64,000 nt of DNA from Eledone cirrhosa (taxonomy: Eukaryota), in contig OZ024740.1 of assembly GCA_964016885.1 (NCBI GenBank), positions 377,022,001 through 377,086,000 of the forward strand. Reading direction: 5' to 3'. A program made the translations under genes and the position numbers. Under the pieces are notes generated by a model. The model worked only from the letters and a program-made list of their open reading frames with translations, had not been told where the DNA came from and did not search any database. This document shows positions 1-64,000 of the stretch, one piece after another (position 1 is the first letter of the stretch; every line of letters starts with the position of its first letter).

Positions 1-94
1 TATGTGCATGTATGTATATGTATATATACATACTACTGTACGTCTATATACATATGTGTATGTACGTATACATACTTATATATATATATATATA

Positions 95-2316
95 TACAAG
101 CAAATTATAAACGTAAACATGTAAGTATGTTTTTGAAACGGTGCGCGAGTTTGAAATTAGAAATTAGAAATGCAGATATGAAGAAATGCAGGTGTTCCAA
201 TAACAATTTCCTTCTTTTTAACAAAACCAATAATGTTTACGAAGTCGACAACACTACTTACAGCCACTTGGCTCATAACGTTATTACCTCTAAATATAAG
301 AAGGCTAACCCTATGGCCTACTAGGACATCAATACAGAGGCCAAAGACCTTGCGGCCGCCCTTAGGGTGAGTAAGAAGCTACAATGTTTAGCTAAGAGGG
401 AGGCGTTCCTCACCCTGAAAGATCACAAGGTATCTTCCCCACGTGTAGACTACTAAACGCGGCACGCACGGATATGGGACTAGTCAGTAAGGCCATAATT
501 AGAAACATAGTTAAGACCATTAGGACCAAGTCCAACCTGCCCCAGTGGGAGAACAGCGACTTCGTCATTAAGTGGTTTAACTCCTTCAAATCCAAAAAAA
601 CGAAGTTCACGCAATTCGACATTGTAGATTTTTACCCGTCGATTTCAGAGACCCTGTTAAACAAAGCGTTGTACTTAGCTACCACTTACACTACCGTCCA
701 TGTTTTAGACAGGGAAATCATCGCTCACTGCCGGAAAACCCTCCTCTTCAACAACGGCGTAGCCTGGGCAAAGAAGTCAACCATTTCAGAACTATTCGAC
801 GTCTCCATGGGATCGTTTGATAGCGCTGACGTATGCGACTTGGTTGGCCTATTTATTTTAGACATATTGCGTGTTAGATTCCCCGACTTCCACACGGGAC
901 TATACCGCGACGATGGCTTCACCTTATCGAGCCATAAAAGTGGTCACGACCTCGATCTGTTTAAAAAAGACCTAAATTCTACCTCTGAAAGATCACAAGG
1001 TATCTTCCCCACGTGTAGACTACTAAACGCGGCACGCACGGATATGTGACTAGTCAGTAAGGCCATACTTAGAAACATAGTTAAGACCATTAGGACCAAG
1101 TCCAACCTGCCCCAGTGGGACAACAGCGTAGATTTCTTAGACATTAATTTAGACCTTCGCACACACACACACCTACAGACCCTTCCATAAGCTTAACGCA
1201 AAACTCAATTACATTCATAAGGACTCATGCCACCCTCCCACTGTTTTTAGAAACTTCGTAAATAATATCAGTACTAGAATCTCTAACCTCTCTTCTAATA
1301 AGGCTATCTAACACGGCGTTAGCTAACAGTGGCTTATCGCAACCTATCACTTACCCACCCACTAACAACAACAGCACTAAGAAAAGAAAGCGTAACAATA
1401 GACAAACTATCTGGTTCTCTCCTCCTTTCTCACTCAACGTTAAAACTAATGTCGGAAAATCCTTTTTAGCCCTCTTAGATAGACACTTTCCCATAGGTCA
1501 CAAATACCTCTCTATCTTTAACAGACACAAAGTAAAACTAGGGTACTCCTGCGCTAGGAATATGAAGGCCCACATCACCAACAGCCCTAAGAGCAACACC
1601 CTACCCGGGTGCTCTTGCCGAAAGCCTGAAGCTTATCCTCTTCAACAGCAATGCAACACACCCGCTGTAGTTTATGAAGCTGTGTTCACTTCCAACCGAC
1701 CAAATCAACCACAGGAAGTCAAATCCTATGTGGGTATGGCGGAGGGCCGATTTAAGGAACGCTTCCTGAACCATCAGTCGACCTTTATGTACCCGGACAA
1801 ACGATCATCCACGAAACTCACGAGCCACGTATGGTCCCTCAATGGAATGCAATCACTAAATCCAAGCCATACGCAAGGGGTAATCCGTCTTGTGGACTAT
1901 GTATTGATGAACGGATAAATATTCTAAAGCGATTACGCAATAGCGATTGCCTAAACTCAAGAAATGAATTCTTCACACCGTGTCCACATGTCTAGAAACA
2001 CCTCTTACATAACTACAAAGCTCCGGATTGAATAACAACATCCAAATTTTCTTATCAACTAGAACCTTTCGGACTTTCGCAGTTATCTCCCTTACACCTC
2101 TCGCACGCACTTTTGTAGTGACTGTTTCTGCGCATGCACGTTCATACGGTTGTCCTTCCTGTTCCGTATAAATATGTCCATTACGAGCTGAGGATCCACT
2201 AAGGTAAAACAATTGTTCTCGGTATGGTGAACTAACTGTTGTGTTACAACATCTACCTAACTCATCCCATGGACTGAGTGCTCTACCACTACAGATATTA
2301 CCTTCCAGTGTTCTAC
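95..2316 (+). mobile_element. Penelope-like retroelement (Naiad-like), degenerate: RT + C-terminal GIY-YIG endonuclease + 3' terminal region
   Basis: ORF 474-1049 has PLE RT motifs FTQFDIVDFYPSI, SMGSFDSADVCDLVGL and LYRDDG. Downstream frames read VDFLDINLDL, WFSPPFSLNVKTNVGKSF and IFNRHKVKLGYSC. ORF 1562-1918 has CSCR..C, VVYEA and YVGMAEGRFKERFLNH (GIY-YIG), followed in another frame by CGLC..LNSRNEF..CPH. Stops and frameshifts are present. The clade call is from recalled motif style. Confidence 0.85.
2184..2221 (+). ncRNA. Minimal type I hammerhead ribozyme-like motif (core G12 mutated) in the PLE 3' region
   Basis: cgag-CTGAGGA-tcc-actaa-ggt-AAAAC-aatt-GTT-ctcg: stem I cgag/ctcg, stem II cc/gg, palindromic stem III aacaattgtt. 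A2206 sits where GAAA needs G. Confidence 0.55.
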
Positions 2317-2389
<73 letters not shown>

Positions 2390-2396
2390 TATATAG

Positions 2397-2463
<67 letters not shown>
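2317..2463. repeat. (CT)n/(TA)n compound microsatellite
   Basis: Direct reading. Confidence 0.95.
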
Positions 2464-2465
<2 letters not shown>

Positions 2466-2535
2466 AAAAGAGTCAGGACACCGACGGCTGAGCTCCGGCC
2501 GTTTCGACAGCTATTTCTGAACTCTACTACCCATC
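2464..2535. repeat. Dispersed repeat, probably a Penelope pLTR-type fragment (related copies at ~24165-24292 and ~63278-63455)
   Basis: Shared core gctgagctc..ccgtttcgacagcta and (g)tagtagagt; all copies abut (TA)n. Confidence 0.55.
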
Positions 2536-2829
2536 GTCTAAAAGTTGAAATATTGTGGTACAATCTCTGTTAAAACTTTTCACTAGACCTAAATGTATTT
2601 CTGTCCACCGCTTGGTTGATATTAACCGGTGTAATGGGCAGTTGTCCTTTTTCAGGCGTGATCATCCGTCTTCCTCGTCGGGCTCATGTCATGCTGTTAT
2701 CATTGGTGTCATGGTTTCATGGAAGGTGAACATGAATAATTTCAATTTTAAATAATTATTAGCAGAATTTTTTAATGGCGTCATATCTAACTTCATTTCA
2801 ATTTCAGCAGAGAAATATATAAAAATAAT

Positions 2830-3021
2830 GATTTTTGATCTAGGCACAGGGCCAACAATTCCGGGTAAGTTGAAAATCGAGTAAATCAACCCGATTGTGT
2901 TACTGGTACATAAGGATGAAAAGCAAAGCTAACCTCGGAAAGATTTGAACTCAGAAAGTAAGCAACTATATGCCACAAAGAATGTTGTCCGACGCTCTAC
3001 TGAAACTGCCAATCCACTGTC
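2830..3021 (-). mobile_element. tRNA-derived SINE (family S1), diverged copy
   Basis: Reverse complement has a TGGCAGT A-box-like head, GAGTTCAAAT B box, tttcatcctta core and ggccctgtgcctagatcaaaaatcattatt tail. Confidence 0.8.
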
Positions 3022-3079
3022 CTTTCCAGAGTAATGACGATATACATATAAATGACATATGAATATAATACATAAATGA

Positions 3080-3350
3080 AGGCGCATGGCTTAGTGCAAC
3101 CCAGATGTTGTGTTGTGTCCTTGAACAAGACACTTTAGTTTATGTTTCTCCAGTTTACTCTGCTGTAGAAACAGTATCGGCCATTGCCTTTCCCTTGGAC
3201 AACATCGGTGGAGTGGTGAGGGGAGACCTATATGCTTGGGCGATTGCCTGTCTTCCACAAACAACCTTGCACAGACTTGTTCCTCGGAGGATAACTTCCT
3301 AGGTGCAAATCTCATGGTCATTCGTGACCAAAGGGGGTCTTTACCCTTTA
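3080..3350 (+). mobile_element. Second SINE family (tRNA-like head, CORE/V-like central motif)
   Basis: ggcgcatggcttagtg head, gttgtgtccttgaacaagacacttt central motif, ends tttacccttta. Confidence 0.6.
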
Positions 3351-3821
3351 CATAAATAATGATGGAATATATAAAAATAATTGTTTCTACATTAGGCACA
3401 AGGCCAGCAGTTACCCAGTGCATTACTAAAAATAATGATGACTTAACTATCAAGGTAGATAGAAAATGGAAATAACGATCATATTAAATGTATTTAGTAA
3501 CCAATAAAAGCTATATTAAAGAATGCATTGGTTTCAGAAAACACAGAGATAACATTTTTGTAAATATAATTAAGTTTACATTTTTCTTTCTCAGAAAATG
3601 ATTAGATTTACAGGATATAAAATAGCAGTTGGTTGAATACATATTTTGTTGATAGTCGAAATGTATAAATATATTTTACATTTATTAAAATATTGTTTTA
3701 ATTTCTAAAATATAAAAATTTAATTCTTTAATTTTTTTAATGATAATGTAATTGATAATGCAGAGGAAATATTAGTGTAAACTTCAAATGAATACAGGTT
3801 TATTCAGAGGGGATGTGTAAC

Positions 3822-4330
3822 CATACATACATACATGGTGGCTGCCAACTCGTTTTCGAGTACGGCCACTACGTTATATCCATGTAGGAGAACCCCTACC
3901 GATGCGTTGAACGAGTGTGACTTTTTAGTCCAGCCAGGGACTTGAACACTCTGGTACAAACACTACACTTGTGACAATTATTGACACATAGTGCGGGGCC
4001 CATGGTACCATGTGAGGACAAGTGCAGAGAGATCTCCAGATATAAAGCAATGCCTGTGCCATGAAGCTTTTATAGTGAGCAAAGGCACTGCACAAAGCCA
4101 GTCCCACTCTCTTAACCAAGATGATATTTACCAAAAAGAAGAACAAGTCAACATCATTGGATACCATCAGGGTTGCAGGTGTTATATCAGAGTTTTCCTT
4201 CTCCTAGAATTCTGCCTTGACAAAGGTTATGGGGTCATCTCTCCCGGTGATTTTGGATGGCAATTGACTCTTAAGAGCTCCTTTGCCCTTTGACAGGTTT
4301 TGTTTTTAGTCCTGCAGGATGTCTAAAGTC
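3822..4330 (-). mobile_element. RTE-clade LINE 3' fragment with C2H2 finger and (TATG)n tail
   Basis: Minus strand near 3975-3900 reads CHKCSVCTRVFKSLAGLKSHTRSTH, matching the last finger of the RTE at 5478. The 3' UTR ends ggcagccaccatgtatgtatg; a similar 3' end lies at 4418-4480. Confidence 0.65.
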
Positions 4331-4510
4331 ACCCTCTTCACCAAGAAACCTTGGTGGGGTTCACCAAGAAACCTTGGTGAGGTTGCCAGTTTAGTCGCCA
4401 ACGACCCGACCATGAGACATACATACATACATACATACATGATGGCTGCCTCCTCGTTATCGAGTATCGCCATTGCACGAGAAAAAAAAAAAATATATAT
4501 ATATATATAT

Positions 4511-5312
4511 ATGCGGCTGGACTGCCGACCGCTATGTCTGATTTGCTAAGCTGTCTGAACGTAATGTTATTGGGGTCTTTCCTCATCTGAGTGCTCAAGC
4601 TACAGACCGATTATGCATATACGCTAGCTTGGCGTATTCTAAAGCTTCGTCAATGCTGTACTAAAATTTATATTTACTCCTAGAATTAACGATTAACTGA
4701 TTAATTTAATTAGATGATTCTATTGATTGATTAATTGTTTAAGTTTGTTTGATAACTTCTGGTTGAGTGCTTTATTCGGTTTGTCTAAAGGGATTCATTC
4801 CTTTATCTCAAATTAGAATTCACCACCTAAGCGGGGGTTACCTCCCTTGGAGTAAACCACGTGTCTGTGGCGACATTTAAAGCTACAACATACCCGCTCA
4901 GGCTAAGAACGAAAGACTTGCTGAAGAAGTAAATCCTATGTTCTGTCGTCAAAAACCATTATATTGCAGACTCCCGCAATAGGTATTTGTCGATCTTGGA
5001 TTTGCAGTAACTTAGCGCTGATGTTGGATGCTATATGTGATCTATATTGTTGATATACGATGTAAGTTATATATTTGGCACTCAGCCTCACCGCTGTGTC
5101 CGGGTCAATATAAAATATTTTCCTGGGTCCTGTATTTTCGTTGCTCTAGTGATGCGGCTGGACTGCCGACCGCTATATCTGATTTGCTAAGCTGTCTGAA
5201 CGTAATGTTATTACTCTGGGGTCTTTCCTCATCTGAGTGCTGAAGCTACAGACCGATTATGCATATATGCTAGCTTGGTCGTATTCTAAAGCTTCGTCAA
5301 TGCTGTACTAAA

Positions 5313-5320
<8 letters not shown>
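4511..5320. repeat. ~810 bp non-coding unit bounded by ~165 bp direct repeats (4511-4673, 5152-5320), flanked by (TA)n
   Basis: atgcggctggactgccgaccgcta...aatgctgtactaaaatttatat occurs twice with few differences. Confidence 0.8.
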
Positions 5321-5359
<39 letters not shown>

Positions 5360-5469
5360 TAACAATAATAATAATTATAACAACAATAATAATAACGACA
5401 ACAACAACAATAATAATATACATATATATATACACACACACACGCACACACATATCTATACACACACAC

Positions 5470-8426
5470 GTTAGCAACTAACAGCGCTGCGATCGAATGT
5501 GGCTTTTTAACCCAGCCAATGATCTAAAATGTCTTGCACAGAGTCGGCAACCAAAACATTCACTGGGAATAGCCGGCTGTGGTTGGAGTTCATGTACTTT
5601 TGCATGTCGCTTGAGCCCTCCTGCTGATTTACATTCTCTCCCACATGCTTGGCAAGCATGATGAGTAGCATCTCCAACAGCAGCCTGATAGTCAACCACT
5701 GCTCTTACTTTATGACTGCGAAGATGACTTTCGAGTCCAGCTTTGCTGAGGCAGAGTCTCGCACAGACGCTGCATGTCAGCACGATAAGAGGACCCTCGC
5801 CGTCTGGAAGTGCAACAGCAATGCCCTTCCTCACATCCCGCTTTACTTTCTCGTATGCGATTCGAGATGCCTCAAAGGCTACTTTTCCCTCATATACAGT
5901 ATTTCTCCATTTATTACGATCAGCAGCAATATTTTCCCATGTATCAGCAGAGATGTTAGCGTCTTTCAAAGAGGCTTTCAAGGAATCCTTATACCTCTTT
6001 TTTGGTTTATGTGGCGGTCGTTTTCCTTTAACTAACTCTCCATAAAAGAGTTGTTTTGGTATTCTAGAATCCTTCATCCTGGCAAGATGACCACTCCAAC
6101 GGAGTCGTTGCTTAAGCACAAAAGCTTCTATACTGTCACATAGAGAGCTTTCAAAAATCTCGACATCACTGATGTGGTCCCTCCAGTGAACGCCATGGAT
6201 CCGTCTGATACACATCTGATGGAAACGCTCCAATTGCTTAAGGTGGTGTCGATATGTGACCCAGGTTTCGCAGGCATAAAGAAGACAAGAGAGCACACAT
6301 GCCTTGTAGACCTTTACGTTTGTCCTCTTGCATATGTCTCGCCGACCCCGGAGTCGCCTTTTTAGCTTTCCGAAAGCATCACTTGCTTTCCTAATCGTAA
6401 GTGAGATTTCACTATCAAGGTTGCTGTATCGATTGACAGTGCTTCCTAGGTAGACAACCTGATCAACCACTCCAAGTCGTTTACCATACACATAGATATT
6501 TGGTTCAGTGTACTGCTTACCAGGGGCAGGTTGGTACATGACGACGGTTTTCTTGAGACTGACAGTCCTAGGGCAGTGCAAGCATCAGAAAATGCATTCA
6601 AAATGTGCTGCATATCACTCTCTGTGTGCGCTACAAAATCGCAATCATCTGCATACAAGAGGTCTCTTATAATTGATGTAAATACTTTTGTCTTTGCAGC
6701 AAAGCGCCTGATGTTAAATATGCTGCCTGAGGTTCGATATCGGATGTAAACGCCATGCTCGCAATTCCTGAATGCAATACAGAAAACCATTGCAAAGTCT
6801 ATGGCAAACAGGGTCGGTGCTGGAATATCCCCCTGTTTCACTCCATTTTTTACTGAGATAGGCTCCGACATTTTACCTCCGACATTAACCCAAGCCTTCA
6901 TGTTGTCATGGAAAGACCTAACTAAAGCAAGGAATTATCAGGGCAACCAAGTTTCTGGAGGACCTCCCATAATGCATCTGTTAACAGTATCGAAAGCTTT
7001 TGTCAGATCGACAAAAACCTGATACAGATCCAAACCTTGTTCCATGCATTTCTTCTGGAGCTGTCTAGCTGAGAAGATCATATCAGTAGTGCTGCATCCA
7101 GCACGAAAACCGGATTGACTTTCAGGAAGAACACAATCTGAAATGTGTGTCAGCAGACGATCCAGAAGCACCCTACATAACACTTTCCCTACGACGGAAA
7201 GCAATGATATACCTCTGTAGTTCCCACAATCATTCCTGTTACCCTTTCCCTTATACAAGACCACCATTACTGCATCTCTTCAGTCCTCAGGTACGGATTC
7301 ATTAGCCCATATCCTACCAAACAAAGAGTGAAGATGTTGCAGGTGTCTCTAACCACCATATTGTAGGAGCTCAGCATATATGCCATCCATACCTGGAGAC
7401 TTTCCACTGTTCAGCTTTGAGATAGCCACTGCAACATCCACAAGCGTCGGAGGTTCTGCGAGAGCTACTTTCACAGGACTTTCTGGAATGAGATTGAGGA
7501 AATCTTCACTGACGACAGACGGTTGATTCAAAATATCATCAAAGTGCTCTCGCCACCTTTGTAGAATTCCTTGTGAGTCACGAAGACGTTATTTGCCATC
7601 CTTGCTGCGCAGCGGTGTCACCAGAAAAGAAGACGGCCCATAAATCTCACGCAAAGAGACTTACAACAGCTTTGTGTTATTGGAATCTGGCGCAGTTTGT
7701 ATCTCACCAGCCTTCTCACTCCACCACTGATACTTCATCTGAGAAAGACTCCGCCTAACACGTGATTTTACATCCTTGAGTTCCTCATACAACGTATTCC
7801 TCTCCTGTGGTTTTGCCGTCAAGTAGCGTGACAGAGCACGCCTCTTATCAGCCAACAAGTCTTCTATATGTACATCATTCTCATTAAACCTGTCCTGATG
7901 TTTTCTCTGCACCTATCCCAGAACACGCCTGCCTACATCATAAACTGACTTTTTAAGGGTCGGCAATCCTCACCAAGATCTGCAGCCTGCATCTCTTCTT
8001 CCAATGTCCTCTTTACATTTTTATCCTTAAGATGAGCAGCATTCAATCTTTTGGGCAGGGTAACACCAGGAGCCCGGATTTTACGTTTAGTGATTAGTTT
8101 CACTTTTGCGCGTACCAGGAGGTGGTCCGTCCAGCACTCAGCTGCACGAAGAGCACGAACACACTGCACATCCTGTCTGTCACGCATCCTGACTAGGACG
8201 TAGTCCAAAATATGCCATTCCTTAGGTGCAGGATGCATCCATGTGGTCTTGAATTTGTTCTTTTTTTGGAACATGGTGTTGGTAACACACAGATCCAGCT
8301 CCTCACACATATGCAGCAGGAGCATACCATTGTTGTTACACTTTCCCACCCCATGCCTTGCGATTACATTCCATGTGTTAAAATCCCTACCCACTTTAGC
8401 ATTAAAGTCACCAAGCACGGTGATGT
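5470..8426 (-). mobile_element. RTE-clade LINE, 3' portion (APE C-half, RT, three C2H2 fingers), degenerate
   Basis: VLGDFNAKVG, TWMHP..WHILDYVLVR, WTDH (APE); GKSPGMDG, YRGISLLS, QSGFRAG, FVDLTKAFDTV, GVKQG, LLYADD (RT); RLRWSGHLARM..RIPKQLFYGEL; three CxxC-x12-H fingers. Many stops and frameshifts. Confidence 0.92.
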
Positions 8427-9226
8427 GAAGGGAGCTTATAGATAGGACAACACACGCTGTCTTTTCGTGGGGTAGTTTTTAATTAATTTTTGTATTCTGA
8501 AACATCAAAATACAACAATTTTTTGGTCACTGGATTCGGGAATGTCACGATAGAAGTTTGTGGAAGTTACACAAATATTTTCGTATATTTTACTAGAGCA
8601 ATCCTTACTTATATTTTACATTTTACATTTTACATTTACTTACATCTCAACAGAACATGACTAAAATTCAAATTTTGCAAAGACAAGAAAACGGACAAAT
8701 GAACTAGATACATCTCACTGTCCCCCGCCACCACAATAACGTCTACACTCTCTCCCCACCATCACATTTACATTTACACATGTCATTACCCTATCTAGAC
8801 TAAAGTTACCGACCTGTTGTCAAACTCTCTACACTGTGTTGAATGTGTGCGTGTATATATATATATATATGTGTATGTATATGTGTGTATATACATCATT
8901 CAGTCAAACGACAAGATTTCAACCCCAACATCTACAACAACACCGGCACTAATGTTTACAGCAACAACAGCTTCAGAATGAATTGAAATGAACATTTACA
9001 ACAACAGCGGCATCAAACCATAAAAAAAAACTAAAAAAAAAACTAACAAACAAAAAAAACTCAAAATAACAAAACACACACGCACACAACACAACAACAA
9101 CATCAGTGCACATACAAGTGCACATACATTGATTTCTGAAAAGGACACTCAAAAAGATTGGGGCCTTGAGCCCAAAATTTAAACTTTTAATAATTATCAA
9201 ACAAAACAAAATTTCTTTGAAAAATC

Positions 9227-10277
9227 ATGGCCGACTCACAGCTGGACCCAGTAGCTGAGAGCCTTCCTCACAAACTAACACCTCACACTGACCCCACCAT
9301 TGTAAATATTACTAAGTTTGCCAACACTAAAAATATAAGCAGTAGCAATATTTTAAATTTGACTCAGGCAGACATTCATTTCCCGCCATTACCAATGACT
9401 GCAGGTGTTAAAGCTGCCACCCCCACCACCACCACAGCGACAACAGAAACAAAAGAAAAAAATAAATTAACTCGTGATATCGAAATGAATTTAACCAAAA
9501 TGAACTCTTCCACACCGAACACCACTGACGCCACCACCACCACAACTGAAACTAAAATTAACAATAACAAAAATAACGATAACAACAACAGCAACAATGA
9601 AATTAAGAAAACCACCCTGAGTTTTGCCAGAGTAGCAAAACAGTGCGAAGCATTCCAGGTAACTCAGGAGGAATTAGAAGAAGCCAAAAATATTGTAAAG
9701 AAAGATGGGTACAGGGTCAGCCCCCCCCCCCCCCCCTGGGATGGAGCTCCTGATCCAAGCGGACCAAAAAAGCATTGAGGAGATCCCAGAGATAATAGAC
9801 CTCACTTTCGGCAGCCACCTCACCGTAATCGTCGAGGGCAGAAGGCCTAGGTGTGTCGTATGTGGTGAAGGAACCCACCTAAGAGCTTTCTGCCCTCAGG
9901 CTAAAAAGTTGAGGCCACCTCTCTTACCCACCCCAGTGACTCAACCATCAACACCACCAGCAGCAGAGATGGCAGCAACAACTGTAGCAGCAACAACTGT
10001 AGCAGCAACAACAAAAGCAACTGTAACAGCAACAACCCCAGCAACAGTAGAAAAACCAACACCACTACCACCCAACGCGCCAGAACTAGCCCCAGCGCCA
10101 CACATACAAATCACTCGCATCACACAGAAAACGTACACGACACTAAAACAAAAATTCCCCAAAGACATCAGAGACTTCCGACAAGCACTCTCCAGGGGAT
10201 TTATAAGGACATCCTTCCAGAGGAGGCCACAAGCAGTGAAAAGGATGGAGAAACCATCCTTCCTCTACGAGAAGTAA
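9227..10277 (+). pseudogene. Tx1 copy A ORF1 (gag-like, CCHC knuckle), internally deleted
   Basis: Thr/Asn-rich N-terminus, CVVCGEGTHLRAFC zinc knuckle. Deletions relative to copy B at the poly-C (~9721-9736) and near 10097. Confidence 0.8.
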
Positions 10278-10316
10278 GGTAAGTGGTCTTTCCTATCTTT
10301 TCCACTCCATTTCAAC

Positions 10317-13300
10317 ATGACCTCACTCAGAATGGGCAGCATAAATGCGCGTGGCTTGGGGTCGTCATGGAAGCAGGGCCACCTGCTCAACGACCTCAGG
10401 TCACTAAACATAGATGCAGTGGCCATCAGCGAGACCAGAATCTCCGAAGCACGGGCCTTCGCACCGATCTTCGGCGGCTACGATGTGTACGCATCTCCCA
10501 GCCATCCTGGATCGGAGGGTAGAGTTGCTGTGCTTTTTCGGAAAGGTTTGGATCTCGCCATACGGGCCATCTTCCTGGACCCAAAAGGTAAGTTGGTGGT
10601 GCTGGACGTGACCAGCGGAGACAGGCAAGCTTTCAGGCTAGTGGCCGTCTATGCTCCGACAGGGGCAGGGCGGCCTGATTTCTTCCGGCGTCTGGAGACC
10701 TTTCTTGGAATGTCACGCTCTTTAGTGTTAGTGCGCGACTGAAACGGGATCTTAGATGCATGCTGGGACTGTGTGGGATTAGCGGATAGGGGAGGAGGGT
10801 GCAAGAGCCTCACCAACCTGCTCAGGCGTTTTGAACTGTCTGACAGGTACCGATTGGATTTCCCGAATGTGCCAATGTGGACTTGGACAAATCGCATAGG
10901 GTCATCCAGATCATATCTAGATAGAGTATTTTGTAGGGAAATAGATAGGTCTAGCATAGGCTGTCCAGAATTCAAGATAGTCAGCTACACGGACCACAAA
11001 TTCGTGATCTGAGGGCCCGGCTGCTGGAAGCTAAACGCGCTTTACCAGCGCGCAAGGCCTACAGAGACCGGATAAGGGGGCCGTGGTAAACAAAAATGGT
11101 GATTTGCTCTGAAAAGAGCGATTAGAATAGAGTCCATTAGGTTTATAAAGGCTTTAGCAATAGAGAAAAATAGAGCAGAGGGAGGACTAGTTCGAAAATT
11201 AGACAAGACGCTTAGCAAAGGCATCGCGACCGACGTACATGCGGCGAAATTGGCCCTTGACCATTTTCTTCAATGCAAAGCTCGAAGGCTGCGTTGTCAG
11301 TGCTAGGGTGCGTGATCTTAGACACGAGGGGACGAAAGCCGTTCAATGGGCCCGAGTGGCGGAGGCGCGTTGTGGCAACAAAGTTACGATCCAGTCTTTG
11401 GTGGACCACGACGGGCGCATGCTACTCGATCCCGGGAAAATGTGTGAAGCTTTTCAGCGACACTTCGCTCAGCTGTTCGGGGGCAGCGGCGGGCCGGATT
11501 GAGGGATGGACTTTAGTGTCTACCTCAACGGACTGCCGTGGCTCTCGACCACTGACGCGGAGTGTTGCGAAAAGCCGATAACAGCCGCTGAAGTACGGGA
11601 GGCAATGACTGGCTGCACAAGGCGTAAATCGCCTGGTTTGGATGGTCTGCCCTATGAACTTTACGTACAGATTCCAGACTTGTTCGGAGGCCTCTTGGCG
11701 GACGTCTGCTGCAACTGGCAACAGAACTGGAGAATTTCCAGCTCTGTGAGCCGAGGAGCTGTGGCGCTGCTGAGAAAGGATCCGAACAAGGGGGATAACA
11801 TAGATAATTTCAGGCCCATAACTCTGCTAAACATAGAGTTTAAGATTTTGGCCAAGGTGCTAGAGAAGAGGTTGGCGCTCGTCGGTGGTGGTCTGGTGGG
11901 AGAGGCGCAGACGTGCGCCATTCCCGACAGATCCATCCACGACAACCTCCACCTCATGCGATACATCGTAGAGAGGGTAGCTAGGGAACCTGGCACGGGT
12001 GGGTCCTTGATCAATTTAGATCAGTCGAAAGCTTTCGATAGGGTCGACCATCGTTACCTAGCGGCAGTCCTGAGGGCGGCTGGCTTTGGGCCCGTCTTCA
12101 GAGGCTGGATCGCTGCCATTCACAGCGACATCTGCTCTGTAGTGAGAGTGAACGGTCACCTTTCGGAACAGTTCAACATCATGCGCTCGGTCCGCCAAGG
12201 ATGTCCCCTCTCGTCCCTCTTGTAGGTATTGACTCTCGAGCCATTACTGCACAAACTGGAGACGTTGAGGGGGGTCCCGCGTGAACTAGGATGCGGAAGA
12301 TCCGTGACAGCATATGCGGACGATGTCACCGTAGTGGTGTCGAGCGCCAAACACATCGAGGCGATGGGCACTACACTAAGCGAATACGAAGCGGTGACAG
12401 TAGCAATGATCAACCATGAAAAGTCAGTGGGCCTGCAGCTCGGCACCTGGAGAGCAGGTCCATGCCGCCCAACAGCGTCGTCGGGCGCTGGGCGGATGGA
12501 CCGGTTAAATTGCTAAGGGTCTGGTTCGGTCCGGACCTCCAGACGGACAAAAACTGGGACGAGGTGACGAGCAGTGTGGCTTCTCTCACCCAGAAATGGG
12601 CCGAGAGGAAGCTATCCCTGAAAGGTCGAGCGGGAGTGGCTAACGCGTACATCGCGTCCGTCATCTACTACCGCCTGACCGTCGTACGTTGTCCTAAGCC
12701 CCCCCCCCCCCCCCTGACTGCGCTGGAGCGTTTGCTCTTTCGCTTTTTGTGGAAGGGACGCGCTCCGATGGTCAGGCGGTCCATCTGCTGTCAACACCCG
12801 CTACGTGGAGGGCTAGCATGCCGTGGCTGATGATGCGCTGACACGCGCTCAGGCTACGACATCTCCACCTCTTCCTCGACGGTGATCAGGTGTGGTCGCC
12901 GTTTGCTAGACGCGTCTTTCCCCAGCTCGTCTCCTTGTCGGAGCTGCAGTCCTGGGTCAAGCGAAGACCGTGAGGGAGCGCTTGGAGACTGGAATATCTT
13001 CAGGCGCTCACAGCCCTCGACCAATCGGGCAATATGATCGGTGGAAACTCCACCTTGGCGTTCTATAGAGGATTAGTGGAGGGGAAGAGCGACGACGTAC
13101 TTACTCTAGGCGTCGACGAAAATCAACTAGCCAATCTCTTCGGAAGAACTTTCGGGCCGGGGCCTATGGACAACTTCTAGAAATCCCTGGCCTGGCAGTG
13201 CTACCGAGGAGCTTTGCCAGTTCGGGATAAACTCTACAGGCATGGAGGTGCCGTCAGCCGAGCATGTCCGAGATGCGCGCAGGTTGACGAAACCGTCCTG

Positions 13301-13681
13301 CACGCACTTGTCCAGTGTCCGAGCATTGCTGACTTGTGGGTTTATGTCGAACACTTGCTGTCACGTGTAGGACGGATCCAGCTATGAGCTGAGTCCATCG
13401 TGAGGATTGCCCCGCCCTCTTCCTTTAGCCGGGAAGGGCAGGCAGTTTTTATCTGTCTGGTGGCCATGGCGAAAGAGATAGTATGGTGGACACGTTTGAA
13501 AGGGCTGAAGACGAGCACTTACTTCTTCGGTGATGCCCTGATTAACTTTTTCAAATTTCATTTGAAAAGGAAAATCAGGGTAGAGAGGGATGTGCTCTCT
13601 TCCCAGCATTTTGTTGAAAGATGGGTGAGAGAAGCAAGTATGGCCGTAGTGAATGGGCCTACTCTGTGTATCTGTCTGTAA
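10317..13681 (+). pseudogene. Tx1 copy A ORF2 (APE endonuclease + RT + C-terminal Cys motif), disrupted
   Basis: SINARGL, SETR, VYAP, YTDH, KSPGLDG, FRPITLLN, LDQSKAFDRV, RQGCPLS, AYADD; several stops and frameshifts. Confidence 0.9.
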
Positions 13682-13987
13682 ATTAAAGGTGAAAAACTGG
13701 GAGAGGGCACTTGCCCTGGTGGTAAGGGTCACTGTGGCCTTTTAATGGGCTTTCTCCACAAATGTCCTTCGGAAGTCTTCCCCTATTGGGGAATTTTTCA
13801 TTGTTATTTTTTGTTACATCCTCTGTTTTTGTTTTTTTTACATGCAGTCCTGTCCTATATCGTACCGTCCTGTATTTTCCTGTACTGTCCTTAATGTCTA
13901 CTTTATGTAAACCCTTGTGGTTAATAAAGAAAGAAAGCATTATCATTATTATTGTTACTATTATTATTACTTTTTTTTTCCCCCCCA

Positions 13988-14582
13988 ATTCAATGATGTT
14001 CCAGAACAATATAAAAGAGATAATTGGCAATTTAGGTTCTGGAACAAAAAAGATAATTGGCAATAAGGGCAGGGGCCCCAGGTTATCACAGCCTTGGCCC
14101 GCTCATCATCGGGCCATTGTAATAGAGTCAAACAAGGCATTTAGTCTTGGCTGCTAGAACGTACGGACGCTGCTTTACAGGGATTCCTTGGAACGTCCTG
14201 AACGAAGGACCGCTCTTGTTGCAAAGGAGCTTCGATGTTACGATCTTGACATCGTGGCTTTATCTGAGACGAGGTTAGCTGGAGATGGTAATCTTACAGA
14301 ATTTTGTGGGGAATATACATTCTTCTGGAAAGGAAGAGATGAAGGAACAAGAAGAGAGGCTGGGGTAGGATTTGCTGTTAAGACTGTTCTTGTGAATAAA
14401 TTAAAAGAATTCCCAGTAGGGATTAGTGAGCCTCTTATGTCCATGAGAATTCCGCTGAACAAAGGAAGATATGCGACCCTGGTGAGTGTGTATGCTCCAA
14501 CTATGAATTCTGTCGATGAAGAAAAAGTGTCCTTTTACCATGCCTTGAAAGGTGTTTTAAGAAATATCCCTCAGGCAGACAT
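13988..14582 (+). mobile_element. RTE-clade LINE 5' portion (APE N-half); inverted partner of 5470-8426
   Basis: LGC*NVRTL, RPERRTALVAKEL..YDLDIVALSETRL, YTFFWKG, GVGFAV, SVYAPT, ending LRNIPQAD. Confidence 0.88.
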
Positions 14583-14918
14583 ACATACATACATACATAC
14601 ATACATACATACATACATACATACATACATACATACATACATACATACATACATACATACATACATAACTGCACGTACAGATACAAAACATACACATCTA
14701 CACATACAATAACATCCATACTTACACATGCATGCATGCAGATATGCATACATATCTACCAAGTTGATGTTGTGTAAATTCCAATGAGAGAGTCTTGTAA
14801 CTATGTTAGAAACCGACTCTCTCTCTATTGGCAAACATTTGTGAAATTATAAAACCAGAAGAACATACATACATACATACATACATACATACATACATAC
14901 ATACATACATACATACAT

Positions 14919-14999
<81 letters not shown>

Positions 15000-15015
15000 C
15001 ACATACATACATACA
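14579..15015. repeat. (CATA)n and (CA)n microsatellites
   Basis: Direct reading of 14579-14666 and 14863-15015. Confidence 0.9.
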
Positions 15016-15029
15016 TGCAGCATCAATAA

Positions 15030-16590
15030 TGATACCCTAGAGCCTGTGGTAGGAAAATTTCAAGATAAGAAAGCACCAGAAGGGATTTGATTGTCAGCTA
15101 CTGGTATGAACAACTGACTTTCTATCGGCTGTATCATATCAGCAGGCTCTGAAAGGAGATGCGTGCGTGTATACATAAAGTTGGTTGACATTAGCAGAAA
15201 TAATATTGGTCCCTAAAAACAAAGATACCCATTTGCAAAAATCTACCGATCAATTGCATGCCACTACATATTGAATAAAATGTATACAGGCGGCCTGAAT
15301 CTATTCCTCCAGGTCACTCCAACAATAAAGAAAATCATCATAAATGAAGAAGAAGCTGGAAAGACAAATATTATTTTTTGTGTGGTGGGGTTGAGAAGCC
15401 TCTAATTAACAACACCGCGATGTCAGATGTGCGGTGACATAGGAAGAACTTAGCTACAGTCTGGTCGAACTACAAGAAAGCATTCGATTCTCTTTCCCAC
15501 ACTTGGATGTTAGGGGCCCTTCGACTTGCTAAAGTCCCAGATACCATTATCAGAGACATAGGGAAGCTATCTTCTTGGGTCACTATGCTGCAGAGAAGGA
15601 GGATTATAGTGTCACAAATAAAATTAATATAGCAGGGGTATATTATACTCTCAGTAAACCCTTTGTAATTGGCTCAATAGAGGGCAGAAACACAAACCTA
15701 ACACATAGTTTCTTTGTGGATGACTTGAAACTATATTCTAAGAATATAAATGGTATGAATAAAACCCTGGACCTGCTTACGACGTTCTCGGAAGATATAT
15801 GAATGGGATTTGACCAGGATAAATGTTCCTATATGATTGTAAAGCGAGGAAAAACTACAAGTCAATTTAGCAACATCTCTATCAATGGCCTGACTGTTTC
15901 ACCTGTATCGAAAGAAGGCTGCTACAGACACTTAGGGATAGATGGAAATATATCTTATGGTGGTGTTTGTAACAAGGAGCGACTAATCAAGGAATATAGC
16001 ATCCGAATAAGAAATATATGTTCTTCTGAACTCTCTGCGCACAATATATCAATTACCTACAATGTGTTTGTTGTACCTGTGCTGACGCCAACATTTGGAC
16101 TACTTGACTGGGCACTAGATGAAATCCGAGTCATTAATGTTAAAATCCGAAAAGTTCTAACCGGTACTGGAAATGTCCACATCAACAATGATATTGACCG
16201 CTTCTACGTGAACATAAACAATGAGGCAGAGGCTTAACATCAGTCCAAACAGCATTTGCGTGTCACATCATATCCCTCTGATAACATCTACGAACCACCA
16301 ATCGTAAAAGCCCCTTTATAGAATAAGTCTAACTACATGAGGCAGATGACTTCATGAGAGCTGGGAAGAAGTTCCTTGAGAAATACTCCTTGCATGATAA
16401 CCAAAATCTCACATACAGTGAAATTGCACAATGATACTGCAATGAATCCATGGATGAAAAGCTGCATGATTATCAGCAAAACGTTATGCATGACTATGTT
16501 ACCAGAAAGCTTCAAAGTGAGAGTAATATATATAATCAAAGCAGTCTATCTTCGACCAACAATCGGGATTAGTAGTTTCATTTAACAGTT
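15030..16590 (+). mobile_element. Old R4/Dong-like LINE RT fragment
   Basis: YKKAFDSLSHTW, HSFFVDDLKLY, FDQDKC, YRHLGI, NVFVVPVLTPTFG and DIDRFY match the Dong ORFs at 39-47 kb; heavily decayed. Confidence 0.7.
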
Positions 16591-17089
16591 CTTTAACTTT
16601 ATGACGTCAATGGGGGAATAGATGAGAGTAGTACCTGTCCTTTACCACAATAGAAATTGACCGGAGAATTTGTTTGGTAGCTCCTAAAGAATATAACCAC
16701 CTGCATGCACCTGCATGCACCACATTTCTCAACTATCTTTCCCACATAATTGATTTCAATTTCATCTTTTTTTAAATTCATCAGTTGTATAACGTTGCGA
16801 AAAGTGCCTAGACAAAATTGTTTAGTATGTGTGAAGCTGTTATATTACTTTGCAATCATAGTTTCCATATTTCTAAAATCAAACCAGCCTCAATCAACAT
16901 GGAACTACACAACGCAAAATGTAGAGCAAATTGTTATGCTCTGTTGACATAATGCGAGCTAGCAAAGGTGTTATGACATAGGCTGGAACACCTGTTTAAA
17001 ACAAACCCATAAACAAAACTGAAATAAAAAACGACTCCTACATTTAGAAAAAAAAAAGTCTAAATCGAATTAGATTGGATTGCACAGGT

Positions 17090-17679
17090 ATATGACCTAG
17101 TCACAGAATAATCCCATTCCAGTTCTATGATTTTTGTTAGCTATAACCTATGTAAAAATAAATTATTTAATACGTCGTTTTTATTTGTTGTTGCTTTTTA
17201 ATCCGGCTATTTCTAGCAGGTCACACCACATATAAGAGGCTCTCCTGTACGATGGATGACAGAATACGCATAGTTTAACAACATTCCGGGCGGTAAGTAA
17301 TTACGTCTCAATACGTTCTTAGTTCAAATCATATGTTCCACTTCACTTTCATCTTTCTGAAGTCTATGTAATAAGCAACAGTCATATGACCTAGTCACAG
17401 AATAATCCCATTCCAGTTCTATGATTTTTGTTAGCTATAACCTATGTAAAAATAAATTATTTAATACGTCGTTTTTATTTGTTGTTGCTTTTTAATCCGG
17501 CTATTTCTAGCAGGTCACACCACATATAAGAGGCTCTCCTGTACGATGGATGACAGAATACGCATAGTTTAACAACATTCCGGGCGGTAAGTAATTACGT
17601 CTCAATACGTTCTTAGTTCAAATCATATGTTCCACTTCACTTTCATCTTTCTGAAGTCTATGTAATAAGCAACAGTCAT
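17090..17679. repeat. Perfect 294-bp tandem duplication
   Basis: 17090-17383 is repeated at 17384-17677 with no difference seen by eye. Confidence 0.9.
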
Positions 17680-19294
17680 GTATTGGTGTCGATTCAATCG
17701 ACTGTACATTTTCTTTCATGAATTGTGTTCTTTTGCGTGAGTTGGAAATCGTTCTTATCTCTGTTTTCTTTATGAACTAGTGAACTCATATATTTACTTG
17801 TGTATAAGACGCACTTTTCCGCCCAAATCATCAATATCTCTTTACTCCCTATATACTGAAGGATTGATAATAAAGGTTTCTAATTTAAGCACAATGAAGC
17901 AATTTTTGTGGGAGGATCTAGTCAATTCTATCGTCTCCCGTACTTCAACTACTAATCATTTTACCGACTCAGAAGGGTGAAAGGCAGAGTAGACCATGAG
18001 TGGATTGGAACTCAAAATGTAACGATAATGGCTAAATATTGCAAGACATTTTCATTGAATCGTTAACGCTTGTATGAATATAGCTGTTTCTATAAACGGA
18101 TATGCGAAATTTAGTTTCTTACCTAATTGATACTGTTATTGATATTTTTTTCTTCTAAAATATACAATTATGACATTACTATAGTTTGTAAAATGAACAA
18201 ATGAAATATAGGTAATAGACCTGGACGAAAGCATGTGTATAAATACTATGACTTCTGTTGAACACATTGGAAAATAATTTGTTCGGCTCTTTTGTCTCTC
18301 AAACAATACATATTTTTATTTTAAAATCTTTTTATATAAAAATCTTCTAAATACTGCTATAATTATTTTCACAAAACATTTTCTCCAAAATAAAGCTACG
18401 TGTTATACAACGGCGCAACGTATAACAGGAAAGAAATAGTAATCTTATTTATCAGAATTAATTCTGATGATGGTAATGGAATTCATATTGAGCGACGCAT
18501 AAAGAAATAATTTTTTACCGTGCTTAATGTAAAAAGTCTAAGGGAAATAACTTCCAGTTATCTTCTCTGATAGTAAGATGCTTTCCCTTACATCATAAAA
18601 CTCTGTATGTTATACTAATCTATTTATGTCTATATGTATACACATATATATATATATATATACTTAGAGAGAATGGGGGGGGGGAGAAGGAGAGAGAGAG
18701 AGAGAAGTTCAATATTACGGCCGTCACTCACAAGTAATTTATTTGGTAGCATGCACCATGCTTTCGCTGGGGCTTTTCGGAGCCGATGTAGTCGAGAGCA
18801 GACGTAGACATCATCTCGTCTCTCTCTCTCTCTGAATCCACCGGAACATCAATAATGTAGCCACTGGAGGAGAGAGGGCTGCACCAGCACTGGGTCGGAA
18901 TTTGTATCGCCCCCGAAAGGATAAGCTGTTGGATTTGAACTCAAGACGCAGAAAGTGAGAACAGACCAACCGCCTACGATATTAAATATATATATATGTG
19001 TATATATCCCAAATAAATGGCACAAAACGCTCAACTGATATGACATCCTATGCACGAATGTATCCGTTAGGTTTACTAAATCAACTTCAATACAGACTGA
19101 TACTTACTAAGGCAACTAAATGCCACAAGGCGCCGCTCAACCAATCTTTATTTTTATTTATAGTTGTTCTTTTTGTTGAGTGCGGGTTAAGTATTTTCTG
19201 TCGTGTTACGTTTACCATTTCAAAAATATTTCGGAATTCATTCCGATTTTCTAAGATTGAATAATTGAAAATATGAAGCTTATATTTTATATAT

Positions 19295-19512
19295 TTGTGG
19301 AAAAGGCTCCACGGCAGGCCCGGCACCAGATGGCTGGATCTCATCAAGGAAGATCTTTAGAGGCTCGACGTCACCTTGGAGGATGCAGAGGGGCTGCCAT
19401 GGGACTGCCAGCGATGGAAGATACTGGTGGACCTGGTCCGCTCTACGCATGATGATGCCTCTGAATTATTGACCTAAGATAACCTCAGTCTCATCGAGCA
19501 AGAGCAAGAAGA
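19295..19512 (+). mobile_element. RTE-like LINE 3' end fragment
   Basis: GKRLHGRPGTRWLDLIKEDL..RW..LV C-terminal motif, short repeated tail gagcaagagcaaga. Confidence 0.6.
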
Positions 19513-20936
19513 TGTTGATTATAATGCCTTGTGGTGTTTGTCCCAGCACCCCGCAATTTGAATTCAAGTGATGCCAAAGTCAACTTTACCTCTCATGCTT
19601 TCGAGGACGGTGTAATAAAATACCAGTCGAGTACTGGAGTTGATTTTCTTCTTCTTCCTACTACTACTACTATTTTCTGGATCGGCCACGTTTCGTACAG
19701 TATGACCAGAATTTCAATAAATATCATTTGGATTATAACATTTGGGCTGTCTATTTACCTATGACCCTATTTTTTTTTTTTTTTTTCGTTTAGTTGAACT
19801 GTGCCGAGAATATATATAATTTGTGAATGAATATGAATGTGTTAGATAAATACTAGTCAGGGTTGCAGATAATTAATTCGAAACCGTGAAAATGGACTCC
19901 ACCTTCTAGTTAAATATATTTATATTATTTACATGTAGTATGTTATATCGAAGAATATAAATTTCTGACAATTGATCAATACTATAAATTTTATAGGAGT
20001 AGTTTAAACACAGCTTTTCACCATTGTTTTATCTTTCCCTGGGGGAATGAGAGGCAAAGTTCAACAACCAGTATTATACACCTATTGTCTGAGAATTCAG
20101 AAGGTAAAGGGAGAAGACTGATGATTTCTTTCTAAACAGTTACAAAGGTTACATATTATACGGAATCGAGTTTGTGAAGCTAAAATATTAATAATTTCAA
20201 AGATAATACACGCGTAAACTAGTTGGAATTCTTTCAAGCATTATTTGAATCTGCATTCAGGTAACTGTTTGTTCCATGATCGTTTGTCATAGAGGCAAGA
20301 TATTTGTAAGATGTCCGGTCTTAAATCAGTTCTGTCAACTTACCAATTTTGAGTAAGAATATTGCTTCACTGATAAAGATGCATTTTTACAATATAGTTG
20401 ATGAAATTAAAAAAATATATAGACTGTTGACTAATGTTTCATTGTATTTATGGACAGTTTATATAACCGAGTATGGAATCGAAAATCTAATGAGAAATAC
20501 AAAATAATTTAAAATATTTCATCATTTTAGTAAATACGGGAGAATTCTTCCAAACGGTTTCGGTTTTATTAGAACTCCTCAGCGAATCTTACAGACCAAA
20601 CTTGCCGAAGTATTAATGAGAGAATCCCAAAGTATATGGATGGGTGAGGAAACTTAGAATATGTTTATAAAATACATCAGTAACACATCATCTTTGCGAA
20701 AAGCAATAATTTAATGTGTATTTGAATTTGGTATTTGTAAACAAATACGGTATGTTTATAAATATACATTTAGAAAGACATAGCTATGAATAACACACTA
20801 GCAGCTAACACCACCAGGTGAAATTCTAATAATTTAATGTTAGCATGTTTTCTGAAGTGGAAATAAAACAAATCTAGTTAGAAAAAAACTAAGTAGCTGG
20901 GAACAGGCGCATTAGCACAATGACTAATATTATTTA

Positions 20937-21126
20937 CGGTGGATTGGCAGTATCGGTCGAGGCTCGGACACCATGCTTTGACGCATAGAGTTACGGCCCT
21001 TCCAATTCTAGTTCAAATCCCTCCGAGGTTAACTTTGCCTTTCATCCTTATGGGGGTCGATAAAATAAAGTACCAGTAATGTACTGGATAATTGCTGGCC
21101 TTGTGCCAAAAGTAGAAACAATTATT
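20937..21126 (+). mobile_element. SINE family S1, full length
   Basis: cggtggattggcagtatcgg (A box), agttcaaatcc (B box), ctttgcctttcatccttatgggggtcgataaaataaagtaccagt core, ggccttgtgccaaaagtagaaacaattatt tail. Confidence 0.9.
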
Positions 21127-23636
21127 TAAATCATTTCGGTGATTGTGGGAGTCATCGCGTGATATGAATAAAAGGAATATATGTTTAAAGTTATTTGCAA
21201 TGGCGTAGATTAGTATCCAAGGGGATATTTGATTTCTCGCCATCTCAATACTTTGGAAAATTATCTAAATCCATAACGCAAAATGATCATTTCTGCCATA
21301 TATATCTTCTCTTTTTTTGTTGTGGAATCTACGAAGAAATATTAATCTGTAAAATGCCTAAACGTTTCCACATGTCAACAGAATCTGTTTAAACTGTAGG
21401 CTAACTATTTTTTTTTTACTTATATTGTGATGTATCAGGAAATGATAGTAGAGTGGAATATAAATCCTACTCTTTTTCAATAGCTACTCTTATTTCAAAA
21501 GTTAAATTTAAAAAACCAACACCAGGCTGCTCCATAGTAGCATCTCTCATAACAATGAGTGTTAATTACTACACGAAGCAAATATGTTAACGTTCAATTA
21601 AACTCAATATATTTTGCGTATACAAGCAATAAGTGTGGATTATTATGATACAATAGAACATACAAGTCGAGTCTTATAAATGACAATCTGTTTTCGATGA
21701 AATAAATAGATTTTGTAGAGCAAAATAATGTTAAGCGCTATATTAATCTGTCTTTCTTTATCAGAACAAGTATGTTTAAAATGGTATGTTATTGAAACGA
21801 ACAGAGTTGGTTGATTGATAATTATAGTTAAGAAGCTAGAAATTTTCAAACTGTGCCTTATGAGCAGCGAATTCTGTCAAAAACATTCCCTTAGCAATGA
21901 TACTGATGAGATATTGATATGATTATCTGTTAACTATTGTTACCGAAGGCTAAATATCTAAGCACTAGCACTAGCCCGATAGTTTAAGCCAGATTTAACC
22001 ACCAAATTTATTGGTTTTAACGAGGAAAGAGCAATTCAGTATTTGCCATGCTAATTGGCAAATTCATGTCTAGCGACGATAACATCAGTTCGATTTCTAC
22101 CCTTCAGTACTAAAATCAGCTTTTTTTCTAGCCATCGGCACGCTCTCATAATGGTGACTTGTTTGGTAATATTTAGTCCATTTAATTTTCGACTCAGATT
22201 TTCATTTCAATTTAGTCGATCAAACAATATGAAGTAGTATTCCATAATCCACAATTTGTTCTATCACATTATCCTTTCAATAATACTTTATGAAATAACT
22301 CCTTCATATGGACGTCGGTGAATTCAAGTCTCAGGTTTCAATTTTAACTTCCTTCCTTCTGTGACTGATATATGCAAGTGTGTAACATACAAGATACGAT
22401 TCCAAACACAAAATACAGCCAGTACCGAAATTATATTTTGTTTATACAAAAGAATATTAAATTGGGAAAATATTTACATGCATAAGTTTAATGAACATAT
22501 ATTTATCTTCCGTACGTAAATAGATCTTGTGTTTAAACAGCAGCGCTCCCGCTTCAGGACAAATCCGAGGACAGGTCGAATAATTTTAACTGAATTTTAC
22601 CGTCTTAACAAAGGTCTCTACATAAAGATATCCAACAAAGCACAGCTGCTTTCGCTTAGGGGTCCAGCGGGATAGTAAGTGCCGATGATAAAGATGACGT
22701 ATCTCTAAGAATCACTCTTCAACTTTTAATTTAAGTGACTTTACATTATTTACGTTATTAAATCGCTTATGGGAATATTTTTTCTTAAAATTCAGTAGCC
22801 TTTCTACAAATGTATGAGAAGCAATATATAACACTAGCCTGTTCTAGGGTTGAAACCTTTTAACTTCGTCAGCAGAATACTTAGGATATAATTAAAATGT
22901 ATATCTTCTATTTCCCAGTATGAACTATTCACTAAACTCGAATTGATTACGTACTTGCAAGAATTAGGAAAATTAATTGTGCGATTGTAAATCGTAAACG
23001 TGCTAGAAGCATTATAAAGCCATCGACATAAATATAAATGTATATATTTCAAGCATGCTGTCTTCTAAATTTGTCCTTTGACATTTGGTTTTTATAAATA
23101 CTGACACTTCTAAATAAAATGTTAACTTGCGGTCACATATTCTCAATCGCAGATGTTAAATAGAAGAATTGCGAAATGAATGAAAAAGATATTTGATTAG
23201 GCTTATCTAATTCTGTCGTTGGATTAATAATTTAACCTATTGTGTCTTTCGTTTATTGTTTGACTTATTATGGACAATACAGCTAACTGAAGGATGTTTC
23301 TACTTTGCAATATTCCAAAACACGTCGCGTGTGTCGCCAAGTAACATGTAGATTCCATATATAAATACATACATGCATAGCAAGAGCTCAACCGTCGGGC
23401 CCCGATTGTTTCTAATATAGATACACTCTACTATCCCAAGTATCAACTAATCTGTTGAATAATGGTCTAACTAGTTCTGTTACTTTTGCCGAGATTAAGT
23501 AAGTGACATAGTCACTACTTTAAAACTCATAGCGAATGGTGTTCTAAATGTTTTAAATTAAACTTACAGTATATTGCCAAATATACTATACATACATTCA
23601 TGTATACATTGTTATTTCAGAGCACCAATACCAATA

Positions 23637-23972
<336 letters not shown>

Positions 23973-24123
23973 TTATATGAATCAAAGTTCTGTTCAAATC
24001 ATTTATATGCTTACAATTGTTTCTTCCAAACCGAGGTTTGAAGTCTTCGGAGCAATTTATTAATGATTGATTACATACATGACCTCCTTTTCAACCCATA
24101 TATATATATTTTTTTTTTTTTAT

Positions 24124-24165
<42 letters not shown>

Positions 24166-24398
24166 CGAAGGAAATGTGGTAAGGAACCAGGTGGACCATA
24201 ACGCACCAAAGTACTCAATACTTGAGGTAGTAGAGTGGGTAATAGGAACCAGTAAGACCCCGACAGCTGAGCTCAAGCCGTTTCGACGGCTAATATATAT
24301 ATATTTCGCTTCTGAATTTGTTTACATACATGACCTCCTTTTCAACCCATATATATTTTTTTTTTTTTTTTTATACATATATATATATATATATATAT

Positions 24399-24568
24399 AT
24401 TTCGCTTCTGAATTTGTTTAGCAAGATTCTTTATCTGAAAACGTGTGTTGAAACCGATATTGTTATACTTTGGAAGGGTCATGTTTTAATTTATAATAAA
24501 TTGGAGTGAAAGCGACTGGTGCGTGTGTTTCTTATTGGCAACAAGACCCTCCCAAAGTATAACAATAT
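24399..24568. repeat. Penelope terminal-repeat-related fragment with 27-bp inverted arms
   Basis: Arms 24457-24483 and 24542-24568 (2 mismatches). The reverse complement of 24400-24483 is similar to 58075-58156. Confidence 0.6.
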
Positions 24569-24577
24569 ATATATATA

Positions 24578-25182
24578 TTGCATAAATGAATTGAGAGAGA
24601 GACTGAGCATAAGAGGAATCAAATGTTGTGTGCAGGAGAGGCGGTTGCGTTGGTTTGGACATGTGATGCGTATGAAGGATGACAGCTGCATAAAAAGGTG
24701 CAGAGCACTAGAAGTCGATGGAAACCGCGGAGTGAGGAGACCCAAGATGACCTGGGATGAGATTATAAAAGCCGACCTTACCCAATTACACCTCTCAAAG
24801 GCGATGACACACGACCGTGACCTCTGGCGTGACGCAGTAATACAGAGTACCCGACCTCCCATGGGTACAAGCTGAAGCATATAGACAATATGCCCCCACA
24901 CCCCCCACTGCAAGGTGGTCGTGGAGGTGACACGGCAAAAAAGCACCCAGCCCACACTGTAAAGTGGACGTGTAGGTGCCACGAAAAAGCACCAAGCACT
25001 GACTGTAAATGAGGTTGGTGTTAGGAAGGGCATCCAGCTGTAGAAATCAAACCAAATCAGTTCCTGTATGAGCAAGGCATGGTCAGCCGACCAGACACTG
25101 CCCACAACAGGACAACCCGTCTAACCCATGCTAGCGTGGAAGAACAGACGTAAAACGGTGATGATGATGATGATGATGATGA
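24578..25182 (+). mobile_element. RTE-like LINE 3' fragment with 3' UTR and (GAT)n tail
   Basis: ERRLRWFGHVMRM..C..VDGNRGVRRPKMTWDE; ends acagacgtaaaacggt(gat)n. Confidence 0.8.
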
Positions 25183-27239
25183 TATATTTAAAAGCCTCGA
25201 AGTCAGTGTAGCAGCAGATGCACAAACTTTATTTGCATATAATTGTTTCGATATCGATCAGCTCAGGATACAATCAAGGTAACTGGGCCCGACTCTCTCT
25301 CTCTCTCGACATCATGTCAATGGATTTAACTTCTGATGAAGTTGAAGAATTCAAAGTATAAATAACTGGAAACGCTATCAACATGATAATAGTTAAGTTA
25401 GTGTTAACATAATTTGACTCCTCTAGGATATTTAAACCCTTCACATTGTTTCCGCTACCCACTGTTCAATGTTATACACATGTTGACTCTCCCCTCACTA
25501 CAATAACAATTGCATTGAAATCTATACGTCACTGATGCGGTAATACTCCCAGAGCTGTCTTGCAGTCCTTGATTTTCTTTTTCTTCGCCAGAAAATTAGT
25601 TCTAGTTAGATTTTTAATACTTTCTACATTTGATCTGTAACATTAAGTTAAATATACAGGTTATAGCGAAGGTAGTATCAGTAATAAATTGACAATTTAA
25701 TAGAATCAAAATGTCTTGGAAGCACATTTTCGAAATGTATTTTTCATAACCTCCATATTACAGAATATTTCATTATTTGTTTGCCATAGAAATTACTACT
25801 TGAACTAGATTTATTGTGATGATTGAGGACACTTTCTCTGATCTTTTGCATATCGAGGTTAATATATATTTGATTTCAATTACCTTTGATTTATCAATAT
25901 ATATTAAGGTTAATATTTAGTTTCCAATTTCCTACCAATTCGTTCATAGCTAGGACTCCAATCTGTCCAAAGTGCTTTCAAGCGAGAAATAGAATTATAT
26001 CTAAAATAACAATGCAATATGTCCGATACGTTATATACTATAAGTAAACATAATAGAAAGTGACATGCAGGCTTCCAACTCATTCAGCCATATTGTTGTA
26101 CTCAGATGCAATAGTAGTTTACCAAATTTTCATTTCAAACTACAAAATAACTAATGACACTGATTTGTATTATCCATTGCGTGCGTTTCTATTTAGACTT
26201 CTCATAAAAATTCATTTAATGGTTTCTCTAACCACAATTTCTCCTTTTCAATATTTACTTTTTTAATTATCCTCACAGCCAGAAATACTCAGTGGCAATA
26301 ACTATGCGATTTTTATTTTATTCTATTCTAATAATCATAAATATGTCAGTACTTTGAAATGTTTATCTTCATCGTGAACATTCTGTGCCGCAATCTCAGC
26401 TACGAGTTATTGCTAGCTAATAAATTTAGTTATCAAATCAGGAAACCGTTTCCGACATCTATAATATGAACCACATTTATGATAATTTATTTTCTTGTAT
26501 AAGAGAGCCGTATGGGATTTTCAAGGTTCCAAAACATTCATCTGGATATATTAGTTTAGATTACTGACGTTTTTTTTTATTATTGTATATCTTGCAATGT
26601 GATGAAAGATGCGCCACATTATCTATGGGAACTTGTGGATGTAATACTTTTTATTTTATTTTATCGGTTATGTCTCAATGAATGAGCTGTGCCCATGAAC
26701 TGCAGAGACACCTAGTGACCGGTGTCCAATAGTCGCAAGTTAATGACTGCATGAGATGGGAAGGAAGTCTATATGAATAGCATTCTAGAGACGAATGAAA
26801 AACAATGTTTAATGTTTATTGCGGGTCCTAGGAGAATACAATATGGATGAAGGAAGGACTTTCAAATGAGTCGACATGTGGACGTGACAGAAGCCCAGTC
26901 AGCTCTGGGGACCATAAGCTAGTGTAGTATCGATAGGAAAAAATCAGGAGACAGCACGTCTGTGAGACAAAGTTTGAAGTGCGTTTGGAAGTAATTTCAT
27001 ACCAACCAGTCGCATGGCGTGTTTTGAAATAAGTGTAACAGCACAACTATCAGATCATATAAAAGCAACATTTCATTGTGGGTTTTACTGTGTTTTGTGG
27101 AATATTAGTAGTCGTTGAAGATTGAAGCTAGTTCTGGCCCTGAAGTCTTTGTGATGCAGTCACTGCTATTTTGAGAATGTGCAATAGCTAGAAGAGATCC
27201 TGTCATAGCAGTGTTGTAATCTATCTGCATTATTTCCTC

Positions 27240-27429
27240 GGGGGTGGATTGGCAGTATCGGTAGAGGGTCGGACGCCATGCTTCCCAGCATAGTTACGTC
27301 CCTTTGCGGTCTGAGTTCAAATCCTGCCGAGGTTAACTTTGCCTTTCATCCTTACGGGGTCGATAAAATAAAGTACCAGTAATGTACTGGGTAATTGATG
27401 GCCTTGTGCCAAAAGTAGAAACAATTATT
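27240..27429 (+). mobile_element. SINE family S1, full length
   Basis: Same A box, B box, core and tail as 20937. Confidence 0.9.
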
Positions 27430-27787
27430 TCCTCGGATGCGGAAGCACTGTCTTTCGCAACAACTCTCGTCTATAACGCCTCAAAGGATATGTCACTTTG
27501 CTTTGATATGTCACTTTGTTTTGTTATTTTATCAATGTTGTCGTAGCTGGTCGTACTGTTTATACTGTTATTATACTTGTGATTATAGTAGAAATCATTA
27601 TTTTATGTTCAACACTTCTGTATTTCTGTTTTCTCTTGTGCAAATGTAAGCTACATGTCTTTCATTTTAATTAAGTCTATGTTCATTTTTGAAAATAATT
27701 TGGCAATGAGGTACGGGTCTGTTCAGATTACTGCTACCAAGATGGCATGACAATCGAAACTTTCAGCTATTTTTGAGTTACTTTAAG

Positions 27788-28248
27788 ATAACAAATAATA
27801 ATTGTTTCTACTTTTGGCACAAGGCCAGCAATTACCCAGTGCATTACTGGTACTTTAGTTTATCGATCCCGTAAGAATGAAAGGTAAAGTTAACCTCGAC
27901 GGGATTTGAACTCAGAATGCAAGGGGACGTAACTATGCTAGAACGCATGGTGTCCGACCGATACTACTAATTCACCTACGCCATTGGGATAACAAATAAT
28001 TGTTTCTACTTTTGGAACAAGGCCAGCAATTAACCAGTGCATTACTGGTACTTTATTTTATCGACCCCGTAAAGATGAAAGGCAAAGTTAACCTCGGCGG
28101 GATTTGAACTCAGATCATACAGGGAGGTAACTCTATGCTTCAAAGCATGGCATCCGACCCTCTACCGATACTACCAATCCACCGCCTTGGGATAACAAAT
28201 AATTGTTTCTACTTTTTGGCACAAGGCAAGGGGATAACAAATAATAAT
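27788..28248 (-). mobile_element. Head-to-tail stack of S1 SINEs (two full copies plus one tail fragment)
   Basis: Copies at ~27801-27983, ~27998-28186 and ~28201-28227, each bounded by gataacaaataat. Confidence 0.85.
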
Positions 28249-29028
28249 ACCAATAAGACTACCATGCAAACATATATACAGGATTAAAAATATGCATAAA
28301 AACTTATTTAATTCATCTCCACCAATCATTTAATGTTCTTCATAGGCCAATGCTACTTGCTACTGATGTGAAAACCCTCGTATCCAATTGTTTAGACACA
28401 ATATAGTCGGGCGTTTAAAATGTCTATTTTGGACTAATTTCATTTGACCGAAACATTTTAGTGAAATTGAGTAGACGGAATCTGGCTGGAAACCCGCCAG
28501 GTGGACTATATATGTTACTCAAAGATCAGCTTTATCCAACACTGTCTCGTTAAATTTCCTGAGAAATTTGTTAAAATCCTTCGAGTCTGTGGAATACTCA
28601 GTCATGTTTACGTTGGTAGACAAAACTTAAACACTCACCGTCGAAACGAACGGAGATCTATTTCATTCATCCTTATTTTGGCAGACATAAATATTGTTTT
28701 ATTTCTGATTCATGCTCAGGATAAATAGCATCTTTCTTGGTATACATTTCCAGCATTCAGTAAAGTAATTGCTGGCCTTGTGCCTAAAGTAGAAACAATT
28801 ATATATCAACTCACGCACATTCAATGTTTCTAGTGAAGCTGAAAGATGAACACAAACTACGTAGGATCAAAATTTTTACACGATCAATATTGTGTGTGCA
28901 GCTGTTATTATAGCTAACTAGATTTTTTTTTTTTTAAATTATGTTCACTTAAAAATAATTTTCAAATAATTAAAATATACACAGATATGTATTTGATGTA
29001 AAATGAAATTGGAAGGCCCATATATATA

Positions 29029-29085
29029 TGTATATGTGTGTGTGTGTGTGTGTGTGTGCGTGTGTAATTTCCTTCAACAACACCA

Positions 29086-29160
<75 letters not shown>

Positions 29161-29231
29161 GTCTCTTTCTTTCTCTCTCTTTCTCTCTCTCTTCCATTTT
29201 CCTTCTCTGTCTCCTCATCTCTCTCTCTCCT

Positions 29232-29292
<61 letters not shown>
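29029..29292. repeat. (TG)n and long (TC)n microsatellites
   Basis: Direct reading. Confidence 0.95.
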
Positions 29293-29298
<6 letters not shown>

Positions 29299-29974
29299 TT
29301 ATGAAGGTACCCGGAAAAAACCCGTGCCTCGGAAATCCATCATGTGTCATCTTGTGACAAAAGAAAACTGTTTATTTCGTTTATTTTGTTGTAGTTGATG
29401 TTTTTCAGTGATTTCTTTATCTGCATTTTGTTGTTATGGAAGTTACTTCATACAAAATCTCCGAAAAATACTGGAAACACAGACCTTTTTTGTTTATTTT
29501 CGTAAGAAAAAACCCCACACTTGGGAAATATCCATTTTTGTGTTAATCCAAGTGAAGAAAGAATTTTCGCAAACTTTAAAATGTAAAATAATCTAAACTT
29601 TTCCTAGCTGACAGCAATCACAAAAACGGTGCCTTGACAACTTTTTACTAGTAGTAGTAGTAATTGTAATATCTATATTAGTCACCGTAGAAATATGGTA
29701 AATAGCATAAATATAGGTGTTACAATGCATATGGTCCTGGACAGTTATATAAACACGAGGGTAGGTATAATAGACCGATTAATTTGATAAAAATTGAAAT
29801 AAGTATAAAATTATTATAAACCAAATGGTAATTAACACAAGATGTGCTGTAAGAAATAAAATATTCAAGGTTACCCACACACGCACAGGTAGGAACCCAG
29901 TAGTTAAGTTGAGTCAGAACACCCTACATTCCTACTCAACTACCATACATTATATATTATGAACTGGAAATTAT

Positions 29975-32200
29975 CAAAATAGTCCTTTTCAGCAGCTCCA
30001 CCGCTCCTTGGTTCACATAACTAGGGACGCTCCAGTTATGTTGTCAGTTGCAATAGACATCTGCCAAGTGGGCTCCGAACATCTCTGCTATATAAGCCTA
30101 AAGTACGTAAAGCAAACCATAAACACCTGATGATTTTCCCGTCGTGCAACCAGCCATCGCCTCTCGTATTTTAGTAGATGTTATTGGCTTTTCACAAAAC
30201 TCCCCGTTGGCGAGGTTTGCGGCAGGTCCTCATGGTGGGCAGAGACGTCCATCCTGCGATATTATAAATCATTCGTTCAGAAGTGTTGAACAAAGTACTG
30301 CTGCAAAGCTGCATATATCTACTTCAAATCGATTAGTATGGTTTGCCAATGACTGAATTGTGAGTTTGCTACAACGCTGTGCTTGTCATTCAAGCCCATG
30401 GAATGGCTCTCGTTCTTTCTTGTCTTAGAGTGTATGCTTTAACTACGAGAACACAGTCTTTTCTTTTCGTTCTATTCCTTCTTTTAGGGATACATTTCCA
30501 CTATTCCAGGTAGTCTCCCTAGCCACATGACATTGTCGAGTGAACCAAAAGGGAGAGGGTCATGTCCTGGGGTGTTGTGTCGCGTTTAGGTTTTTTTTAA
30601 TGATATTGTTTCTTTTGCTCGTGTTGGAGCTGTTTATTTCGGTATCGCTGGTATTGATGCTACTGATAATGATGCAGCTGTTATTGCATTTTGGGCCTCA
30701 TTGGCTGTTGTGACAGCAGTCTTTGTGCTACATCTGCTGATGTGGATGCCCTCTGTTAGAGATATGGCCTTTGTATCTGCGGAATTGGCAAAGGTATGCT
30801 ATCAAGAGCCTCCCCTTGATTAGCTGTGGGGTGAAAGAGTTTAAGAGAGTAACAGCACCACATCTATAGCACATTCGTCTTCTGTAATCTACTGTCACTG
30901 AGAGAAGGTTGCCGCCCGGAAAGTCGATCTTGGTTGGTTTGTATAATTAGTTCCATTCGGGGTTTAGCAAAGTCATGTGAACGAGGAACAAATTACCATT
31001 CGATATTTGGTTACAGCCTTTTACGTTCAGAAATCGAATCCCACCGAAGTCAACTTTGCCTTTCATCTTTATAGGCTCGATAAAATAAATTATCCTCAAG
31101 TACTGGTGTTGTTTAATCGATCTTTTTCTGCCCCAAAATTGATGGCCTTGTACATTAATTAGAAACAAGCGTAGTGAATTGGCAGTATCGGTTGATCATC
31201 GCACTAAATATTTTGCGGTATTTAGTCACGCCATTCTAAGCTCAAATCCCGTTGATGTCAACTTTACTTTTCATCTTCCCGTGGTCGCTAAAAACAAAGT
31301 ATCATCCAATTCCTCCGCTCCCACAAAAAAATTACTGGCTTTGTACCAATGTTAGAAAGAATTATTAATTACATCCGATCTCTGACCCGTCCTCTACCCT
31401 TATTTTGAATAACTTTAGAGTTGTTGTTTCCACCTCCATATCAGTTAAGCCCGTCGGTGCAAATCAGCAACGGTTGGTTATTTTCAGCAGCATTTAGATG
31501 ACTCACAGTATCGCTAGGGGCTTACGCGATAAGAGGGACTAAGATTAATGTTTCATTCATCAGAGCTGATATTGACTACCTCTACATATGTCTCAAATCT
31601 TCCACCGTGCCATATTTTTTACCTCGGGTGTGGTAGGTTTTGTGATCTCTCACACACTAGAGATTTTCAATTTAAACCTTACTTGTCCTTACTACCCGAC
31701 GCTATTTTGCGCTGGTACATCGGTAAATAAGCGTGCATTGTTGTGTGTTTCCTACCACATCAGATGGAATACTTAAACTTACCTTCCGTCCCCCTTTGCT
31801 TCACAATTATAGCCTATCCTTGTTCAATTCTTCCTCCTCTAAACTAATATTTTCAGGTTTTCTTGCAGCACTTGCACAAGAATTGCCTTATGCAGTTGTA
31901 TGTTGCTGTAGTTGCTGGCACTATTCTCAGTTCTATCTTAAAACCTTAGTAGTGCAGGGAGAGAAAATGATGGTCGAGATGGTATTTTTTTTTTGGGGGG
32001 GGGGGGGGGTAATATACATTCTAGCGGTTGTGGTGGGAGTGTTTAGGCCGTCATTGTTGTTGTCACTTTTACCTGTTGTGATGTTGTTCGCGGTGGTCTT
32101 GATAGCAGATTTAAGAGCATAAAAACTGGCTACCTGCGATTTATCGTCGTCGTCGTTGATTTTGTCGCTGCTTAATACCATGGTGATAATTGCAGTTAGG
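29975..32200 (-). mobile_element. Old, heavily decayed Tx1-family LINE (ORF1 and part of ORF2), interrupted by SINEs
   Basis: Minus strand reads RGKKYGTVE (~31600-31627; copy B has RGQKYGTVD), LSVTVDYRRRMCYRW (knuckle region, ~30860-30905) and CEKPITSTKIREAMAGCTTGKS..MFGAHLADVYCN (~30045-30195), matching Tx1 ORF2. Confidence 0.7.
30965..31368 (+). mobile_element. Two tandem older S1-type SINEs
   Basis: Two ctttgcctttcatc-type cores, with tails ggccttgtacattaattagaaac and ggctttgtaccaatgttagaaagaattatt. Confidence 0.7.
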
Positions 32201-32485
32201 GAGTGGGTGTGAAAATATGATGACGTTGTGGATTAATTAAGGAGATGCAGACATGTTCCACCCTGAACAGTTCTACCCGCAACAACAACCGAAATTATTT
32301 TTCAGAAATTCTGCCCCAAATTGTTCCAAATAAGGAGGTTTCCTTCGCAGTACAATGTCGGAAATCTTATTAGCAATATAAGACAAACTGCATGAATATG
32401 TATGATTTAAAAAATGGAAACAAGAAACTTATGGGAGGCAAAATGATAGATGTCAGAAACAAGCACGGGGCAAATATAATAATAT

Positions 32486-32701
32486 TGATTTCTGATTTAG
32501 GCACAAGGCCAACAATTTGGGGGTGAGGGAAAGTCGATTAAATTAACATCTGTACATTACTGGTATTTTATTTTATCAAACCCGTAAGGATGATAGGTAA
32601 AGCTAACTTCGGCTGATTTGAACTCAGAACGTAAAAGGACGTAACTATATACCGCAAAGTATGTTGTCCGACGTTTTACCGATACTGCCAATCCACTGCC
32701 C
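32486..32701 (-). mobile_element. S1-type SINE, full length, abutting (AAT)n
   Basis: Reverse complement: ggcagtggattggcagtatcgg..gagttcaaatc..ggccttgtgcctaaatcagaaatcaatattattat. Confidence 0.85.
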
Positions 32702-32745
<44 letters not shown>

Positions 32746-33021
32746 TAACAATAATAATGATTTCTTTATTAACCACAAGGGTTTACATAAAGTAGACATT
32801 AAGGACAGTGCAGGACAATGCAGGACGGTACAAATGGGCATTTCTGCGTGTAAAAAAAACAAAAACAGAGGATGTAACAAAAATAACAATGAAAATAACA
32901 ATGAAAAATTCCCCAATAGGGGGGATACTTCGGAGGGACATTTGTGGAGAAAGCCCAGTAAAAAGCCACAATGACCCTGACCACCAAGGCAAGTGCCCTC
33001 TCCCAGTTTTCCACCTTTAGT

Positions 33022-36000
33022 TTACAGATATATACTCAGAGTCGGCCCATTCACTCGGGCCATTCTTGCTTCTCTCACCCATCTTTCAACAAAATGCTGG
33101 GAAGAGAGCACTTCCTTCTCTACTCTGATTTTCCTTTTCAAATGAAATTTGAAAAAGTCAATCAGAGCATCACCGAAGAGGTAAGTGCTCGTCTTCAGCC
33201 CTTTCAAACGTGTCCACCATATTATCTCTTTCGCCATGGCCACCAGACAGATAAAAACTGCCTGCCCTTCCCGGCTAAAGGAGGAGGGCGGGGCAATCCT
33301 CACGATAGACTCAGATGATAGCTGGATCCGTCCTAAACGCGACAGCAGGTGTTCGACATAAACCCACAAGTCAGCAATTTTCGGACACTGGACGAGTGCG
33401 TGCAGGACGGTTTCGTCGCCCTGCGCGCATCTCGGACATGCCCGGCTGACGGCACCTCCATGCCTGTAGAGTTTATCCCGAACTGGCAAGGCTCCTCGGT
33501 AGCACTGCCAGGCCAGACATTTCTGGAAGTTGTCCATAGGCCCCGGCCCGAAAGTTCTTCCGAAGAGATTGGCTAGTTGATTTTCGTCGACGCCTAGAGT
33601 TTCCCCAAGTACGTCGTCGCTCTTCCCCTCCACTAATCCTCTATAGAACGCCGAGGTGGAGTTTCCACCGATCACATTGCCCGATTGGTCGAGGGCTGTG
33701 AGCGCCTGAAGACATTCCAGTCTCCAGGCGCTCCCTCTCGGTCTTCGCTTGACCCAGGACTGCAGCTCCGTCAAGGAAACGAGCTGGGGAAAAACGCGTC
33801 TAGCAAACGGCGACCACACCTGATCACCGTCGAGGAAGAGGTGGAGATGTCGTAGCCTGAGCGCGTGCCTGCGCATCATCAGCCACGGCATGCCCAGCCC
33901 TCCACGTAGCGGGTGTTGACAACAGATGGACCGCCTGACCATCGGAGCACGTCCCTTCCACAAAAAGCGAAAGAGCAAACGCTCCAGCGCAGTCAGGCGA
34001 GGCTTAGGACAAGGTACGACGGTTAGGCGGTAGCAGATGACAGACGCGATGTACGCGTTAGCCACCTCCGCTCGACCTTTCAAGGATAGCTTCCTCTCCG
34101 CCCATTTCTGGGTGAGAGAAGCCACCCTGCTCGTCACCTCGTCCCAGTTTTTGTCCGTCTGGAGGTCCGGACCGAACCAGACCCCTAGCAATTTAACCGG
34201 TCCGTCCGTCCAGCGCCCGACGACGCTGTTGGACGGCATGGACCTGCCTCTCCAGGTGCCGAGCTGCAGGCCCACTGACTTTTCCTGGTTGATCATTGCT
34301 CCTGTCACCGCTTCGTATTCTCTTAGTGTAGTGCCGATCGCCTCGATGTGTTTGGCGTTCGACACCACTACGGTGACATCGTCCGCATATGCTGACACGG
34401 ATCTTCCGCATCCTAGTTCGCGCGGGACTCCCCTCAACGTCTCCAGTTTGTGCAGTAATGGCTCGAGCGTCAATACGTACAAGAGGGACGAGAGGGGACA
34501 TCCTTGGCGGACCGAGCGCATGATGTTGAACGGTTCCGACAGGTGACCGTCCACTCTCACCACAGAGCAGATGTCACTGTGCATGGCAGCGATCCAGCCT
34601 CTGAAGACGGGCCCAAAGCCAGCCGCCCTCAGGACTGCCGCTAGGTAACGATGGTCGACCCTATCGAAAGCTTTCGACTGATCTAAATTGATCAAGGACC
34701 CACCCGTGCCAGGTTCCCTAGCTACCCTCTCTACGATGTATCGCATGAGGTGGAGGTTGTCGTGGATGGATCTGTCGGGAATGGCGCATGTCTGCGCCTC
34801 TCCCACCAGACCACCAACGACAAGCGCCAACCTCTTTGCTAGCACCTTGGCCAAAATCTTAAACTCTGTGTTTAGCAGAGTTATGGGCCGGAAATTGTCT
34901 ATGTTATCCCCCTTGTTCGGATCCTTTCTCAGCAGTGCCACCGCTCCTCGGCTCACAGAACTGGGAATTCTCCCGTTCTGTTGCCAGTTGCAGTAGACGT
35001 CCGCCAAGAGGCCTCCGAACAAGTCTGGCATCTGTACGTAAAGTTCATAGGGCAGACCATCCAAACCAGGCGATTTACCCCTTGTGCAGCCAGTCATTGC
35101 CTCCCTTACTTCAGCGGCTGTTATCGGCTTTTCGCAACACTTCGCCTCAGTGGCCGAGAGCCGCGGCAGTCCGTCGAGGTAGACACTAAAGTCCATCCCT
35201 CTACCCGGCCCACCGCTGCCCCCGAACAGCTGAGCGAAGTGTCGCTGAAAAGCTTCACACATTTGCCCGGGATCGAGTAGCATGCGCCCGTCGTGGTCCA
35301 CCAAAGACCGGTTCGTGTCTTTGTTGCCACGACGCGCCTCCGCCACTCGGGCCCATTGAACGGCTTTCGTCCCCTCGTGTCTGAGAGCACGCACCCTTGC
35401 TCTGACAACGCAGCCTTCGTGCTTTGCATTGAAGAATTGGTCAAGGGCCAATTTCGCCGCAAGCACGTCGGTCGCAATGCCTTTGCTAAGCGCCTCGTCT
35501 AATTTTCTAACTAATTCTCCCTCTGCTCTATTTTTCTCTATTGCTAAAGTCTTACTAAACCTAATGGACTCTATTCTAATTGCTCTTTTCAGAGCAAACC
35601 ACCACTTGTTGTTGACGATGGCCCCCGTCAACGCCCGCTTAACTAGTTCGCTAATCCGGTCTCTGTAGGCCTTGCGCGCTGGTAAGGACGCGTTTAGCTT
35701 CCAGTAGCCGGGTCCTCGTCTATGAAGCCTATCTAAGTCAAGCACACAGGTCACGAATTTGTGGTCCGTGTAGCTGACTATCTTGAATTGTGGACAGCCT
35801 ATGCTAGACCTATCTATTTCCCTACAAAATACTCTATCTAGATATGATCTGGATGACCCTATGCGGTTTGTCCAAGTCCACATTGGCACATTCGGGAAAT
35901 CCAATCGGTACCTGTCAGACAGTTCAAAAGGCCTGAGCAGGTTGGTGAGGCTCTTGCACCCTCCACCCCTATCCGCTAATCCCACACAGTCCCAGCGTGC

Positions 36001-36441
36001 ATCTAAGATCCCGTTCCAGTCGCCCACTAACACTAAAGAGCGGGACGTTCCAAGAAAGGTCTCCAGACGCCGGAAGAAATCAGGCCACCCTGCTCCTGTC
36101 GGGGCATAGACGGCCACTAGCCTGAAAGCTTGCCCGTCTCCGCTGGTCACGTCCAGCACCACCAGCTTACCCCCTGGGTCCAGGAAGATGGCCCGTATGG
36201 CGAGATCCAAACCTCTCCGAAAAAGCACAGCAACTCCTCCACCGGATCCAGGACGGCTGGGAGATGCGTACACATCGTAGCCGCCGAAGATCGGTGCGAA
36301 GGCCCGTGCTTCGGAGATTCTGGTCTCGCTGATGGCCACTACATCTATGTTTAGTGACCTGAGGTCGTTGAGCAGGTTTCCCTGCTTCCACGACGACCCC
36401 AAGTCACGCGTATTTATGCTGCCTATTCTGAGTGAGGTCAT
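33022..36441 (-). CDS. Tx1 ORF2p: APE endonuclease - reverse transcriptase - C-terminal CPRC..ET..H..C zinc motif (1139 aa, uninterrupted)
   Basis: SETR, GDWN, YLDR, YTDH, GPGYWKLN, KSPGLDG, LDQSKAFDRV, RQGCPLS, AYADD, CPRCAQGDETVLHALVQC. Confidence 0.93.
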   Translation of the reverse strand: MTSLRIGSINTRDLGSSWKQGNLLNDLRSLNIDVVAISETRISEARAFAPIFGGYDVYASPSRPGSGGGVAVLFRRGLDLAIRAIFLDPGGKLVVLDVTSGDGQAFRLVAVYAPTGAGWPDFFRRLETFLGTSRSLVLVGDWNGILDARWDCVGLADRGGGCKSLTNLLRPFELSDRYRLDFPNVPMWTWTNRIGSSRSYLDRVFCREIDRSSIGCPQFKIVSYTDHKFVTCVLDLDRLHRRGPGYWKLNASLPARKAYRDRISELVKRALTGAIVNNKWWFALKRAIRIESIRFSKTLAIEKNRAEGELVRKLDEALSKGIATDVLAAKLALDQFFNAKHEGCVVRARVRALRHEGTKAVQWARVAEARRGNKDTNRSLVDHDGRMLLDPGQMCEAFQRHFAQLFGGSGGPGRGMDFSVYLDGLPRLSATEAKCCEKPITAAEVREAMTGCTRGKSPGLDGLPYELYVQMPDLFGGLLADVYCNWQQNGRIPSSVSRGAVALLRKDPNKGDNIDNFRPITLLNTEFKILAKVLAKRLALVVGGLVGEAQTCAIPDRSIHDNLHLMRYIVERVAREPGTGGSLINLDQSKAFDRVDHRYLAAVLRAAGFGPVFRGWIAAMHSDICSVVRVDGHLSEPFNIMRSVRQGCPLSSLLYVLTLEPLLHKLETLRGVPRELGCGRSVSAYADDVTVVVSNAKHIEAIGTTLREYEAVTGAMINQEKSVGLQLGTWRGRSMPSNSVVGRWTDGPVKLLGVWFGPDLQTDKNWDEVTSRVASLTQKWAERKLSLKGRAEVANAYIASVICYRLTVVPCPKPRLTALERLLFRFLWKGRAPMVRRSICCQHPLRGGLGMPWLMMRRHALRLRHLHLFLDGDQVWSPFARRVFPQLVSLTELQSWVKRRPRGSAWRLECLQALTALDQSGNVIGGNSTSAFYRGLVEGKSDDVLGETLGVDENQLANLFGRTFGPGPMDNFQKCLAWQCYRGALPVRDKLYRHGGAVSRACPRCAQGDETVLHALVQCPKIADLWVYVEHLLSRLGRIQLSSESIVRIAPPSSFSREGQAVFICLVAMAKEIIWWTRLKGLKTSTYLFGDALIDFFKFHLKRKIRVEKEVLSSQHFVERWVREARMARVNGPTLSIYL

Positions 36442-36480
36442 GTTGAAATGGAGTGGAAAAGATGGGAAAGACCACTTACC

Positions 36481-38365
36481 TTACTTCTCGTAGAGGAAGG
36501 ATGGTTTCTCCATCCTTTTGACTGCTTCTGGCCTCCTCCGGAAGGATGTCCTTATAAATCCTCCTGGAGAGTGCTTGTCGGAAGTCTCCGACGTCTTTGG
36601 GGAATTTTTGTTTTAGTGTCGTGTACGTTTTCTGTGTGATGCGAGTGATTTGTATGTGTGGAGGTGGTGTGAACTTTTGGATTGTTGTGTAGTCTTTTTC
36701 TGTGATGCTGGTGTTGTGTTGGATTTAGTGTAATAATTGGTTGTTGTTCAAATTTATTGCTGTGTAGTGTGTATCGTTATGGTTGTTTTGTTTTGTTGTG
36801 GGTTTGTTTCTGTTTCGCTTTTTGGTGACTTTTGTGGTGTTGCTGATGGTGGTGTTGGGGTTAATGATGGTGATGATGTTGGTGTTTGTGGTGATGGGGT
36901 CGGCGATGCTGGTGTGGATGGTGGCATAGCTGTCCTAACGTTTTTGTTTTTGGAGGGGGAAGGAAGAGAATTTTTTCTTTTTTGGTTTCTTTTTCTTTTT
37001 TTCTTTTTTACTGATACCGTTTCCAACTCCTCGTCGTCACAATCTGCCTCCAGTTGCGATAGGTCGGGGAGTGGAAAATCCTCCACAGGCGTTGGTTTTG
37101 GTTGAGGCGTAGTGGATGGTGTAGGTGCTGGTGCTAGTTCTGGCGCGTTGGGTGGTGGTGGTGCTGGTTTTGCTACTGTTGCTGGAGTTGTTGCTGTTAC
37201 AATTGCTTCTGTTGTTGCTGCTACAGTTGTTGCTGCCATTTCTGCTGGTGGTGGTGTTGATGGTTGAGTCACTGGGGTTGGTAAGAGAGGTGGCCTCAAA
37301 CTTTTAGCCTGAGGGCAGAAAGACCTTAGGTGGGTTCCTTCACCACAAATGACTCACCTAGGCCTTCTGCCCTCGACGATTACGGTGAGGTGGCTGCCGA
37401 AAGTGACGTCTATTACCTCTCGGATCTCCTCAATGCTTTTTGGTTCGCTTGGATCAGAAGCTCTATCCCAGATCCGGACCAGTTCTCCTGCTTGTCTTTC
37501 GCTATTTCGATTATCTTGGTGTTGGCCTCGATGCCGGCGAGGACGGCAGCCATTAGCCAGGGAATTTCGATGGCCGGTGGAACGTGGGTCACCCTGATCT
37601 TCACGAGTCTCCTGCCACAATAGCTTGGGACGAGTGTGAAGTCGTCACTTCTTAATGGGGCCATGGAGTGTTCTCTGGCCTCCTGTGGTGTTCCAAAGAA
37701 TACGTCCACGGTTCCATATTTCTGCCCACGTCTGATGTGGGGGTTTTTTGCCCACAAATGTCCCAAAGCTTTTTGGATTTGGGACTCGGATGCCCGTTCC
37801 ACTCGGCGCGATTTTATGTTAATCGTCCGATAAGAGACGGTGTATAGGCGCCGATGCTCTATTTTATTAGGTGGGGGGAGGGCTGAGCCTGTACCCATCT
37901 TTCTTTACCATTCTTTTGGCTTCTTCTAATTCCTCCTGAGTTACCTGGATTGCTTCGCACTTTTTTGCTACTCTGGCAAAAGACGGTGGTTTTCTTATTC
38001 TCATTGTTGTTGTTGCTGTTGTTGTTATCGTTATTTTTGTTATTGTTAATTTTAGTTTCAGTTGTGGTGGTGGTGGCGTCAGTGGTGTTCGGTGTGGAAG
38101 AGTTCATTTTGGGTGAATTCATTTCGATGTCACGTGATAATTTATTTATTTATTTTGTTTCTGTTGTCGCTGTGGTGGTGGGGGGGGGGGGGGCTTCAAC
38201 AACTGCAGTCATTGGTAATGGCGGGAAATGAATGTCTGCATGAGACAAATTTAAAATATTGCTACTGCTTATATTTTTAGTGTTGGCAAACGTAGTAATA
38301 TTTACAATGGTGGTGTCGGTGTGAGGTGTTAGTTTGTGAGGAAGGTGTGACTCTGAGTCGTCCAT
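36481..38365 (-). pseudogene. Tx1 copy B ORF1p (gag-like): low-complexity N-terminus, CCHC knuckle, Pro/Thr-rich region, basic NLS-like tract; frameshifted
   Basis: ATG in aaaatcATGG context at 38365. Pieces 38150-38377, 37859-38122, 37413-37898, 37354-37620 and 36754-37299. TGA at 37354-37356 replaces the first knuckle Cys. Confidence 0.8.
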
Positions 38366-38561
38366 GATTTTTTTCAAAGAAAAATGTTTGTTTGATAATT
38401 ATAAAAGTTTAAATTTTGGGCTCAAGGCCCCAATCTTTTTGAGCGTCCTTTTCAGAAAACAATGTATGTGAACTTATATACAGTTAACAATAAAAATTAA
38501 CAACTGAAAATAACAAACATTTGCGGAGCTCACGATAATACGATTTACTACGTAGATCGCC

Positions 38562-38609
<48 letters not shown>

Positions 38610-39085
38610 TTCATTTATTAGCCACAAGGGCCGACATGTAGGGGACAATACAAAGACAGGGACAGTGGGGGTTTACAATAAGGTCGAGTAAAAGTGCACA
38701 ATGGCAAGACTAATTTAACAATGAAGATGTAAGAATATAAAATAAACTATGCATAAATATAACAAAATAAATTCCCCGATAGGGGGTGGACGAACCTGGG
38801 GTGACTCGGGTACCCCACCAATCCTGAACCACCCTGCGCTTCTAGGGCACCCAGGGAGAGCACCCCTCTCCTCAAGTTAGCTAGCCTATAGGGGAAGGTG
38901 GCGGTATCACTAGACAAGGGAGGGGCTAGCAAAAGATATAAATAGATTGACATATGACCTGGCCACCGGCCAAACCTCAACAACTTTGGCACTGCTGGCT
39001 CCCCCTTTCCTCACCAACAATATAAAAAGCCCCAGCACCACCACCGACATAGCCAACAACAATAACAGGCAACTTCAGCAAAAAG
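38610..39085 (-). mobile_element. Short element carrying a Tx1 (family C-like) 3' UTR and tail
   Basis: 38610-38890 aligns with the copy C 3' UTR (gaggagaggggtgc..gttcaggattggtg..cggcccttgtggctaataaatgaaattatt). The upstream ~200 bp does not resemble the ORF2 C-terminus. Confidence 0.7.
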
Positions 39086-39239
39086 TATATTATATTATTG
39101 TAATGCACTGGGTGATTGCTGGCCTTGTGCCTGGAGTGGAGACAATTATTATTATTAATAATTTCATTCTTAAGCCACGCAATGCTCACATTAAGGAACC
39201 ACTCATGATAATAACAATTTAAAAAAACAACAAAAAAGA

Positions 39240-42200
39240 AAACCCCGTGACCAAGAAATACCGGGATGGCGGCCGGCGGGGAATAGCCGTGTCTCTAGGG
39301 GAGAACGACCCCACTAGTCTTGGTTGACACTCATTCTAGAAGTGGTAACACGAAATGATTACCCCTTGGCGGATAAGGATAAAACGCGACAAAATAAAGT
39401 AAATGTCTAATGATAAAATCTCATACCGGATCGGCCGTCACCCGGGTAAAAAAGGGCCGCGTCTCTCAGAGAGGAACCAGACTGGGGTCGAAAAATCAGC
39501 TAATGGTTCAAACCTTCCCATCACTTCGGAGCTGGAACCTCCCATAACCGGAATACTCCTACTGTTGGCCCTCCATTCTCACCACCTAGAAATCCAAAGA
39601 AAAAGAGAGAAAAATAGTCAAGGGAAGATAATAAAGAAGTCCTTGAGACTTTCTACACTGCCATGTACTACCCATCAAATACACCGAATACAGAACAGAC
39701 ATATATCAACTGGAAAAAGAAACATCCCGAAAACAGAGGCTATATTGACAGTAACAAACTAGCCAATATACGAAGAAATATTGTAAAAAAAAAGTTACTA
39801 ACTGATATAGAAATTGATCAGATCAAGCTATTAGCACAAAGTCAACGAAGGGAAAATGAAACATGTGTCAGTGAAAACAAGGTAAATTGTAACACTTCGA
39901 ATCCCAGGGTTGGGGCGGAATCACTGGCAACAGAACAAATTAAAGAAAGGATCGAAAAAGTGGAGGGAGTGCAGGCTCAAGATGAAACTCCAAATGAAAA
40001 TAATGAGATCGTAAATGATAAAGAAATGAATGAGAATGAACTTGCCAACTTGAAGGATGAAATTATGATCGAATGGATGAAAATGAAAGAATCTGACATG
40101 GGGCAACGAGACACCCTCCCTAAGATCCAGAACTCCAAACAGAACCAAAAGATAATACACAAGACTAACATAATTCTCAAAAACATTATCATCACAAACA
40201 AACTAAACATTACTGATTTAAATCATCTCTATTATGCATCGGCTAAAGTCACCACTCACTTATGTTGAGTGAAGATGAAAAAACAAAGGAATTCCCACAA
40301 GAAATCTACTTGGCAAGAGAACATCAATCGCCAAATAAACCTTCTCCGATCTGACATAGAAATTTTAACAAACTATAAAGTAGGTGAACATGTTAAACAA
40401 ACTAAACTTAGAAAATTGAAAAGAAAGTATAGTATAAAATCAACAAGTGACATAGACATGCTGATAGAAATAATCAAGCAAAAAGTGTCGGCCAAAGCTG
40501 CTCGTATAAGGCGCTTTGAAAAACGATCTAGATTCTATAAGGACAATAATATGTTCAAAAACAACCAAAGAAACTTCTACAGAAAAATTGGTAAGTCAAC
40601 AATAACTGCTAAATCAATACCACCCAAGGAGGAAGTGCAAGAATTCTGGGAAAAGATCTGGGCCGAAGAAAAAGTTCATAACATGCATGCCCCATGGATA
40701 GACAGACAAATGAAAGATACAGCTCACCTTGAGTAACAAATATGGGAACACATAACAGTTGAACAGTTGCGCTTGGCTCTAAGAAAAACCAGCAAATGGA
40801 AATCCCCAGGAAAAGACAAAATACAAAATTTTGGGATAAATGCCTTCACAGAGTCTCATCAGCTGTTAGCCCAACTTTACAATGTAATAGTTAAGGAGCC
40901 AGAAAAGATACCATCATGGCTAGTTAACGGCATTACATTCCTGCTTCCGAAGAATGATGAGACAAACAATCCCCAAAATTACAGACCGATAACTTGCTTG
41001 ACCACAATGTATAAAATTTTAACATCAGTCCTAACTGAATACACATATGACCACCTGATAAGAAATGACCTATTTCCCATTGAGCAGAAAGAGTGTAAAC
41101 GAGGCTCGTATGGCTGTAAGGATCAGCTTTTGGTTAACAAAATGATACTGGAAGACTGTCGTAATAGACACAAAAATCTATCAATTGCTTGGATAGATTA
41201 TAAAAAAGCATTCGATAGTTTGCCACACAGTTGGATTGAAAAATGTTTAGAGATTTTCAAAATATCCCCCGTTGTCAGGAGGTTTTTGTCATTCAGTATG
41301 AAGACATGGAAAACGACACTCCTTTTGAATAGTGAAACAAAATCACTGGAAGCTGGAGAAGTTAATATTAATTGTGGAATTTTTCAGGGTGACTCTTTAT
41401 CACCGCTTTTATTCTGCATCGCACTTATACCATTAAGTAAAATGCTCAATGAAACAAAACATGGATATAGAGTCTATGACAAAACCATTAATCACTTGTT
41501 CTACATGGATGACCTGAAACTATTTGCAAAAAATGATTAACAATTGCAAGGGCTATTATCCACTGTGGAGCAGTTCAGTGATGACATTAAAATGGAGTTT
41601 GGACTAGATAAATGCGCCAAAGCAACGTTCACCAGAGGAAAGCTGCTGAAGAGTTCAGACATTAATCTTGATCGGGGGAACGTGATAAGGGAACTTGATC
41701 AAGAAAAAACTTACAAATATCTAGGTGTTTGTGAAGGAGACGGAATCAAGCACTCGACAATGAGGGAAAGGATAAAGAAGGAATGTTACCGCAGAGTAAG
41801 AGCAATCTTAAGAACGGAATTGAATGCAAGGAATAGGATCGATGCCATAAACACGCTTGCCATACCAGTAGTAACCTACAGTTACAATGTCATCAACTGG
41901 TCAAGCACAGAGATCCGTAGGCTCGATACAAAAATTCGAAAATTCTTAACCATGCACAGAATGCATCACCCTAAGGCAGATATAGATAGAATATATCTCC
42001 CTAGGAAAGAAGGAGGACGTGGGTTAATCCAGTTAGACATTGCGTTGAAAACTGCAACAATTGGATTATCTACATATCTAAGGGAATCACATGATTGGAT
42101 GATCAAACTCGTTTTGAAACACGAAAGCATCAAAAGATCATATTCCATTACAAAAGATGCACAAAGATACAGTAATGGACTACAAATTTCAGAAGTCCCA

Positions 42201-43202
42201 TTTACTGCTGAAATGGAAAACACAGAAAAAGCAAAGCAGGTAAAAGTAACTGCAAAGAAAGAACTGCTACAGAAACTGGCTAAGAAATGGCAAGAAAAGC
42301 ATCTGTATGGAAAATACCCAGAACGAGCTAACAATCCTGATGTTGACAAAACTTTAACCCATCAGTGGTTGGCATCCTCTGGACTGAAATCGGAGACTGA
42401 AGGACTGATTATATCAGCACAAGATCAGTGTCTGCCAACAAAAAATTACCAAGCCAAAATAATAAAAAAATGGGTGCAGCCCATTATGCCGTGTATGCAA
42501 AAAACAACCAGAGACCATTGACCATATAATTTCAATGTGCAGTCCTATAGCTCCAACCGAATACATAAACAGGCATGACAGAGCTGCACAATACATACAT
42601 TGGATAATGTGTAAGCATTTTGACCTGCCCCATCAAAAGAATTGGTGGGAGCATCAACCACCTCCCATACTTGAAAAAGATCACATCTCAATCTTGTGGA
42701 ACTTTAGCATCCAAACAGACCAAAAAATAGATGCAAATAGACCTGATATAATATTGAAGGACTTTAAAAAGAGGGTATGCCTGCTAATTGATATGTCCGT
42801 TCCAATAGACAAGAATGTATCTTTAAAAACATTTGAAAAATTGAGCAAGTATAAGGACCTGGAGATAGAAATTGGAAAAATGTGGAAATTGAGAACTAAA
42901 ACAATACCAGTGGTTGTAGGCGTGGGTGCTCTGGGAATGATACCTAAGGGGCCTAATGATTACTTATCGCAAATCCCAGGAAACCCGCGTATAGGAGAAA
43001 TACAAAAGATAGTACTAATGGGAACTGCCCATATGCTAAGGAAGATTCTGTCAATATAAGTACATCATAAGTCTAAACACAAAAGATGCATGTGTGAGTA
43101 TGTATGTTCTTTCTTGAACATGGCGGACCTTGTTGTCTCTTGAGGTCACTAGTTGTGACTTGGTGATAACTCGTATGAACATAAAGCAAGATAAATGCAA
43201 CT

Positions 43203-43203
<1 letters not shown>
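39240..43203 (+). mobile_element. R4/Dong-clade RLE LINE, family 1, near full length, ending at (TAA)n
   Basis: Single long ORF 39403-43059 with a few stops and frameshifts: [71 protein letters not shown]. 3' UTR then (TAA)n 43204-43252. Confidence 0.92.
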
Positions 43204-43252
<49 letters not shown>

Positions 43253-43253
<1 letters not shown>

Positions 43254-43744
43254 GTGGTATGAGCATAAGCCAGAGGCGGTGATAGAAAACGATCAGGTGA
43301 AGGTGCTGTGGGATTTTAGGATACAGACGGACAAGAAACTGGAACACAATAGACCTGACCTGGTGGTTTTGGACAAAGAAAAAAGATCGTGCCTGATTGT
43401 GGATGTGGCCTGCCCATTCGACACGAGAGTGCAAGAGAAGGAGAGGGAGAACATTAACCGATACCAGGACTTAAAGTGGGAGGTAAAAAGGATTTGGAAC
43501 TGCCATGAAGTCAAAGTGATCCCGATTGTCATAGGCGCACTAGGGACTATCTCAAAAAGTTTCCGGGGATGGTTAAAGAAAATTGGCCCCTTCACGCTTT
43601 TTGGAACGCTTCAAAAGACATGCTTGCTGGGAACAGCAAGAACCCTCCGATACGTCCTGAATATCTGAGGCTGCAGGTAGTGGCTTGATATTCATTTCAA
43701 CAAACTTTCCAGTTAACTAACATCAATGACTGAGACTCAAAGAG
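43253..43744 (+). mobile_element. R4/Dong family 2, 5'-truncated copy (RLE domain + 3' UTR) between AAT repeats
   Basis: LWDFRIQTDKKLEHNRPDLVV..IVDVACP..RYQDL..LLGTARTLRYVLNI. Confidence 0.9.
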
Positions 43745-43772
43745 TAATAACAATAATAATGATAATAATAAT

Positions 43773-43880
43773 AATTGTTTTTACTTTAGGCACCAGGCCA
43801 GCAATTGCCCAGTGCATTACTGGTACTTTATTTTATCGACCCCGTAAGGATGAAAGGCAAAGTCAACCTCGGTGGGATTT
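43773..43880 (-). mobile_element. 5'-truncated S1 SINE inside AAT repeats
   Basis: Core and tail present; aataataat on both sides. Confidence 0.85.
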
Positions 43881-43890
43881 AATAATAATA

Positions 43891-46800
43891 CAGCGTGATA
43901 GTGCCACACAAAAATCACCGGGAGTGATGAAATCACCGGAGGTGATGAAATCCCCGATGGTTATGTAACCATACATTCATCAATCCTCGATAAGAGTGTT
44001 TAAATGTCGAACCTAAACAGTTCGAATAACGGTGAAGTGGAGACTGGAATGTCATGTGACAGACTCTCACCTAGCAGGTGCTTCCTGGCTCAGCAGCAGG
44101 GACCTGGCTGTCAACCAAATACTGCTGGTGTCGGAGGAAGAAGAAGAAGGAAAGGGACCAGAACCAACTGGACGAAAGAATTGAATAGAACTGTTATGCA
44201 ATGTTACCTGAAGAGTAACCCCAAGGAGAAAGGCTATAGGAAACAGATGCATAACATCTGGAACGAGATCGGTCTATTTAAATTAGATGAACAAAAATTG
44301 GCCGGGCAGACTCGGGTAATAAGAACTAATGGGTGGATAAGCGAGCTGGAACTGGAGGAACTGAGCAGAGAGATTAGGTTGGAAATGGAGAGTGGAGTAT
44401 GCCAGGCAAACGAGCCAGTGGGAAATGAAGGTGAAGAGGTTGAGAGAACGGAGGAACGATCCGAAGCAGACAATGCTCTGAATGCTGAAATAAATAATAC
44501 CTGGAAGAAAGATACGGCCATTGAGGAGATGAATGCTGACGGGTTAGGACAAGATTTGGATGATATCCTAAACTTAGTGGTAGATGAATTGAACAATCAT
44601 AGTGGGAAACCTATGAACCTAAGATTTGTAGACAGGAAAAAGTTAAAAGAAAGAACAGCTAAGGTAAACAAAGTCATCCCATACCTTGAGACGAGGAGCC
44701 TTCACCAGTGCAACAATATCCTCAAAGAAACAGCAAATGCGGTGAGGAAATTACTTGCTATAAAAGCGAGAGGAAACAACAAACAAGAAAGATGAGAGCC
44801 TTGGTGGAAGAAACGATTGAATGGTCAAATGAGGGAAATGAGAATTGACATTGGAAAGCTTGAGTCCCTACTGAATGGGACACTAAAAAACATAGACACT
44901 AAAAATAGACTGTAAATAAAGTACAAAACTAGGAGGAAAAAGCTAAATATTATCATAGAGGAACTGAAGCAACGCATTGTAGCAAAGAGTGCAAAAATTA
45001 GGCGATACGAGAGCAGAACCGCATGTTTAACAACAACCAGAAGATGCTGTTTGGACAGCTTGAAGGGAAAGAAAGAGGCAACGACTTGATCCCTGAGGCG
45101 GAACAAACTAAAACATTCTGGAGAGGAATATGGGAGCAGGATGTTAAACATAATGACCAGGCAGTGTGGATTGACACAGTGCAGAAGGAGATTAGTGAAC
45201 AGGCACACCAACAAACTGATTTGAGTATCACAGTTGAAACTCTTAAGGGGCAGGCCAAAAAACTAACCAACTGGAAATCACCAGGCCCAGATGGTGTGCA
45301 GAGGTATTGGATTAAAAATATAACATCCCTCCACCCGAAATTGACAACCATGTTCAATGACTGCTTGATGTCAGGTGAGGTACCAGAGTGATTGACAAAA
45401 GGTACCACAGTTCTGGTAATGAAAGACCGAATCAAGGGTAATGATGTTACCAACTATAGACCTATCACATGTCTGTCCGTAATGTGGAAACTGTTGACAA
45501 GCATTGTGTCTGAGGAAATCTATCATCACCTCCACACAAACAACTTGTTACCGGACGACAGAAAGGATGCCGAAAGAAGTCCCGTGGTACAAAGGACAAG
45601 TTACTTATTGATAAGGTGGTAATGAGGAATTGCAAGAGGAGACACACTGGTCTTGCCATGGGATGGATAGACTACAAAAAGGCATTTGACATGGTGCCTC
45701 ATTCTTGGATCACCAAAAGCCTAGAGATCTTCAAGGTGGCAGATAACATCAGACAGTTGTTGGGCAAAAGTATGAAGTCCAGAGTTAACATCAGCTGGAG
45801 AATCCTTGGGAGGCGTGAAGATCAATAGAGGTATCTTCCAGGGAGATAGTCTGTCCCCTCTGTTGTTTGTCCTTGCCCTGATGACCCTGACCATTATACT
45901 GCAAAAGGTGAGAGCAGTATACAAGTTGGGAAAGGGAGAGCTTACCATCAATCACCTCCTCTTCATGGACGATCTTAAGCTCTTCGGGAAGAGTGAGAAG
46001 GAGTTGGATGTGCTTGTTGACACTGTCCGTATTTTCAGCAATGATATATGTATGCAATTTGGTATTAGTAAGTGTGGAGTCCTTGTGATGAAGCGGGGTA
46101 TATTGAGCAGAAGCAACGGAATCCAGGTACCAACAGGTGAGATGATAAAGGAAATTGACACTCAAGAAGGATACAAGTATTTGGGTGTTCTGGAGGCTAA
46201 TGACATCAAGAACAAAAAAATGAAGGAATTGATAAGATCTGAATACATTCGGAGAGTAAGGAGCGTATTAAAGTCACATCTGAACAGTAGGAATGCCATA
46301 AGTGCAGTAAATTCTCGAGCTGTGTCTATTATTAGGTACAGTGCGGGAATTCTGAGATGGGATGTTGCTGAACAAAAATAAATGGATAGGAAGACTAGGA
46401 AGCTATTGACTATCTACAACATGTTCCACAAGAGGAGTGATGTCGATAGACTCTAATTAAGGAGATCTGAAGGTGGAAGAGGTCTTATCAGCAAAGAGGA
46501 CTGTGTTCAGATGGAGAAAAACAACCTACACAAATACGTGACTGATAGTAAGGAGCGAATGCTCAGAATTGTACTGAAGGAGAGGACAATAGACCAGGGG
46601 ATGTCCAAGGCGGAAATAACAAGAAGGAGAAAGAGCAGCCTTCATGAAAAATCCCTTCATAGTACCTTCTTTGAGAAAACTGAATTCAGAGATCCACAGA
46701 CATGGAACTGGTTGAAAAGAGGAGACCTTAAAAAGGCTACAGAAGGAATATTAATGGCTGCACAATAGCAGGCCTTCAAACGAAGTGGTTGAAACACCAT

Positions 46801-47464
46801 ATTTACAAGGACGAGGCTAGCCCACTGTGCAGGATCTGTGGAGAGAGAGAGGAGACTGTGGCTCATATTGTATCCGAGTGTAAACACCTAGCCCAGACTC
46901 ACTATAAAGGCTGGAGACATGATGTGATGGGCAGGGTGATCCATTGGCATCTATGCAAAGTAAACAATTTACCACATTCTGAGAAGTGGTATGAGCATAA
47001 GCCAGAGTTGGTGATAGAAAAAGATCAGGTGAAGGTGCTGTGGGATTTTAGGATACAGACGGACAAGAAACTGGAACACAATAGACCTGACCTGGTGGTT
47101 TTGGACAAGGAAAAAAGATCGTGCTTGATTGTGGATGTAGCCTGCCCATTCGACACGAGAGTGCAAGAGAAGGAGAAGGAGGAAATTAACCGATACTAGG
47201 ACTTAAGTGGGCGGTAAAAAGGATTTGGAACTGCCATTGTCCCGATTGTCATAGGCGCACTAGGTACTATCTCAAAGAGTTTCCAAGGATGGTTAAAAAA
47301 AATTAGTCCCGCCCCGCTTTTTGGAACACTTCAAAAGGCATGCTTGCTGGGAACAGCAAGAACCATCCGACACGTTCTGAATATCTGAGGCTGCAGGTAG
47401 TGGCTTGATACGCATTTCAACAAACTTTCCAGTTAAATAACATCAGTAACTGAGACTCAAAGAA
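43891..47464 (+). mobile_element. R4/Dong family 2, full length, defective, flanked by AAT repeats
   Basis: ORF from ATG 44004 to ~47388 with stops: [77 protein letters not shown]. (AAT)n 47465-47552. Confidence 0.92.
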
Positions 47465-47465
47465 C

Positions 47466-47549
<84 letters not shown>

Positions 47550-47620
47550 AATTGTTTCTACTTTAGGCACAAGGCCAGCAATTTCCCCAGTGCATTACTG
47601 GTACTTTTAATAATAATAAT

Positions 47621-48630
47621 AGATCTGAAGGTGGAAGAGGTCTTATCAGCATAGAGACTGTGTTCAGATGGAGAAAAACAACCTGCACAAGTATGTGACT
47701 GTCAGTAGGGAGCCAATGCTCAAAATTGTACTGAAGGAGAAGACAATAGACCAGGGGATATCCAAGGAGGAAATAACAACAATGAGGAAGAGCAACCTTC
47801 ATGAAATATCCCTTCATAGTACCTTCTTTAAGAAAACGGAATATAAAGATCACAGACATGGAACTGGTTAAAAAGAGATCTTAAAAATAACTACTGAAGG
47901 AATGCTAATGGCTGCGCAAGAGCAGGCCCTCAGAACGAAGTGGGTGAAACACCATATTGACAAGCAGGAGGCTAATTTACTGTGTAGGATCTGTGGAGAG
48001 AGAGAGGAGACTGTGGCTCACATTGTATCCGAGTGTAAACACCTAGCCCAGACTCACTATATAGGCTGGAGACATGATATGATAGTCAGGGTGATCCACT
48101 AGCATTTATACAAAGTAAACAATTTACCACATTCTGAGAAGTGGTATGAGTATAAGCCAGAGTCGTGATAGAAACCGATCAGGTGAAGGTGCTATGGTAT
48201 TTTAGGATACAGACGGACAAAAAATTAGAACACAATAGGCCTCACCTGGTGGTTATGGACAAGGAAAAAAGATCGTGCCTGATTGCAGATGTAGCCTGCC
48301 CATTTGACACGAGAGTGCAAGAAAGGGAGAGGTAGAAAATTAACCGATACCAGTATTTAAAGAGGGAGGTAAAAAGGATTTGGAACTGCCATGAAATCAA
48401 AGTCGTCCCGATTGTCATAAGCGCACTAGGTACTATTTCAAAGAGTTTCCAAGGATGGTTAAAGAAGATTAGTCCAGCCCCGCTTTTTGGAACACTTCAA
48501 AAGGCATGCTTGCTGGGAACAGCAAGAACCCTCCGATACGTCCTGAATATCTGAGGCTGCAGGTAGCGGCTTGATATTCATTTCAACAAACTTTCCAGTT
48601 AAATAACATCAATGACTGAGACTCAAAGAA
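47621..48630 (+). mobile_element. R4/Dong family 2, 5'-truncated copy between AAT repeats
   Basis: Similar to 46463-47464, including the CCHC motif, RLE and 3' UTR; preceded by an S1 SINE tail (47552-47608, -). Confidence 0.9.
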
Positions 48631-48660
48631 CAATAATAATATAATAATAATAATAATAAT

Positions 48661-51600
48661 GATTTCATTTATTGGCCACAAGGGCCGACATATAGGGGAC
48701 AATACAAAAGACTGGGACAGTGGGGTTTTACAGAAAAATCGAGTAAACAATATGAATAAACAAAGTAACAATAACAAAGTAACAATAAAGTAACAAGAAA
48801 ATTACAAGAAAACATTCCCCAATAGGGGGGATGACCACCTAGGGTTCGCTCAGGTACCTCACCAATCCTGAACGACCCGACGCTTCGAGAGAACCCTGGA
48901 AGGGCACCCCTCTCCTCTTCAAATTTACCTACCTACAGTCGCATGACCAGAGTAGGACCACTCACACGGGCCATTCTCGCCACATTCACCCACCTTTCAG
49001 CAAATGTACTGGGGGGCAGTACTTCTCTCTCCACCCTCACCTTCCTTTCCAAGTGAAACATGAAAAAGTTGATGAGGGATTGGCCGAAGAGAAAAGTGTC
49101 TGTCTTCAGTCCTTTCAACCTCGTCCACCATACAACCTCTTTCGCTACTGCCACCAGACAGAGGAAAATTGCCTGCCCTTCCTGGTCAAAAGAAGGCAGC
49201 GGGTCGATCTTCACTATGGACTCGGCCGATAGCCGGATCCGTTCTACACGCGACATCAGCTGTTCAACATAACTCCACAAGTCAGTAATGGACGAGTGCG
49301 TGCAGAACGGTTTCGTCGCTCTGCGCGCATCTCGGGCAGGTCCGTCTGACAGCACTTCCGTGCCTGTAGAGTTATCTCGAACCGGTAGTGCCTCCCGGTA
49401 GCACTGCCAAGAGAGGGATTTTTGGAAATTATCCATCGTCCCCGGCTCGAAAGTCCTTCGGTACAGACTGGTTAGTTCGACTTCGTTGACTCCCAGAGCC
49501 TCTCCGAGTGCGTCGTCGCACTTGCCCACCACTAATCCTCTATAGAACTCGAGAGTGGAAGTTCCACTGACCGCATTGCCCGCCTGGTAGAGGGCAGTGA
49601 GTGCCTGGCAACATTCCAGATGCCAGTCACCCAGTCTCGGTCTCTTCTTGACCCAGGACTGCAACTCAGTCAAAGAAACGAGCTGCGGAAAGGCCCGTCT
49701 GACAAACGGCGACCACACCTGTTCACCGTTTAGGCAGAATATCTGGAGATGCCGCAGCCTCAGCGCGTGCCTGCGCATCATTAGCCACGGCATGCCCACC
49801 CCTCCACGTAGAGGGTGCTGGCAGCAGATGGACCGCCTCACCAGCGGAACCTGACCCCTCCACAAGAATTTGAAGAGGAGCCGCTCCAAGATGGCGAGAC
49901 GCGAACGGGGGCAAGGGACGACAGTCAGACGGTAGTAGATGACGGACGCGATGTACGCGTTCGCCACCTCCGCCCGACCTTTCAGTGATAGCTTCATCCC
50001 AGCCCATTTCTGGGTGAGACTGACTACCCTGCCCGTCACCTCGTCCCAATTCTTATCCACCTGGAGGTCTGGCCCGAACCAAACCCCTAGCAACTTTACC
50101 GGTCCGTCCGTCTAGCGCCTAACGACGCTGTTGGACGGCATGGACTTGCCTCTCCAGGTGCCGAGTTGCAAGCCCACTGACTTTTCCGGGTTAAGTTTTG
50201 CTCCCGTCAACCTTTCATATTCCTCCAATAAGTTGCCGACCACCTCGATTTCTGAGGTGTCCGACACCATCACGGTGATGTCGTCCGCATAAGCCGACAT
50301 AGCCTTTCCGCGTCCCGGTTCGAGCGGGATGCCCTGCAACAGCTCCAGCTTCCGCAGTAAAGGCTCGAGAGTCAATACGTACAGAACGGAGGAGAGAGGG
50401 CACCCTTGACGGACCGATTGGGAGACCTGAAACGGTTCCGAGAGATGGTCATTAATTTTGACCATCGCGCAGGTGCCGCTGTGCATTGCAGCGATTCAGC
50501 TTCTGAAGACGGGGCCGAAGCCAGCCGCCTTGAGGATAGCCTCCAGGTACCGATGGTCGACCCTATCGAATGCTTTCGATTGATCTAAATTGATCAGAGC
50601 CCCACCGAAGCCAGGTTTACACTCGACCCTCTCTATGATGTATCGCATTATGTGGAGGTTGTCGTGTATGGACCTGGTTGGGAATGCGCAAGTTTGCGCC
50701 TCCCCAACCAAATCCCCGACGACAAGCGCCAACCTCTTCGCTAATATCCTGGCCAAAATCTAATGTGTCCCTCTTGTTCTCGTCTTTCCTTATCAGCGTC
50801 ACTACGCCCCGGCTCACAGAACTGGGAATACTCCCGTTTTGCTGCCAGTTGCAGTAGAGCGCTTCGAGGAGATTGGAGAACAAGTCTGGCATATTTACGT
50901 AAAGCTCGTAGGGCAGACCATCCAAACCGGGTGACTTGTGCCTCATGCAGCCTACAAGGGCTTCCCTGTAAGCCTTACGTGCTGGAAATGACATGTTTAG
51001 CTTCCAGTAACCAGGTCCTAATCTATGCGTCTTATCTAGGTCGACCATACAGATCACAAACTTGTGATCTGAATAGGCGACCGTTTCAAAACGTGGACAG
51101 CTTACACTATTTCTGTCTATTTTCCTAATGAATATCCTGTCTATATACGATTTAGATGACCCTATGCGGTTAGCCCAGGGCCACACTGGCGCATTAGGGA
51201 AATCTAGTCGGTACCTTTCAGACAGTTGGAATTGGCTGATCAGGTTCTTGAGGCTTTTACACCCCCGCTCCTATCGGATACTCCCACACTGTCCCAGCGT
51301 GCGTCTACGATGCCGTTCCAGTCCCCCGCTAACAGTAAAGGGCGAGACGTACCCAGAAAGGCTTCCAGGCGTCTAAAGAAGTCCGGCCGTCCTGCCCCAG
51401 TAGGAGCATAGACGGCCACCAGTCTAAAGGCACCACCTTCATTATTGTTCACGTCCATTACCACCAACTTCCCGTCCGGGTCCCGGAAGATCGACCTTAC
51501 CTCGAGATCCAGACCTGTCCTAAACAGCACTGCCACCCCGCCCCCCATTCCCGGCTGGCTAACAGATGCAAAGATCTGATAGTCGTCGAAAATGGGGGCT

Positions 51601-53769
51601 AGTGCGCGCGTGTCGGAAATCCTGGTCTCGCTGACTGCAATTACATCCATTTCTATAGACCTGAGGTCGTTGAGCAGGTGACCCTCCTTCCAGGACGATC
51701 CCAGGCCGCGAACATTTAAACATCCTACTCTTAATACGGCCATGTTGGCAGGTTAAACAGAGAGAGAGGAAGGTTTACTTACCTTCCGGGCTCTTGTGAA
51801 GGTCGGGTTGTTCGACCCCCATAGTTAGTGGGGTTTCTTTTGGGAACCCCTTTAAAAGACTTGAAGTTGGTTTTACGTTCGGGGTTCCCACGTCCCGAGG
51901 AAAGCTGTCTCGTATTTCTTTGAATATGTAGAGCGACATTCGCACCAGAACCAAATCTTCCGGCACGCGAAATGTGCTCGATTTAAACATTTCCCTCTCT
52001 TTTTGTATATTTTCGCTTCGTGCTACGAGGGCCATCAGTTCCTTGTTGGCCCTCCTGACGAGCACGAAGTTTTGTATGTTTTGTTGGTGTGATTTTGTTT
52101 GTTTGCGTGGCTGTGGTGTTGTTTCGGTTGTATCTGTGTTTGTTGTGAGTGCAATGTCTGTGGTTTCAGATGTTTGTGTGTATATTTGTTCTTGCGTCTG
52201 TTTCGGTTGTTTTCGTTTGGGGGATTCTGGTGATGGTGATGGTGGTGTTGATGTTGGTGTTATTGGAGAGATGTTTGCGTGGGTGGTGTCTGCGTTTTTT
52301 ATTGTGGGTGCTTTTGTGCTTTGTTGGGGTTTTTTTTCTTTTTGTGTTTCCTTTTTTGTATTTTGGGGGATTTGGGATTTCCCTCATCTTCACTACTGGT
52401 AGATGAAGGGTTTGTGTCTGTAAGTGTGTTTGTATGTATGTTTAAGGTTTTATTGGTGTGTGTATTTTTTTTGGGGGGGGGGGTGACAGCTTTCCTCGTT
52501 TCCCCCCTGGGTGGTCAATGTTGGTGGTGTTTTTTCTATTGGTGTTGTTGTTGGTGGTTGACAGTCCCATTCTGAAGTCGGATATGGTCTGGGATTGTCT
52601 TCACATTATCGGGCCTGATCTGGAGAAGGATCTCCAGGTCAACCTCGGACCAGTCTTCTCTGGCCGTTATGGTCACTTCTATAGGGACTGTATCCGTCCC
52701 CTCCACAATCACACATCCCAGAAGCCACCACTTGTCAAGTCCTGGTGGGATTCTGGGAATGCGGAGACGAGCCGTTCTTTTTCCCATGTGGGAGGGGTAC
52801 ATTATGACCTTGCTGATTTTGCAAGGAGTCATGGCGTGTTTCATCGCGAGGGCTTCTGACTTGAACAACACCGAAATGGTGCCGTACTGTCTGCTCCTCT
52901 CTATGTACTGGGTGTCTTCTCTGATGCACCTCAGCGCGACTTCGATATCTTCTTGTGGGATTAACGCTGCCCTTTTGGTTTGTGCTTAGATGCATCTATA
53001 ATGCACCGTTTTGCGCTCCACTGCCTCAATAGCTTCTACCGGGACAGTTAAGTTGGCCCAAGTTTGCTCTTGCTTGATGAGCTTCCATGCCTGGGCCAAC
53101 TTTTCATCTTTGTTTGAGAGGTCCATGTTGAAGCATGGCCTCTTTTTTGCTGCTGCCGCAGCGAAAGTGGTCTTGTTTTCGTTGGGGGTGTTGTTGACGT
53201 TGTTCTTGTTGGTGTTGTTGTTAGCACTGTCGCTGTTATCATTGTTGTCTTTGCTGCCACCGTTGTTCTCGGTGCAGTTGGTATTGTTGCTGTTGGTGTT
53301 GTCGCTATTTGTTTTCATGTTAGTGGTGTTGATATTGTTGTTGTATTTGTTATTTTTTTTTTTGTTATCTGTATTTTCGTTGTCGCTGTTACTGTCATTT
53401 TTTTTCAAATTAGAGTTCTTATTGGTATCATTGGTGTCTTTGTTTACCTTGTTTGTGGTGGTGTTTGTGTTATCAATGTGTGTTAATTTCGCTGTAGCGC
53501 TCCTCTCAACTTCTACGTCGTTGTCGCACGACAGCCGACATATCGCTGGGGGCGTGACTCAGCCATGATTTTTTTCTTCGTAAATTTTTTAATATGTAAA
53601 AAAGGTTCAAATATTTGGGCCAAAAGTTCAAATATTATACTTTCCCCTTCACGGGGCAAAGTCTAAGGGCTTATATCCCTTACACAACAAGAAATATTTA
53701 ACATCAAATAATTTAAACAGGCAAATAAAGCGACTTACTGTGAGCGAGCAAAATACGTCCGCTTAGACC
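48661..53769 (-). mobile_element. L1/Tx1-clade LINE, second family (copy C), both ends present, internally deleted, flanked by AAT repeats
   Basis: ORF1 ATG at 53566 to stop at 51775 (Asn-rich). ORF2 51743-48933 with LNVRGL, SETR, YSDH, GPGYWKLN, LDQSKAFDRV, AYADD; deletions near 50965 and 50762. 3' end ggcccttgtggccaataaatgaaatcattatt. Confidence 0.92.
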
Positions 53770-53793
53770 AATAATAATAATAATAATAATAAT

Positions 53794-53897
53794 GTTTTAT
53801 TGACCACACGGGCCGACATATAGGGAACAATACAAAAATAGGGATAGTGGTGCCTACAAAAGAAATCGAGTAAAAAAAGTATAACATTAAATTTCAT
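53794..53897 (-). mobile_element. Tx1 family C-like 3' tail fragment
   Basis: Reverse complement ends gtcggcccgtgtggtcaataaaacattattatt. Confidence 0.75.
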
Positions 53898-53901
53898 AAT
53901 A

Positions 53902-55309
53902 ATGAAATTCCTCACTGACGAGAGACAACGTGAAACAGTGCTACATACTTTACAAGGATTCACAAAAGAAATAGGCATGAAATTTATACTAGGCAAAGGC
54001 GCTAAGTCAACTTTGAAGCAAAGAAAACTGGTGAACAACACTAATATCACAGTAGATAAAGAAACTGAGATAAGAGAATTCGGTTAAACACAGACATACA
54101 AATATTTAGTAATCAACGAACTAGACAGTGTTCATTACACACAGATCAAAGAAAAGATTAAAAATGAATACTATAGACGGATTAGATTACTACTTAAAAC
54201 AGAAATAAATGCAAAGAACAATGTGATTAGCATCAATACTCTAGCGATCCCAATAATAAGATAGTTTTAATATTCTGAACCGGACACTAAAAGAACTAAC
54301 AGGAATAGACAGAAAAACAAGAAAATTAATGACTGCATTTAGAATACACCATTCAAAACTGATGTAGAAAGATTATAACTGCCACACAAGAGGAAGAGGT
54401 ATATTGCAAGTAGAAAACTATTATAACTACTGTAAAACTACAAAAATATCTCATGAAAAACAAAGGAATATTAATACAAATACCCACGAAATATGAACAA
54501 AATAAAAAATTGTTTTCTGTCTTCAAGAAGCCAACAAATTCGAAACAGAAGTTGGATTGACAGGTAATTGTGAGGAAAATGTAAACAAAGATGAAACAAA
54601 GATGAAACAACAGAAATTGTAGAAAACATAAAATCTAAATTGAAAATAATCCTTGAGAAGTCTACCCAAAAAATGATGGCAGGAAAATCCCTTACATGGC
54701 CAATGACCGAAAAAGCTGATTAGCAAAACTCGCAAAACTGGCTACAAAGCACTGGACTAAAAGCCGAGACTGAAGGAATTCTAATCAAAGCATAAGATTA
54801 AAGCATCTCTATCAGAAACCACCAAAAGTACATAATTGTTTCTACTTTAGGCACAAGGCCAGCAATTACCCAGTGCATTACTGGTACTTTATTTTATCGA
54901 CCCCGTAAGGATGAAAGGCAAAGTGAACCTCGGCGGGATTTGAACTCAGATCGTAAAGGGACGTAACTATGCTGGAAAGTACATAATGAAAAAGAACACA
55001 ATAAATAATTGCAGAATATGTGGAAGTGGGATGAAACAATTTGCCACGTTATCTATGGCTGCCTAGTCTTAGCCAAAAAGGAATATAACCACAGATGTGA
55101 TAGAGTTAGGACTTACAAAGAGTGGAAGTTATACAGACATTAGGAAATACCAACAGAAAATTATGGTACTGACACACACCAAAAGAGGTGTCAGAGAATG
55201 ACAAAACAACCATGCTCTGGGATATGCCAACTCACACAGACAGGGTGATCAAAGTCAAACGACCGGGTATTATAGTCAAAGACCACAAAGAAAAAATGTC
55301 TATTTTACC
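53902..55309 (+). mobile_element. Old R4/Dong-like LINE 3' fragment
   Basis: EIGMKF..KGAK, INTLAIP, GLKAETEG, CRICG and MLWDMPTHTDRVIKVKRPGIIV; decayed and interrupted by a SINE. Confidence 0.75.
54837..54975 (-). mobile_element. 5'-truncated S1 SINE with 12-bp target-site duplication aaagtacataat
   Basis: TSD at 54825-54836 and 54976-54987. Confidence 0.88.
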
Positions 55310-55327
55310 ATTATTATGCATCGACGG

Positions 55328-55500
55328 CACTATCGGTAGAGAGTCAGACGCCATGCTTTTCAGCATAGAGCTACGTCCCTTTACAGACTGAGTTCAAATC
55401 CTGCCGAGGTTAACTTTGCCTTTCATCCTTACAGGGTCGATAATATAAAGTACCAGTAATGTACTGAGTAATTGCTAGCCTTGTGCCAAAAGAAGAAACA
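55328..55500 (+). mobile_element. S1 SINE with 18-bp target-site duplication attattatgcatcgacgg
   Basis: TSD at ~55310-55327 and 55501-55518; it begins with ATT repeats. Confidence 0.88.
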
Positions 55501-55651
55501 ATTATTATGCATCGACGGTTATCCCCCCTTGCTTCTGCTGGACAACGCTCAACTGTGGCTTTCAAAATGTTTGTTTAGAAACATACCGTATATCGTTAGA
55601 TATACGAAATTCACATACATATGTATATAAAGCTATGTCGAAGATACATTC

Positions 55652-55707
<56 letters not shown>

Positions 55708-55708
<1 letters not shown>

Positions 55709-55891
55709 CTGTTTCTACTTTTGGCACAAGGCCAGCAATTATCCTAGTACATTACTGGTACTTTATTTTATCGACCGCGTAAGGATGAAAGGCAAAGTAA
55801 ACCTCGGCGGGAATTGATCTCAGATCGTAAAGGGACGTAACTATGCTGGAAAGCATATCCGACCCTCTACCGATACTGCCAATTCACCGCC
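55708..55891 (-). mobile_element. S1 SINE, near full length
   Basis: Head, core and tail as in other copies. Confidence 0.88.
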
Positions 55892-55892
55892 C

Positions 55893-58155
55893 TGACCGTT
55901 GGTCAGTCAATGGTAACATTGAGGACCGAATAAATTAAATTAACCGATATAAAAGACACAGAAACGAAAACCAACCAAACAGTGAGTGTGTTTTGTTATT
56001 AATTCTAGCAATATTATTACACAAATATGACCCTCCCCAAGTATAACAAAAACAGGAACCTATCCAACTGCATAATAGGCAGCATGGATGTGGTATCACT
56101 GTACCCATCCATTAACATTGATTTTGCTGTGGAAAAATGTGTGGAGATGATCATTGAGAGTGAGGTGGGGTTCTGCGACGTCGACACAGACGAACTGGGC
56201 CTCCTACTTAGACTTACCTAAGACACTGACTACCTAGACAGCCATGACCTTAGACGTTTCTGCCCTAGTAGACCCATAAGGGTAGACCCCTCCCCCTCAC
56301 CATAACCTCAATGGCAAAAAAGACTCCCATGGGAAGGTGGATTGGGTGGACCAAAGCTATACGGACCCCCCAAAACAATGATCAGGTAAGGAAAATGGTC
56401 GCACATGCAATAGGGGCTAGTATCAAACTACCCTAAAGGGCCACATATTCAAGTTCAACGAGAAGATCTACACCCAAAATGAGGGAGCAGCCATTGGCGT
56501 CAGCATAGCTGGTGATGTTGCCAACCTTTTTATGGTATGGTGGGAAAGGAGACTTAAAGATCTCCTTAATGAGAGCTCCATAGACCTCATCATGTACTCT
56601 CGTTACGTAGACGATATCAATATAGTTATAAGAACATCCCCACTAGAGAGCACTAACAAGTTTGATTTAGAACGTAGCACAATGGAAAGCATCCAGCAGA
56701 TAGCTAATTCCATACACTAGAGTATAACTGTAACTATCGACTACATCTTCCAAACACCCTAACAATAGACTACCTGTATTAAATACGGTACTCTGGATTA
56801 ACACTATAGACGAGAGAGCCCAAATTCTCCACTCACACTATGCTAAACCCATGGCCTCTAAATACCTGATACTCAAAATCTCAGCAATGTCCAGTAGTGC
56901 TAAGTTTAATATTCTGATCGCAGATTTGGTACGAGTGATGAAGAATGTGTCCCGCATGTGCGACCCAACAGAAATGGAAAGACACATCCAACACTTCATC
57001 AACCGCATGCAGTTCTCTGGCTACAACCAAAGAGACAGAGTCAGAGTATACGAAGGAGCCATGGAGAAGTATAAGACCCTCATAGAACTGGACATGAAAG
57101 GAATTTGCCCATTATACAGGAGAAAATCATGGAATAGTTTAGATAGGGCTAGACATAAGATAGGGAAGGCCACCTCATGGTACGACAACCAGAGATACCA
57201 GTAGTCTATAGCATAAGATGTACAGAGGGTACTTGCAGAAACATGACAACAACATACATAGGCGAGACAGCTCGTAGCATAGGTGAAAGGATAGACCAAC
57301 ATTGGGGGGAACTAAAAGGACGAAAAAACGGGTCAGTACTATACGAACATGCCAGACAACAACACGACGGTAACATAGACAACATAGAAATTAGAATAAT
57401 ATCTAAACATAGAAATGACCCAGCAGATAGGCAAATCAGAGAGGCCAGTGAAATAGAACTTAGAAGGCCAAGACTAAACAGAAAGAATGAATGGAATAAC
57501 AACAACACCCAAACAAACAACACTGACCTAAGAGAAGTATAAATAAATAAATAAATAAATAAATAAACAAGCACAATAACAACAAACACATATAAACACA
57601 CACTAGTAAAGATAGAATACATTAACCAATACACAGTCACCCAATCACGAACACACATCAAACAAAACACTATACACACACGCAAACGCATTCGCAAAGA
57701 AGACAAAATAAAATAAACAAACAAACAAATAAATAAATAAATATATAAACAGCATGGCCTCAGCCGGATGGCTGAAACTGGTAAAAGAGTAAAAGAGACT
57801 AAATAAAGATGGCGTAGACATACAATGTAACCTGAGGAAACAATAGCACGACTGACGATGTTGCAGATGTCCAACGAAAGAACTTTGATAAACTATATAT
57901 ATATGTGTTTGTGTCTATATTGTATCTGTATTATTTTTGACCGTTGGTCAGTCAATGGCAACATTGAGGACCGAATAAATTAGATTACCGATATAAAAGA
58001 CACAGAAGCGAAAAGCGAAAACCAACCAAACAGTGAGTGTGTTCTGTTATTAATTCTGGCAATATTACACAAATATGACCCTCCCCAAGTATAACAATAT
58101 TTGTTTCGACACACGATTTCATATAAAAAAACCTCGCAAAACTAATTCATCGCCG

Positions 58156-58156
<1 letters not shown>
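55893..58156 (+). mobile_element. Second Penelope-like element (5'-truncated RT + GIY-YIG) bounded by ~157-bp direct repeats
   Basis: SMDVVSLYPSI, GAAIGVSIAGDVANLFMVWW, YSRYVDD, LPVLN, RMQFSGY; VVYSIRC..C..YIGETARS..R..H..RQIREA..LNRKNEW. Direct repeats at 55893-56049 and 57938-58097. Confidence 0.87.
57852..57886 (+). ncRNA. Hammerhead ribozyme-like core downstream of the PLE ORF
   Basis: CTGACGA-t-gttg-cagatgtc-caac-GAAA-g-aa-ctt; stems I and III are weak. Confidence 0.4.
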
Positions 58157-58217
<61 letters not shown>

Positions 58218-61200
58218 GTTTGTTTTTACTCAGGTGTTGTGCTGCAATTCATAATAATAGCTTTTGTTTAACAATTAACAAACTCTATCAAAGTAATTAT
58301 ATTTTAATGAAAATATGATGTATTTATATTACTGTAATATATTTATCAATAGCAAACTAATTGGCTTCTATTTCATTTTTGTTCATTTTATATGATTATC
58401 TATTCTAAAAAATAATGTAAACCATTAACATAGTTTTATATAGTTGCTGAAAGCAACATATTCATTCAAATATTTTTTTAGAGCAAACTGAAATTGCAGC
58501 TACTGTGTTTTTGTCATTCTGTGTTATTATTAATGTCATATGTCAGTGATAAAATATCTGACATTCAAAAACTCGAAGACGGCACAATCGTTATAACGTT
58601 GAAGAATTATAGTCATGTTCATCATTATAATCCTAACTGGTATAGTACTCGTCAAAGATGACGGGATTTATAGGTAAAAAAAATGCTATTTAATGTTTTC
58701 TTAAATACAACATTCTATGTAAAGTTGCTTGAGTTATCGATTTTCCTGGAGCTTCTCCCTCATTTAACTCCAGCCATCACCGTTTTTCGTTTCACATTTA
58801 AATCAATTACAATAATTTTCGTCATATTTTCTTTAAACTCTAGCAAATATTATACCCACTAAATCACGATGTTTTGTTCTACATGTGTATTTATCTATCT
58901 GTTTCTCTATCTATATATGTCTCTGTTATTGGGATTTGTGCCTAGTTGTTATCGTTGTTCTCATCCGAAGATAAATATACATAAATAGATTGTATTTTAT
59001 TATAAAAGATTATCACCATTATATAGCAGAAAATATATAAACCTTTCCACTTGAGCGGGTGTCTCCCTATCGTCAGTCACAATATGTTATACAAAGCTCT
59101 GGTTTCTATTTCTCAAAGACAGAAGAAATACATTTACACACCAATAAACATGTAGTATGCATTAGAAGTTTTGGAAATTAAATTTTAAGACAGCTAGAAA
59201 AAGGGTTTCTACACAATGTAACGCATATAACAAGATATTCAAATACTTGCTCTATAATTAGACATTGATTAAATGTCATTTTAGTCCTGTTACATGTTAT
59301 ATTGAATTGCATCCTGTAGGGGTACCTTGTTGTTTTTCTTGCTGTTATTGCTCTTGTTATTGTTGTTGTTGCTGATGCTGTTGTTTAGCGATCAGACCTT
59401 ATCAGACCTTATTCTATTCATTCGATTCCTTTCATTCTAACTATGATCATCTCGACTTTTTAGGAGTATGTAGGATCATATTTTTATGTCTTTTATATTT
59501 TTATTTAAGGCCTCAGATTGTCATTTGAGTGATATCTGCCTAATATTTCTCTGAGTCAAGTCAGTTATATTAATTAAGAAATATCAGTTCAGTTAATTAT
59601 AACTATTAATTAAAACCAGGAATGGTCAAACATTCATAAGACAAATCAATTTATTTTTATTGGTATATGTACATATGCTATCTCCAAAATATCTCCAATT
59701 TAATCACATGGTTGAATGCATATATTAAACCTATTTCCATTAAATAATGTGTCGCATACTTAAAGTTTGCAGGAAAGAGATATATCAAACTGAATTACCG
59801 CAATACCAAGTTGATACGATTATATAAGAGTCCTTTTTATCTAGGATGATAGAGAAACAGGGACTAAATACTGAAAAACGTTTAGTATTGTGTTCAAGAA
59901 TTACTATCAATATGTGTTTTGTGGTTGACCTTACTATGAGCTTATTGGCCGCAGACCAATTAATATTATTGCAAAAAGTATTTTACTGACCCCGGAGAAA
60001 TGAAAGGCAATTTTGAGCAGGACTGAAACATAACATGTAGTGGGACGAAGCTAACTACGGTAATGCATTTAATTCAGTATATTTACCGTCTTTATATGAC
60101 AATAGTATACATTTTCCTGTTATGTGAAAATGATAGCTCTAATAATAATGAGACAACGCGTGAAAGTCACGCCTCATTCTCGCCTTAGTTGTAGAGATAT
60201 TGCCCATTGCAATATCTATGTATAATATTCAGTAATATATGTGCCTATTTGAAGTTTTAACTGTAGTTATTCAAAGGATGAAATGGCTTTTATATTGTCA
60301 TATAGATGTTATATTCGTAGTTCTATTTATAGACAATCTCTTAAACGATATTGGACATCACTGAAATGCACAAACGTGAGATAGAACGGAATTGAATCGA
60401 ATTTGAATTGTGGCACCTATAAATGTCAAATTGCAAAACTATTGTTGAAATTTCTTGTTCTCATGCAAATAAACCTAAATATCAGATGAAATATGTGAAA
60501 ACGTTCAAGTAGATGTCGATATTCGTAAATCAGAAGAAAAGAACAGATTTGATTCCTAGAATCCTTAACATTTCCCGGTTTCTATTTTTTCCTTCAGTGT
60601 CACAGATTCTTGTTAATCAATTCTAAGCAATTCATTTTTCACCTTTCCTTATCATGTGTGGCATTTTGAGTAACATAAATGTCATGAGAATATCCTGTTA
60701 ACGCGATCATTAACTTACGCTAAAAGACCATGCAAGGTGAGAGAAAATTGTTACATTTTAACATATCGTGGTGTGATTTCTATTTTGTACTGAAATCTTT
60801 AATACCACATTTGCATATATCCTCAATTTAAAATGCATCGCATCTATGCCTAGTTGAATGAAAATTAGAGTATATCAGATTACATTAACAATCTAATTCA
60901 CTCATGCAAGGATGGTGTCAGTTTCTTGACTTTTGAGTCTAAATATGCAACTATTCTAAAGAAACCTTAATTAAGTTGATCTCTACGGCATCGAAATGCC
61001 GGCGAAAACAATTCGCACAATCCTCTCCTCCAGATCGAAGTAATAGAAAAAGATGATCAATTCTCTATTCTTATTTCATGGGAGAATAGGAATGATGACA
61101 TTGCATTCTTTAACACAAATATCGCGGTCTGAGCAAAATAGCTACAAGTGACCATTTAACTTTGTTCACCTGTAATTGTGTCTTATTCCAGATCGAGCAG

Positions 61201-61449
61201 ATATATTTTCAAATGTATTATTTCATAGTTTAATTCAGCTCACTTCGTACAGAGTCCTTACCCTTGTTTTTAAGGTAACAGATTTGGGATTTGATCAAGA
61301 TTGCACTGCTATTTCTGCAGATCCAACCACTAAATACTGATTCTATCATTAACCAAATCGGCATACACCTTCTCATATATGCAACATATATCTTAATGGA
61401 ACGTATTAAGATTTAAATCAATAAAAATAATTCATGTTAATTTGCGTAT

Positions 61450-62055
61450 TTCCTTATTTTCCAAGCAATATTTACATACGGCATACATAGTAACGAATAT
61501 TTTCCGCATTCTCAATAAGGAATGACAGCTCTAAACGTTATCCTTTTAATTATTGTGTGCTACAATAGTTCAATACTTCCTGGTTCATTGCAGCCCTATG
61601 CCTTACTGAAGCAAGACTTCGCAGGTGTGGAAAGCACTAGCATATTTTTCGTGCAAGAATTTAAATCAAACATTGTACCGGAAACAGGTTAACGTTTTAA
61701 ACCAAACATTTTAGTCTTATACAAAAGAAACTTAATAATGCCGCCAGTAACAAATGTCATGATTAAGAAGACTTGTGATCAAAGACATTCTAACTGTGCA
61801 TAAACGTTTTCCAGACATGGAATAACGAAGACTACATTATCCAGGATGTTATGTTTTGGTATCTAGTGAAGTATATAAGGTGTCGTTGCACCGTGATAAT
61901 ACAAACCTTTTGCCAGGAGGTAGGTTTGAATGATTGCAACTCCGCCAAAGTCACTAACGATCCGGGAAATAGTCTTAAACTGGGCAGCGAGTTACCTCCT
62001 CGCAACAACATCTCCTTCCACCTTAAAGAATGATAGGGCATAATTTGATACAAAT
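61450..62055 (-). mobile_element. Very old Tx1 ORF2 C-terminal remnant
   Basis: LFPGSLVTLAELQSF resembles VFPQLVSLTELQSW of Tx1 ORF2; a PGTM-like segment follows. Confidence 0.4.
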
Positions 62056-63277
62056 TCGACCGCTATATAGTCATTGCTAATTCATCTAATGCTAGTGTTT
62101 TGATATTCAATAAGTCAAGAACATAAGTCATTTCTTGATATATAACATTGGGATAAAACTAAGTGTCTTTTGTTGTTGATTTTAATTTATGGAGTAGGGG
62201 CAATTAAATCGAGCTTGTATTTTACTGGTAATTATTTTATCAGCAGTGTAAATTGAAAACCAAAGTAGATCCCAGTCATATTTCCTCTCAGAAATATAGT
62301 GATGTATCTAAATTCCCTGCATTTTACCAAAAACCCTTTTTCTAGCTGTCTTAAAATTTAATTTCTTTTTATTCAAGGGAATTTGTCGATTCATCCTTCA
62401 CCCTACTGCCTGATATTTTTGTTATCGATCTCATAATTACAAAGTATAAGGTGGATGTAAAGGTATTCGAACGTAGATTGTAAAGAAACTGCCCTCTTCA
62501 TATCGAATATTAATTTTATACAAAGTTAATTTCTGTGGAGAGGAAAAGTATAGTCAATGAGTCTACCATTTGTCCCTTTTTCTTCGATTCCAGAGAAATG
62601 CGAATAAATAATATAATTATAAAGAAGAATCCAATGAAGTTCAAACTAACATTTTGTGAAGGGGTGGATATTGAATGAACTTCTTTGCTATATTATTTAT
62701 TTAAAATCGACTACAAACGAATTTAAGCACAGAGCCAAATATATACTTAACATATAGCCCCTATATAAGGTTATAAGTTCAAAAATAACGTTACTTTTCA
62801 TTGACTTGTTATTTGAAAAGACGCGATATTTAATCTCACGATTAACATATCAGCAGCCAATACTGAAACATTGTGATAAATAATCAACAGAGATTATCCT
62901 CGCAATTTCGAGACCCGAAATTCTAGGTTTATCTATTTATTCGGAGATAATTAAAGACAATGGAATTGGACTATAAACCCACTTGGTGAAGGCACCCCAA
63001 TCATTTGGATCATAATTAATCTCCTACTTAGCAATTTGGTTAGACTATATACACACGCAGCTAACTAAATACGCACCTTTTTTTCCTCACATTTTTTTCC
63101 GTTACTTCCTTTTCTCACTCTCTATCTTTCTATTTCATCTTTTGTTTTTCATTCTATCTTCTGATGAAGGACTAGTGTTTAAAGCATTAAACTAATATAT
63201 TTCTTGATTGTACTGTCGGTTGCTTTGACATTTCTGTTTACTTTTTACGTATATATATAAATATATATATATATAAT

Positions 63278-63455
63278 CAAAGAAAGTGTGGTAAAAAACA
63301 AGTTGGACTATAACGCACCAGAGTACTCGATACTTAGGGTAGTAGAGTGGGTAATAAGCAAATAAGATAGCTGAGCTCTGTCCGTTTCGACAGCTAGATT
63401 CGAACAGCTGTCGATACGGCCGGAGCTCAGCCGTCAGATTCCTGACACTTTTCCT
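63278..63455. repeat. Penelope pLTR-type repeat in inverted arrangement, flanked by (TA)n
   Basis: 26-bp inverted arms at 63370-63395 and 63406-63431; same family as 2464 and 24165. Confidence 0.6.
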
Positions 63456-63802
63456 ATATATATATATATCATCTACAAATATTTCTCCTTTAGGCGTGTG
63501 CTTTTTAATGAATAAAAATGAACCACTTAGAAACACTACCAAAGACGTTGTAGCCTGGCAGACGTAAGGGATGATCATGATTTTGATATGATATTTGTAA
63601 GACATCTCTCAAACAAATTAGATATAGAAAAGGTGATCCATAGAATAGCCACCTAAAAATAAAATAAAAAACTACCCTTACCCACCACACCAAAAAAACA
63701 ATGATTACTCCATTCAAATCAGAAATAATTGGTAGGAAACTCTTGCCAATGCAGATGGGAAAAACCAAATTAATATTCGTTTAAATATGTTGGTGTTAGC
63801 TC

Positions 63803-63890
<88 letters not shown>

Positions 63891-64000
63891 TGTTGAGCGC
63901 TTTACATTATAACTGAAAAAATGGAATTCTTTAAGATCTCTTCTTCTCTAAAAGACATAAAAATAAGACTCTTTTATAAGAAGAATCAGGTGGCGTGCTT

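Follow-up and report, generated by a model that had tools for sequence, protein, structure and literature searches.

About 23 kb of the Eledone cirrhosa genome consist of 14 retroelement pieces lying end to end. This array most probably arose by independent insertions of two unrelated LINE lineages into (AAT)n in opposite directions, with a Tx1-like APE nicking the AAT strand, a Dong-like RLE nicking the ATT strand, and insertions leaving new tracts behind. Both lineages prefer this target, hold a fixed opposite polarity and cluster with each other, and SINE duplications start with ATTAT, preceded by a pyrimidine. Many other arrays of this kind exist, and the pattern is not special to this locus.

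Layout of the array

The window (the whole 64-kb stretch of DNA that was analysed) lies at 377 Mb of a 443-Mb contig, and the target there is (AAT)n. The array within it is made up as follows.

32484..32702, − strand: SINE (subfamily b), its head adjoining the first AAT run
32703..32758, + strand: (AAT)~19 run, the Tx1-A tail
32759..38561, − strand: Tx1-A, 5803 bp with both ends; ORF1 disrupted; 3′ CUUGU hairpin, AATAAA and ATT tail
33022..36441, − strand: Tx1-A ORF2, open, 1139 aa; APE endonuclease, RT, C-terminal zinc knuckle
38562..38609, + strand: (AAT)16 run, Tx1-A 5′ flank and Tx1-C tail
38610..38889, − strand: Tx1-C 3′ fragment, head to head with Dong-1, without AAT
38890..43204, + strand: Dong-1, 5′-truncated by ~740 nt; RT, CCHC, PD..D nuclease
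39100..39156, + strand: SINE 3′ end and ATT run inside Dong-1, fixed in the Dong-1 family 5′ UTR
43205..43252, + strand: (AAT)16 run
43253..43745, + strand: Dong-2b 3′ fragment, 493 bp
43746..43775, + strand: imperfect (AAT)10 run
43776..43880, − strand: SINE 3′ fragment, 105 bp
43881..43889, + strand: (AAT)3
43890..47465, + strand: Dong-2, 5′ UTR truncated, many stops
47466..47552, + strand: (AAT)29 run
47553..47608, − strand: SINE 3′ fragment, 56 bp
47609..47620, + strand: (AAT)4
47621..48631, + strand: Dong-2 3′ fragment, 1011 bp
48632..48660, + strand: (AAT)10 run
48661..53769, − strand: Tx1-B, both ends present; internal deletion of ~570 bp, stops
53770..53793, + strand: (AAT)8 run
53794..53897, − strand: Tx1-D 3′ fragment, ~100 bp, with a short AATAAT after it at 53898
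53906..~55323, + strand: Dong-3, an old, degraded copy split by a SINE
54829..54979, − strand: SINE inside Dong-3; 12-bp duplication that starts with ATTAT when read on the SINE strand
~55324..55505, + strand: SINE, opposite in direction to the other four; 18-bp duplication beginning ATTAT

Five R2-group (Dong-like) pieces thus lie on the + strand, four L1-group (Tx1-like) pieces on the − strand, and four of the five SINEs on the − strand. The initial annotation had counted about 14 stacked insertions, placed all Tx1 copies and most SINEs on the − strand and named nine AAT runs, all of which are present. Two of its generalisations stand in part. AAT runs do form 10 junctions, but AAT is absent from the 38889/38890 junction, where Tx1-C and Dong-1 lie head to head, and the final two SINEs are at ATTAT motifs rather than AAT runs. 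Likewise, all Dong pieces are on the + strand as described, but no (TAA)n tail is visible for Dong-3. The 39100–39156 segment is not an independent SINE insertion of the array, being present in 28 of the 30 best Dong-1 family copies. Positions 39160 and 43892 were rejected as Dong 5′ ends; both long Dong copies are 5′-truncated, and their families extend ~700–1350 bp further. A further Tx1-A copy, outside the array (~9112–13977, + strand), has a slightly truncated 5′ end without ATT.

It is extremely improbable that the 23-kb chain is an assembly artefact. Among the matches listed from Logan contigs and RAD-seq reads, none spans the chain, and runs X1, X7, X8 and X9 gave repeat fragments only; contigs of run X4 (maybe the same animal) cross no junction either, but match the unique parts at both ends without substitutions. 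The pieces are also distinct copies (the three Dong-2 3′ ends are 89–91% alike), and 36 clusters within 62 Mb follow the same rules of arrangement.

The two LINE lineages

The Tx1-A ORF2 is open over its annotated extent, and its DNA is 98–100% identical to a young subfamily. It has the N-terminal APE, RT and C-terminal zinc knuckle of the L1 group and matches Pfam PF03372, PF00078 and PF13966. Alignment recovers all of the endonuclease motifs INTR, SET, YAP, GDWN, YLD and TDH, which we take to have catalytic roles. Its protein (P0001) is nearer to L1 ORF2p (E 4e-49) than to R2 (3e-21), as also in a profile search (4e-154 vs 2e-55), L1 and R2 being the sole LINE proteins present full-length in the structure library. 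The endonuclease by itself had no PDB match with phmmer; the profile search did match. Tx1-clade ORF1 proteins bear a CCHC knuckle; ORF1 of the window copy is broken, has no Pfam match and reads xVICGEGTHLRSFC, with a stop at the first C. Tx1-B ORF2 shares 62–74% aa identity with Tx1-A ORF2. ORF1/ORF2 mosaics occur.

The Dong protein (P0126) is nearest to R2 and carries a CCHC knuckle and PD..D. As in R4/Dong elements, a single ORF holds RT, CCHC knuckle and PD..D RLE, the target is (TAA)n and the element sense lies on the TAA strand. Compared with an open copy, the Dong-1 ORF has three stops and a frameshift; open Dong ORFs exist elsewhere in the genome. Dong-1 and Dong-2 share ~41% aa identity, and the two families have a 700–760 nt 5′ module in common. 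C2H2 fingers were seen neither N-terminally in the Dong-1 and Dong-2 frames nor in any of 76 long homologues among the 120 matches listed. To our knowledge, R4 elements are without such fingers. R2 has them (PMC7650587).

The names Tx1-like and Dong-like are provisional, given by domains and nearest solved protein rather than by a reference tree. Protein searches and the Atlas returned no named Tx1 or Dong reference sequence, and the 120 listed matches to the Dong protein include no named reference (Dong/R4, HERO, NeSL). Rfam identified no ribozyme family at Tx1 or Dong heads (four weak matches in 10 loci; a fitting model may be absent).

Target preference, polarity and clustering

Genome-wide, 2144 of 2240 Tx1-A heads (96%) are preceded by ATTATT in phase. 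In 400 kb of DNA sampled at even spacing, the same rule holds at 0.09% of positions, an enrichment of about 1000-fold. Each of the first 30 heads on C1 has 3–24 ATT units, and all 25 Tx1-B heads are at ATT. PMC4494074 treats a Tx1 family as target-specific when >20% of its flanks carry a single sequence type, a threshold that both families exceed. Full Dong heads lie in AAT in 32 of 33 cases (at loci that are not a random set), and 12 of 14 truncated Dong-2 copies start in AAT. The initial annotation had noted truncated copies that start directly at AAT, and its reading required 5′ flanks that are not random; these counts bear it out, more loosely for truncated Tx1-A. Five of 12 such copies begin directly at at least two ATT, two join (TTC)n, and one is in an ACT repeat. 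A truncated Tx1-A copy (L242) has a 16-bp duplication of the same kind as those of SINEs. None of the LINE insertions could be matched to an empty site. Relatives in metagenome contigs are 23–47% alike and have an AAT/ATT run of five units in 1 of 80 loci, which is uninformative on the targets of other animals.

A control indicates that AAT flanks are more than a by-product of the tail. A CR1-like LINE, also (ATT)n-tailed, has none of 22 truncated 5′ junctions at at least two ATT, so the tail alone cannot account for ATT flanks.

Polarity and clustering were assessed in the first 62 Mb of C1. There, 57 of 96 Dong-2 ends have a Tx1-A end no more than 20 kb away (mean 6.2 and maximum 15 in 500 random draws), and 55 of these 57 neighbours face opposite ways, in keeping with the non-random orientation initially described. 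Like-with-like neighbours share a strand in 29/30 and 32/33 cases, and 21 of 22 mixed clusters fully obey the polarity rule. Among the 12 truncated Tx1-A copies mentioned above, one (L193) runs in the same direction as its Dong neighbour.

The earlier idea of a self-renewing target also gains support. About 21 of 30 Tx1-A heads adjoin another retroelement across an ATT run, and ~9 of 14 (AAT)≥5 tracts in the same 400-kb sample border a retroelement. Both counts are by eye; among the 30 heads, automatic labels had ~3 false and 1 missed, and they failed for many Dong tails and were not used.

Insertion could instead be near random, with arrays either left over because selection spares copies that lie in AAT tracts or within other elements, or built by recombination between tracts. 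The AAT-free junction at 38889/90 and the ORF1/ORF2 mosaics indicate that recombination or template switching does happen in arrays. As a general explanation, we consider this very unlikely: it is at odds with the ~1000-fold exact-phase enrichment, the CR1-like control and the SINE persist well at non-repeat sites, and selection would not fix a clade-specific polarity.

The SINE, a proposed mechanism and related systems

SINE duplications are 10–20 bp long (mode 17) and start at ATTAT. The preceding base is C or T in 30 of 32 cases, compared with 51% in the background (p 2e-7). The RNA has A at this −1 position and cannot template a pyrimidine, which points to the enzyme; the bias is seen in SINEs and applies to Tx1 only if Tx1 drives the SINE. 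The SINE has the Tx1 nick signature but is not microsatellite-specific: its target is a short Y^ATTAT motif, mostly outside microsatellites. Of the initial proposal that two endonuclease classes and a SINE share one target, the part concerning Tx1 and Dong on AAT is supported.

The SINE and Tx1 have in common a 23–28 nt 3′ end with a covarying CUUGU-loop hairpin. Its stems are AACC/GGUU, GGCC/GGCC and (U)GGC/GCC(A), with three of four pairs changing on both sides. None of 500 shuffles of the ten, related, rows reached its covariation score; the hairpin has only 3–4 pairs, and its structure was derived from the very sequences tested. MFE folding of longer SINE ends often favours a different helix. 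From this common end, the SINE is likely copied by Tx1 proteins. No tRNA call was obtained for its head.

The nicking strands are likely those expected from target-primed reverse transcription. Since Tx1 RNA ends in (AUU)n, only the AAT strand could prime its copying; Dong RNA, ending in (UAA)n, would be primed by the opposite strand. The Tx1 APE would nick the AAT strand at about 5′-ATAAT/R-3′, the cut strand would pair with the RNA tail, and a second cut would follow 10–20 bp away. Tail plus duplication would leave every new copy with a tract on either side, and each hit would thereby add targets to a site. Seed tracts would come from CR1-like and SINE tails, and Tx1 proteins would recognise the CUUGU hairpin on SINE RNA.

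Alternatively, AT-rich DNA might be nicked loosely, with strand, phase and clustering set by pairing of the RNA tail and, in full-length copies, of co-transcribed 5′ ATT at the second junction. SART1 relies on RNA–target pairing (PMC7265360), L1 integrates more selectively than it nicks DNA in vitro (PMC1950540), and full-length Tx1-A heads are in exact phase in 96% of cases, with truncated ones looser. We nonetheless think this unlikely: the CR1-like LINE, with its (ATT)n RNA tail, gives 0/22, and C/T occupies the untemplated −1 position in 30/32.

TRAS1 and SART1 are both APE elements of one clade, and R1 and R2 are an APE and an RLE lineage that have 28S rDNA as a common target. As in the Bombyx TRAS1/SART1 system (PMC7265360), to which the initial annotation likened the array, two LINEs occupy one short repeat in opposite directions. 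TRAS/SART use telomeric repeats, whereas Eledone combines an APE and an RLE on dispersed microsatellites renewed by the elements' own tails. Convergence of these classes on one target has a precedent in Keno (Tx1, APE) and Utopia (RLE), both in U2 snRNA genes (PMC4640811). Keno and Utopia share site and 3′ flank, whereas the Eledone elements use opposite strands and form mixed chains tens of kb long.

Dong, DongAg and DongBg are R4-clade RLE elements of TAA microsatellites (PMC3812793, PMC3774820); PMC3812793 lists Dong as APE, in conflict with other papers and with the RLE found here. Eledone Dong resembles Dong in its single ORF with RT, CCHC and PD..D nuclease, and in lying in and ending in (TAA)n in the same sense. 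Bombyx Dong self-cleaves at its 5′ end by an HDV-like ribozyme (PMC3774820); for Eledone Dong, Rfam, which may lack a fitting model, gave no HDV-like match there, and two families share a 5′ module. Kibi (TC)n, Koshi (TTC)n and the crocodilian (TTCC)n/(TTTC)n families are microsatellite Tx1 elements (PMC4494074). Like Kibi and Koshi, Eledone Tx1 is an L1-group APE LINE on a microsatellite; we found no mention of its (ATT)n target there, and that target is used in common with an RLE family. As in SINEU/Tx1-Mar (PMC4494074) and the stringent maize L1/SINE pair with its 3′ hairpin (PMC3747384), the SINE has the target signature and 3′ structure of an L1-group LINE. It differs in having only the 23–28 nt end in common and in being less specific than its likely driver.

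In the papers searched, we found neither a Tx1 that targets ATT nor arrays in which Dong and Tx1 are mixed (Repbase entries, subscription papers or supplements may describe one). On balance, we favour the view that an undescribed (ATT)n-specific Tx1 lineage recognises its 3′ hairpin stringently, drives a SINE that ranks among the commonest in the genome, and has its target in common with Dong, which uses the opposite strand. Together with ATT-tailed CR1 seeds, these elements would make most long AAT tracts in the genome and would have built mixed, polarised arrays numbering on the order of a thousand, whose neighbours also swap 5′ modules and ORF1s. AAT microsatellites in this genome should be read with caution, as most are probably element tails. 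The array presents two unrelated endonucleases that would naturally act on opposite strands of the same trinucleotide repeat; the very young open Tx1 ORF2 in the window and the open Dong ORFs make the shares of nuclease and RNA–DNA pairing testable on one substrate. It also suggests which LINE may be the partner of a very abundant cephalopod SINE, and offers a candidate mechanism for the transposon hotspots of octopus genomes, which were described without target analysis (PMC13282606).

Anatomy of the array and its elements

The genome sampled comprises 3.0 Gb in 1796 contigs and looks octopus-like by its SINE and repeat content; the window is G000:C1:377022001-377086000 (assembly G000, contig C1). 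We built the array's anatomy from sequence reading, a repeat list, self-alignment, protein mapping, and a print-out of the junctions; Tx1-A to -D and Dong-1 to -3 are our own designations. This confirms the initial annotation of about 14 insertions stacked on an AAT scaffold: 14 retroelement pieces at 32484-55505 include five Dong-like (all +), four Tx1-like (all -), and five SINEs (four on -), and ten of the junctions consist of AAT repeated 2 to 29 times. Tx1-C meets Dong-1 at 38889/38890 without AAT, and the final two SINEs, flanked by 12- and 18-bp duplications, lie in or after an old Dong-3. The window also contains:

5478-6584 (-), a frame of 368 aa that weakly matches C2H2-type zinc fingers
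6563-7456 (-), an RT fragment adjoining that frame on the same strand
about 9112-13977 (+), another Tx1-A copy, older than the one in the array, that has lost a little of its 5' end, lacks 5' ATT, and has a decayed tail
15384-16213 (+), a further RT fragment
17084-17679, two near-identical direct copies of 294 bp
29984-30385 (-), an old Tx1-like piece

The labels Tx1 and Dong are based on architecture and target rather than on a tree including named references. The Tx1-A ORF at 33022-36441 is open and encodes 1139 aa, in which APE, RT, and zinc-knuckle domains are recognised. Among proteins of solved structure it matches L1 ORF2p best (E 4e-49; R2, 3e-21), and a profile search gave the same order (4e-154 against 2e-55). 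Its DNA is 98–100% identical to other copies with an open ORF2, which marks the family as young. At the ORF1-ORF2 boundary, no fewer than three different ORF1/5' regions are found attached to Tx1-A ORF2 (loci L236, L237, L241, L244, L246, L247, L252, L254, and L255; window about 36450-36520). Because the window copy pairs an ORF2 98–100% like the young subfamily with a broken ORF1 90–98% like its sampled relatives, it may be a chimera, judging by these identities.

All Dong copies within the window are broken. One open copy of Dong-1 encodes a protein (P0126) whose nearest matches are R2 proteins, in an alignment that takes in both CCHC knuckle and PD..D nuclease; 76 long homologues showed no C2H2 motif at the N terminus. 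Dong-1 and Dong-2 proteins share 41% identity, and the two families have in common a 700–760 nt 5' module of about 80% identity (full-copy 5' ends at L039, L065, L081, and L016; window 38890-38917), which suggests that 5' modules were exchanged between array neighbours. In some Dong-2 copies the entire Dong-1 module precedes the element's own 5' UTR. The Dong-1 family 5' UTR (window 39100-39200) holds the 3' end of a SINE, a run of ATT, and possibly a Tx1-like end in antisense; this piece is a fossil of an array, fixed inside the element. Next to Dong heads and some truncated Tx1 copies there are often runs of (AAG)n/(TTC)n (L196, L198, L032, L043, and L054), which may have formed by slippage where the Dong 5' end is rich in AAG, or may be a second, weaker target.

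AAT as a likely target, not a tail alone

The 5' flanks indicate that AAT is an insertion target, as first proposed, and not a tail alone. The exact Tx1-A head 24-mer occurs 2240 times and is preceded by ATTATT in 2144, against a background of 0.09% per stranded position (40 evenly chosen 10-kb stretches); flanks across the genome are thus not random. The first 30 such heads on C1 follow 3–24 ATT units. With a query lacking ATT, 27 of the 30 best Tx1-A heads had an ATT run directly 5' (by eye), as did 25/25 Tx1-B heads, the window copy being included in both. Full Dong heads come directly after AAT or AAT+AAG runs in 32/33 cases, at loci taken from Dong and Tx1 searches. Among the first 30 Dong-2 3' ends on C1, 16 copies ran past the locus edge and 12 of the 14 others start at an AAT run. 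Truncated Tx1-A copies keep to the pattern less strictly. Of 30 ends, 17 extended beyond the locus edge and one carried a deletion there, leaving 12, of which five start directly at two or more ATT, two at (TTC)n, and the others at short ATTAT-like sites or unresolved ones. Twenty longer regions yielded five more ends lying in runs of ATT, three of them at a single locus, and a further end whose 16-bp duplication begins ATTATT. A control LINE with the motifs PQGSVLGP and YADD, which we take to be CR1-like, likewise has ATT tails (8217 exact 3' ends). Eight of 30 control copies extend to the edge, and two ATT units at the 5' junction were seen in 0/22 of the rest.

Orientation is likewise non-random. 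Up to 62 Mb of C1, the sample comprised 55 of 100 listed Tx1-A heads, 100/100 listed Tx1-A 3' ends, and 96/100 listed Dong-2 3' ends. A Tx1-A end lies within 20 kb of 57/96 Dong ends (500 random draws gave a mean of 6.2 and at most 15), in opposite orientation in 55 of the 57, and same-family neighbours share a strand in 29/30 and 32/33 cases. This stretch holds 36 clusters of at least three marks, which reach 26 kb in length; of the 22 mixed clusters, 21 keep the orientation rule throughout. If the stretch is typical, the genome-wide total would, by extrapolation, exceed a thousand clusters, of which the array in the window is an ordinary long example. Runs of 3–5 Tx1 3' ends on one strand, spaced about 6 kb apart (G000:C1:55.42-55.45, 56.17-56.18, and 57.09-57.10 Mb), are likely pure head-to-tail Tx1 chains.

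The proposed self-renewal of the target also finds support. For about 21 of 30 Tx1-A heads (23 automatically, corrected by eye), the ATT run in front is bordered on its far side by another retroelement, namely Tx1, SINE, or CR1 tails in sense or Dong in antisense, and about 9/14 tracts of at least five units in the 400-kb background sample adjoin a retroelement (by eye).

Predicted strand use and the SINE

Flanks, polarity, clustering, and SINE duplications are observed; strand use is inferred from target-primed reverse transcription. The primer would be the strand whose 3' end complements the RNA tail, so the AAT strand would prime Tx1 (AUU tail) and the ATT strand Dong (UAA tail). Tail plus duplication would leave tract on both sides of a new copy. 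Flanks and polarity agree with the suggestion that two endonuclease classes use opposite strands of one repeat, which we retain in amended form.

The SINE fits this scheme in part. Of 73 SINE 3' ends (SINE-search, control, and background loci plus the window), 39 have duplications of at least 10 bp, 34 of them beginning at the ATTAT following the SINE end. Microsatellites are a minority of SINE sites, most lying elsewhere. All G000 loci and the window give 136 SINE ends with 59 anchored duplications; once 27 made of repeat alone or with ATT in front are excluded, the 32 kept are 10–20 bp long (mode 17). The preceding base is C or T in 30/32 (background 51%, p 2e-7). Since the SINE RNA has A at -1, this bias likely reflects the nuclease. 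The nick would fall at 5'-ATAAT|R-3' on the AAT strand, a site that an (AAT)n tract would present every three bases. The -1 bias and the CR1-like control (0/22) together favour a true nuclease preference in target choice, besides any RNA pairing.

A hairpin with a CUUGU loop is common to the ends of SINE and Tx1, its stems differing by family. Stems of at least three pairs occur in 34/52 distinct tail-proximal CTTGT contexts vs 75/919 elsewhere. In ten aligned ends, 3/4 pairs change on both sides (0/500 shuffles reach the score), covariation that supports the predicted hairpin short of proof, because the ten rows are related and the structure derives from them. There are 25,112 occurrences of the SINE head 31-mer, some of them in a tandem satellite of heads with about 45-bp units, spanning >60 kb (G000:C1:10.32-10.38 Mb, L279-L285; C1:1.98 Mb, L262-L264).

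Comparison with known systems

Octopus accounts describe Dong-R4 and L1-Tx1 as abundant, recently active LINEs, and LINE targets are untreated in the available portions of those accounts (PMC13282606, PMC8967140, PMC9115989, PMC10294476). The Dong families here insert at TAA/AAT, like known Dong (PMC3812793, PMC3774820), whereas the microsatellite targets described for Tx1 are (TC)n, (TTC)n, (TTCC)n, and (TTTC)n (PMC4494074) and Tx1 here uses (ATT)n. Opposite insertion within one repeat resembles TRAS/SART (PMC7265360), and an APE family (here Tx1) sharing one target with an RLE family (here Dong) resembles Keno/Utopia (PMC4640811). We also drew on PMC4758252, PMC3747384, PMC1950540, PMC5678591, and PMC7650587. 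Neither an ATT-targeting Tx1 nor mixed Dong/Tx1 arrays were found in the literature searched, Repbase and subscription papers lying outside it. ATT is likely a new target for Tx1, and the Dong/Tx1 AAT arrays are a new combination of known behaviours.
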